DNA of 64,000 bases from Octopus vulgaris (taxonomy: Eukaryota), in assembly GCA_951406725.2 (NCBI GenBank), contig OX597814.1, forward strand, positions 57,536,001-57,600,000. The letters run 5' to 3'. Positions 1 to 64,000 of the stretch are shown here, one piece after another. How positions within the stretch are numbered: the stretch's first letter is position 1; the number at the start of each line of letters is the position of its first letter. The translations under genes and the position numbers were made by a program. The notes under the pieces are model-generated. The model was given only the letters and a program-made list of their open reading frames with translations, ran no database searches and was not told the origin of the DNA.

Positions 1-2093
1 CATGTTATAGGAGGTTATAGTTCATGAAGAGGATTCCAGTACGTGAATTGTACCTACTTCACTGGTGTGTTGTGTATTTAGAGCGTAAAGGAGTGTAACT
101 AAATACTATAATGGATCAATTCTAGCATTCAAGTGTTTCTGCCACGTTGGCTCTTACTTAGGTTCAAGGCATGAAATTTGCTTTGCGTGGAGGGAGATGA
201 GTCAGTACTATCGACCTGAGTACTTGATTAATGCTTCATTTTATTGACTACTGAGAGATAAAACGCCAAATTGGTTTTGGTGGGAAGAAACGGAAGGAAT
301 ACCACACTGCATTATGTCCGGCCATTTAACTATTCTGCAAACCAATCTCGCTGTAATCACGGCTTTAATAATTCTTTCTAATTTTAGCACAAAGTGAGCA
401 ATTTTGAAGGGATGGAGCAAGTTGATTTGGTCGACTCTAGTACTCAACTAGTTCTTATTTTATCGACAATGAAAATATGAAAGGCAAAGCCGCACACGGC
501 GGAATTTCCACGGCGAAATTTGAACTCAGAACGATAAGAGCTAGAAGACATTTCACAAAACATTTTGTCCGATTCTTTAAAAATTCTGCAAACTCAACAA
601 GCAATCATCATAGCTTTAATAATGGAAATGATAATAGTTATAGTTATCAAATAGACGATGCTCGCAAAAAATATAGTTGGCGGGTATTTACATACTGATA
701 TCATTTTAATACTCGTCATTTAATACAATTGATGAGGTTCATAGTGGTGCAAGTGATCCAGTTGATGATATGGAACGAGGATTTATTAAGTCCTTGGAGG
801 GACTGATGTTTATGTTGAATATACAGGAATAACTGTAAAGATATTAAGTTACAGATTTCAATTGAGCGCATTGAGAAGGGAAAAGCAGCGGGTCAGCACG
901 ACAGGCAGATAACGGGCACGTTTAATTGAGGGGAAGTTCGGAGAAGTAATGGAAAGTTGTGAATCCGACTGGAAAAGCCAGATGTACCGTAGGATAGTTC
1001 ACTGGAAAGATAATGTAAGGGATTTATATTTTCCTTAAAAAAGGACCACCGTGTCAAACTAATATAGATTTATATCGCTGTTTTCTGCTGCTTGTTTGTT
1101 CAAACTATTCCGACTACCGTTTTTGTGTTTTTTTTCTAACATGCTGACGCAGACATTGACCTTATTCTCAGATTACTAGAATCAGATTACACTTAATCTG
1201 CAATTATTATATTATAAAAAAGCGAATCGAATACATGAAATTCAATGTACATTTCAGTAAGTCGCTATTATTTTGTTAGAGATACGCAATTTCTCATGTC
1301 TTTCCACCGGACACCTCGATCAATCACAGATTAAGATCAAGAATATATTGGCTTAGCTTGATATTAAATCTAGTTTTCGTAGCAGTGTGTGTAACGGCCT
1401 ATTATTCTATGTTAAACACACTACATTGTAGTATAGAGTATCTGTTACCAGTTTGATATATTTAACGGGCATGACAGTGACCTGTCCTTTCGTAGAGCTA
1501 ATAACTTGGGGAACACATAGACAACCGCATCCTCTATCTAAAATAAATCTCTTTTGTAACTATTATACATTATTACTGTTGAAAAGACATTGATTTACTT
1601 TTGTTAACAAAGCAAATTAAGTCAAGTGTGAGAGCAGCTCTCATGGCTCTTTACTGGGCCTCCGAATCTGTCGGGGCTTGCAACAAAGTGGGGCTCGCTA
1701 AAGGCAGTAAATGACCAGGTGGTGGTATTAACCAGGGCAACTAATTAAGCCTACTGAGCAATCTTAAGCAATGGAATAATTGAAATACCGAATAATCGAT
1801 AAATTACATCCATCCATCCATCCATCCATCCATCCATCCATCCATCCATCCATCCGTCTGTCAGTCCGTCCGTCCGTCCGTCTGTCCGCGTATGTATGAA
1901 ATTGTTTAGTTTATTTCAAGATTTCTTGCTAAAAGAAAAAGAGTCGATTTCTAACCTAGATTCAGGGATCCATCATTGGAATTTCAACATCAACAATAGG
2001 GTACTTTTGTGTGTATGTATGTATGTATGCATGTATGTATGTATGTATGTATGTATGTATGTATGTATGTATGTATGTATGTATGTATGTATG

Positions 2094-2167
<74 letters not shown>

Positions 2168-2640
2168 ACTCAGAATCACAAACCACGCTGTTGACTCTAA
2201 ATAGCCTGAAAATTTGATATTAAAAACGAATAATGCTTTTGTTTCTTTGATTTTAAGAATTATTGAAGAGATATCATGCTGCGATAGCTAATGAATATTT
2301 GTCATCTTAATGCTATTTTGGAATGATACCACAAAAATATCAAAGTAGATATACTCTACTAAATAATTTCCATTTTGTAGGCCATTATCGCTTTTATGCT
2401 AGAACATGCAATAATTAATGTGCTCACTTAAAAGGTATTTTATGCGAATAGAAACGCTAAGGTTGTATTTTATCACAGCATATGCTTCAAATTAGGGTTG
2501 AAATTTCCTGTTTTTTGTTACGGGATTTTAATAAAACACAATGTATTTTTAATGACTTTTATTTGAGTTTATTTCCGTCTCAATTAATAAAACTAAATAT
2601 TGAGAAGAATATAAAAATTGTTATGCAGATTGAAACATAC

Positions 2641-2805
<165 letters not shown>

Positions 2806-2821
2806 CATATATATATATATA

Positions 2822-3370
2822 TCTTAATATATAAAATCCATTCTGTCTGTCTGTCTGTCTGTTTGTGCGCTTATAACTCGAGTATTGTTCATCCGATCGC
2901 GCTGAAATTTTAAACATGGATACATGAAAGAGCCGGGCGTTTTGTAATTTAAAAAGATTTTTTTCAAAATTGTTAGTTTCAAAGTGAGAATTGCTATTTT
3001 TGTAATCTTTTTGTCCTGTTTGTTTCACCATTAAAATCAACCAGTTGCTCAGACAGCTGGCACATACCATTTCACTAGCAACAAGGGGAGTACAGGATGA
3101 CAGTCAGCCCAAACTGTTGCTATGCTGTCTCTCTTCTTTCCTCTGTCTGTCTCTCTTATGACGTCCAGTTCCACTTGAGGTTGTATATATATTGTGCTAA
3201 GATTCGTTATCAATCAATTATCCTTATTGAGAAAAAACAGTCAAAACCACATACAATCGCCAAACATCGCCACTACTCAACATCGTCCAAGTTAACCCTC
3301 TTCAACTTTACATCTGACACGAAAAACTACGAGGAAAGCAAAAAAAGAGAAAAAATTGATTGCTATTAAA
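2822..3370 (+). mobile_element. 5' part of a non-autonomous Helitron-type (HINE/DINE-like) element
   Basis: Begins A|TC...ATATATAAAA, then (CTGT)n and CCGATCGCGCTGAAATTT, the same 5' layout as the element at 3850. The 3' boundary is not identified. Confidence 0.5.
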
Positions 3371-3698
3371 ACGTGTAAAATTTTGGGGTTAATAATCTTA
3401 ATCTTTAGTTACATAATAGGCAGAATTGTCGGATTAAGTCAGTAGGGTATTTTTAGGGAGATTTGGCTGCTATTTCTACTAGATCTAGCTAACATGTAGA
3501 GGTCTCGACATTGGCTTATACATATATACATAAAATCGAAATAAAATACTTAAAGAAACAGGCGTCAAATACAAAAGCCAAGGTCCATAGTGTCATGGGC
3601 CAAAACAATTTCCAACTTCTTGCCTAATGCGAGCCCAGAGCCTCTTATCTCTTTCACTATTTCAGTATTATGTCTCTATTGTAATGTGAGATACCGTG

Positions 3699-3732
<34 letters not shown>

Positions 3733-3849
3733 TCCTTACTCATTCCAAAACCGAGTTACATATTTTGACGTATGGGGTATCAAAAGATTCAGTACTATTT
3801 CGGCTACAAATCAAACTTAATTGCCATTCACATATTTGCATTTCAATAA

Positions 3850-5477
3850 TCTCTATATATATAAAACTGAGAATGTGTGTGCGTCTGTCTGTCTGTCTGT
3901 GTATTTCCCTAAAACTTGAGAACTACACAACCAATTTCATTGAAATTTTACACATGCCTTACTTAGGGTCCATGTAGTTTCATGGGCAAAACAAATGTTC
4001 AACTTCTTGACTAGGGCGAGCGCATAGCAATATCATATCTTCTCCACTATTTCAGTATTACGTGTTAAAAGTGAAACAAAATCATCTCTCTATTTTATGT
4101 CAGATACTTTCACTTTAACAATAAAAATTAGAGATAATAATAACAATTGAATTATATGTAGTAAGTAATAATTAAAATCAAACTAAAGTATAATATAATA
4201 ATTAAATCGTAACATAACAATTAAAAGTAAAAATAGCAATTGATATAAAATTGCATCAATGACTTGAACTTGAATAAGTGGTTTCACATGAATGGGAATA
4301 AATAAAAAATAAAATTTAAGTGCAGAAATGGAATAGTTCAGATGGAGCTGTGCACATACCGTTTACCACGGCTTTTACATTAGATTATCTGCTAATTAGC
4401 TAGCATTAAGTATCTATATGACGTTTGGCTGTATGTAATGTCTGTTTTCTCCAACAGACGCTTCTACTGAGTACTGCTGTTGGTTTATTTCTGATCCATA
4501 AAGGACTATAGCTTCAACTGAGTTCTACTTTTTGATTCACCGTAAGGTTTGTTGTTATTATTATTACTGTTTAACTATTGGTATCACGTTTGTTGGTTCC
4601 TCGTAAGGGAAGCGTTGTTGTGTTGCATTTGTTAAATAATTGTAAAACGTAACCCTCCCCCTTTGGGAGAAGAAGCTTTGGTTTTTGTTTAAAAATTGAA
4701 TTGTGTCCCTGTTTGGGGAAATTGACAATATTTTCACCGTTTATACGGAAGCATTTTTGTTAAAATGTCTTCGATAGAAGAAAGTCCAAAAAGGAATTTC
4801 GCTGCAGCCGTCGGCGGGCGCGAACTCATTAAAATTAAAATGGAAGAAATACAAATCTATTTCGGATTGATCACCGACAAAGACGATGAATCTAGGATAA
4901 CGCCACCAAACGAAATAAAAAATAAAATTAAAGAAAAGACTATTGTCTATAAAGTATACAATGTAGAGAAAAAAAAGATTTGAACACCTGGAGGAAAGCA
5001 CCATTCAAAAGTGTCTTGGTGCGACTATGAAAAATATCAAGTATCTAACCAGAGGCGGTAAATTCGCCACAATAGAAGCAAGGTTCGAGTCAACGGAGCG
5101 TGCAAGGGAGTACTCGACTCGAACCTTGCAAAGTGGAAATATTTTATTTTTACCATTATATCTGGGACGTAGGACGTCCCAGATAAAAAATAAAAATGTC
5201 CCCCCAGAAGTAGAGGTAGGCTGGATTGTAGCCACACTTCTATACAAGAGGGAGGAAAAGATACAATTGATCGAAATTGCAAGAGACGGGCCTACAATTC
5301 CAGTCTGTTATATATTTTGAGTATTGTTATCACTAGCGATATCAAGATATAACTTTGTATTTTGTATTTTATGGGTAGATGTATATATATAGATGTACAT
5401 GTAATATGTATACATATATATACACATATATACATGCACTAGCACTATGATCCGGCAACGCCGGGTCATAATGCTAG
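3850..5477 (+). mobile_element. Non-autonomous Helitron (~1.6 kb)
   Basis: 5' TC at 3850 after A; (CTGT)n near the 5' end; 3' hairpin TATGA-TCCGGC-AAC-GCCGGG-TCATA followed by CTAG (5474-5477) and T, giving an A|T insertion site without TSD. A partial copy of its 5' internal region lies at ~3570-3695. Confidence 0.8.
4765..5290 (+). pseudogene. Frameshifted ORF1/gag-like fragment (possibly L1/Tx1-type) carried inside the Helitron
   Basis: Consecutive non-microsatellite ORFs 4765-4983 and 5027-5320 (SPKRNFAAAV..., ...YLGRRTSQIKNKNVPPEVEVGWIV) resemble non-LTR retrotransposon ORF1 sequence. Family assignment is inference. Confidence 0.4.
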
Positions 5478-5746
5478 TTTAACATAATCTTTTCCATAAA
5501 TCAACCATCGTAAACATTTTATACGATAACGTCACATTTTCTATATGTGTATGTACCTTAAAAGACATCAATCATCACGACACACACCTTCACTTACTCA
5601 TTCTATCTATCTTTCTCACATTCTTTCACTCTCACATACACACGCGCACGCACGCACACACACACGCCCATTTCATATAGACGTACATACATATTTCACT
5701 TTCTTTCTACGTTCATAATTTTTTGTTTACAATATTGGAAAAAATA

Positions 5747-6310
5747 TGCCACCAAAGAAAAGACGTAATCTCTATAGAAACAAGTATAAAGAAAGGAGGG
5801 TTGTATAAAACCGAAGGTGGAAAATCTGAAGAGAGAAGCTAGATGAGATTTTCTCAAGATCAGCAAATGCATGTTGCAGCACTTAATGCTGGATCATTAA
5901 ATCAATGTTTTAAATGATTAGATAGAGGTCCAGTAGAATAGCTCTCAGAAACAGCCTACGTACAAATTCGTTCTTCACAACTCTTGAAGCTGTTTTCAGA
6001 TATGATCCATACCATTCTTATAAAAATAATAACTCTGCCCAAATTGGTGTGCTAAACACAAATTGCCTTTTCTGTAGAGCTTTAAAATGTTCAAATAAAA
6101 CAAATGGCATGTGCTGCTCAAGGCATTTCCATCCAGTTAAATGATTTTCTGAACGATATCAGACAATACAACTCTGCAATTGACATCGCTTGGTGCATCA
6201 AAGAAGATAGATAAACATGAATTTACGCCGACGTCAAAGACCATCACCTCATTGGTTCCCTGTTATCCACAAATGAACAACAGTTCCTCCAAATTTAATT
6301 TATGAGTGAT
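5747..6310 (+). pseudogene. Decayed Helitron Rep/Hel N-terminal region
   Basis: Hand translation gives FRYDP...QIGVLNTNCLFCRALKCSNKTNGMCCS, then IRQYNSA..TSLGA..HHLIGSLL..QFLQI. These match Helitron Rep zinc-finger and YNS/QGQxYHxIGSL motifs, with multiple stops and frameshifts. Confidence 0.7.
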
Positions 6311-7208
6311 GTAGGACAACAAACTCGAAGGGGGGGGGTCAACATTTCAGATGATGGGTCGTGTTAGACACAACACCGAATGCTGCAAAAGAGAGTATAT
6401 CCACTGATAGCTTTTCGGTGCGTTCAAACATCACATAACCCCCACAGGTTAGGGCCTGAAATACACCAAACCTGCTCATAGCATGTTGCCTAGTCAAATT
6501 AGCCCATCATTTACTCCACAAATGTTTTGTTGTCAATCCTGTACTTTCACATATCATATGATTAATGCGTTATAAGCCATAATTTAATAACTTGGGATAA
6601 CAAGGGAACATGACCTCCGACAGGCCTCGAACCTCGTGCCATTCATGTTCCGAGTGAATTTGTTGCCATGAAGAACGTGTTTTCTTAATTAAGCTCTTAT
6701 AAATGTGTTAGTGATAAAAAAAGAAGAAAAAAAATCGCTCATAAATATTGCATTTATGTCTCCGATAATTGATGATTCATTCGCCAATTTATAATTATTC
6801 ATATTTTGGAGGTTAATCCTTGTCATAAACATCGAACCAAAGTATGACACTTCGCTATTTAAGCCAGTAGCAGAATAATCTATTAGCAGACGATTGAGTG
6901 AAGAAATTAACTCGGAAATAAATGTAATTTTTATGAAGAAAACAGTGTTCATTTTATCAGCAAAACATCCATATAGTTTATTTTAAATAGGGACACCAGA
7001 CGCTCTGTGGTATAATCAACGACAGGTATGTGTTAGATGGTTCTGTTCTTTGTCTGTCTTAGTGTTTATGAAATATTGAATGAGTTATATTCAATCTTAA
7101 CCGTTTACGCAGTACCCCGCCTCCCCATAAATATATTTCGAATTCAAGTATAACTTAACATCAGTATGTTAAATGCTTTCATTTGTGAACATCTCCAGTT
7201 TTCTGGTG

Positions 7209-7367
7209 TAAGTCGACTAAATCGACCCCAGAGTTCAACTGCTACTTATTTTATTAACCCTGAATGATGAGAAGCAAAGTCGACATCGACAGAATTTAAA
7301 CTCAGACGGACGAAATGCCACTAAGCATTTTGCCCGGCGTGCTAACAATTCTGCCAGCTTGCTGCCT
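7209..7367 (-). mobile_element. tRNA-derived SINE (Meta-domain-like family)
   Basis: Reverse complement of the family at 31219 (GGCAGCAAGCTGGCAGAATTGTTAGCACGCCGGGC...GTCGACTTTGC). Confidence 0.75.
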
Positions 7368-8148
7368 TAAAACTTTCAGTTATATTATTGAGCTGCAGAA
7401 CCACTGCTCTACTTACTACGTATATATCATTTTGCCAAATACGCTCTTCGACTGATTCTGTTCTTTCATTATCATTGTTAAATCGTTGCGATGATCTTTA
7501 TAGTTGTGAACAGCTGACGTATGAATTTATACAATGTAATTAATGTTGAATTTAACGATCACGACGGAGACTAGCGTTGGATTGCTTTTTAATTAATTCA
7601 CTCTCAGACTCTTAAAAGACGCCCTGAAGAAATTTCGTTTGATGGTTTTTCGATCGTTTGATATAAATTTGATACGTGATGTCTGATTGAAGTTAGTTAC
7701 TCTACAAACTCAAGCAATCACCTGGTTTAACAGTATCAGCTGGTCGTTGGGAACCCAAATCTGTGATAAAAATTTCCGAGCAATATTTTATCACATTTAT
7801 CACATTTCGTGGACAAAAACAAGTGGGTATATGGTCTTGAACTGTTGTTCTAGATACGATGTATAGTAGTCAAACCAATCCATCTTTTTCTGCCCACAGA
7901 ATGATTTCTTGAAACAGTGGTTCTTTAATGGTTTGTTGTGGCGTACACCATAAATAGTATCGAGATGTGCTATGGATTTTTAAAAATATAATTTTAAAGT
8001 ATGGAAAATCCATGGTGATACTCGATTAACTTGAAATATGTTATATATATATGGTAAGTATAGTCCCTACATCCATCGTAATCATTTCCAGGTCTTCATT
8101 GACTCGGCGTGTGTTACTGTCTCTTTATAGTAGGCTGTGCTGAGAGAA

Positions 8149-8282
<134 letters not shown>

Positions 8283-8861
8283 TAAGACAAGAGATTCTTA
8301 GAAGTGAGAGGCCGAGTAAGTACGACAGTTAAAGTAAATTTGTAATAAAAAGAACCGAAAGTAGAAAGTTGTGAGATTTACGAGCACAAAGGAAAAGGAG
8401 AAAGACGAATATAGATGCGTAACAAAATTTCTGACATCACTGTGTCTTTAATTATTTCGTTCCCTCATTCAGTCTCTCTCTCACTCTCTGAGTTTGAAAT
8501 GTATCTTCGTGTACAAAATAATGGCGTTATTTGTTGGGCATACTTTTTCACAAGATCGGGAAAATGTCAAGATCTATTTGTATATATTTGTGTATGCTTG
8601 CATGTGTGTGTGTACGCAGGAATACACACATACACACACACATGAATATATACACATATGGAAAGGTTTAACTGTATATGTAAACATATACTCATATATA
8701 AAGGCTTACACATATGTAAAGGATTTATTTAAAGACATAGTCTTGTGAAGCATATTTGTAGATATCATAAAGCAATTGTTGCGATAACAAAAAGAACAAC
8801 AACAACAAAACAAAAGAAATAATAATAATGATAATGATAATAATAATAGTAATAGTAGTAA

Positions 8862-8958
<97 letters not shown>

Positions 8959-8959
<1 letters not shown>

Positions 8960-9478
8960 GCCCTGATGCAGTACCAGGCAGTGGCTCTCATGGCTTCTGA
9001 TCTTAACTGATTGGAAGTGTTATCATGTACATTGTTTTGTCTTGGTATAAAAGATGGGCTACAGCAAATATTCTGCTCAATACCACAGATTTGCTTGTCA
9101 GTTGTTTGACCTTAACCAGTTGAGCATGTCCCTTAGTGGCTGACGATATGTGCATTTCTGATCATGAGCAGAAGTATTGGGGGAGCATCATAGCTGTGTG
9201 TTGAAAGGAATTCTTAGAGGTTTGGATAATTCACCTTTGGAAACATGGGTGGTTTGTTCAACATCCTTAAACAATCCTTATTTAGGTACCTTTTGAGCGG
9301 GATGGGCTACTCGACCAGAAGAAAATTCTAACTGGGCCTCACCTGCAAGGTCATGCGCTGCTTATCTTGATATGAGATCACCATGTCGCGAACATTTGGT
9401 TGTGATGCATGTGCCTGGTGTACCCTTCATATATTTTACCCCAGTGTCACTTTGATGGCATGCAATGCTCTCTCTCAC
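8959..9478 (-). mobile_element. ~520-bp interspersed repeat inserted in an (AAT)n tract, probably a non-autonomous R4/Dong-type derivative
   Basis: Complex, more GC-rich block flanked by (AAT)n on the left and (AAC)(AAT)n on the right, with no long ORF. Dong elements are known to target TAA repeats. Classification and strand are inferred. Confidence 0.45.
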
Positions 9479-10414
9479 ACAACAACAACAACAACAACAA
9501 TAATAATTATAATATATTCTTTTATTCATTCAGTATTTTACTAGGTATTGGATTCCAGCCATGCTGGGGTACTATATTCAAGGATTTAATCTAGCATGTC
9601 GACCCCAGTAATTATTTTTAGGCTTGGTTCCTATGTAACTATTGTGTACCGCCTTGTTAAGGTATTTTTACAAAATTACTTCACTGATATTAAGCATCAT
9701 AAATGTAAATCCCGCCTCATCGTCTCACATTCTTTGTCTTTCTTTCATTCATACGATGGGCTTCTATACCGTTTCAGTCTACCAAATTTCACTCAAGGCA
9801 TCTTATTCATCAAGTCGATTCTATTGCAGAAGCAGCTTGCCCAAGATGCTACGGTGTAGGATCGGAACCGAGAACTCAAGCCTAGCTAAACGATATGAAC
9901 TTTTCGCTGAGAAGTAAAAAATAATAGAACAGGTCGTATGAACAGGTCGTGTGAAAGCTTTACCAATGTAGCCGCACAGTAGCAGAATAATATCATAGAA
10001 TAATTATGTCTTCGCTTTCGTTCCATATTTAAAATTGTTTAATCCTGGATGTAAATTAATAAAGAAATAAAAGATAACAACTTACAAATTACGAATGACA
10101 AGTGTAACAAAAACTGAACATCTCAGAAATGTTGTTTCCTAATACTGCACCTTCCGTACTACTTCGGTGGACTTTTACATCAACTAAAGAATCAAACGTT
10201 TCAAATGCAATTGCAAAAGAAATTATATATTTCAAAGTTCTCTCAGTCTGTCTCTGTCTGTCAGCCTGTCTGTCTGCCTGTCTGTCTGCTTGTCTGTCTG
10301 TCTGTCTGTCTCTACACACATATAAATATACATACATATATATGTATGTATGTATGTGTATATATATACATGCATGCATACATACATACATGCATGCATA
10401 CATACATACATACA

Positions 10415-10461
<47 letters not shown>

Positions 10462-10516
10462 GTATGCGAAGCATAAATTTGAAAGTTATTTATCGATATA
10501 TATACACATATATGAT

Positions 10517-10572
<56 letters not shown>

Positions 10573-11589
10573 TTGTATGTGTGTGTATGTGTTAATATAT
10601 ATACACATATCTCTATATGTGTATATATATATAAGTGTGTGTGTGTATGCATATACATGGATATATAAAGAGGGAGACAGAAAGAGAGAGAGAGAGAGAG
10701 AGTAAGGGAAGGAGGGAGAGAGGGGAAGGGACGGAGATGGAGGGAGATATGGAGAGAAAAAGTGAGGGCTAGTGAGATTGATTTATAGATATAGATACAT
10801 ACATATTTAAACACATGCGTATGATATATGAAGATGAAAGAGAATATTTAAAGTATGTTATTTCTCTTCAAATTTGACGTTTTTTGCTTTTGTAAGTTTG
10901 TCGATATGTTACATGAATGAAAGAAAATCGTTAATTGAACTAATATATTTTTGCAGAAGATAAAATGAAAATAAATTAGAATCGTAATATGAATATATAT
11001 ATACCATCTTTTAAGATTGGCATTAACACAAATTGCTAATTGATTAAGTGTTTTCATATATAATGAGAAGAATGTGTCTATTTCCCAATGAAGTTTTTAT
11101 GATTATTTTGTTTTTAACTTTATCATCTGCAATGTCTTCCATATACATAAATACATATATGCGTGCATGACTTCGCGCGCACGTTCACACAAACATATGT
11201 CCGTCTACTCACATGTTAAAGTTCTGGTTCCTGTCATTCGCTTTCTGTGTTTGAAGAGGAGATAATTACTCTGAAATGCTTACATCTCACAGTCTCAGTA
11301 GGTGGTGCTGCGAGCTGATTTTGGTGTATTTACACCGTTTGTCCACAGAGGCAAAATTTTTCTCCATGACAAAATACAGTGAATAACTTTCCTGCAGGTT
11401 CGAATATGCCTCCGAAATATTTGAACTGGTAATAACTTTGTCCGGGTTCAGTTTCACTGCGTGTCACCTCGGGCCGACCAAAACTTTGTAAGTGGATTTG
11501 TAGTGGGAAACTGAAACAAGTCATCGCATTCTAAAAATTAAATGGAGTTCTTTTACTCCAAACACAGATGTCCTTGCATTTATAGGCAT

Positions 11590-12286
11590 CACCTCAATTA
11601 AATCTATGATTTTGAGCAACCACTTGAGATGGTGTGGACATATTGTTCGAATGGCAGATGAATGCATGCCGAAACAGTTGTTTTATGGTGAGCTTGCAGA
11701 GGGGGAAACGCTATTGGCGTAAATCTAAAAAGAGGTTTAAGGACTATTATGAAGTCACTTGGAATGGTTATGGAAGATATAGAAACCCTTGCTTCGAATC
11801 GAGTTGGATGGCGAACAAAGGTGTGGAGTGGAGTGAAAGCAATTGAAGAGGCCAGGATAACGCAAGTTAGACTCAAAAGAGATCTAAGAAAGAATGTAAA
11901 GATCGAGAAGGTGAATGGCAATGACCTTTTTGTGCATAATCTGTGACAGATCATGCCTGTCTTTTGCTGGCCTCAAATCTCATCTGCGAACGTATGGAAA
12001 ACGAACTTCCACCAACTATTCTGTCTATATGTCTGTGCACACCTTGGAATGCAGTATATGCCAGAAGGTTTGTAAATCCAGCGGAGATCTCAAAAGACAC
12101 GTTAAGATCTACAAAGAACAGAACTTATCTGCAGATCTTGGTGGTCCAAATCAGAGGAGCAATCTATGTGGGTGTCTTTTCAGAACATTGGTCCCAAAAA
12201 GCAACATCAGACGCCATGACGGTGCTAAGGTGTAGATACAGGAGGTGGTCAAACTCTGTATAAGGAGTAGACAACCACCACCACCA
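11590..12286 (+). pseudogene. 3' fragment of an RTE-clade LINE with C-terminal C2H2 zinc fingers
   Basis: WCGHIVRMADECMPKQLFYGEL, KRFKD and LASNRVGWR are RTE post-RT motifs. They are followed by CIICDRSCLSFAGLKSHLR, CSICQKVCKSSGDLKRHVK and a third degenerate finger, then an (ACC)n tail. Frameshifted. Confidence 0.85.
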
Positions 12287-12317
12287 TTTAGTAGACAGAA
12301 ACTAAAAGAGGTCCGTC

Positions 12318-12378
<61 letters not shown>

Positions 12379-12380
12379 AC

Positions 12381-12413
<33 letters not shown>

Positions 12414-12445
12414 TGTATGTATGTATGTATGTATGTATGTATGTA

Positions 12446-12493
<48 letters not shown>

Positions 12494-12846
12494 TATCTTT
12501 GCGTCTGTTTGTCCCTCACTACGGGTTGACAATCAGTTTTGGTGTATCTACGTCCATAAATTAGCGTTTCGGCAAAAGGGATCGATAGAATAAGTATCCG
12601 GCTTTAAAAAAAATTACTAGGGTTGATTCATTTGACAACAAATTCCTCTAGTCTGTACTCGAGCATGGTCGCAGTCTAATGAGTGAAATAAGTAGAAAAA
12701 AATACTTGTGATAGGATAACTATGTAGATTTTTCAGTCCATTTTAGTTGTGAGATTTGAATATGTAGTTTTGCATGCTTCCTTTTATACGCCTAATGATT
12801 ACATTTTGGCATTATTGTTACGTCCCCACTGGACATAACAAATTCT

Positions 12847-13335
12847 TTGATCTTTCGAGTAAAATCACCAATAGAAGAGAATATGACCAAAGACTACGTG
12901 TACTCGATCACATGCAGCTGTGGTAGGTTATACAAAAGCAAAACATGCTGCCTCCTCAAAATAAGGGTAGACGATCATCGCCAAGGTGTGACACGAGGAG
13001 ATATTGATAACTCGGGTATAGCTGATCATGTATGGAAAAATGGAGACCACTTCCTCCTGTGGGATGAAGTTAAAATAATAGACAAAGAACACCACTGGAA
13101 AATACGAAAACTAAAAGAAGCAGCACATATGCTAGGACACAACAACCTCCTAAGCAGACCGAGTGCAAATAGGAGCAACATCTGGGAACCGGTATTTAGG
13201 AAGGATAGAAAAATATTCCCAAGGCTGGAGGGTATATCAGCCGAAACGTTGTGTTAAGAACAAACAAGATGAGAACAAATATCAGTCGAATGTAAATAAT
13301 GCACATAATTCGTCATCTCTTAAATATAGAACTGT
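12847..13335 (+). pseudogene. Penelope-like element 3' fragment: GIY-YIG endonuclease
   Basis: VYSITCSCGRLYKSKT..KIRVDDH...SGIADHVW...RKLKEAAHM matches PLE GIY-YIG with decayed catalytic motifs. A half hammerhead (GGCTG..CAGCC-GAAA) follows at 13223-13250. Confidence 0.8.
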
Positions 13336-14009
13336 ATCTCAATAGTCAAAGTTTGGCCGTTTTGAACGGATATAGTATTCAGTCGAAGATCACAGCTATG
13401 TTTAGCTTATGATTTATATGGTGCTTTGATTTCTATATTCTGCAACTTTCCAAAAGATTTGATTTGCTAAATTATAGAGTTATAGACTTGGCTAATTGTT
13501 TTACTTCAGAACTCAGAACACCCATTATCCTTCAATTATCAAAGATAGATATTATCGTAGTCCGCTTTTAACTGATCACATTTTTATTTGTAAATATACT
13601 TGACAAACATCTTGTTTTGTTTAGATGAAACTAAAACATATCATTTATTGTATTTGATCTGATATCGCTTTTTGTGAAAAATAACGTTGTTGTCACAGGT
13701 TTCTCAAATGTCAGCTACTGGTGAAACCTGCATTTGCGATGGTATGAGTGAAAAAGATCTGTGATGCTCACCCAGAATAAATACTATATACTATATAATA
13801 TTTTTATCTTATGCATAGGTTACTTAAATGTGTTTCTTCAAGATGTGATGATTGATGAGTAAGCAAGAAAAGAAAAATATATCCTTGGCTGTGTCAAACT
13901 TCTCTCCACCCACAAGAACTGATCCAAATCTAGCTAAATTAATGTATTTAAGCGGAAATGTAGTCGAAATACACTCATCATATTAGCTGAAAGTTATAAA
14001 TGGGTACGT

Positions 14010-14250
14010 ATATAACTGTCTTCGGTCATGAATGGACATGGGATTACATCTGAGGCACAAGTCTGAGCAAAGTTGTTTCTTGAAGATCATCTGTAATTCA
14101 TGCATAGCAGTCTCCCTTCTCCATGCCACCGATGTTATCCAAGGGACAAGCAAAGGCCGATACGGCTTGACACAAGTGAAGTCGCAACTCATTTCTATAG
14201 TTGAGTGAACAGGAGCAACGTGAAATAAAGTGTCCTGCTCAAGAACACAT
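14010..14250 (-). mobile_element. SINE fragment (V-domain-like central region)
   Basis: Minus strand TGTGTTCTTGAGCAGGACACTTTATTTCACGTTGCTCC; related segments at ~26800-26900 and ~38660-38712. Confidence 0.55.
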
Positions 14251-14429
14251 GGGTACATATGCAAGCCAGAAGGAACCAACGACATAGATAAGAAATGTGG
14301 TCTGTCGTGGATTTGTGATAAATAGATTAAACCCACTTAAAAAGATATGTCTTCGCTATTCAGAACTGGTAAGAGCTGCTAAATACCTGATCAAGAAAGA
14401 TAACGATACCCTTAAACATCTACGTTTGA

Positions 14430-14600
14430 TAGAAAATGTCGATTGTGCCACACCAGATTGGAAGATGTCACCCACTATCATCATCAACTGTCCAAAAATG
14501 TCAGCAAGGTACTACCATCTTATGAAATATGACATTGATGCTATCCTCTGGAAGGATAGCATCAGGCTGTCATGCGAATAGCATACGAGAACCAGAATGT
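14430..14600 (+). pseudogene. R4/Dong-type non-LTR fragment (CCHC knuckle region)
   Basis: With one frameshift it reads CRLCHTRLEDVTH-IIINCPKMSARYYHLMKYDIDA, matching the CxxC-x7-H-x4-C...RHD region that precedes the restriction-like endonuclease. Confidence 0.6.
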
Positions 14601-15918
14601 GTCGAGCCACTTAAAAATAATGTATTCCGGTGAGATGCTCAAATGAGAAAAATAGCATCTCGAAGCAAACGTAAAAGATTTGATATTATCCTTGGGGTAG
14701 GAAACGTCATTCCCTGTTGCAGGGGTCACATCAGATCGTATGTGAATGTCTCATTAAAGATGCGGAAAAAAAGGGAGCTTCTATGATGAACAAATGTGGA
14801 CCTTACAGCTCCTGTATTTAGGTAACAATTTTTAACTTAAACCTTTAATGAAATCTGTTGTTATAAGTTTCAGAGAATCACATGACACTAAATTTGCACA
14901 ACAGCCTTGAGGTTTACCAATATAGAAAGAGAAAAATCTCTCAAAACTCTGAAATTCAATTAAAATGAAGTTTAGTAAAACACTCCAAAAATTCTTTATT
15001 TTCGTTTCCAGTAACGAACAGATACGCACAATCATGAGTGCACACACACATATATGAAGAACAATTATACACACAAATTCATGTCACAAAATAAAACCGC
15101 TCATCTTCATACATACCAATTCACTCACACTCTCACCAACACCTGGAAAGAATTTGATGCAAACAAAGGCACCGTGTTATTGTGTTAGGGATTAGCTTCA
15201 ATTCTGGGCAGTAACAAATATAAAAGAAAGACACTTAAATGCCACACATGTTTACACGATTTTAATCACGGTGGTTAACAACAAATAAAACATCGCAGAA
15301 CGTTAAATTCACATATGGCTATATAAATAGATATACATATAACTATATATATGTAATAGAAAGATAAACTCACACACACATAATACATACACACACATAT
15401 AATACACATACATATAGTATGTACACATTCTCTCATAGATATGAATCCCTGAAGAAAAAACAAGAAATGCTTGTCATGTTCTTAATGACCGAATTCTCTT
15501 TATACTATTAGAGTCAAAACAGCCTCGACTCTGTCCCTCCTCCTTTCTTCCTCATTCTCTGTATATGTAAACATAAAAAAATCGATAACACTACAATAAA
15601 ACATTGCACGAGTATTAAATTAGAAACATATAGTGTTTGTGTGTGTATACATATATATCTGTGCGTGTGTGAATATATACCTATATACTCTTCTATGGTC
15701 TCTTCTATGCCCTGAATTATAATTGTATTTTATACTATTATAAATGTCTCTCTCTTTCTCTTTCTCTCTCTCTCACTCTCTCTCAATATATAAATGTACA
15801 TTCATGTATGTATATATATATGTGTGTGTGTGTATATCTATCATACATCAACATATGTACATATAGATATACTCACACACAGGAACATCCATGCAACCAT
15901 GCATGCATCCATCCATCC

Positions 15919-15976
<58 letters not shown>

Positions 15977-15997
15977 AAACATGATGCCAAGGATTCA

Positions 15998-16075
15998 GCG
16001 GTACATATGTTTCGGGCCTTTATTAGACAGATTTATAACAATGCATAATGTATGTCTGTGGCCTTCTTCAGCCGC
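15998..16075 (-). ncRNA. Type I hammerhead ribozyme motif (left arm copy)
   Basis: Minus strand: GCGG-CTGAAGA-(A)GGCC...GGCC(C)-GAAA-CATATG-TA-CCGC. Confidence 0.75.
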
Positions 16076-16555
16076 GCACAACAACTTCCGCAAGGACATG
16101 TGTTACATCAAAAATTCTTGGTTGGGGATGCAAATCCTCTCATTCGCGTACGACATAATGCGGCAACAGCATAGAATTGAAGCGTCCATCTCTTTCTTCT
16201 CTCAATGTAGAATGAGGAAATTTGGATGTTGAAGTAATGTAAATAAATTAATAAATAAATACATATATAGACGTGAAGGGACCTGGTAATAAGAGTAAAT
16301 AGGGGTAAAGATGGAGGGGCGAGAATTCAGGACGAAGGATAAAAAATATATAAAAAGTGTGAGTATAGAAAAATATAAAAATGTAGAGTATAAAGATATA
16401 AAGATCCAAATTTCCTCATTCTACATTGAGAGAAGAAAGAGATGGACGCTTCAATTCTATGCTGTTGCCGCATTATGTCGTACGCGAATGAGAGGATTTG
16501 CATCCCCAACCAAGAATTTTTGATGTAACACATGTCCTTGCGGAAGTTGTTGTGC

Positions 16556-16633
16556 GCGGCTGAAGAAGGCCACAGACATAAATTATGCATTGTTATAAAT
16601 CTGTCTAATAAAGGCCCGAAACATATGTACCGC
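16556..16633 (+). ncRNA. Type I hammerhead ribozyme motif (right arm copy)
   Basis: GCGG-CTGAAGA-AGGCC ACAGA...TCTGT...GGCCC-GAAA-CATATG-TA-CCGC: intact core, palindromic helix III, and an A.C mismatch at the base of stem II. Confidence 0.75.
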
Positions 16634-16736
16634 TGAATCCTTGGCATCATGTTTTTATTTTGATCAATTTACTCCACCACCTACACCACCAAACGGTATA
16701 CACAGGTGCTTATAATTATCAAGTACTCACCCCGAA

Positions 16737-16819
<83 letters not shown>

Positions 16820-17024
16820 TATATATATAATATATATATATATATAATAATAAATATTAGGGAATAAATCCAAATTACAGGGAAAAAAATCAGATTTAGG
16901 ATTAAATCCAATTTTATAGTAAAATATTATAAAATATTTTTAGAGACAAAACCACTATTTTGCAAAACAAACAAGGAAAGACTTAATCAATACATAAAAT
17001 TTTAATAAATAGTCAAAAAAACCG

Positions 17025-17067
17025 CCACTACAATCGTTTCTTGTCTTGATCGACAATCTTCAGGTGG
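17025..17067 (-). ncRNA. Minimal type I hammerhead ribozyme
   Basis: Minus strand: CCAC-CTGAAGA-TTGTC gatcaa GACAA-GAAA-CGATTG-TA-GTGG. All core bases and stems I and II are intact. Confidence 0.88.
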
Positions 17068-17827
17068 ACTTCAATCTAAAATATCAATATTTTAAAATAT
17101 ACAAATAATAATTTTAAAATAATTAAAGTATGAATGAAAAAATATAAATATATAATCCATATATAACCTATATATAATCCATATATAATCAATATATAAA
17201 CAATATATAAACTAAAATAAACCTATCAACAATTAAATATAAAATATAAAATATAAAATATAAAACAAAACAAAAAAATAATAATAATATAATAATAAAC
17301 TATATATACACCCATACACATATACCTAATTATATATAACCATATCTAACTACATACACTAAACCACACACCTATATATATATCCCTATGTATATATATA
17401 TTACGCGCACACACACATACACGCACATACAAATATATATGTATACACTCACATGTTGTTATTTACAGCTTTATATGCTTCGAGATCCACCGTTCGTAAA
17501 TGCCAAAGAAAGAGACACAACATTCTGAAGCCCTGCAACACCTTCCTTGCTGGCAGACTTTGCAGCAAAACTTTCTCATCAAGCATAGACAGGATCAGCC
17601 AAGAAAAAACTACAGGAAGAAGACTATGATTACCCAATTAAGACATTTTTCACTGCTTAGACCGTCTGTCAAGAGGTAAAGAGCCAAATGATATATATAT
17701 ACATACACAAAAATAAACATACATACATACATGCATACATACATACATACGTACATACATACATACATACATACATACATACATACATGCATGCATGCAT
17801 ACATACGCACATGCATGCATGCATACA

Positions 17828-17861
<34 letters not shown>

Positions 17862-17879
17862 CATACATACATACATACA

Positions 17880-17914
<35 letters not shown>

Positions 17915-17929
17915 CTATATATATTAATA

Positions 17930-18462
17930 TAGTTGTCGGTTATGGCTGGTCAGGGAATTATCATGGTTTCTCACCTATAATGCTCTTAACGATATAGGCG
18001 ACTTATCAGACTTGCTGGTCGGAGGCACATAACAAATCTACCACAGGTGGTAGAAATATAGTACTGGTCGCTCAGGGTTGTGAAGAAAGCTCCGAAACAA
18101 AATTCTGGATAGAATGGAGTTATAAAAGGATCAGTATATGCATAACTTTGGTTCGCTCGGCAGCAGGCGATGAATTCCATGATTCCTACACAAATTTCCT
18201 CTTACGAGAGCACCGACTAAATGTTTCACTTTTGAAGTTTAAGAAGGTCAACGTATCTTGCGAATTCGTTAGGGTCCTTGACTTCTCGTACAAGCAAACT
18301 TTGTATCGTCTGCTCCCGTTATGGTCCAGGCTGTTCCAAGTGCTTCTAGTTCATTCTGTATGGTGTACCACCTGCCCGGGCATAACCAACAACCATATTA
18401 ATTATTACTGCTCTAAGATTTAAGAGCATGCATTTCTTTTCGGTCTTATGAACAACTGTCTG
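17930..18462 (-). pseudogene. Penelope-like element 3' end (GIY-YIG C-terminus plus 3' UTR with degenerate hammerhead)
   Basis: Minus strand reads NGSRRYKVCLYEKSRTL...FLNFKSETFSRCSRKRKFV*, resembling the PLE CxLCLxEK...LNKRSE..SKCRH motif. The UTR has AGT-CTGATAA-G-TCGCCTATA..TATAGGTGA-GAAA-CCATGA-TA-ATT at 17956-18012. Confidence 0.7.
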
Positions 18463-18473
18463 AATATATGTAT

Positions 18474-18551
<78 letters not shown>

Positions 18552-18553
<2 letters not shown>

Positions 18554-21252
18554 AGGTTATGACTTTTTCATAACCTAATAACTTTATACAGTAATTCAAT
18601 GAATAATTCTATAAAAGTCAGGAAACTAACATTCACTTTGCTTTATTTGAACAAAGCATCACCCCCAACTAATGAAATCAATCACCACTTTTGACCCAAA
18701 TCATGCAGAATTCTAGGGGGATTCATAACACCTGCTTAAGTTTTTACCAAACTTGGTGTGCTGACTCAATGCAATGCAGAAGTAGTATATCTGAAATTTC
18801 AGCTTTCTAGTTGAAGGAGTTTCGGAGTTATGGGGTTTTAAAATTATAATCACTAGGTGGCACTAGATTCACACTTCAGTATTTCCGCTGTCTAAATCCT
18901 TGTAAACGCAAGAGAAATGTGGAATAAAAGTGTATTTATACATTTTAAAGATTACTGAAGGGAAATTGCTCTATGCAAAGGTTCAAAACTAGGCTATTTT
19001 AAGACAGAGGCCACTAGAAGCATTCGATAACATACAAAATTAAAAACAATACGTATTTTAAACTTTATAGGTTTAATTCCAATTTTAAACAACTGTATAA
19101 GAAAAAGGTTGCTGAATGTTAGCAATTTTTAAAACACAATAAAGAATTAGTGTGTTTTGTTAGATAAAATACATCGAAGCTGAAGTTTCTCCTTCTTTTT
19201 ACAATCATCATAAAGATCTTGAAGGCACTTGATTGCCCGTTCTGCACTCTGATTTGTTCTGGGAATTTCCGGTTTTGATGTTTCTCGACTCCAAAAGGTT
19301 TTTACAGATAATCATGATAATCATGTGCATTGCACATTTGGTTAGTAAACCAAAAATCTGCCCAGCTGTAAGAGATGAATCGACAAATATTGAGAAGCAA
19401 AACTCTTTTCTCTGGTAGAGGAATAAATGCCAAAAGAGCTAGTATTGCTAGTCCATCTTGCATTACTTAAGATTGGTATTTTTGAAACTTTACAGCAGGA
19501 AATTTGCCGGTTTCTTCAAAGAAACGAAAAACTTTAATCGCTATCCTGCTGATTGAGTAATCTTTTCTTCACCATTGTAATTACCATTGAATTACGAAGC
19601 TCTGGGATGAATGTATATTCAGTATTGGGATTGGCTTTTTTCTCCAAGTTCGTTATTCATTACAACACGAAGAACTCTATCAAGGATATGGTGCTGACAA
19701 CCTATTAATTGCGGTTCTTTCAAACCCTTTTGAGCAGTCTTTGCAACTGAATGACAATGCCATTTCTTTTCTCAGTGTTCACACTCCTTGTATCAGCGAC
19801 AATCATCTTTACACAGTTCCATAAATTGTATTCACCTAAAACAGCTGTTATTCCTTTCACAACAGTATCGGCTTTTCCGTTTGGTTATTGGAGTGCTTCT
19901 AACTTAACTTCTACCTGTTCCTTTTTTAAAGCTAGCACTTCGTATTCTTGGTCATCAATACGTTTACCATCAAAATGCAATGACCAGTCTTCTAAATGTA
20001 GTGTTTTCTTGATTTTCTTTTATAGTTTAATAGCTTCTTTGATAATTGAGCTGTAAATCCCAGATTGGGAAGGGGTCTCGGCAATGATTCCATCTTGAGA
20101 TAATTGTCGACAAACTGATGCTGCTTTTTGGGGTTGATAGCTTGGAAGGTATCACTAACTTGGATGCAGTTCCAGTTTTCCTATACTTCCTCCTTGTTTC
20201 TGTGGAGTCTTCATCTGATTTTTAGGACTCTTGATATTCACTTTCAGTCACTGCTTAAGACGTAGAAGATGACACTGTAGTTGCTCTGACTGAAGTTGGC
20301 CATTAAAGATATTTTTCTTCTTTTGGATAGATAAATAGTTTTGGAACTGACTGCATTTCCACTTGCATGTCCAACCTGTCCCTTGCTTTCGATTCGGAGA
20401 TAATATAACCTTCTATTCTCACAGCACAGCCATTCACCGTTTTCCTTTGTGATGTCAAAAATTCCTTTCAATGAATCGTATTTTCCTCGTTTTACACATT
20501 TATCTTAGGTATTCAGCACTTTTTCTACTTTTGCTTGTACATTTTGAATTGATAAATATGGGAAATTTAATTTCCTTTGTCATAAAAAAGTTATTTCTTT
20601 CGAAATGTCCCTTGTTCTTTCTTTCCTTCCTTTGATGGTACCCCCAAGGAACAGGTAGCGACCGACAATTTGAAGTTTCATTGTTATCCCGCATTTGTTT
20701 TCCAAAGAATGTTCTTCTAGAGGAACAAGTCTTCTTTTCTTATGTGAGTTTTGAATTTGCACGAGATTCTTTGTCCATATTTTTTGTTTCTTTGAGTGAT
20801 ACAAGCACTTCTCTTATGAAACATTATTTTAGATACTCTAGTTGGATAAGCCTACTATTCTGAAAAACGGTTATTATAGTCATGGCTTTTAGCGTCATAG
20901 AAATAAAAAGGAGAGGAAGAGGATATTTCCTAAAGTAGGGCCTAAGTGGTAACAAATTAAAAACTAAACTACTTAAACTTGAAAACTGAAACTTGAGAGA
21001 TACTGCTTCTGCATTGTATTAAAGCAGCAGACCAAGTTTGGTAAAAACTTGAGTAGGCATTATGAACCTCTCTAGAATTTTGCATGATTTGGGTCAAAAG
21101 TGTGGTCTTAGATTTCTTCAGTTGGGGGTGACAGTTTTAAAAAAAACACTTAAAATAAAGGTCATTTTCCCTACTTATGTGTAATTGTTCATCAACTTTT
21201 AATAGAGAAAATTGTTTACTTTTAAAACAAATAAAAAAAAATCATACCCCTA
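18552..21252 (-). mobile_element. Decayed hAT-superfamily (hATm-like) DNA transposon with long subterminal inverted repeats
   Basis: Termini TAAGGTTATGA / TCATACCCCTA; ~200-bp inverted homology (18659-18860 vs 20940-21131); minus-strand transposase remnants WSLHFDGK, VADTRSVNTE and GCQHHILD with stops and frameshifts. Confidence 0.75.
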
Positions 21253-21755
21253 ATATATATATATTGGGCAGCCCATAAATAATGCAACATGCATGCATAA
21301 ACACGTGAATGTTGCTTACATTCGTGTGTGTACCTATGCGTGCATATGCATATAAACACTTCACATTTTCTAGGGCTTCCTCTATCTCTAAAAATATATA
21401 TTTGATGAGTTTTGTATGCTTATATCATTCCTGATGAGATTGATGTATAGGTGACCATAATTCTTCCTGCCGGACGTATTTTGAATGCATCTATCAAAAC
21501 ATATGTAGTCGATATGAAGATATGAAGATAAATGGCGGTGCCCCAGCATGGCCACAGCTCATAAGCTGAAACTGGAATCAATCAATCAATCATATAAAGA
21601 CTTTGATAACATCCTGAGTGTTTGTCTCCTCTTTCAATTTGTTCTCTCTTCTCCTAAATACGACTTACTTATCCCGGAATCAAATCACACGCAAGTTTGA
21701 TCATTGATTCTTAAGCAACATTTATATTACCTTGTAATTATTCCCTTGGATCTTT

Positions 21756-21824
<69 letters not shown>

Positions 21825-22151
21825 TGTGATAAATACATAGATGTATAGAGAAAGAGTCAGATAAACACACAAAGTGGTAGATTGATACATACACAGATGT
21901 ATATCGCTCTGTCTCGTTCTCTCTTTATATGTCTATACGTATATATACATATATGAACGTAAGTAAGGCTATAAATATATGTACATATATAATTATACGC
22001 GTGGGTGTAGGAGCGATTATATATATATACATATATATATATGCATATATATGTATGTAAATAAATGTAAATATATATACGTATATATATATATACATAT
22101 ATATATGTATATGTATGTACGTATGCATATATATATATATTTATATATATA

Positions 22152-22198
<47 letters not shown>

Positions 22199-22473
22199 AT
22201 TTTGCCTTGGAGATTGAACTGCCTAACGCATTTCTACATGTGCGATCATAACACACGGCCTTCCGTAAGCATTGTTAGAGCTAGAGCCCATCCTTCTCCA
22301 TTAATTTTTTCCAGAAGAGAGAATGTTCCAACAAACAAAAAGAAAGAATGAGAGAAAGAAAAGGGAGCAACGTTAGTACTGGTTTGGTACTTTTTTATTG
22401 ATCCCAAAAGGATGAAAGGCTAAGTTACCTGGGCGGTATTTTTATCTTAGTGCATAATGACATAAATAAATAA

Positions 22474-22515
<42 letters not shown>

Positions 22516-22561
22516 CATATATATACATATATATATATAAGGCATATATATATGACGCTTT

Positions 22562-22973
22562 GTCAGTAACACCCCACCCCCCAGTGGCTAGCCACATTCA
22601 GATGGCTAGTACACTTTACGTTGTCGAGCGGTTACTGTTTATATCTCGTTCGGAGATTTATTAATGCTTTCAGACAGTTTTTCTAAATCAGTGACTGTGG
22701 TTGCTGGGAAAAACGTTAAATATTATTTGCAAAGGTCTCCTTCATCGAAAACCGGTTTTTACCATGCGTTGACGAGAGGCAAATACCTTGAAACTATAGT
22801 CCGTATGTATCACTTAGGTTTTCGAGGGAGGATGACCTCCCTTTGCAAATAACACAAGGGCACTGAAATTGTGTCTAAGGCCAGCTGGAGACGTTGATCT
22901 TCTGGGGCTAAAAGCGTCAGTAACACCCCACCCCCAGTGGCTAGCCACATTCAGATGGCTAGTACACTTTACG

Positions 22974-22975
<2 letters not shown>
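22562..22975 (+). mobile_element. ORF-less terminally redundant element (354-nt unit), retrozyme- or pLTR-like
   Basis: ~60-bp direct repeats at 22562-22622 and 22916-22975, an internal hammerhead, and (TA)n on both flanks. Confidence 0.7.
22763..22807 (+). ncRNA. Minimal type I hammerhead ribozyme
   Basis: CATGCG-TTGACGA-GAGG caaata CCTT-GAAA-CTATAG-TC-CGTATG: 6-bp stem I, palindromic helix III, GUC cleavage triplet, and C3 replaced by U. Confidence 0.8.
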
Positions 22976-23040
<65 letters not shown>

Positions 23041-23161
23041 TACACAAATACATACATGCATACATACATATATATATATACATATATATTTATACAAAAA
23101 TACACATATACGCACCATATATATATAAACTGTATACACACGTGCGCGCGCGCACACACAC

Positions 23162-23377
23162 TCGAGGTTGAGGGGTGAAAAGTTTTGGGCTTTGGATAAA
23201 GGAAAAATCATCAGTTAATTATGATTTTATTTCCCTCCCAGAGCTTAGAAAAACCCAAGGACCGCTCAATAACTATGTGAATCTGAGAGGGAAATATGTT
23301 GAATAAAATCATAATTAACTGATGGTCTCGATTTTCCTTTATCCAAATCCAGGAACTTTTCAGCTCTGAACATCGTG
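23162..23377. mobile_element. Mariner-derived MITE
   Basis: ~60-bp imperfect TIRs TGAAAAGTT..TGGATAAAGGAAAA..ATCAGTTAATTATGATTTTATT; the interior resembles a mariner transposase end (GKYVE*). Confidence 0.7.
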
Positions 23378-23380
23378 TGC

Positions 23381-23444
<64 letters not shown>

Positions 23445-23592
23445 GCGAAGGACTTCAAATTCATTCTCAAGACATTGGTCGGCTCGTGGTTATAGGAGAA
23501 GACACTTGCCCAAGGTGACACTCATTGAATTGAACCCAGATATAAGGGATTGGTAAGCAGGCTCCTTACCATATAGCCAGGCTTGTGTGTAC

Positions 23593-23644
<52 letters not shown>

Positions 23645-23669
23645 TGTATACACACAGAGATATTGATAG

Positions 23670-24780
23670 TCATTACTCTTTGATGAACCAAGTAATTTTA
23701 AACAAAGCCCGAAAAATAACTCGAATATAAATACGAATGTAATTAATGTTATTTTAGCTGCCAGAGGAACAATTATAGAAATTGAAAACAAATATTGGAC
23801 TAGAAAAGATAGTTGTGATGAATTCGAAATAGCCATGGGCTCCGTAGATTCTGCCCAAGTTACAGATTTGGATGGTATTTATATTCTTTTTATCTCGGGA
23901 AGAGATTTTCCTGAACTTGTGGGAGGTTTATATAATGATGATGTCCTTTTTACTATTAGGAACCTATCTAATAGGAAACCTGAACTACATACGAGAAATG
24001 TTACAGATGTTTTTATAAAGTCTTGGACTCTCTATAACGATAGATAATGAACATGAATCAGTTAACTTCCTGGACGTTAATCTTAATCTTATTACTAGCA
24101 ACTATGAACAACATTGCAAGCTTAACTCCAATATTAAATATATACATGTCTGAAGTAATCATCCTCGTTCTGTTAAAGATTTTTTACTTTACCTTATCTA
24201 CAAAAGAATTTTTAATTTATCGTGTACTAAGGATATTTTCGAAAAAATATGCTGACTATTATAATATGGCATTCAGCAAAGCTGGGTATAAACATAAATT
24301 GAAGTATTATCCTAAAAATATGGACATCGGTCTCATGGATGTTTCTCAGGTTAGTAATATTTTTAAACGAACTGGTAGGATTAGGAATAAAGAGTAAGGA
24401 CAAATGTCCAAATGGGAGTGATGGTATACAAAATACGAGAACCAATGTATTACTTCGTTCATCGAATTCTCCTCATATGACTAGGAATATGAATGATAGA
24501 ATAAAAAACAAACCCATTATATATTTATTAAGTTTCGAAAATTTGAAAACTATAATGCATCTCCTGATAAGAACGACATTATTTGGTTTATAATTCCATT
24601 TACTAAGCAAATTAAGAATAAATTGGTCGGGGCCTTATACAAACTTTACAAAGGAAAGTAGATATTACAATATTAATAACACTAGGTTTCTTAGAGTTGC
24701 CTTTCTGTATCAAATAATTTGTCCCAAATTATATCTTCAATTATCGAAAGAAAATTATCTAAATTTTATAACAATTATCC
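23670..24780 (+). pseudogene. Decayed Penelope-like reverse transcriptase
   Basis: FEIAMGSVDSAQVTDLDGIYIL, GGLYNDD, VNFLDVNLNL, YIHV*SNHP and IIWFIIPF match PLE RT and thumb motifs. Heavily disrupted. Confidence 0.75.
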
Positions 24781-25204
24781 CTGTTTTAAATGCAACAATA
24801 ATAATGTTCCTGGAATAAGTGTTAGTAAGAAAAGCGTACTTGAATCATCTAGTGTAGAAGGGGAAGCAACCCAAGTTAAATATTATCTCAACCTCTGGAA
24901 TATAGGCAACTTGGTAAATAGCAATCATACTGAATGGAATGATATAAAACATAATAATTATCAAGAAACACATCTCTACACATCTCTAACCACATTTATA
25001 CCTTTAATAATAGGAACAAGTCCTCTTGTACCAGCCTCAGTAGGACTTGAATGACAAGAAAAAAAAAGGTTTTCTGTGGAGTGGGAGATTGTAAGCAAGG
25101 CTGCTGCTTATAAGGCTGGAGATTCTTTTTGCTTTCTCTGCCTGGAAGAATTGTACCAAATCCTATATTCCAGGCGGCGCCTCTTAAATATGAGGATTGG
25201 GATT

Positions 25205-25680
25205 GGTTTTTCATGTGTTCACGCATGTAATTGGGCTTTCAAAAACTACCATTAGATATACTATTATCGTAAATCAATTAACTATACGTTAAAGGTAGTA
25301 GTACTTTGAATAGGTGTTTTTTTTTCATATTAAATACACTAACATCTGTAATTATGAGATTAACGAATTATCAATAGATATCATAGAAATATTAAATATT
25401 ATATTGAATATTAATATTTAAATAGTTATATTTCATCTTAAATACGCGTAAGGAGACTGAGTTTTTCATGTATTCACGCATGTTTATGGGTTTTCAAAAA
25501 CTGCCATCAGTTACATTACTATTATAAATAATCAATTATATATTAAAGCTACTAAAACTTTGAATCTGTCAATATTTCCCGTTTTATTACACTAGCATCT
25601 GTAAACATAAGGATTAAAGAATTCTTAGTACATATAATACTGATATAAAAATATTTATTAAATAGTAAAGATGTATATTA
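25205..25680. repeat. Diverged tandem duplication, ~255-bp period
   Basis: TTTTTCATGTGTTCACGCATGT...TTTCAAAAACTACCAT (25208) recurs as TTTTTCATGTATTCACGCATGT...TTTCAAAAACTGCCAT (25462). Confidence 0.75.
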
Positions 25681-26639
25681 GGTTTCCTGCACAGGTAGCA
25701 ATATAGTTTGTGGTTTCTATGGATATAATTAAGCACGTTTCTCATGAATATGTCGTTGATATTTTATAATATGATACATTAAACCAAATTAAAGGTAAAA
25801 CTTATTGATTTTGTAGTAGTTGTAGCTTTAGTAATTTAAGTTTTTATGTAAACATGTTATCAAGTGGATTCGGTAACTTTTACGTTTCCCTTTGCTTTCA
25901 TAGTTTGTATTGAGCATAACTATTGCGCACAAATATAGATGACGTGACACTCTAATATGGTAATTAAAAAGTAGTTTTTAATACGTCATATATTTTGGTG
26001 TCTCCGATATTTTAACAAACGCACGCGCAATTACATGAATGCTACCGTCCTCTCTACCTCTTTTTCAATCTCTCTCTCTCTCTCTTTCTCTAATCCCTAG
26101 TTCACCCTAACTGCAACACCACCACCGATAACAACTATTTTGTATAACAAACGCACACGCACAATTATTTCAAACATATTTGGTTATATTATATGTATGC
26201 CCCACACACATATAATATAAATAATATATATATGTTTATATATACATGTATATATATATGCATATATGGGAACAGGACGTACCCAACTGTGAACAACATA
26301 AAGTGCAAAATCAAGCGAGTTAGTTACACAAACAACGAGAGCAAAATATTGAAAACAGGACAAGTAACACAAAAAACGACCCTTCATAAGTTGTCGGCTG
26401 TCTATCTACTCCTTATTTCAAACAATCAACGACAAATATGAGTCTTCGAAGACAGTTGCTCCCATAACGTCCAAAATAGATTTTTGATTTTATGGAGGGT
26501 CAAAGTTTGGAGCAAAAACAGGACAGTGGAGACATACAAGAAAACCGAACGAAAACAAACGTGGAGGGTCGTTAAACTGATGTCTATATGTCAATTTCTC
26601 TATTTTCGTTTTTATATATATGATGGACTCTCCCGTCTT

Positions 26640-26901
26640 AAACTACATATGAGGGTTTGATAATTTCTTACCGAACAACAACACATATGATTTGTTTATA
26701 GTGATCAAATGTTTGTGTAGACATAAGCTCACTCCCTCCATCAAATCGACATTACCTGTACAGGTGCAACGGGGTGCTACATGTCAGATGTCGAAGTGAT
26801 CGCAGAGCAACGTGAAATGAAGTGCTTTGCTCAACGCAACGCCCGGTCCGAGAATTGAACCCACGATCTCGCAATCGTGAGAGCAACACCTTAACCACTG
26901 A

Positions 26902-26904
<3 letters not shown>
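26640..26904 (-). mobile_element. tRNA-derived SINE
   Basis: Minus strand GCTCAGTGGTTAAGG (A box) ... GGTTCAATTCTC (B box), followed by TTGAGCAAAGCACTT. Confidence 0.7.
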
Positions 26905-26947
<43 letters not shown>

Positions 26948-27294
26948 GCGTGTGTGTGTGTGTGTGTGTGTGTCTGTGTCTCTGTGTGTGCATATGTTGT
27001 TTGAAAATATTAATCGAAAGCGCTCACACACACTAGGAAAAAAAACTCCCTCCACAAAGGTTAGTAACATCCTGATAAAAGATTTTATGACTTTAAAAAA
27101 ATAATTTAAGAAAAAATCTCCTTTTTACATAAAAACTGTATTAAGCAACTTTCACAAAGACTTTCATATATATATATATATAACAAGAGAGGTGGGTGTT
27201 TTCACGCAGGATAAAATATAGGAAAATGTGTTGTTGAAATGCACCTAAATTTCAAAACCTCGTAAATGTTTAAAATACATTGATTTACATATCT

Positions 27295-27334
27295 ACCAAA
27301 CTAGTTTCATCAATATTTTTTGTTTATCAATGGT
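27295..27334 (-). ncRNA. Minimal hammerhead motif with U3-A8 core
   Basis: Minus strand: ACCA-TTGATAA-ACAA aaaata TTGAT-GAAA-CTAG-TT-TGGT. Confidence 0.6.
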
Positions 27335-28189
27335 AAAAGTTTAAAAACATCTTTAAAAGTTTCAATGTTGACATATGAAAATATTTCAATGTTGATAGAT
27401 TAACATGTTCAAAACAAAAGGTGTAAGTTTGAATGTTCATAGCAGTCAATAAAATTAAAACTGTATATCAATTTGTTTGAATGTACAAAGTTCATGGTGG
27501 TCGACAAGTCATACTGAAAAAAATACAATGTGAAATGAAAACATTCAAAATTGTATATATATATGTATGTATTAGTACAAGTTTTTAGTCACATGAACCT
27601 GCATGAATGGGAATGCTATCTCAGTCATATTATTCACAAATCTCTGAAACTTTTTTCATTAAAAGACACCGTATCATTTTCTTAATGACCAACTTGGATT
27701 TTGGAAAGAATTTAAAAGCATATAAAAAATACATAACTATAACTATCTCTTATGATAAAAGGCAGATTTTCTCTGCCTGTTCCCATGTTCCTTTTTAATA
27801 CAATTCTACAATATAGAATTTCTTCAATTGGAATTTACCTATGATTTTTCGAAGTAGATTCGATTGGGTCATGGCATATAAAGTTTTTTCAATTTGACCC
27901 CCAATTAAGCAAAAATTCGAGAAAACTCAATATTTTACGATTTGCCTCTCTCATTTCAAGTGGTTTACTCCTGCTATTGCCACCACACTTTCTCCTACTT
28001 TCTCTTTGCAAGTGTGAAACTATTAAAGTGAAAGTATTATAAAACAGGGATGAGCCATTAATAGTGGTCATCCTTTTTGCTAGAGGAAGATCCGCTATGG
28101 TCTTATATGCTACACCACTGGTTTTCAATTCATATTAATCAAATTAATATTCAATTTTTCACCCTCATTATGTGTGTGTGTGTGTGTGT

Positions 28190-28740
28190 ATTAGCAATTC
28201 GTTTAAAATTGCATCAATGACACTTGAACTTGAATAGGTGGTTTCTAATAAATGGGGATAAATTAAAAAGGTTTGTTGTTATTATTATTACTGTTTGACT
28301 ATTGTAATCACGTTTGTTGGTTCCTCGTCAGGGAAACGTTGTTGTGTTGCATTTGTTAAATAATTGTAAACCGTAACCCCCCGCTTTCGGAGAAGGGGCT
28401 TTGGTTATTGTTTAAAAATTGAATTGTGTCCCTGTTTGGGGAAATTGACAATATATTCACCGTCTTTACGGAAGCATTTTTGTTAAAATGCCTTCGATAG
28501 AAGAAAGTCCAAAAATGAATTTCACTGCAGCCGTACACTTCTATACAAGATGGAGGACAAGATCCAATTGATCGAAATTGCAAGAGACGGGCCTACAATT
28601 CCAGTCTGTTATATATTTTGAGTATTGTTATCACTAGAGATATTAAGATATAACTTTGTATTTTGTATTATATGTGTAGATGTATATATATAGATGTACA
28701 TGTAATATGTACACATATATATACACATATATACATGCAT
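28190..28740 (+). mobile_element. Internally deleted copy of the 3850-5477 Helitron interior
   Basis: Matches ~4245-4310, ~4545-4811 and ~5234-5438 in order. Confidence 0.85.
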
Positions 28741-28989
28741 AATATATCTACCCATACACACACACACATACATAGGGGCAGGTGTGGCTGTCTGGTAACA
28801 AACTACGTTCCAAACACATGGTCCTGGGTTCAGTCCCACTGTGTGGTGACTTGGCATATGTCTTCTGCTGTAGCTTCAGACCAACAAAAGCCTTCTCAGT
28901 GGATTTTGTACATATATACAGGCATACATACATATATATATATACATGCATACGTACATATTCGGCATAAACACTCTACCACTACAACT

Positions 28990-30660
28990 AATAACTGTTG
29001 GGAACACTTTCAAACCTGCCTTACATTCGAACGGGAATCTCAAAAACATTGTCCCCTTCAGCGCCTAGCTCAATTGCTCTATCCTGACATGGAGGGTATC
29101 AGCAATGAAATCTATAACAAAAGAATCATTGACGTTGAAGACAGAATTGCTAAACTGGGTGAAAATGAATTGTCGCGGTATGGCCTGCCACAAGCATTCA
29201 GGTCAGGGTCAAATAGCCTTCCCACTGCTGTCATTCGTGAAACAACCTACGACACTCAAGCGCTTTCAAAGTACATTGTTGAAAATGAGCCTAAATTACT
29301 TCCGGACCAGCTTCAGGCCTACAGAACTATTCTTAACAGTGTACGCCAACGCGAGGGACGAATATTCTTCCTCGGTACTCCTGGAGGGACAGGAAAAACA
29401 TTTATTACAAAGCTTCTCCTTGCAGAAGTTAGGTAGCATCAGGATATTGCAGTAGCTGTAGCCTCCTCTGGCATTGCAGCTACTTTGTTACCCGGTGGCA
29501 GGACAGCACACTCAACTTTTAAACTCCCTCTCAATTTAGCAGCATCCGAAATGTCTTCATGCAACATCAACAAAAGCTCAGATCAGGGACAAGTACTTAA
29601 AATGTGTTATGTAATTGTTTGGGATGAGTGCGCTATGGCTCACAAGGGAGCTTTAGAAGCATTAGATAGAGCCCTGAAGGACATCCGAGACTGTAAGGCT
29701 CCAATGGGAGGTGTAACGCTTCTGTTGTCAGGTGATTTCAGGCAAACTCTTCCTGTCATTCCGAAAGGCACTAGAGCTGATGAAGTTCAAGCATGCCTAA
29801 AGTCCTCTACCCTGTGGCATCATGTTACAATCTTTAGTCTCACCACTAACATGAGAGCTCAGCTACACGGCGACAAAATGTCCACAAAGTTTGCACAGGG
29901 CATTTTGACACTTGGTGAAGGCAAGATGCCTCTCCATGCTGCAGGACAAATGGAAGTGTGGTCATTTTCCTCTGTTGTTAATTCTGTAGATAACCTCAAA
30001 AAGTCTTTCCCAACTTCACACAAAACTACCAAAATCACAATTGGCTGTGTGAAAGAGCAATATTAGCTCCAAAAAACGTCGCTGTTAACAAAATTAATCA
30101 ACAGCTAATGCATTCTCTTCCCGGCACTATACACACTTACAAGTCTGTTGATACAATTCCAGATATAAATGAAGTTGTGAACTATCCTCCTGAATTTCTC
30201 AATTCACTGGAGCCTCCTCGACTACCTCCACACATATTACCACTTAAAGTTGGAACTCCTGTAATGCTACTCCGCAATCTGGAACCACCAAGACTTTGCA
30301 ATGGAACACGACTGGTGATAAAGAAAATGATATTACACGTTATCGAGGCGATCATTCTTTCTGGATGTGGAAAAGGTGATGACGTCTTTATTTCACGATT
30401 TCCTCTTACTTCATCAGGAGCAGAAATTCCATTTACATTCAGAAGACTGCAATTCCCCCTTCGTGTCAGCTTTGCCATGTCCATTAACAAATCTCAGGGT
30501 CAAACCCTCTCTGTAGCTGGTCTTCTCTTGGAAGAGCTCTGCTTCTCGCATAGGCAACTGTATGTTGGCTGCTCAAGAGTAGGAACCAAAAAAAAAAAAA
30601 CCTTTTTGTATATGCTCCACAAGGAAAAACAAGGAACATTGTTTACAACGAGGTGTTATA
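28990..30660 (+). pseudogene. Helitron Pif1-like SF1B helicase (disrupted)
   Basis: GTPGGTGKT, ASSGIAATLLPGGRTAHSTF, IVWDE, GDFRQTLPV, LCNGTRL and FAMSINKSQGQT; in-frame TAG at 29434 and frameshifts near 30000 and 30590. Confidence 0.93.
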
Positions 30661-30747
30661 ATCTCAACAGCCAGGAGGTATATACATGATCCCCTTTTTT
30701 TTAACAAACTTCATGTACTTCCATGTATTTATATTAATATACATATA

Positions 30748-30786
<39 letters not shown>

Positions 30787-30827
30787 CCATATATATAACA
30801 GAAAAGTCTAATTCTTCTATTGAAAGT

Positions 30828-30856
30828 AACCGGGCAACGCCGGGTATCTCTGCTAG
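30828..30856 (+). mobile_element. Helitron 3' terminus
   Basis: CCGG-GCAACG-CCGG hairpin, then CTAG (30853-30856) followed by T; similar to the 5450-5477 terminus. Confidence 0.85.
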
Positions 30857-30867
30857 TAATTGATATG

Positions 30868-31945
30868 TACGAGGATCGACTGAAAAGTTCTTCGACTGAC
30901 GAAGATACTGTTATGGAATGCGACCAAATGAGTTTCATTTTTTAATATAGTTCCTCTTGTTCTCCACATACCTCTTCCATCGGTGAAAGTGCTTCGATCC
31001 CATTAGTGAAGAAGCTTTCATCCTGTTGATCAAAAAGTTATCAACAGCAGATATGACATCATCATCACTACCATACTGGTTCTCAAGTGTTCTTTTCATG
31101 TTGGGGAACAGATGATAATGAGATGGGATCAAATCAAGAGAATAGGGCAGCTGATCAACCAGTTCTAAGCCACAGTCACGTGCAGCAGCCATTGAAAGCA
31201 ACAAAGCAAAGTAAGCAAGGCGGCGAGCTGGCAGAATCGTTAGCACGCCGGGCAAAATGCTAAGCGGCATTTCGTCTGCCGTTACGTTCTGAGTTCAAAT
31301 TCCGCCGAGGTCGACTTTGCCTTTCATCCTTTCGGGGTCGATAAATTAAGTACCAGTTACGCAATGGGGTCGATGTAATCGACTTAATCCGTTTGTCTGT
31401 CCTTGTTTGTCCCCTTTGTGTTTAGCCCCTTGTGGGTAGTAAAAAAATAGGTATTTCGTCTGCCGCAACGTTCTGAGTTCAAATTCCGCCGAGGTCGACT
31501 CTGCCTTTCATCCTTTCGGGGTCGATTAAATAAGTACGAGTTACGCACTGGGGTCGATATAATCGACTTAATCCGTTTGTCTGTCCTTGTTTGTCCTCTC
31601 TATGTTTAGCCCCTTGTGGGCAATTAATAAATGAGAAAACAAGGACTTGTGTGCAGAAGCATAATTTTTATGATCCAAGATCCCTTTTGTCAGTTTTTCT
31701 GGGCGTTTGGTTTTGATAGTCCTTTGTAACTGCCTCAACAAGTTGGCTAGTACTCTCTATTCACGTTGTGGCCGTTTTGAAGATAGTTAACAAGCACAAT
31801 GCTTTTTGCATCCCCAAAATGGAAGCCACCACATTCCCTGCAGATGAAACGACCTCAGCTTTCTTTGGAGCAGGTGAGGAGGCGTGTTTCCACTGCATAG
31901 ATTGTCTCCTTGTCTCTGGCTCAATACGTTTACTTGAAAACCATG
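30868..31945 (-). pseudogene. Decayed mariner transposon interrupted by a SINE
   Basis: TIR end TACGAGG at 30868; minus-strand WKHASSPAPKK, GNVVAS and LPYSLDLIPSHYHLFPNMK (a YSPDLAPSD relic). Confidence 0.85.
31219..31632 (+). mobile_element. Young tRNA-derived SINE plus tandem partial duplicate (31451-31632)
   Basis: A box TGGCAGAATCGTTAG, B box GAGTTCAAATTCC, and central GTCGACTTTGCCTTTCATCCTTTCGGGGTCGATAAA..AGTACC (Meta-domain-like). Confidence 0.85.
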
Positions 31946-32315
31946 CTTAACCGCTGTTGTTATGACTAAAACAAATAAAACAAATACTTCACTGCACTCA
32001 TGTAAGAATAGACTAACATACACATACGTATAAATAGTGGTATATACATATGTACGCATACTTCCATATAGATATACATATCAGGTGAAAACATAAGAAA
32101 TACTTGTCACGTTCTTACAGGCCGACTTTCATTCTTTTCATCGAATTAAACAATCCTCTGTTTCTCTTTCTATATATGCATGTATGTATGTATGTATGTA
32201 TGTATGTATGTATGTATGTATGTATGTATGTATGTATGTATGTATGTATGTATTTATGTATGTATGTATGTATGTATGTATTTATGTAGTTTGCATATAC
32301 TTATATGTAGATACG

Positions 32316-32396
<81 letters not shown>

Positions 32397-32780
32397 GTCT
32401 CAGTCTATTTGTTTGATTGTCTGTCTGTCAGTCACTCTCTCTCTTCTCTTTCTTTCTCTATATACATACATAAACATATGACATATATACATATACATAG
32501 ATACATACATATAGACACACAAATATCGATAATGCGATAAAAAACTTTGCTTATACATACATACATATGCACACACACATACATACACGCGCATCCATAA
32601 ACATATGAGTAACTATGTATATATCTGTGTATTAATGTATGAATATATGATTGGTCGTATGTGCTTATAAAAACTAGTATATATCGTAAATATCCAACAA
32701 TGGTTCACCTATCTTTTAAAGAAAACAAAAGCTGCAAATGTATGTATGTATGTATGTATGTATGTATGTATGTATGTATG

Positions 32781-32814
<34 letters not shown>

Positions 32815-33571
32815 TGTATGTATGTATGTATGTATGTACGTACGTGCGTATATATAGATATATATATATATATATATACATAACAAAAGTAACCAGAAAA
32901 ATCAATCTACGCGATAGGACAGACAATAGAATTAGGTTTTTATTGAATTGAAACAAATTCATGTTGATGATTGTTAAATATAAAATAAAAATAAAACTTT
33001 AAAAAATTATGTACAACCAATACATTGCATTTGCATACAATCATTCGGAATGGTTTTATACATATTTAGTTATTTGTGAAGCAATTTGATCGAAAAAATT
33101 TGTTATGGACACAAATGATTGCATTAAATGGATTGGTTTGTTCATGTTGTTTAGTCCCATATCTGCTCTGGGACTAAATTTTTCATTAAAGCGGGGTTTC
33201 TTGTGTTATCCCCACTATCTTATATTCAGACGCAGTGTAAGTGGTATCGCGTTTTCGAACGTGTCCATCACACATTTAAGAGTGTGATAAGTGATTTTAA
33301 GGCTATTCGGTTGCTATATTACAGTATATAGTTATTGCGTAGAGCAGAGGTAAAGAACAGATTTTGTTCTAGGGGTTAATTTCGAGAGCATCAGAAAATT
33401 TGTGAGAACGAATATTAGTCGCAAAAAAAAAATAAAATAAAAATAAAAGCGAGAATACTTTATTCTACAAAACGATGATTTTTGGTGTCGGATAGTAGTG
33501 GATGTTACCGGCCAGAATCTTGCATATAAATACAAGGCTGTGAAAGATTTTAGAACATTTATAAATAGAAG

Positions 33572-33619
33572 GTTTTACAAATGTTTCCGGGATATTTTAT
33601 ATATCCCTTCATCGGAGAC
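33572..33619 (-). ncRNA. Degenerate hammerhead motif
   Basis: Minus strand: GTCT-CCGATGA-A-GGGATAT ataaa ATATCCC-G-GAAA-CATTTG-TA-AAAC, with U4>C and a weak stem I. Confidence 0.55.
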
Positions 33620-34014
33620 AGTGTGAGAAGATGGTTAAGCAATAGTTATTTAGGCAGAATAGTATACAGATAAGATTCTAATACCTTGTGAGTGAGTTCC
33701 AATAGTATTAAAAATTGGTCATTCCAAGTATAGAGTTTGTACACAGTGTTATTAAATCGAGGGTTTTATTTAAAGTGACTTAAAAGTTGGGAATGTAATC
33801 TCATATCGAAAACAGGAAGAGAGGAATCTTTCACAGCCTTGAATTTTTATCTCATTCTGAAAAACTTTTTTATATATACATATGGTGATATATGACTTAC
33901 GTTGGGCACCTCATTTGCATAATCACCGAATCTGGTGCTTAACTATAGTTTGTCCACAGCACTCACTCAACATTACCTGTACCTTTGGGTCTTATTGCCA
34001 CCATTACCTATCAT

Positions 34015-34086
<72 letters not shown>

Positions 34087-34246
34087 TAAAGATATAATTA
34101 TAGTTAAAGGCTGCTGGAAATGACCATAATCAATGTTAGAAATTGGTGTCAAATACCTACAATTCATTCTACAATTTGTTCTTTATATTCAGCCACAGGT
34201 ACAAACGTGAGGAAATGAACAAGAAAATAAAAAAAATATTGGATAA

Positions 34247-34303
34247 TTCTATACCTCGAGATTTCACGCTCTACAAAAAATTGCTTTGGGATCTTCAGTA
34301 GAA
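34247..34303 (-). ncRNA. Type I hammerhead motif (left arm)
   Basis: Minus strand: TTCTA-CTGAAGA-TCCC...GCGT-GAAA-TCTCGAGG-TA-TAGAA. Confidence 0.65.
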
Positions 34304-34626
34304 TAAACCATTAATATATAAACGAGAAATATACGTGCCCACTGAAAAATTCGCCCGCATATACCAATGTACACATACATTTTCCGCGTATAAATTTCAT
34401 CCTCCAGCTCATCTCGACCATGTGGATAATGCCAGGAATCATATAGAGTAATTGCAGTCTCGCATTGAGATATTCTGACTAGAGAACTGCAAAATTATTT
34501 ATATCCACATAGTCGAGATGGGCTGGAAGATGAAATGTATACGCGGAAAATGTATGTGTACATTGGTATCTGCGGGTGAATTTACCAGTGGGTACGTACA
34601 TTTCTCGTTTATATATTAATGGTTTA

Positions 34627-34683
34627 TTCTACTGAAGATCGCAAATCAATTTTTTGAGGAGTGTGAAATCTCGAGATTTAGAA
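34627..34683 (+). ncRNA. Type I hammerhead motif (right arm)
   Basis: TTCTA-CTGAAGA-TCGC...GTGT-GAAA-TCTCGAGA-TT-TAGAA, with palindromic helix III and a weak stem II. Confidence 0.65.
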
Positions 34684-36042
34684 TTATCCAAATTATTTTT
34701 TTGTATTTTCTTGTTCATTCCCTCATTTTCGTACTTGTGGTTGAATATATAGAACAAATTGTAGAGTGAATTGTAGGTATTTGACACCAATTTCTAGCAT
34801 TGGTGATGGTCATTCCCAGTAGCCCTTAACTATAATTATCTTCATAATTATAAACGTAAAAAAAGTTAACGTTACCTATACGGGCCACTGCTAGGCCACT
34901 GATATAATCATTTTATAACTATGTCCTTAACTTACACACACATACACACACACATACACACACACACACACACTCATACACACATATATACACACATACA
35001 TACGTTCATACAAACATACATACGTACATGCACAAGCACATGCATTTTTTGTGGTAGTCGAAACTGATTAGTATGATGATCTAAAGATCAATTTAAGGGG
35101 ATTAAGAGAAGTGACTGAAATCGATATCATTATTTCTGCCTTGATTGAGATACATTTTAAACAAGGATCTCTAACTGTATGTTGTGAAGGATATGCAGAT
35201 TCGTTGATTTGATTGAATAATGCCATAAGAAATCGTACTTTTTTGATATCGGCGTAAAGGCGAAAACTTCCATCGCATCAAAATCGCTGTATAGACTGCT
35301 GTGGTTTTTCGAGCCAGAACCTACTTAACAATCTCTGATGTGCTCAGTCCAGTCACAGAGTGGCACAGTGTAGATTTCTAAAACATTCCAAAGATTTTTC
35401 ATTTGAGTTTCCTGTAATGAGGATAAACACACAATGACAAACATATCTATGACGTACTCACACACATGCCTACAACGTAATCACAAACAAATTCGTGTTG
35501 TAAAAAGACGTGTAGATCCGTTTTAAGAGCGCATGTATATTTACACATGCACTTACATATATGTACACACTGACTCAGTCATATATTCACAAATCCTATG
35601 AATTGTCTTGACTAAAACAACAGCACTCTGTCCCTTTGCTAGTGACTGGCTTGGATTCTACATACAAAAAGCGTAAACAAACTTTAAAGAATAACACTGC
35701 ACACTGGTATACATATGTTTACACGAAAAACATAGCCGGTCTTAACTGATATGATAAAAGAAGTGACAAAAAAAAACAACATGTTTATAACAATACACAC
35801 AAAATAATCATTGATGTACACACTAACATATTCACAAGTACCGAAAAAGAAAAAAACCCAGCCCGAGAACTAAAACAAAAAACAAAACAAAAACAAAACA
35901 AAAAATGAGAAACAAACGAAAATGAATCGTCACGTTCTTACTTTTTGACTTTTCTTATATTCTGCTAGATTTCAAGTCTCCCTTTCTTACTCATCGCCTC
36001 ACCGCACTCATTTTTTGTGTGTGTACGTGTATGTGTGCGTGC

Positions 36043-36085
<43 letters not shown>

Positions 36086-36088
36086 CAT

Positions 36089-36130
<42 letters not shown>

Positions 36131-36412
36131 ATATACACATATAAATATACACATACAAAATACATATATATATATATACATATATTACAATTCAGGGACG
36201 ATACAACCTGTAGCCAACGAATAAGTAAATAGTCTCTCTTTATTACAAAATACAGATCCCCTTTGAACGCATCTACAACAAATGACATATCTACCACGAC
36301 CTTTGAATAACACACACGCAAATATTAAAAATGATACATTCAAAAGAGATACCCAAGAAATCATTAATTGTTTACTTTTGTGGATTCCAGGTCGTTGTGA
36401 ATTCTTGGCAGA

Positions 36413-36487
36413 GAAGAAGAAGAAGAAGAAGAAGAAGAAGAAGAAGAAGAAGAAGAAGAAGAAGAAGAAGAAGAAGAAGAAGAAGAA
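36413..36487. repeat. (AAG)n microsatellite
   Basis: Direct read. Confidence 0.95.
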
Positions 36488-36544
36488 AATAATGCAGGGG
36501 TGCTATGATAGTAGTAGGATGGGAAATGGCCAAGTGCCCTGAAA

Positions 36545-37720
36545 GTGCCTTGTGGATGGTAGTAGTGATTGAATTCTTGAGATATCTGTTTTGAATGTTA
36601 GTTTATAATATTTGCGTAGGTGTTATTTTAAACAGCATTGTGTGTTTGGAGGATTAAGTTCATTCTGTGGCCCTTTTTTTTAGCAGGGGAATGTTTTGAA
36701 TGATGGTGTCGAAGGCTTCATTGTTAAGAGGGTTGTGTGTGGTAGGGCTTTTGGTTGTAAATCCTACTTTAATTTGGGATGTCTGAGTTCGTGGATGTTG
36801 AGTTGTAGGGCATGTTGAAAGCATATGTCAGTTAGTGAAGGTGGGTAGTTCCTGGTGATGGGTGTATCCTTTAGTTTATGTAGTCGTGTGTCCCTGGTGC
36901 TTGCATTAGAATCTATAGTACATATCCTTTTTGCTAGGTTGAAGGGGATATTCATTCTGGTATGTCTGGAGTGCCATGTGTTGAACGGTAGATATTGCTT
37001 GGAGTCTGTGGGCTTATAGTATATATTTGTTTCTATTACGTTGTTAGATTTCTTAATGAGGATGTCGAGGAAGGGAAGTTGTTGATGGCTATATTCCATC
37101 GTGAATTGAATGTTTACGTCAAGTCCATTTATAAGTGCTTGAAATTCTTTAAGTCTTTCTATACTTTCATGCCAAAGAAAGAAACAGTCATCCAGGTATC
37201 TCTTCCAGTTATTTTCTATGTAGAGGGAGAATGGGCTGCCGTATTTTTCTGGAACCTTACGATAAAGACTAATTTCTAGATATCCCATAACTAGGTTAGC
37301 AAAGGAGGGGGCCATTCTCCTACCCATCGCAGTCCTCGATTTTTGTCGATAGAAGTTGTCTTTGAAGACGTAGCAGTTATTCTCCAAGATAAATTTTAGC
37401 CCTTCTATCACGAATTCCTTTTTGATGCGATGTGGGAGTTCGTTGGCGTAATTCTCTAACAAAAATTGAATTGCCTCTATTCATAGGTTGTGGGGGATAT
37501 TGGAATTGAGGTTGACTACATCGAAGGATACTAGTAGAGTGTTTTTGTTTATTGTTTCAGGAAGGTGATCGAGCAAATCCAAGTCGTCCCTTATATAGCT
37601 TTTGACATGCTTGAGGAATGGTTTTAAGAGGATATCTAAAAAGTTATTGACGCGGTGGGTTTCGCATACGGGACCTGCTAGTATAGGTCTCAATTTGAGG
37701 TCATTAGGAGGGAGTAGGGA
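36545..37720 (-). pseudogene. Penelope-like (Neptune-type) RT fragment
   Basis: RPILAGP, SFDVVNL, AMGRRMAPSFANLVM, RYLDDCF, LPFLDI and YYKPTD; clearly homologous to the 51071-52885 ORF; disrupted near 37480. Confidence 0.9.
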
Positions 37721-37746
37721 CTTTGATTATTATGTCTGTGGCTATC

Positions 37747-37808
<62 letters not shown>

Positions 37809-37929
37809 TTATATATATAAATTTATTTATCTATGCATGAGTGGATGTGTTAATAAAAGGATAACTTTATTTGTAAATCTCCTTTGAAGCTTCATCCGTT
37901 TAAAAAAATACATATATATACAAAGAAAA

Positions 37930-39347
37930 GCAAACAAAATAACCATGGACGCAGTAGGACAATAAAAATATGATTTTATTGAAGTGGAGACAAAACAAAG
38001 TCATGATGATAAGAGTTAATTAAATCATAAAAACGAAAATAAAATAAAGAACAACCAAATATATTGAATTTGTATAAAATCATGCAGCAAATTATTATAG
38101 TTTTTTGTTACTTTTGTATTTATATAATCGAGTTATGGATATTAATGATTACAATAACGGATTGATTTGTTATTGTTGTTGTATATCCTTGAGATCAACT
38201 CCAGCTGAGCCGACCTATTATTAAAGTTATTACGTGTTACGTTATATGTTTTATTAATGCATCCAGGATTATATTAACTGATGACTTTTTCCAACTTTCA
38301 AGACTGTGAGAAGCGTTGTTAAAACTGATTGGCAGTTATAAAACGATCACGTAGAGCAGGGGTGAAGAACCGCTATCGATCTAAGGGTTAATATCAAATG
38401 CACAAGGAAACCTGTAGGGGCGAATCTTTGCCGAAGAAAAAAAGGAATTTTTTTATTTTATGATTCGGGCACTCCTTCGGTTACGACAGCGACGGTTCCA
38501 GTTGATCCGATCAACGGAACAGCCTCTCCTGAAATTGACGTGCATGTGGCTGAGCACTACACAGACAAATGTATCCTTAACGTAGTTCTCAGGGATATTG
38601 AGCATGACACAGAGTGTCGTAGGGTTGGCCTTTGAAATACAGGTATTATTCTTATTTGCCAGCTGAGTGGACCGGGGCAACGTAAAATCAAAGAGCTTTG
38701 CTCAAGGACACAAAAGTTGGTATGGGATAGAAGCAACTGTTACTGACCAAAGTCCTGTTTTCAGATGGCACAGGATTATAGATCGCATGCTTGTTGATGA
38801 GAGGCAGTATTCTAATGGAAGGATGTAAGAACCTCTAGCTTTTAGCAGTCTGCTCACTGTTAAAAGCAAGTTGTGCAATATTTCTTGTAGCGGTCCAAAC
38901 TGATTTGTATTATGATTAAAGAATGCAACATTTCAAATAAGGAAGCTGAAATATGCAAGCTCTGTCAGACATGGAGACCCGTGATCATACACAAGTACTG
39001 TATTAGTCAAAGACTGGCCTAAATAGACATCGATATTGCTGACTTGGGTGCGGTCAATTTTTCCGACTGACTGTGGTGAAGACTACGTAGTTCTGTTGTT
39101 TCGTTTCGATGAAACCCCAGATAAAAGATACCTTCGCGGAATTGGCATCATGACCAAAGCCTCCATTACATTTATTTCAGCGATAGATGAGTGAGCTCCG
39201 TTTCAGCATTAATTTATAGATCACTGGAATTATCCAAGAATGAACAGAAGAAATCGACGCTAATCTTTCAACTCCTGTCGATTAGTTGTACACCGTAGAT
39301 ACGTAAAATATTGTAGAGGTTCACCATTTGAGTTTTTGAATTAACTA

Positions 39348-39441
<94 letters not shown>

Positions 39442-39605
39442 AACACACACACACATAAACACACACACCCATTTCATAATGTTCTATTCATCCTTTAAAA
39501 TATTTATAAAAATATATAAATTGTTTGCATTATCCTTCTTTTATTATATATTTTTTTTACTAGAACTCACCACGTGGGAAAAATCTATCCAAGGAAATTA
39601 TTTTT

Positions 39606-39645
<40 letters not shown>

Positions 39646-41470
39646 CACACATATGCGTAGAGCTAACTACACAAGAAATACGTGTTGTAAGAAGACACGT
39701 ACACTCATTATAAGAGTGCAAATATATCCGTGCATACATTTACTGATATGCACGCATTAACTCATTCCCACATTTTCCAATTCTTGAAATTCTCTTCACT
39801 CAAACAAAGACACCTTGCCACTTTGTTAGTGATTTGTCTGAATTCTGTGAAGAAGAACTTTAGCAATTGTCATAGGGAAAACATATCATCACATTGACAC
39901 ACATTTATGTTTACACGAGAAAATATAATTTTGTCTTTAACCGTAATATTTAAAGCAAAGAAGAGAAATATATTGCTGATTGCACGCTTATGTCATACAT
40001 TCACATACGCATATGTGCAGACATTCACTTATTTACAAATATCCGAAGAAAAACCAGATATACTTGTCATTTTCTTTAAATTGTTATATTTCAAGCCCTT
40101 CCTCTCATCCCGAGAATCACACACTTACGTACATGCATTAATACCTAGGTATGGATAGATGGATGGATGCATATGTTTATAAAAGCATGAATTTGAACAT
40201 AAATTTGCAATAAATGCTTAACTATTAAAAAAGAACAGAATTGACACAGTAGGACAATAAGAAACACGCTTCTATTGAATTAAAGATAAAACAATTAGTT
40301 ATATTGGTTTCAAATTTTGACACAAGGCCAGCAGGTTTGGGGAAGAAGATAAGTTGATTCTGTTGACCAAAGTTTTCATCAGGTGCTTATTTTATTGACT
40401 CTGAAAGAGATGAAAGGTAAAGTCAACCTCGGCAGAATTTGAACTCTGAACATGAAAACTGAGGAAATATCGCTGTGTTGAGCCTGGCGTGCTAACGATT
40501 CTGCCAGTTGATCACCTTGGAACAGCCAGCAATATTAATGAATATAAACTATAAAAAAAACAATAAAAAAACTGACTCCGTTGAAAAGTCCAGTTTGTAT
40601 AAAATCATACGTTTTTAATAATTATTTTTATATCAATTTAATCGGGAAAAACAGTTATGGACATAAGTAATTGCAGTAATGGACTAATTTGTTGTTGTTG
40701 TTAAACACTTGGTCATCCTTGTTTGAACTGACCTATCATTGAAGCCGTTACATTTATTATCACACCTCTTTTATTCAGTTTGTGCATCTTGCTTCATATT
40801 ATTCAATGTGACCTTCCTACATAAAAACAATAAGAAAAAATTTAAGGATCTTTGACTGTCATATAAATTGATCACATAGAGCAGGGGTAAAGCAACGTTT
40901 TCGTACCAAAAGTTAATTCCACGTTCATAAAAGACTCAATGAGGGCAAGTCACTATCAAAAACACTAAAGAATTTTCTAATTCAAAATTATGTTCAAGAT
41001 TACGCTATTGTAGGATAGACTTAGAAATATAGGTCATATGACTATTGTTGAGCGACATCATAGAATGCTTCAATTTCCTTTTTCAGTGACAGTATTCTTG
41101 ACTGCGTATAGAAATGAGCCCAAGCTCTGATAGTGTTTTATAATTTCCTCGGTTGATTCACTAAGGTGGATTTATAAACCTTGTAACAATAGAAATATTT
41201 TTGCAATAAGACTTAGCTTGTAGCATATCGATTGTATACGCTCTAATTGTTTGGAATGCATGTGATCATCCACAATAATGATTTCCGTCTATGAGAACAT
41301 TTTAGCCCAAATAAACATTGCAATTGCTACCTTAGGTCAGGCCCATTTTTAACACCATGAAGCGGTGTGACATGGTTGGATTTTGATTTCTATACGAAAA
41401 TACTACGTCGACGATGAAGTACAGGTAAGAGTAGAGCTTGCCACACAGCTTATAAGGCAGTTCGCGGAAA
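37930..41470. repeat. Old local duplication (~37930-39140 vs ~40230-41470) containing a decayed RTE endonuclease start
   Basis: Collinear shared anchors CAGTAGGACAATAA, TTTGTATAAAATCAT, GATCAC.TAGAGCAGGGGT, GTGATCAT..ACAA and TTCGCGGAA. Each copy carries a different SINE insertion. 38941-39060 reads GS*NMQAL...LA*IDIDIADL. Confidence 0.6.
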
Positions 41471-44379
41471 AAGAGTTTTCAAGCTCCAGAAACCTCATAT
41501 AAAGGAAGGTTCACTTACAAGAAGACTTCCAGTTTTCAGACTACTTCTACAAGAGTTGTCCTGGCCTCGTACAACATTCTGCAAACTCTCCAAAGTAATC
41601 GTTGCTCATACAAGACATCAGCACTTTTTTCAAATTCAGGAAGTTTTTGTTAAATATCCCCATCCCCCCCTTTGTAATGAACAGTATGATCTCTCATATA
41701 TTTCTTGTACATTCATAAATCACTTCTGGGTGGTGTATTACCGAGTGTCTTCTTTGCACCAATTTGTCCTTTTTGCAAAATAATGGAGGAATACTAGATT
41801 TTATATGTTATTTTATCTCTTGCCTCAAATTTCTTTTGGAGCTGAATCATTTCCCTTCACTAGTATTACTATGTTGCTATTGTTGTCGTTGTTCCCATTT
41901 CTGCCCAGGTTTTTGGTGATTTTTTTTGGATTAGTCAGAGAAGAGAAGTTAATGACCATGATCGCTGAAAGACATCTGGGACTGGTGGATTGAAAAAAAG
42001 GAAATGATCGTGACCCACAGTCTGCTACTGTAAGAATCACTACATCAAGACATCGACTGATAACCTGTTTACCATCGAGTGGGCTGCATTGAACCACCAA
42101 GGGTCAGGTGGTTGTCTTAAACTGGACAACTTTTAAATCTGTCGCTCAAGAACATGCACAGGCCATACAACAGTCTTTCATACAGTTTCTGTCCTGCCAA
42201 ATTTTATTCGTAATGTTTGGGTCAATTGGAAAATATGGAAGGATATTAACCCAAGGATGATATGCTGCGGGATCGCATCTAAAAGTCACATTTTTGCGAA
42301 TCTGACTTAACCGCATAACTATATGGACATATGTACGCCCATGTTGTTACTAGTATTCATTCAAATTCATTCTGCTTTCCATTTTGCTATTATCGAATTG
42401 GCAGACGCCTTTCTTTTTTGTGCTACTACCATTCATGCTCTTACAGTTTGTCTCCTCTTCCTATTACTTTCCACTACATTATGTAAAAGTACTGGTTACC
42501 TTGTTGGCAAAAGGAAAAAAACATAATAAAAATGAATTCTACTTGAGTGGAGAAATTCGGTAAAACTGTTCTACGTTTGAAACTCAAGGCATTGCAAATG
42601 CAAAGTAGCAATAAAACATATTTTACAGCTAATGAAAGCCAACATTTTGTTTTGAGTTACGCTGGACATGCCTGACTTATTTATTAGGCAATAAAAAAAT
42701 AATATTATTATTAATAATAATGTTTATAATGATTAGGATAACAATGATAATAATGCAAAATGATAATCCATTCCACTTTAGGTACAAGACTTGAAATTTT
42801 GGAGAGGGGGCTAATCGGTTACATCGACCTTAGTGTTTAACTGGTGTTTATTCTATCAGCCTCAAAAGAATGAAAGGCAAAGTCGACTTCGGTGGGATTT
42901 GAACTCAGAACATAAAGACGGACGAAGTGCCGCTAAGCTAATGGTGCGAGGGCTATTCTAGGATTTACAAACATGTGGCGATGCACAAAGATATTTGTAT
43001 TAAAACGAGAGCTAGTGTAATAACGATATGCAATAAGTTTATTAGAATTAGGACATTAGCAGTTTTATACAAAGATATACACACGCACACATACATATTG
43101 AACGCCATACGACATTTAAAGACTTTCTGGACTGATTAAAAAAACCAAAAAAAAAAAAAAACCTTCCTTCGTCTTCCTTTTAAGATAAAGCCTTCTAGTA
43201 TCACTATTTCTGTGGATGGTGTGCACAGTGTTTTAAGGATTTCAATATCAAGGGAGCAACTTTTTAGCACCGTTCAGTCAACTATCTGAAACTTTGGTTG
43301 TATTGTTGGTTCATCTTGTTGTAGGAAGAATGTTTCAATGCCATATTTCATCAGCTCTGATTAGCAGACCTATATTTAAAGACAGACATTCTAACCATGA
43401 CAACCGCCTTTTTTGCTTTACATGTTTCTTGCTATTTTCAGCAATGTTGAGACAATAACTGATATCGGTTTCAGCTCCAAAATAAATAGAAGCACGAGCA
43501 GACTATCTCCTTAGAGTACTCCTATTGAAATATCTGTAATGTTATAGTCAGTTGCTGTGTATTAGGTTACCTCACGAAGATGGTTAACCAGCTTTTTGTA
43601 ATCTAAGCCTTTCATTGACAACCAGTGGAATAACAGGTATTTTGCTAAATACAGTGATGACAGAAAGTATAGATGGGAAATAGTCTAATGTCATAATGTA
43701 ATTAGATCTTATTGTCACAAAAGTTTCTATCACATTAATTTATTTATATTTATTACATCAGGAAATATAGCTTTATTAATTAAAAGTTGTTCGATACATC
43801 AGTCAATTCCATTTTTACACTTCTAGTATATGTTTGGTGTAGCAATCAATTTGGAGAAACTGGTTGAAGCAGTTTAAGCAATCAGCAGGCCTATAGATTT
43901 CGAGTAGATCAGTTTATACGAAGCTAGTTTAGTACGTCAATTGCTTTTCATCTGTGGTTCTTTTGGATGTAGATATGAATGGCTTCTGTAATACGTCAAC
44001 ATCTTGCACCAGTATTAAGTCTCTTGTTTGGGACGTTCTTATGAACATCTCTGGTGAGAGTTTCTGAACTGATAATGTTTGCTTTACAGTTGATATTGAT
44101 ACAGCATTTTCTTCTAATTGTATTCAGCTATGAATGCAAAATCATTATTTTTTGTAAGCCTTTTATTGGCAACCACTAAGGCAACTGATATGGTTGATAA
44201 AATCAGTGATGTCAATACGTATAGGCGGCCAAAATCATTATTTTCTTTCAAAATTCCAGGTTAAAACGATGTAAGATCCTTTTAGAAAAGGCTCTTTTTA
44301 CAGAGTTATATTCTCTTATCCTTAGCTGTACATCTTGAAGACTACTGACAAATGTGTTATCAGTTTGTGGGGACAGGGT

Positions 44380-44548
44380 TAAGTCGCTTAAAGTGATCCC
44401 AGTACTTGACTGGCACTTATTTTATCGACCCTGAAAGGTTGAAAGGCAAAGTCGACCCTGGCAGAATTTGAACTCAGTACGTCATGACGGACGAAATGCC
44501 GCTAAGCATTTCCCCCGGCGTGCTAACGATTCTGCCAGATCGCCTCCT
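44380..44548 (-). mobile_element. tRNA-derived SINE (same family as 31219)
   Basis: Reverse-complement match. Further copies or fragments at ~40320-40518(-), 42780-42937(-), 55150-55272(-), 58560-58730(+), 59640-59790(+), 59800-59985(+) and 60258-60397(-). Confidence 0.8.
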
Positions 44549-46238
44549 TCATCAAATGTGTAATAATGATGATTAGTTTATGTTGTCATTAATAGTAATG
44601 AAAATTATGACTCAACGTCTCGAATTTTTGTTTTTGTGTTATATAAGTTTGAAATGCAGTATTACTCTACAGTATAATTCAACTTTTCGCAAGATTGCAC
44701 CTTAATTATATATCTAAATGTAATGTGGATTAATTACCATTTAACAATATGATCACTAATTTGATAAGATGTTTAGGTATACAGAAAACGCACATGTGGC
44801 ATGTGATACTATGTAGAAGCCTGCTTATAAATCTATCTGCATTCTGTAACTTTTGCATAATATGGGTTAATGCAATGGCTTGGTCTCATTCCTTTCTTAA
44901 ACTATCCACCCCTATCATCACCTTCAATATTAGCGTGGGGAAAGGAAAAGCAGAAAATTTAAGAAAAATTTTAATTAGGAAATGATAATCTAGTCATATT
45001 CAACAGCACGAAAATGCAATTTCGATTCATATTTAGGAAACTATATTGCGCTACGCCTCTCTCTCTTTCTCTTTCTCTCTCTCTCTTACTTGCTGAGCAA
45101 CGAAATCAAAACACTAAACGTGCTCCAAATGCTAGGCTGCATAATGTCTAATAGTCATTAGACTAGCTGTGAAGAAGAGAGAAGTTACTAGAAAATTGTC
45201 GGAAGCCGCCGAGAAAGTAAGCCATTACATCTGTGGTGCATTAAGAACGAGCATTGAGGGTAGTAGACACATTTGGCCAAGAAATGCAGCATCTGACTTG
45301 TGCTTTTGTGCAAGAGTTTTGTTGCCTACATCGATAGGTGGCCCCGAATAGTTCTTGTGCCGTAGTGCAAGGGGCCAAAACACCCTCAGTTTTGTTTCTC
45401 CGCCAGATGAAACATCGACTTCTGCATTCTGAGACGTAATGCAGTAGGACTTTCTGTGCACAAGTGTTTACAGCCCCATCAAAAATATGTTGCCGAAACT
45501 CCAACAGATGCGGTTTCATTTTTTAAGACCCGAGAAAACATCAACTCGAGCCAGTTACTGATTCTGTTAAACAAATGACAAGACAAGCTTTGTAATACTG
45601 CTCATGTATATGTGCCGGTAATGTTACTACACATACAAACATCAATGACCACTTCCAAACGAACTGATTGAATTTGATTCCCTACCGACGCTTTACTACA
45701 ACTACCACACTCAAACGCACTCTTTTTTCTCTACTTCCCTACTACAACGGCCTATGACCCTTTCAACCATTTGTAAAAATACTCCATCAATTCAGATATC
45801 TACTCACCTTGAATCCCTTCGCTCAATCTGCCGTGGGTGACATTCCAGCATCCATCCTAAATACTTTGCTAAATCTTTCATTTCAAGAACAGTCATATTC
45901 AGGGATTAACGCCGTGTCCACGTTATTTCTGCACACACCAACTCACAACGTTGGACTTAACACGGACAACATCAATTTTATTAGTGTGTGAAGACACGCA
46001 AATGTCATCACCACAGTGTTCTCTTCAAACTTATAAAAATGATTTAAATGACCACTATAAGACAACATAAATTCATATAAGTTGTCATTTAAAAAGTTTA
46101 TTATAATATATATATATATATACGCATGGCGTTCGATCATATAATAATATAAATATATATATATATAAATTGATATATAAATATATGCATATATACATAC
46201 GTATATGTACATACCTACAGATATATGTATATATACAT

Positions 46239-47190
46239 GCATATATGGGTACAGGACATCAAAAAAACGTTGAACACAATGAGAAACGAAAACATAAAAG
46301 CAAAAACATAGAAAACGAAATTATTTTCGAACAACGAAAAAAACAAACAGAGAAACGAGACATGCAACATAAAGAATATTCCCCTTCATCAGTGTCCCTG
46401 TTTCTTCTACTCCGCGTTTCGAAGACAAGGACAATACGCGACTTCGTTGAAATAGTCCTTCCCGCAAAGCAAATTAAATGAAATTTGAGATATTTTGCGG
46501 AGGGTGAAAGTGGTAACAAAAACAGGACAGTGAAAACAAGACAGTAAAAACAAACGGTGAGGGCTGTTAAGTCAAGACGATAGAGAAATTGTTATGAACG
46601 CTAGGAAGACGAGCTTATGAGAGGAAACAGTTATAAGCACGTGTTGTCTTTAGCAAGGAAATGGGCAGAAAGATAGATTCCCTTTCGTCACGTGTCATCG
46701 ACGAGAGGATCAAGGCGGAAGAGTGAGAGAGAGGGAACGGTGAAGAGAAGAGAAGAATAAGGAAGGGTGGGAGAGAAAACCAGAACGATGAAGAACGAGA
46801 GAGGGAGAGAGATAGACAGAGAAGAGATAGTCTCTACTATCTCTTCTCTGCCTATATATCTCCCTCTCTTGTTCTTCATCCTTTCTTATTTTCACTCCCA
46901 CCCTTCGCTATTCAGCGAAAGGTTGAATTAATGCAATTTAAGAAATTGAATTTGTCTGGACATTTACTCATATGATTTAGGTAAACTCATATGCCATAGG
47001 GAAAACATGAACCTGAAGTCGTGAGATTGATATTTCGTTTGAATAACAAGAAGTCAGATTCGTCTTCTTCCCACGCAAACTTAATTCGACTTCTGAATTT
47101 CAATCTATAAATTTTGCCGATGTATGAATCTCCTACTTTCCTCGAAATCTTTTCAGCAACGTTTTTTGATGTCCTGTACACATATATGCA
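46239..47190. mobile_element. ~950-bp element with ~35-bp terminal inverted repeats inside TA-rich repeat
   Basis: Left GCATATATGGGTACAGGACATCAAAAAAACGTTG; right end is the reverse complement CAACGTTTTTTGATGTCCTGTACACATATATGC. The left ~330 bp is related to 26260-26580. Confidence 0.65.
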
Positions 47191-47266
47191 TATATATTAT
47201 ATATATATCATCATCATTGTCAACACCATCTCCTCTGCTTACTACTACTAGTATCGACAAACATCT

Positions 47267-47896
47267 TTGTCTTGGAATCGACCTTCTCAATCATTACCAC
47301 TGTCAACATCTCTTCTACCTAATACTACTACTACAACTACTACTACTAATGCTATCTCAAGGAATTTACCTCCTACAGGTCACAAAGGTCGCCAAAACTT
47401 CAACAAACTATCATCTACACCTTTCACAACTCACACACACACACGCACCTACACACCCACTCGAAACCCCATCATTTGCCGATATTCTCTTCACCATAGA
47501 CTGTGCACTGATAGAGACTGCAAATTCACCCATTTACCTGGAACAAAACGCTCTATCCCCACAAACTACAACAGCAACCACCATAATACAACACCACCAC
47601 AACCACCAATATCTCAAACAAGGAATCCCCAAATCTGCCGCTATTCCCAGCGAGACAGATTGTGTTTGCACAGGGATTGTCCCTTTACCCATCTCCCGGG
47701 GACTCGTCGGACATTTAAAGATAACCACTCACATAAAAATAGCCGCGGCCACAGTCACCTGCGGTTCCCTAGCCAGGAAACCACCTCTTCTTCCTCTTTT
47801 TTAGCTATAATGAATCTAGCAAAAGAACTGGAAAAAAACATCCGAGCTATCACCCACCACCATCCACCACTATTACCCCACTGCACATGCCATTAA
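47267..47896 (+). CDS. LINE ORF1 with two CCCH zinc fingers (no upstream ATG; probably truncated or mutated)
   Basis: CRYSLHHRLCTDRDCKFTH and CRYSQRDRLCLHRDCPFTH (C-x8-C-x4-C-x3-H), each followed by LPGT[K/R]R; overlaps the ORF2 start by 10 nt; frame opens after TAG at 47249. Confidence 0.7.
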   Translation: MSWNRPSQSLPLSTSLLPNTTTTTTTTNAISRNLPPTGHKGRQNFNKLSSTPFTTHTHTRTYTPTRNPIICRYSLHHRLCTDRDCKFTHLPGTKRSIPTNYNSNHHNTTPPQPPISQTRNPQICRYSQRDRLCLHRDCPFTHLPGTRRTFKDNHSHKNSRGHSHLRFPSQETTSSSSFLAIMNLAKELEKNIRAITHHHPPLLPHCTCH

Positions 47897-49077
47897 AAAG
47901 CAATCAAATAAACAAATCACCAAAACAATTAAAACCATCCACTCTCGCCTCAACATTTCTGCTTAATGCCCAAGGCATCAGCCCTTCCACCAATACACAA
48001 AAATGGAAGATAAGATTCCTGGAGGACTGGGTCGAGGCCCATCCAAACCACATCCCTTTCTTCGTCCTCACTGAAACCCATCTTAGTGACCTCCACTTGG
48101 AAGCCGAGGTGAAAGTTAAAAATTTCAAAACCATTCGTGCTGATCGTGCTGGCAGAAGAAAGGGTGGGACTGCCATTTATGTCCATGATTCATTCTCAAC
48201 AGAAGCCATGAACATATTTTCCAATGGATACTGCGAAGCAGTCGCTGTATTCAGTCAAACCAACAATTTAACAGTAGTTGGGCTCTACAGACCACCCCAA
48301 ACGCCCCTACCATGCTTCAAGGAATGCCTCAACAGCATAAAGTGTTTCATTCAGCAGTGTCAACCTGACAACATTTTAATGATGGGAGACTTCAACCTTC
48401 CCGGGGTTGACTGGTCTACAAACAGTCTGCCGCCAGGTTCTTCTCTCTCAACCCCTGACAGGGAGGCAGTGGAATCGCTTCTTGACTTCATGGATGACTT
48501 CTTCTTGTCCCAACTGGTACTCGAACCAACGAGATGTCACAAAAACGTCTTAGACTTAATTTTCAGCAATCACACTGATACTATCCACAATATTGCAGTG
48601 GAGAAAACCCTACTCTCCGACCATGACATGGTTCTCTATGATCTGAGATTTCACTGGCCAAAATGCAAAACAAATGTCATCCCTCCTGTTCATCCATTTG
48701 ACACTATGGATTTCCACAATGCAAACTGGGAAGCGATCAATAATGATCTTGCACAAGTCGATTGGTCCTTCACGCACACATACACACCCACTAACATCAA
48801 AAAGTCCTGGCAGTCACTTGTAGACACCATCACGGACATATGTGCAAGACACACCCCATTAAGATCTGCAAACAAATCTAAGTGTCGAATCCCTAGAAAT
48901 AGAAAATCTCTAATAAGGAAAATTAAAAGAATCAACAAAAAGATCAACGTGCTGAAATACTGTCAACAACAACACACCAACCTGACTGCCATCTCGTCGC
49001 TAGAGATTAAAAAACATAAACTCCAAAACAACATGATGTCTATCATCAATAGTCAGCGAAGAGCTGAAGAGGCCTAG
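47887..49077 (+). CDS. LINE ORF2 N-half: APE-type endonuclease
   Basis: LNAQG, LTETHL, GGTAIYV, YRPP, MGDFN, LDLIFSN and SDH motifs; ends at a premature TAG in frame with the RT. Confidence 0.92.
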   Translation: MPLKSNQINKSPKQLKPSTLASTFLLNAQGISPSTNTQKWKIRFLEDWVEAHPNHIPFFVLTETHLSDLHLEAEVKVKNFKTIRADRAGRRKGGTAIYVHDSFSTEAMNIFSNGYCEAVAVFSQTNNLTVVGLYRPPQTPLPCFKECLNSIKCFIQQCQPDNILMMGDFNLPGVDWSTNSLPPGSSLSTPDREAVESLLDFMDDFFLSQLVLEPTRCHKNVLDLIFSNHTDTIHNIAVEKTLLSDHDMVLYDLRFHWPKCKTNVIPPVHPFDTMDFHNANWEAINNDLAQVDWSFTHTYTPTNIKKSWQSLVDTITDICARHTPLRSANKSKCRIPRNRKSLIRKIKRINKKINVLKYCQQQHTNLTAISSLEIKKHKLQNNMMSIINSQRRAEEA

Positions 49078-50904
49078 GCCATTAAGAAGATCAAACTCAA
49101 TCCCAAAGTGTTCTTTTCATTTGCAAAAAAACACAGAGTCACTGGTTCTACTGTTGGCCCTCTGATTGATGAAAATGGTACTCTTCAAGACAATGCCAAA
49201 ACCATGGGAGAGATATTGCAGAAACAATATTGCTCTGTTTTCAGCAATCCTTATATGACTGATCTGGGCTGTATCAGTGATGTTACTCCCCAATACACTT
49301 TATCGGACATAACATTTGGCGCTCCTGATGTCTTAGCAGCAATAAAGGAAATGAAGCATAATTCAGCAGTAGGTCCCGATAGGTTCCCTGCTTGTGTCTT
49401 GAAGATGTGTCAAAACCAACTTGCACCCCCTCTAGCCAATCTGTGGCGGAACTCACTGGATGCTGGATATATACCAGAAGACCTTCTATCCCAGTCTGTT
49501 GTCCCAGTTTTCAAAAAAGGAAACAAATCGCTTGCCGTGAATTACCGTCCAATCTCACTCACCTCTCATATCATCAAGGTATTTGAGAGGGTGCTGAGAT
49601 CGCGTATGACTCACTTCCTTGAGAGTCATAATATGCTGAACCCCAACCAGCATGGATTCCGTAATGGGAGAGATTGCCTGACGCAGCTACTGCATCATTT
49701 TGATGACATTTTGAGAGCCTTGGGAGAAGGTTCCAACACTGATGTCATCTACCTTGATTTCAGCAAGACCTTTGACAGGGTTGATCATAAGATCCTTCTG
49801 AGAAAGCTGTCCAATATTGGTGTCACTGGAAAGCTGCTGCAGTGGATCAAGTGCTTCCTGTCTAACAGAACCCAACATGTTGTAGTCGAAGGAGTCAAAT
49901 CCAGCCCAGCCAAAGTCAGCAGTGGTGTCCCACAAGGCACTGTGTTGGGCCCACTTCTCTTCATCATCTACATAAATGATATTACTGACACCATCAAACA
50001 CAGTAACATCAGAACCTTCGCTGATGATTCCAAGCTCCAGAAGGTCATCAATGGCATGGATGACCGAATAAACCTTCAGTCAGACCTACTGGCTGTTGTC
50101 CAATGGGCGGAAAAGAATAACATGTTGCTAAATGAAGACAAATTCGAACTGATCCACTTTGGAAGGGAGGACGCTCTGAAACTCCCATACTCTCTTCCTT
50201 CTGGAGAAATTCTCATGGCATCCAACAACATCAGAGACCTGGGAGTAACAGTGGACAACAACATAAGCTGGGCTACACATATAAGCAGCAAAGTTGACAT
50301 GGCCCGCAGAATGTGTTCCTGGATTCTCAGAACCTCCCAGTCGAGAGATTCTCACGCTATTATCTTTCTCTTCTCCACTTTTGCCCGACCCCACCTTGAA
50401 TACTGCTGTCCACTGTGGTCTCCCTACACAAAACAAAATATTATGAGAATTGAAGCTCCCCAAAGGTCAATCACAAAAAAGATAGATGGCATGTCAGACC
50501 TTGACTACTGGGGTAGACTAGAGAAGCTGAAATTGTATTCACTCCAACGACGCCGTGAACGCTACATTATCTGTATGATGTGGAAAATATTCCATCAGCA
50601 CTGTCCGAATGATGTTGGCATCACCTTCAAAATGTATCCAAGGCTTGGACCACGTGCCATCCGTCCACAACAAAAATCTAAATCGCATCACATAACGACA
50701 ATACGGCACAACTATTTCACCTCAATTGGACCCGCTCTCTTCAACATTACTGCAGGACACGTCAAAAAAGAAACTGACCACACAAAATTCAAGAAGTCTT
50801 TGGACAAATTCCTTCAAACAGTACCGGACAAACCACCCACACCCGGATATGTCTCCGCAAACAATAACTCTCTGCTCGAATGGGCCTTGGTGCCCAAATC
50901 CTGA
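49078..50904 (+). CDS. LINE ORF2 C-half: reverse transcriptase (CR1 clade)
   Basis: YRPISLTS, QHGF, YLDFSKTFD, GVPQGTVLGP, FADD, RDLGV, RPHLEYC and LYSLQRRRER; continuous in frame with 47887-49074. Confidence 0.95.
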   Translation, partial: AIKKIKLNPKVFFSFAKKHRVTGSTVGPLIDENGTLQDNAKTMGEILQKQYCSVFSNPYMTDLGCISDVTPQYTLSDITFGAPDVLAAIKEMKHNSAVGPDRFPACVLKMCQNQLAPPLANLWRNSLDAGYIPEDLLSQSVVPVFKKGNKSLAVNYRPISLTSHIIKVFERVLRSRMTHFLESHNMLNPNQHGFRNGRDCLTQLLHHFDDILRALGEGSNTDVIYLDFSKTFDRVDHKILLRKLSNIGVTGKLLQWIKCFLSNRTQHVVVEGVKSSPAKVSSGVPQGTVLGPLLFIIYINDITDTIKHSNIRTFADDSKLQKVINGMDDRINLQSDLLAVVQWAEKNNMLLNEDKFELIHFGREDALKLPYSLPSGEILMASNNIRDLGVTVDNNISWATHISSKVDMARRMCSWILRTSQSRDSHAIIFLFSTFARPHLEYCCPLWSPYTKQNIMRIEAPQRSITKKIDGMSDLDYWGRLEKLKLYSLQRRRERYIICMMWKIFHQHCPNDVGITFKMYPRLGPRAIRPQQKSKSHHITTIRHNYFTSIGPALFNITAGHVKKETDHTKFKKSLDKFLQTVPDKPPTPGYVSANNNSLLEWALVPKS

Positions 50905-50988
50905 ACTCAAAGACTTCGCCAGGTGGTGCTATTAAGTTAGACATGGCCTGGGCCAATACTGGCCAAAACCTTTCTAAGTTATTCTAAG

Positions 50989-51047
<59 letters not shown>

Positions 51048-51070
51048 CCTTTATTTATCTACTTGTGAAG

Positions 51071-52885
51071 TCATTCACTAGTGAATTTCATCACACACAA
51101 CATGGAGCAAATTTCGTCTTTACATTGGTAGAAGGGGAATATATAGAATTTGGGGTTTAAGTCTTTAGCACATGAGTCTAAGTGGTCACTCAGTGGAATT
51201 TGTCGGTATTCCGGGAGATTTATTTGTTCTTTATGCACCGTTACTCGTTTACGTAACGAGAGACTCGTTTGTCCAACATAATTATGTTGGCAACCAGCGC
51301 ATGTGAGAACGTAGATAAGGTTCTCGGAGGAACAGGAGAAGTTAGTCTTGATTTTAAACTTCGTACCTTGTTTGAAGGTAAATTCAGAGCCTTCAAGTAG
51401 AAAGGGGCAGGTACCACAGTTTGAGCGTGCACATTTTTTTACTGTTGGGGGTGGATGTGGTGTGTGAAGTTTGGCATTTGTCAAGAGTTTTTTTAAAGAT
51501 TTGTGTTGCCTTTTGCATTTGAGGATTTTGTGTGTATTTATAATGTTTTTCATTTTTGGGTCTGTTGACAGTAGACTGAGGTTTTGTATGATTGTGGTGT
51601 ATGCTTCGATATTTTTGGGGTTGTGGGTGGAAATGTATGGAAGTATTTTGAAGTTGTGTGTGGTGTTAGGTTGGGTGGTTTTCAGTGTAGTGTTGTCTAG
51701 TTCTTTGGCGCGTTTTATTCCATACTCTATAAGGGTGGAGGGATATTGACGTTGTAATAGTGTTTTTTTGAGGTCTTGAAGGCGTATTTCTCGTGTTTTT
51801 GGATCCGAGACAATGGTGCATACCCTTTTAGCTAAATTGAAAGGGATATTTGTCTTGGTGTGTTTTGGGTGGCATGAACTAAAGAGGAGGTATTGTTGTG
51901 AGTCTGTAGGTTTGTGGTAGATGTCTGTTATGATTTGGTTCTTAGGTGTTTTTATAATTAGGAGATCAAGGAATGGGAGATGATGTTTGCTTAATTCCAT
52001 AGTGAATTGGATGTTGGGATGTATGTTGTTTAGTATGGTTTGGAATTCCAGGAGTTTTTCATAAGGTTCTTTCCATATGATGAAACAATCATCTAAATAC
52101 CTTTTCCAGTTTTCCATTAGGTAGGTGTCGAAAACATGTCCAAATTTCTGGCTTGATATTTCATAGAGTGACAGTTCGAAGTAACCCATTATGAGGTTCG
52201 CAAGGACTGGTGCAGCCTTGGTACCCATCGCAATGCCACATTTTTGACGGTAGTGTGTGTCGTTGAAGAGAAAAAAATTGTTTGTCAGAATGAACTTAAG
52301 AGATTCTGTAATAAAAGACTTGTTAATGCGGTCAGGGAATGTCTCTGGGTGTTTTTCTAGCCAGAAGTCAATTGCCTCTATACCATACTCATGTGGAATG
52401 TTGGTGTAGAGGTTGATGACATCAAAGGATACCAGGAGTGCCTCCTCGTTAACTGTTTTCGGGAGGTGTTTGAGCATGTCCAGATCATCCCTAATGAAAC
52501 TTTTGATGTGGGTAAGGAAAGGTTTCAAAAGGATGTCTAGGAAGTTACTCAGGCGGTGTGTTTCACAGGAGGTACCAGCCACGATGGGCCTTAGTTTTAG
52601 GTCCTCCGGTGCTTTGATGTTGATGTGGATGTCAGTGGAGAGTTTGCAGGCTTCGGTGATGTATTTGTTTTTATGGATTTTAGGAAGGCCATAAAAAAGG
52701 CTGGGCTTGCATTTGAAAATGGTGATATAATCCCTTTCTTTTTCTGTGAGTCCCTGACCGTGTTGGCGTATGAGTGTGGTGAGGTTTCTGATTGTTTTTT
52801 GCTGTTTGTAGTTGTTAATAACCTCATAGAAAATGTTATTGTTAAGCATGGAGAACACTAGGTGTTTATAAAATTCCGTGTCCAT
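51071..52885 (-). CDS. Penelope-like element RT + GIY-YIG (Neptune-type), 5'-truncated and inverted
   Basis: FYGLPKIHK, RPIV, SFDVINLYTNIP, GIAMG, RYLDD, FLD, Cys linker CARSNCGTC and NLIYVLTC..C...YVGQT..R...H. The last ~14 aa are non-element sequence. Confidence 0.95.
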   Translation of the reverse strand: MDTEFYKHLVFSMLNNNIFYEVINNYKQQKTIRNLTTLIRQHGQGLTEKERDYITIFKCKPSLFYGLPKIHKNKYITEACKLSTDIHINIKAPEDLKLRPIVAGTSCETHRLSNFLDILLKPFLTHIKSFIRDDLDMLKHLPKTVNEEALLVSFDVINLYTNIPHEYGIEAIDFWLEKHPETFPDRINKSFITESLKFILTNNFFLFNDTHYRQKCGIAMGTKAAPVLANLIMGYFELSLYEISSQKFGHVFDTYLMENWKRYLDDCFIIWKEPYEKLLEFQTILNNIHPNIQFTMELSKHHLPFLDLLIIKTPKNQIITDIYHKPTDSQQYLLFSSCHPKHTKTNIPFNLAKRVCTIVSDPKTREIRLQDLKKTLLQRQYPSTLIEYGIKRAKELDNTTLKTTQPNTTHNFKILPYISTHNPKNIEAYTTIIQNLSLLSTDPKMKNIINTHKILKCKRQHKSLKKLLTNAKLHTPHPPPTVKKCARSNCGTCPFLLEGSEFTFKQGTKFKIKTNFSCSSENLIYVLTCAGCQHNYVGQTSLSLRKRVTVHKEQINLPEYRQIPLSDHLDSCAKDLNPKFYIFPFYQCKDEICSMLCVMKFTSE

Positions 52886-53126
52886 AAGGACACGGAATTT
52901 CTAAATGTTTATAAAAAACATTTCAGTACGGAATTAGCCGAAACAGACCGATCAGTATAGGTAATTCTCGACTGGTATTTTCGGGCGATTATAATCAGTA
53001 CATATGTATACAATTATGTGCTTTAATTATAGCATTAGAGATTTTTAGCACTTATTTCTAGCAACGTAAGTATTGTAACACCCTAGTCATATGGCACTCC
53101 CGCATTCTTCTTATCCTCCTCCTCCT

Positions 53127-54047
53127 CCACTTAGACTCATGTGCTAAAGACTTAAACCCCAAATTCTATATATTCCCCTTCTACCAATGTAAAGACGGGA
53201 TCACCACACAGGAGAGAATTAACAAGGAGAATCTCTTTATTGAAAAATTCCAAACACAACTTAATATGCAAACTCCTCGTTGATCAAACTTCCTTTCTCT
53301 ACCTCACTCTTCATGGATGGACTAACACAAATATATAAAGATACCATGCATTCATCACTTCAAGCTAAAACTTATATTCTTTAAATATCATTTTTACTAT
53401 TGTTGTTATTACTATCATTTTTATTATAAATGATATGACAATTTGAAATGCAATTGTCTATGCAGATTTATATTATTAGAAAATAATATAAATAAAGTGT
53501 TAAAATCTGAAAGTTAAGTTAACAAGCAATTATATAAAAAAGATAATGCAAATGAAGCTAAAATGATAGTTTTATAATTTGGGTTTTATTGAAGAACTCA
53601 AAAGAGTTGTCTCCCCTTACTCACAACACAGGAACTGAAGAACCAGGACCACAATTACTACTACTTCCTGTCCTGCAAACATGCTGAATTTAACAACACA
53701 ACACAACACATGCTCTTAATCCCTTTGGATCTTAACACCTCAAGGTAATTTTTTCGTAAACAACCATAAAACTCAAGATACACAACGAACTCACAATGTA
53801 TCGGAGAACTTATTTTTTAATTTTTGTACATTTTTATCATTATTCTTTTACAAAAAACAATGCAATTTTCTTTTTTTCCCCTTTCTAATTTTTAAAAAAA
53901 CTTCTTAAAACATAAATATTCTTGACAAGTCATACAATGACGAAAACCGGTTGAATAAATATATATTTTTATATATTTTATCAATTTCTCATTTTATTAA
54001 AATTTTCTTTCATTTGAGCATTCTGCATTTTTAAAAAAATTTTTCCT

Positions 54048-54050
<3 letters not shown>
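53127..54050 (+). mobile_element. True 3' end of the same Penelope-like element (GIY-YIG C-terminus plus 3' UTR)
   Basis: The first 71 nt are the reverse complement of 51115-51185. It continues ...YQCKDGITTQERINKENLFIEKFQTQLNMQTPR* (stop 53281-53283) and ends at (TA)n. Confidence 0.9.
53917..53957 (+). ncRNA. Minimal hammerhead motif with U3-A8 core in the PLE 3' UTR
   Basis: TATTC-TTGACAA-GTCA tacaa TGAC-GAAA-ACCGG-TT-GAATA. Confidence 0.72.
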
Positions 54051-54111
<61 letters not shown>

Positions 54112-54158
54112 AAAAACAGGCAAGGTAGAAAATGCTAAAAAAATTTTAAAAAACATTT

Positions 54159-54194
54159 CAGTACTGGTTTCATTCATTGAGACCTTTTCAACTG
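54159..54194 (-). ncRNA. Degenerate hammerhead motif with U3-A8 core
   Basis: Minus strand: CAG-TTGAAAA-GGTC tcaat GAAT-GAAA-CCAG-TA-CTG. Confidence 0.55.
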
Positions 54195-54708
54195 TTAGTA
54201 TGGAAAACAATTAAATTAAAAGAAAAAATTTTTTTAAAGAATATTTGCATAGTATTCAAATACAAGGAGCATTTTCCTTGTTTCTGCCTGTCTCTGTCTC
54301 TCTTGTTTATTCTCGTGGGTTCGAGGTCGTTGTGAATTATTGGCAGAGAAGAATAAGAAGAAGAAGGAGGAGGAAGTGGAGGAGGAAGTGGAGGAGGAGG
54401 AGGATAAGAAGAATGCGGGAGTGCCATATGACTAGGGTGTTACAATACTTACGTTGCTAGAAATAAGTGCTAAAAATCTCTAATGCTATAATTAAAGCAC
54501 ATAATTGTATACATATGTACTGATTATAATCGCCCGAAAATACCAGTCGAGAATTACCTATACTGATCGGTCTGTTTCGGCTAATTCCGTACTGAAATGT
54601 TTTTTATAAAATTATTTTATTATTTTCTACCTTGACTTTCTCCCTCCATATATAATAACTCGTGTGTTCCTTTTCAACCTTTTACACACACACAGACACA
54701 CAGACACA

Positions 54709-54757
<49 letters not shown>

Positions 54758-55539
54758 GGTGATCCAACATGGCCGCAGTCAAATGACTGAAACAAGTAAA
54801 AGAGTAAAATAATAAAAGAATATAAACACACACACTCGCTTCTGAAATTGTCTTTCAATATATTTCTATTACTACCTTTAATGTCAATAAAATAACATCA
54901 CAAATGACTATGATGAATTATCTATTTGACTATATCATTACCTAGGGTATTAGATTAGAACTGTGAAAATATTTTGGATAAATGTATTTTGACAGATGGG
55001 CAAACAGACAGACGCAAACGCGCATGACACGTACACACACTCTCTCTCTTTCGCTCCCTCAGCCTCCCACACATATAGATAGGAATCGATATAGATGACT
55101 GAAAAGATGAAATTCCTTTTAAAATTATTGATAAACTGTAATATCGATTTCAAATTTTAGCACAATGCCAGCAATTTCAAGGGAGGAGTTAAGTCGATTA
55201 TATGGACCCTAGCGCTCAACTGGTACTTGTTTTATTGACTCCGAAGGGATGAAAGGCAAAGTCGACCTCGGCCATGAGAAACAGTAATGAAGGTATCAAA
55301 TGTTGGCACAAGGCCAGCAATTTAGGGATTTCCGAATTCATATGAGTATCAATCAAGGCATTCGACATTTTAGAATACTGTAAAAATTTGATATAAATTA
55401 TATATTTGATACTTCGGACATTATTTATGGAATGACCTGATATATACGACAAGCTTCTTTCAGTTGTCGTCTACCAAATCCTCTCTATTATACTTGCCCA
55501 GGTTGCCACGTAGTGAGACTGATATATATATATATATAT

Positions 55540-56605
55540 AAACAATGATAGATCATTTAATGATACGTTTTTTTGAGAGATAAGTAAACTTTTTTATTTA
55601 AGAAATATTATTGTAGTCTATATAACTATTGATTGTTAAATATGAATTTATAATTTTTTCATTTGTTAATGATAATTTAGATATGTACATTTATTTAATT
55701 AGTTTATAATTAATATATCTGAATTTTAAGATATTAATTAGTCACTTTGCGATCTAGATCGTAAAAATGTTTTTAATAATAGTAATAAGTATTTTATAAA
55801 GATAGGTTATACGTTTTTAATTTGGAATTTTTCAATTCTTAAATTGTATTTCATACATGTTTTCTAAAGATATCTATGTAACTAATAATGGACTAATTTA
55901 TTCATTGGTTATATGTTTATATGTTTATTGATAGAAAAAATATAGATTTTTAATTACTATTTTTGTTGATTATAAATTAGATATTTATTTTTATGTATTT
56001 ATTATTTTATTTGCGAAATAAAATCTAAAAATATTAATAGTAATTGTTTTGTTAAATAGTTTGGTAATTAGATATCGGAGTCTAACTAGGTAACAGATAT
56101 TTTATAGTTTATTAATGTTTTTTAAGCTAAATTATATCTTCGCAGATAAATATATTTTTCTATCTATTTACTCTATTTTTTTACCTTAAATATTTAACAT
56201 AATAAATGTATTGTAGGAAACTGATCCTAATGTTTTAAGTTTCAAATTAAGTTAAATATTTTTAAACTCTATTTGTTATTATTCTTAACCTGAAGATTGA
56301 CAATAATTTTAAATTGAATTCATTTTAATTAAATTAAAATTTAATTGTAATTCGAATTTAATCATAGCCATGAAAGGTGCGTTGTTTTTTTACTTATACT
56401 TTTTTATACATTTTGTGATCTAGTTATATGTTTTATAAAAATATATTTTATTTGTTATTTATGTTTTGGTTTATGTCTATCATTGTTTGAATTGCATAAT
56501 AGTGGCTTTATCTCTAATTTATATTTTATATATTTATACTGTGAAATTTGATTTAATACTAAATTGAATTTTCCCTGTAAGTTTGGAGTTATACTCCCTA
56601 ATATT
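55540..56605 (+). mobile_element. Very AT-rich element between (TA)n tracts, probable PLE 3' UTR/pLTR
   Basis: The last ~150 bp is homologous to the reverse complement of 16850-17000; degenerate hammerhead AAC-CTGAAGA-...-GAAA-GGTGCG-TT-GTT at 56287-56386. Confidence 0.55.
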
Positions 56606-56634
56606 ATATATATATATATGTATATATCTCTTAT

Positions 56635-57031
56635 ACTCTTATACTCTTATACTTGTTTCAGTCATTTGACTGCGGCCATGCTGGAGCACCGTCTTTAATC
56701 GAGCAACTCGACCCCGGGACTTTTGTAAGCCCAGTACTTATTCTATTGGTCTCTTTTGCCGAATCGCTAAGTAACGGGGACATAAACACATCAGCATCGG
56801 TTGTCAAGCAAGGCTAGGGGGACAACCACAGACACATAAACACACACACGCATATATATATACATATATACGACGGGCTTCTTTCAGTTTCCGTCTACCA
56901 AATCCACTCACAAGGCTTTGGTCGGCCCGAGGCTACAGTAGAAGACACTTGCCCAAGGTGCCACGCAGTGGGACTGAACCCTGAACCATGTGGTTGGTAA
57001 ACAAGCTACTTACCACACAGCTACTCCTGCG

Positions 57032-57033
<2 letters not shown>
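56635..57033 (-). mobile_element. Full-length tRNA-derived SINE (second family)
   Basis: Minus strand GGCGCAGGAGTAGCTGTGTGGTAAG...GGTTCAGTCCC..GGCACCTTGGGCAAG...CCAGCATGGCCGCAGTCAAATGACTGAAACAAGT with a (ATAAGAGT)n tail. Fragments at ~11430-11525, 12290-12700, 23455-23580 and 28775-28910. Confidence 0.85.
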
Positions 57034-57079
<46 letters not shown>

Positions 57080-57113
57080 CGCAGGAGTAGCTGTGTGTAA
57101 GTAGATATATATA

Positions 57114-57149
<36 letters not shown>

Positions 57150-57609
57150 TGTATGTATGTATGTATGTATGTATGTATGTGTGTGTGTATGTATATGGTA
57201 TGAAAATGTGAGTTGAATTTACAATGGAATTGGAAACGAATTCCAAGAATAATAGATTTTGTAAAAAACTTCATAGTGGAAAAATAACTCGAGAATGTAT
57301 ATGTAGATGTGCTAAAGCTGCATAATTGCTTTAAATTCATTGGGAAAAAAGCGTTGAAGTTGATGGTAAAATTAATTTCACAATGATTCTAAAAGGATTT
57401 TAAAAACAAATATTTTCATTTATTCGTCCATCTGCTTAGATTCCCTCTATCTGCTTAATTAATTATGTATGTATGTATGTACGAATGTGTGTATGTATGT
57501 TTGTGTGTGCGTGTGCGTGAGCGTCCATGCATGCATATGTGTATGTATGTATGTATGTATGTATGTATGTATGTATGTATGTATGTATGTATGTATGTAT
57601 GTATGCATG

Positions 57610-57671
<62 letters not shown>

Positions 57672-60600
57672 ATCAGTTGCTGTCATGGCTGTATATTTAC
57701 ATATGTCTGGCAATGTTTCCCTGTATGTGAATGTTTGTACCAATGTGCCACGAAAATCTATGCATCATATGTGTATGTTTTTATTAAACGAAAACCGAAA
57801 GAAACTCGCTTTTAAGCACATACGCGTACATGCAAACATATGAACATATACATAGATCTGTAAATATCGACATATTTCTCCTCTCACTGGAACTTGCCGT
57901 TATAAATTTTTGAAGAGGATATATTACAGGAACTGCATCATTAAAAATTAAAAAATCTAATTAAATTAAGCAATGTCACACTGGGAGGATGGACAACTGT
58001 TGCAGCGCAATGCAATCTACTGTTCACTCCGCTTCATAATCTCGCACACTCATACACACGTACAAAGCCAAACATACGCATGCAGACACGCAAGAAAACG
58101 AAAGAAAGTAAGCAACACTTTATTATTTTATTTATATATATAAAGATAGCTGTTATTTTGTTACTGGAAATAGTTTTTGTTTACTTGTTAGAGAGCTAGG
58201 TGGTCATAATCGCCTAATTGGTGCTTTGTTTCATTATTTCCCTAATAATAACTTCACGAAGTGTCGTTGTTAATTATAAAATTCATCAGCTGACTCGACT
58301 ACAGTATTGGCGAGAAAGTGAAAAAAATGAGGTCAATGTTGTTTATTAGCATGCTTCTCTCGAACGATGGATAAAATGCCTTGTATTCAATTACGCCCAT
58401 TTTTTTTTTACATTGCGTGTTCTGACAATGCTAGAGTCTATATAACTTTTATTCTTATGTACTGAGGCTGATTTGATTGGCTACAACGCTTCCCTATACC
58501 TATGTAATATTTTATTAGTGTAAAAAACCTATATTAGTATTCTATTTACGAATATTAAGATGACAAACTGCGAGAATCTTTAGCAGCATTTTGTCCGTCT
58601 TTATGACCTGAGTTCAAATTCCGCCAAGTCGACTTTGCCTTTCATCGTTTCGGGGTCGAACACTGTGGACGATGTAATTAACCAGTCCCCTTCCCCCAAA
58701 TTTTTTCCCTTGTGCCCATAGAAGAAAGGACATCTACGAATATTCATACCGCATCTTTGAATAAAATAAGTCAGTAGGTACTATCGATAAGTCGTCGGAT
58801 TCTTAGATGAAGAGTAGCAGTTCCTTTTCCGTCGTAACGTAGGGTAAAAGGTCAAGATTCTTGACTTTCGAATAATAAACACAGATAATTTTTACATATA
58901 AACAGCGTGAGCCTTGTATAAAGTGTTAGACTTAATTCATCTCCCGGGATTATACGACTACTCGACCCTTGTATACTTATAGCTATGCCTATTCTGTAGT
59001 AGTGTTCAATTCAATTTAAGGTATCAATGACTGTAGGAGAGGGATTTTTTTCTCCTGAAGTGATCTCCAACAATGCATATATTTGTCTCGACATGAAGAA
59101 TTGGAAGAATTCATTTTTACCTGACCATATTATTGGCTATCAAAACTAGTCTTCCTTGCGGCAAATCCAAGTTGAAGTACTTGGTTTGAAGAACATCAAT
59201 CTATCATGAGATAGAAGGTCATCTTTTCAATTCCTACACAGGAATAGATCTACGGATTGGTTACATTTACGTTTAACTGCCATGACTATTTTAAGGGGTT
59301 AATTAAAGAAAGCATTATGTACTGCAGTTTCGTTATTTTGAGAATGCCAGAATGTAGTCATTATTTTAAACTTCTTGCGGGTTTATGAACACAATCAATT
59401 ATGTAATGATTTCGTGGTTAGGCATACGACAAACAGGTTTGAAGGAAATGTGTAAATCGATTACGTCGAATTCAGTAGTTGATTGTTATTTTGTTATTCA
59501 ACGACCAAAGAAGGATGAAAGGCAAAGTTGCCATTGAACTCAGAAATAAAGAACTGAAACAAAATACTGCCAGGTATTTTCCCCGATGTTGTAACAATTT
59601 TTCTAATCCACCGTTCTATGTAACATGATTTGATAATAGTAGGTTCAAAATTCCACCAAGGTCGACTTTGCCTTTTATCCTTCTGGAGTAGATAGAAAAA
59701 GTACCGGCTGAATACTGGAGTCGAAGTAATCACCTTATCTCGTACCATGAAATTTGCGGGGCTTGTGCCAAAATTTGAAACTGGTATTAGTGGGTTCAAG
59801 GCGGCGAATAGACAGAATCGTTAGCACGCCGGACAAAATCTTTAGCAGCGTTTCGTCTGTCTTTACATTCTGAGTTCAAATTCTACCGAGGTCGATTTTT
59901 GCCTTTTATCCTTACGGGGTCGACAAAATAAGTACCATTTAAGCACTGGAGTCGATGTAATCGACTTAGCTCCTCCCCAAAATTTTATCTGAATCACTAA
60001 TAAATCATATCATGAGATGACCACATAGAAGCAGTATAAGTGATTAGTTAAGAACTTCGTTTCATAGCAAGGTCCTGCGTTCGATGACCCTGTGTGGTAT
60101 CATGATCCAGATTTTTTTCTTATATCCTCAAGTCTACTTGTATTTTGTAAGAGAAACTGCGTAGAAAAGTATGTCGAAGTCCGGCTGTTGAATTGTATCT
60201 AAAATTGATATGTCCCTTCTTGCTATATGCTGAGTCACACTCAGTCTCTTTGAAGATAACTGGTACTTATTTAATCGCCCCCAAAAAGATGAAGGACAAA
60301 GTTAACCATCACGGAATTCGAACTCAGAACGTAGAGACGGACGAAATGTCGCAGAGCATCTTACCCGGCGTGCTAACGTTTCGACTAGCTCGCCGCCTAA
60401 AATCCTGTTTTTATAGTAAGCAATCTAGATATATGAAGAAACGTTAGATTCCAGGAGTTGAAATAACTGGATTTTATATTATCAAAACATCGTTAAATTT
60501 CTAAGTATCATGCTGTCTACAGCTTCGTTTGGCAACTTTTATGTACCAACTCTCATTCAGATGATACATGAACCTATGCTCATTTGAAGAAAATTTTTGT

Positions 60601-60837
60601 GGAAAAAGACCAGATATAACAGCATTATATAGATTGTATAATATACACAAGGGTAGTCGAGATACAACTAGCATTTGTGTTTCGTGAGATTGAATTGCAT
60701 ATGAATATTTCTCTGTACTACATCCGAAGATGTTCTACCGTGCTATTCCTACATGCCTTCTTTTCACTTATTGTTATTCTAAATATTATATCCAAGCTCT
60801 GTTAGATCTGAACTACGGCAGTATTCTTCATAAAAGT

Positions 60838-60890
<53 letters not shown>

Positions 60891-60913
60891 GCTGCTGTTG
60901 CTACTGTTGCTCC

Positions 60914-60995
<82 letters not shown>

Positions 60996-61022
60996 TACTG
61001 TTGCTCCCTACTCCTACTACTC

Positions 61023-61093
<71 letters not shown>
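60838..61093. repeat. Compound (TAC)n/(TGC)n microsatellite with a duplicated GCTGTTGCTACTGTTGCTCCC interruption
   Basis: Direct read. Confidence 0.95.
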
Positions 61094-61419
61094 GACACCT
61101 ATATTAAAAATAGGAAAATTAATTGTTTGTATTATCGGAAAATTGTAAGACTTCATATATCTACTATATAAAAATTAAAACAGAAACCATTCTCGTCTTC
61201 ATGTCTACTCTGTGATTGATTGTGAAGCACCATACCTATTTCAAATATAGACATTCTACTGGTAAAGTAGTTTGTCAAGTGGCACAAGTTTATCAACTGA
61301 TACACTTACTGTCTATTCTAATGAAATCAATAATATAATTTTCTCTCATATTTTCTCACACTTCTGAAAATTTATTTGCCATTGTTCCTCTAGTATACAA
61401 GGCAAAGGATACTCATAAT

Positions 61420-61790
61420 GTTTGCCAGTTGAGTTGTGGATATCTTAACTTTAAGAGGAGAGAACAAAGCTCAGTATCTATTTAAAGTGAATTTCGATGC
61501 TGATAAGAACAATGGCTAATATTCTCTTGCTAGGTTTCGCTGCTTATTTTGTCATGTTTGTATGAACCAGCAATGATAGAGAAATGTAACTCATTGCCTA
61601 TCCTGTGATACCGAAGGCATATTTCAAAGGTATTTGTGTACCATATATGAGACACATTTCCAATTATTTTCAACTAGTAGAATAGCTTAGGTCTTATGAA
61701 AGGAAAACTTTATATTATTCAGATCGTATGAAACAATGGCTGACTAAAAGTCTGAAAACGAGCGTGGGTGTTTAGGCCAAACTGACGAAA
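61420..61790 (+). pseudogene. Possible very old RTE-type RT remnant
   Basis: NNG.LTKSLKTSVGV at ~61732-61772 resembles NGxLTxxFxTxxGVRQG; little else is recognisable. Confidence 0.3.
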
Positions 61791-64000
61791 ATGCTTTGGA
61801 CAGGCAAAAGGTTAATGATTCCTAATTTACGAAGCGGACGGAAATATGAAATTTTTGATAAGAAATCAAGATAAAGAAATCGCTTGGGAAAAATTAAAAT
61901 ATCGAAATATTGCAAAAGAAGGCAGAAAATTAACAAAACTTAAAATTAGTTACTAATCCCATTTAGTTAACTATATGACTTATGTAAAATTGCTTCTGCT
62001 ACTACGAAACATTTATAATAGCGCATGCTTCTTGAATGGCATGTCAGATGCTGGGTTCTACATGTTTAAGTACTAATATGCTAGACCAAAATGATTCTTT
62101 CCTTTGCTAAGCTTTTATACATACACTTCGACATGTCAAATTATGAGATGAAGCTATGAATATTTCCAGATTTTTACTATTACAATAAACTAAAGTAATA
62201 TTTGGTTATTTAATAATGCAGGAGCTTCTGAAATGAGATGTGTGTAATATAGATATAAAAATATTCAAATAAATAAAAAAGAGATTCAGTAGATATAAAT
62301 GTACAGCTTTCTTCCTATCGATGTTATGGTTTTGACAGTAATTTTAACAAACGTCACAAGAACAAGTGTTTTATTCAGTAATTTCAACTGGTAATTATTA
62401 TGAAACAAATAATCTGTAACTCGAACAGCTGCAGAAGCAATTTCGCAGTGTGTATACTCCCCTACATACTTTTAGATTTATAACTTGTATAGTCATACTG
62501 TTCATACGCTTATGTACAGCCGCAATAGTATGAGAATGTTTCAAAATTCCAAAGGAAAGAACAAAAATAAATAAACTCACACGAAAGAAAAATAAACAAA
62601 TATTTAATATAGATTTAGTGAACCATTGAAATACGTTCAGTTCTAGCCTTCAGATATCGAGTGATATTTACTTGAGGCGTATCAATATTGATTTCTCCCA
62701 GTGGCGTAAGGAAGCTGAAAATTTATTGGGAAGGGGATCGAGCAACTTAATCAACCCAATGTAGAATAGGCACTTATCTTCTCGACCTGAGAAGAATAAA
62801 ATACAAGATTAACCTCAGTGGAATTTGAAATTTGAAAGTAAACAAACTTGATAAAGCGCTGTAAGGAATTTCTTTTCCACTCTACAACATGTGAAGTTTG
62901 TGCCATTTCACATTTTCTCACTTTGCAATCATAAGAGAAGCCAACGAGAAGAAGCTAAAACCTTTGTGTGGGTTACTCACTTTGCCCTAAATTTCAAACA
63001 AATCTCCCTCAAATCACACCCTGATATCTGATATAATACTAAAAAGACCTGATGCTCACCGCTTGAAAAGCCTTTGAATATTGCTCTGTACGAGCAAAAC
63101 AACAGTAACAACAAAAACAGCGACAGCAACAACAGAAACAACAGTCACAAATGAAAGACCCAAAATAATCTCATCATTTGCTATCCTTTTTTTTTAACAC
63201 GAAATTGCATTGCCAGTTTTGGTTATTGTTTAGTCATGGACAACCAGCGGCCCGTGAGACTTTCTGAATCACACGCCTAACGAAAAATTACCTTGATATA
63301 CTTCACTAGTGTGATCCACCTGATGATGAACCATGTCTCATATGGCTCACTTCCCGATAAAGGTTGCTCATGCCTGGATGGTAAAAGTAGCAACTCTCAA
63401 TATTCTGCTTTGCAGTCGGAAGACATGCTGCTGAAGATATCTCTCCAAAACAGTTTTCTGAGCCACAACTGATACACTCAATAGCCAATTCATCGAAAGA
63501 TCTACATTTCATAACCTATCAATGGCATGGCTCTTACCTTTCAAAATGCTTGATTCTCAAATACCTCATTACACCTGGCATTCAACAGGCGCCTGTGCGT
63601 GGTACATATCGCCCCAGCATTCAACGCATTCACTGTGTTATTAAACAAGGTTTTATTAGATTGTAGGTTTGGTTTCAAAATTTCTCAGAAGAGTCAATTA
63701 AAAAGAATCAGCTCCGTCGCAACAAACTCTTGTACTTGGAAACTGTCTCCATGTACGTCATACATTTGAGACATAGTAGTATTTATTTTAGAAATAAATA
63801 TTTACTAAGCAAATAGCAAATAGTCACATTACATTAAGAAGAAATAAACAGAATGACTGAATATTTTTCTGTAAGAGAATAACAAAATGTATTTCTACAT
63901 CTTCAATTCTAAATATACGATAAAAGAATATTTTTTGATAACAATAATGGAAGCCTTTTCGTGTGATAATTCTTATTTAGTGACATTTATAATGGATTAT

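What the first reader, a model, noticed from the sequence alone, without database searches (positions are those of the whole stretch)
27295..54194. Three independent hammerheads with a compensatory U3-A8 catalytic core
Seen: cores TTGATAA (27324-27330, -), TTGACAA (53922-53928, +) and TTGAAAA (54185-54191, -) instead of CTGANGA. Each has stem I, GAAA and an ACTAGT/ACCGGT-type palindrome. Known: C3 pairs with G8 in the active fold, and the U3-A8 double swap preserves that pair but is rare in nature. Inference: the double change in three different sequences is covariation rather than decay, so a whole PLE lineage here may use U3-A8 ribozymes that CUGANGA-based screens miss.
Basis: partly seen in the sequence, partly recalled or inferred. 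Interest (0 to 1): 0.78.

Follow-up and report, generated by a model that had tools for sequence, protein, structure and literature searches.

The report
Jumping-gene ribozymes with swapped core pair
The three motifs are small hammerhead-ribozyme motifs at the ends of three related Penelope-like jumping-gene families that carry a U-A instead of the usual C-G core pair, a variant already described in blood flukes but likely present here in over ten thousand copies, so standard searches would miss a large share of this genome's hammerheads.

Summary
The three cores are where stated. Each is a minimal type I hammerhead in the terminal repeat (pLTR) of a Neptune-type Penelope-like element (PLE). 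U3-A8 is the family state: 31/35, 32/33 and 31/35 fetched copies. One genome-wide pattern gave 9,119 hits (control 78), of which 141 C3-G8 and 152 U3·G8. This is not decay. The three are not independent origins either: their proteins fall in one clade.

The variant is known: natural U3-A8 (Perreault 2011) and ~1,300 U3-A8 PLE hammerheads in Schistosoma (Cervera 2014). This scan noted it before in two other genomes.

Not found in the papers I could search: (1) U3-A8 is roughly 35-40% of this genome's pattern-matched motifs (rough estimate); (2) the youngest family (site 2, 603 copies) has lost one base at the cleavage site relative to its sister families; (3) a ~358-bp retrozyme-like family has amplified U3-A8, U3·G8 and C3-G8 subfamilies plus a few C3·A8 copies, with young C3-G8 nested inside U3-A8.

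Cleavage is untested; one published mutational scan found only the G-C swap rescued this pair.

The parts
27294..27335 (-). Site 1: minimal type I hammerhead motif, U3-A8 core at 27324-27330, palindrome ACTAGT, U17; family 1
27216..27550 (-). Family 1 pLTR remnant (solo, about 92% identical to other copies); in other copies ORF2 ends 650-740 bp upstream of the motif
53917..53957 (+). Site 2: hammerhead motif, U3-A8 core at 53922-53928, palindrome AACCGGTT; one base shorter at the cleavage site than sister families; family 2 (young, 603 exact-pattern copies)
53127..54051 (+). Family 2 element, 3' part: end of ORF2, 3' UTR and pLTR, ending at a (TA)n run
51115..52891 (-). Family 2 element, inverted 5'-truncated ORF2 piece (RT, Cys linker, GIY-YIG-type end); 51115-51185 is an inverted repeat of 53127-53197
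54159..54194 (-). Site 3: minimal type I hammerhead motif, U3-A8 core at 54185-54191, A17; decayed copy of family 3 (729 exact-pattern copies)
54113..54413 (-). Family 3 pLTR remnant (about 92% identical to other copies); in other copies ORF2 ends 530-750 bp upstream of the motif
22763..22808 (+). Fourth hammerhead, not in the finding: U3·G8 core (22769-22775), 6-bp stem I, palindrome ACTATAGT, C17, in a copy of the ~358-bp retrozyme-like family (remnant about 22562-23054)

Best explanation
The three motifs are minimal type I hammerhead motifs in the terminal repeats of three related Neptune-type Penelope-like retrotransposon families whose copies carry U3-A8, likely inherited from one ancestral swap, and they would likely cut the element's RNA only weakly and as dimers. 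Shown: in a full-length family 2 copy (L095) the motif lies in both 337-bp direct repeats, about 200 nt before ORF1 and 645 nt after ORF2. Inferred steps: read-through transcription of tandem or partial-tandem copies gives RNA with two motifs; the 6-8-nt palindromes pair between them to make helix III; U3 pairs with A8 in place of C3-G8, so residue 8 still offers its 2'-OH as general acid; cleavage, probably helped by the element's protein, trims or unit-sizes the RNA. Cleavage is probably useful over long times but not strictly needed for each jump.
For: Family state is U3-A8: 31/35, 32/33, 31/35 fetched copies; 100 of the first 100 of 603 and 95 of the first 100 of 729 pattern hits with positions 3 and 8 left free. 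Of 9,119 hits ending in GAAACCGGTH only 141 are C3-G8 and 152 U3·G8; most listed U3·G8 hits are single changes in U3-A8 families. Stems I and II differ in sequence between families but stay paired, and helix III stays palindromic, although the ORF2 proteins of these families match family 2's at only about 45-57%. All 8 U3-A8 rows of this genome lie in one 11-row clade (SH-aLRT 97; the other 3 rows have no known motif); the four nearest labelled outside relatives have C3-G8. Co-folding two copies gives an intermolecular duplex over the palindrome with stems I and II formed for site 2 and for family copies of 1 and 3. Literature: U3-A8 occurs in nature and was active in vitro (PMC3088659); PLE min-hammerheads cleave weakly as dimers (PMC4209133); an anole PLE hammerhead cleaves only with its protein (PMC11167929).
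Against: No cleavage evidence was obtained here. [quoted passage not shown] Family 2, the youngest and most uniform, lacks one base at the cleavage site compared with sisters at 95% and 88% protein identity. Family 1 has an extra U that pairs with A9 in the lowest-energy fold. In the dimer folds the duplex runs on over the GAAA, an inactive-looking register, and the window's own copies of sites 1 and 3 do not form the expected stems. Ribozyme-dead mutants did not impair anole PLE insertion in vitro. The protein tree is a quick search without bootstrap, with fragments joined by X and no named Neptune references.
Confidence: 0.68

Rival explanations
1. The U3-A8 motif is inherited and its fold is kept, but it no longer cuts to any useful degree; it serves as a dimerisation or protein-binding handle, so the core drifts.
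For: Low activity of non-G-C swaps in one mutational scan; insertion works without cleavage in vitro and no RNA ends were seen at the site in anole data; family 2 amplified to 603 copies after losing a base at the cleavage site; U3·G8 and C3·A8 retrozyme copies were also amplified.
Against: Across families UGA, A9, GAAA, U16.1 and H17 are kept and positions 3 and 8 are overwhelmingly a Watson-Crick pair, as selection on catalysis predicts; the young retrozyme branch appears to have returned to C3-G8; a one-base insertion in GAAA (U13a) is described as likely easy to accommodate.
Confidence: 0.22
2. Each family swapped C3-G8 to U3-A8 on its own, helped by AT-biased mutation in AT-rich pLTRs (three independent events, as the title of the finding says).
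For: U3-A8 arose repeatedly across PLEs (at least 6 changes on a tree of 31 labelled rows) and the pair changes state at least 7 times among 35 retrozyme copies, so repeated swaps are easy.
Against: Every sampled family of this clade in the genome is U3-A8 and none is C3-G8; one change on the stem explains all.
Confidence: 0.07
3. The three copies are decayed C3-G8 ribozymes or chance matches.
For: The window is 35% GC; CpG decay is common (8 of 34 family 3 copies have ACCAGT); the window copies of sites 1 and 3 are damaged.
Against: Family copies are U3-A8 with no C3-G8 among 103 fetched copies or among the first 100 hits of either family pattern.
Confidence: 0.03

Closest known systems
U3-A8 minimal hammerheads of Cercyon PLEs in Schistosoma mansoni (Cervera and De la Pena 2014, PMC4209133; results and discussion read, supplement file 2 searched)
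   Same: Type I minimal motif in pLTRs, U3-A8 core, palindromic helix III, many solo copies; about 1,300 U3-A8 hits against about 2,000 C3-G8 hits there.
   Different: Here roughly ten times more copies in many families, with 6-8-nt palindromes; kinship of these elements to Cercyon was not tested.
Natural hammerhead core variants (Perreault et al. 2011, PMC3088659; section on core variation read)
   Same: C3-G8 covarying to U3-A8 in nature; a one-base insertion in GAAA described.
   Different: There rare single examples; here the fixed state of a retrotransposon clade.
Neptune-clade PLEs (as described in Craig et al. 2021, PMC8557442; passages read)
   Same: RT, Cys-rich linker, C-terminal GIY-YIG-type domain, pLTRs, inverted 5'-truncated copy, (TA)n neighbours.
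   Different: Family 2 has a separate 380-codon upstream ORF; nearest labelled outside relatives keep C3-G8.
Non-LTR retrozymes of animals (Cervera and De la Pena 2020, PMC7229834; bioRxiv 10.64898/2026.07.22.740005; passages read)
   Same: The fourth motif (22769) belongs to 357-360-bp tandem repeats each holding one type I hammerhead.
   Different: Subfamilies here differ at the 3-8 pair (U-A, U·G, C·A, C-G). The 2026 preprint has no occurrence of U3-A8 or 'core'; circular RNA was not shown here.

Membership tests
Minimal type I hammerhead of PLEs | Core N3-UGAN-N8-A ... GAAA ... UH with a Watson-Crick 3-8 pair | tested here: met
   Families 1 and 3 and the sisters of family 2; family 2 itself has one extra A or no N17.
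Minimal type I hammerhead of PLEs | Closing stem I and stem II, kept by compensatory change between families | tested here: met
   by inspection of family representatives, no formal covariation statistic. The parser failed on 8 of 30 representatives (7 without a parse, 1 wrong site).
Minimal type I hammerhead of PLEs | Short palindromic helix III allowing a dimer | tested here: met
   ACTAGT, AACCGGTT, ACCGGT in the families; intermolecular duplex in co-folds.
Minimal type I hammerhead of PLEs | Location in the pLTR of an RT plus GIY-YIG element | tested here: met
   Both direct repeats of L095; 530-810 bp after ORF2 in families 1, 3 and A.
Minimal type I hammerhead of PLEs | Site-specific self-cleavage as a dimer | not testable with these tools
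   Only assembled contigs of runs guessed to be RNA were available.
Neptune clade of PLEs | Cys-rich linker between RT and C-terminal GIY-YIG domain | tested here: met
   CxxxxCxxC followed by a GIY-YIG-type stretch read in the protein; own Pfam scan found RVT_1 only; many close homologues carry PF01541, some named GIY-YIG nuclease.
Neptune clade of PLEs | RT phylogeny groups with named Neptune references | not tested
   No named reference elements were available; the tree holds unnamed relatives only.
Non-LTR retrozyme (for the 22769 family) | 150-450-bp tandem repeats with one type I hammerhead per unit and no RT of their own | tested here: met
   Periods 357-360 bp, units 96-99% alike in six loci; no tblastn hit to PLE proteins in L213-L224.
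Non-LTR retrozyme (for the 22769 family) | Accumulates as circular RNA | not testable with these tools
   Contigs cannot tell a circle from a tandem transcript or DNA.

The most novel reading that the evidence does not exclude
The catalytic 3-8 pair of the hammerhead is caught cycling in this genome: a U3-A8 PLE clade supplies about a third of all hammerhead motifs, and in a retrozyme family it likely mobilises, the pair walked U-A to U·G more than once and U-A to C·A to C-G, with the intermediates themselves copied many times. That would be a natural record of a ribozyme active site crossing its fitness valley by both routes, and would mean that wobble or mismatched cores (and family 2's one-base-short cleavage site) are good enough in vivo, probably because the element's protein chaperones the fold.
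Probability: 0.35. Interest if true: 0.65.

Novelty: new member of a known kind. Interest (0 to 1): 0.4.

Why it matters
Hammerhead censuses built on CUGANGA undercount: here roughly 12,000-13,000 U3-A8 motifs stand beside about 20,000 C3-G8 ones (extrapolated from hand counts of the first 100 hits of each pattern). The genome also offers matched natural pairs for an open question, whether PLE and retrozyme hammerheads must cleave for the element to move: family 2 versus its 95%-identical sister that keeps N17, and retrozyme subfamilies about 89-97% alike with U-A, U·G, C·A or C-G cores. The U3-A8 swap itself is not news.

Tried and rejected
Rfam scan: only microsatellite-driven miRNA-like noise, no hammerhead among 150 listed of 172. 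A strict descriptor on 1 Mb of evenly spaced stretches found just 18 motifs (7 C3-G8, 5 U3-A8; shuffles 0.1 and 0.7) and missed wobble stems such as the array in L100, so it is too small for a census. Sequencing runs: no RNA holder listed. Contigs of two studies stop near L093:1400, close to the predicted cut, but the tool skips 1401-1436 and one of the two contigs runs 33 letters further, so this says nothing on cleavage; no splice joint was seen at a suspected 5' intron. No similarity between the retrozyme unit and nine PLE loci beyond E 0.17, so which PLE mobilises it is unshown. L247 (C3-G8, short fragment) fell inside the wider clade on a long branch in a fast tree; I left it out of the final tree because only 41% of columns were filled, and it remains a possible counter-example to a pure U3-A8 clade. 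The G17 reading of site 2 was dropped once sister families showed U or A at 17 before the same stem I. The first tree attempt timed out. The tool for DNA around homologous proteins was closed, so the motifs of P0001-P0120 are unknown. Three papers most likely to bear on novelty were not held: Lunse et al. on PLE hammerhead variants, Przybilski and Hammann 2007 on the 3-8 pair, Hammann et al. 2012. Supplement file 1 of Cervera 2014 could not be searched.
Full report
Observation. The cores are at 27324-27330 (-), 53922-53928 (+) and 54185-54191 (-) as stated. Each has a closing stem I, a stem II region, GAAA and a short helix III region. A loose descriptor found 4 U3-A8 hits in the window against 0.25 expected from 60 shuffles; it found sites 1 and 3 but not site 2, which has GAAAA. 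The window lies at G000:C1:57536001-57600000 of an unnamed 2.8-Gb genome. From its size and microsatellite load I guess a cephalopod mollusc; that is untested.

What carries them. Each motif belongs to a dispersed repeat (1,109, 2,851 and 988 candidates at first look, 40 scored each). Site 2 is in the 3' end (53127-54051, +) of an element whose ORF2 lies inverted beside it (51115-52891, -), the usual PLE arrangement. A full-length copy (L095) has 337-bp direct repeats with the motif in both, a 380-codon ORF1 about 200 nt downstream of the 5' motif, and an ORF2 of about 750 codons with RT (RVT_1), a CxxxxCxxC linker and a GIY-YIG-type end. Sites 1 and 3 are solo pLTR remnants; in other copies a related ORF2 (35-54% identical to family 2's in the matched pieces) ends 530-750 bp upstream on the same strand. 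By the linker these are Neptune-type elements; no named reference was available to confirm the clade.

Covariation or decay. Among fetched copies U3-A8 is found in 31 of 35 (family 1), 32 of 33 (family 2) and 31 of 35 (family 3), and C3-G8 in none (these are the best-scoring copies, so biased to the window's sequence). Exact patterns with positions 3 and 8 free gave 603 hits for family 2 (first 100 all U3-A8) and 729 for family 3 (95 of the first 100), controls 0. A general pattern ending in GAAACCGGTH gave 9,119 hits, control 78; 141 are C3-G8 and 152 U3·G8; C3·A8 was not counted genome-wide (1 of the first 100). Most listed U3·G8 hits are single changes in U3-A8 families. Between families, stems I and II change sequence but stay paired. 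So U3-A8 is a fixed, inherited state.

How common. Other helix III types: GAAACWWGTH 6,931 hits, control 869, first 100 by hand 50 U-A, 30 C-G, 16 U·G, 4 C·A; GAAACGTH 24,182 hits, control 4,495, first 100 by hand 74 C-G, 13 U·G, 9 U-A, 4 C·A; GAAAACCGGTT with N7 not C, 459 hits, control 16, 97 of the first 100 U-A. Extrapolating gives roughly 12,000-13,000 U3-A8 and 20,000 C3-G8 motifs. This rests on lists from the first contigs, on patterns without stem checks, and leaves out other helix III types.

One origin here, many elsewhere. In a quick IQ-TREE tree of 41 proteins all 8 U3-A8 rows of this genome (families 1, 2, 3, two sisters of 2, families A and B) fall in one 11-row clade (SH-aLRT 97) with three homologues of unknown motif. 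The four nearest labelled outside relatives (L242, L243, L244, L319) are C3-G8. Six of 23 labelled foreign loci are U3-A8, at five separate places; fewest changes 6, shuffled mean 10.4, 3 of 500 shuffles as low. Of 83 foreign loci only those with a clear motif were labelled; near-duplicates and L247, a C3-G8 fragment that fell near this clade, were left out. So the three motifs are three families but likely one swap, and U3-A8 is a recurrent alternative across PLEs.

Irregularities. Sister families of site 2 (ORF2 about 95% and 88% identical) read GAAAACCGGTT, then U or A, then the same stem I; family 2 lacks that base in 32 of 33 or more fetched copies. Either N17 is gone, or the motif re-registers with an extra A in GAAA, akin to the U13a insertion. 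This family is nonetheless the youngest (98.6% mean identity). Family 1 has an extra U before G12 that pairs with A9 in the lowest-energy fold. Family 3's typical copy is a regular min-hammerhead with a GUA site.

A retrozyme-like family shows the pair changing. Most C3-G8 hits belong to 357-360-bp tandem repeats with a 6-bp stem I. A pattern for this group gave 1,083 hits, control 0; first 100 by hand 59 U-A, 26 U·G, 11 C-G, 3 C·A, 1 U·U. One subfamily is A8 in 22 of 22 listed copies; another is U3·G8 in 18 of 24 and never C3. Tandem units exist for U-A, U·G and C-G. In a tree of 35 copies with positions 3 and 8 masked, the state changes at least 7 times; three young C3-G8 loci and two C3·A8 loci (97/85) form a group (94/88, not starred) inside a U3-A8-dominated clade (100/100), and one clade of all C3-G8 rows is rejected (p-AU 7e-6). 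Caveats: loci were hand-picked to cover the states; long branches meet at the root; recombination is likely; and G8 sits in a CpG, so C·A and some U-A copies could be decay (8 of 34 family 3 copies show such decay elsewhere). The window holds a U3·G8 copy at 22769.

How it likely works. Established: C3 pairs with G8 and the 2'-OH of residue 8 is the general acid. Inferred: two motifs on a tandem transcript pair through their palindromes (duplex seen in co-folds, though extended over GAAA), U3-A8 stands in for C3-G8, and cleavage trims the RNA. For: conservation of all other core bases; U3-A8 active in vitro according to Perreault 2011. Against strong activity: only the G-C swap rescued in a pairwise scan; PLE min-hammerheads are weak; the anole PLE hammerhead needs its protein and is dispensable for insertion in vitro. 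No activity data were obtained here.

Comparison and novelty. U3-A8 in PLE hammerheads is in print: about 1,300 hits in Schistosoma mansoni (PMC4209133), with an S. mansoni U3-A8 motif beside a similar S. japonicum C3-G8 one in the supplement. Two earlier notes of this scan on other genomes reached the same filing. I found no paper on amplified U3·G8 or C3·A8 subfamilies or on this animal group's hammerheads in searches for U3-A8/C3-G8, U3G8/U3A8/C3G8, hammerhead with the guessed taxon and wobble/retrozyme/C3U, but the three most relevant papers were not held. Papers seen: PMC4209133 (first two of four parts, one supplement searched), PMC3088659 (one section and passages), PMC2920678 (first part), PMC8557442, PMC7229834, PMC11167929, PMC9901934, PMC6765202, PMC3884650, PMC2837043 and the 2026 preprint (passages only).

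Verdict. Real, inherited covariation in a known kind of element; new member of a known kind. Interest 0.4, carried mainly by the scale, the cleavage-site deletion in the most active family and the natural series of core states in the retrozymes.

Noticed in passing
window 34626-34685 (+) and 34245-34304 (-): Inverted pair of C3-G8 hammerhead-like motifs with a long stem II region and a 10-nt palindrome (ATCTCGAGAT), in an inverted repeat with about 90% identical arms; parent element not identified.
   Followed up: no
window 17024-17067 (-): C3-G8 hammerhead-like motif with an 8-nt near-palindrome; a related motif occurs in L130.
   Followed up: no
window 36797-37708 (-): PLE RT fragment of the same clade, 85% identical to family A (L202) and grouping with family 3; no motif found beside it.
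   Followed up: partly
window 52908-53132 and 54386-54610: 225-bp perfect inverted duplication: flanking DNA appears copied into the inversion junction of the family 2 insertion, suggesting a template switch during integration.
   Followed up: no
window 12799-13257 (+); 28654-30689 (+); 47773-50904 (+): A GIY-YIG-like fragment without the Neptune-type match; a broken PIF1-like helicase (Helitron-type, recalled from motifs); an endonuclease plus RT non-LTR element (RVT_1) with one stop between the domains.
   Followed up: no
L100:3324-3572, run X9: The deepest contig over the retrozyme (depth 223) in a run guessed to be RNA has C3·A8 on a background closest to the U3-A8 subfamily (22 of 27 listed differences shared with L334); three or four of its private changes are T>C or A>G, which could be allele, subfamily or A-to-I editing.
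   Followed up: partly
L343, L353 (G000:C1:15211934, 60072618): A second family with GAAAACCGGTT directly followed by stem I and an apparent extra C before U3; another irregular U3-A8 motif.
   Followed up: no
L095:1247-2380 and L093, L096: Family 2 has a 380-codon upstream ORF with an internal 19-residue duplication, followed by a C/A-rich stretch before ORF2; whether they are one frameshifted ORF is unresolved.
   Followed up: partly
L319, L320, L321; P0043, P0048, P0062, P0067, P0084, P0096: PLE RT-endonuclease genes sit in records labelled as bacterial genomes or symbionts, likely host DNA in the assemblies.
   Followed up: no
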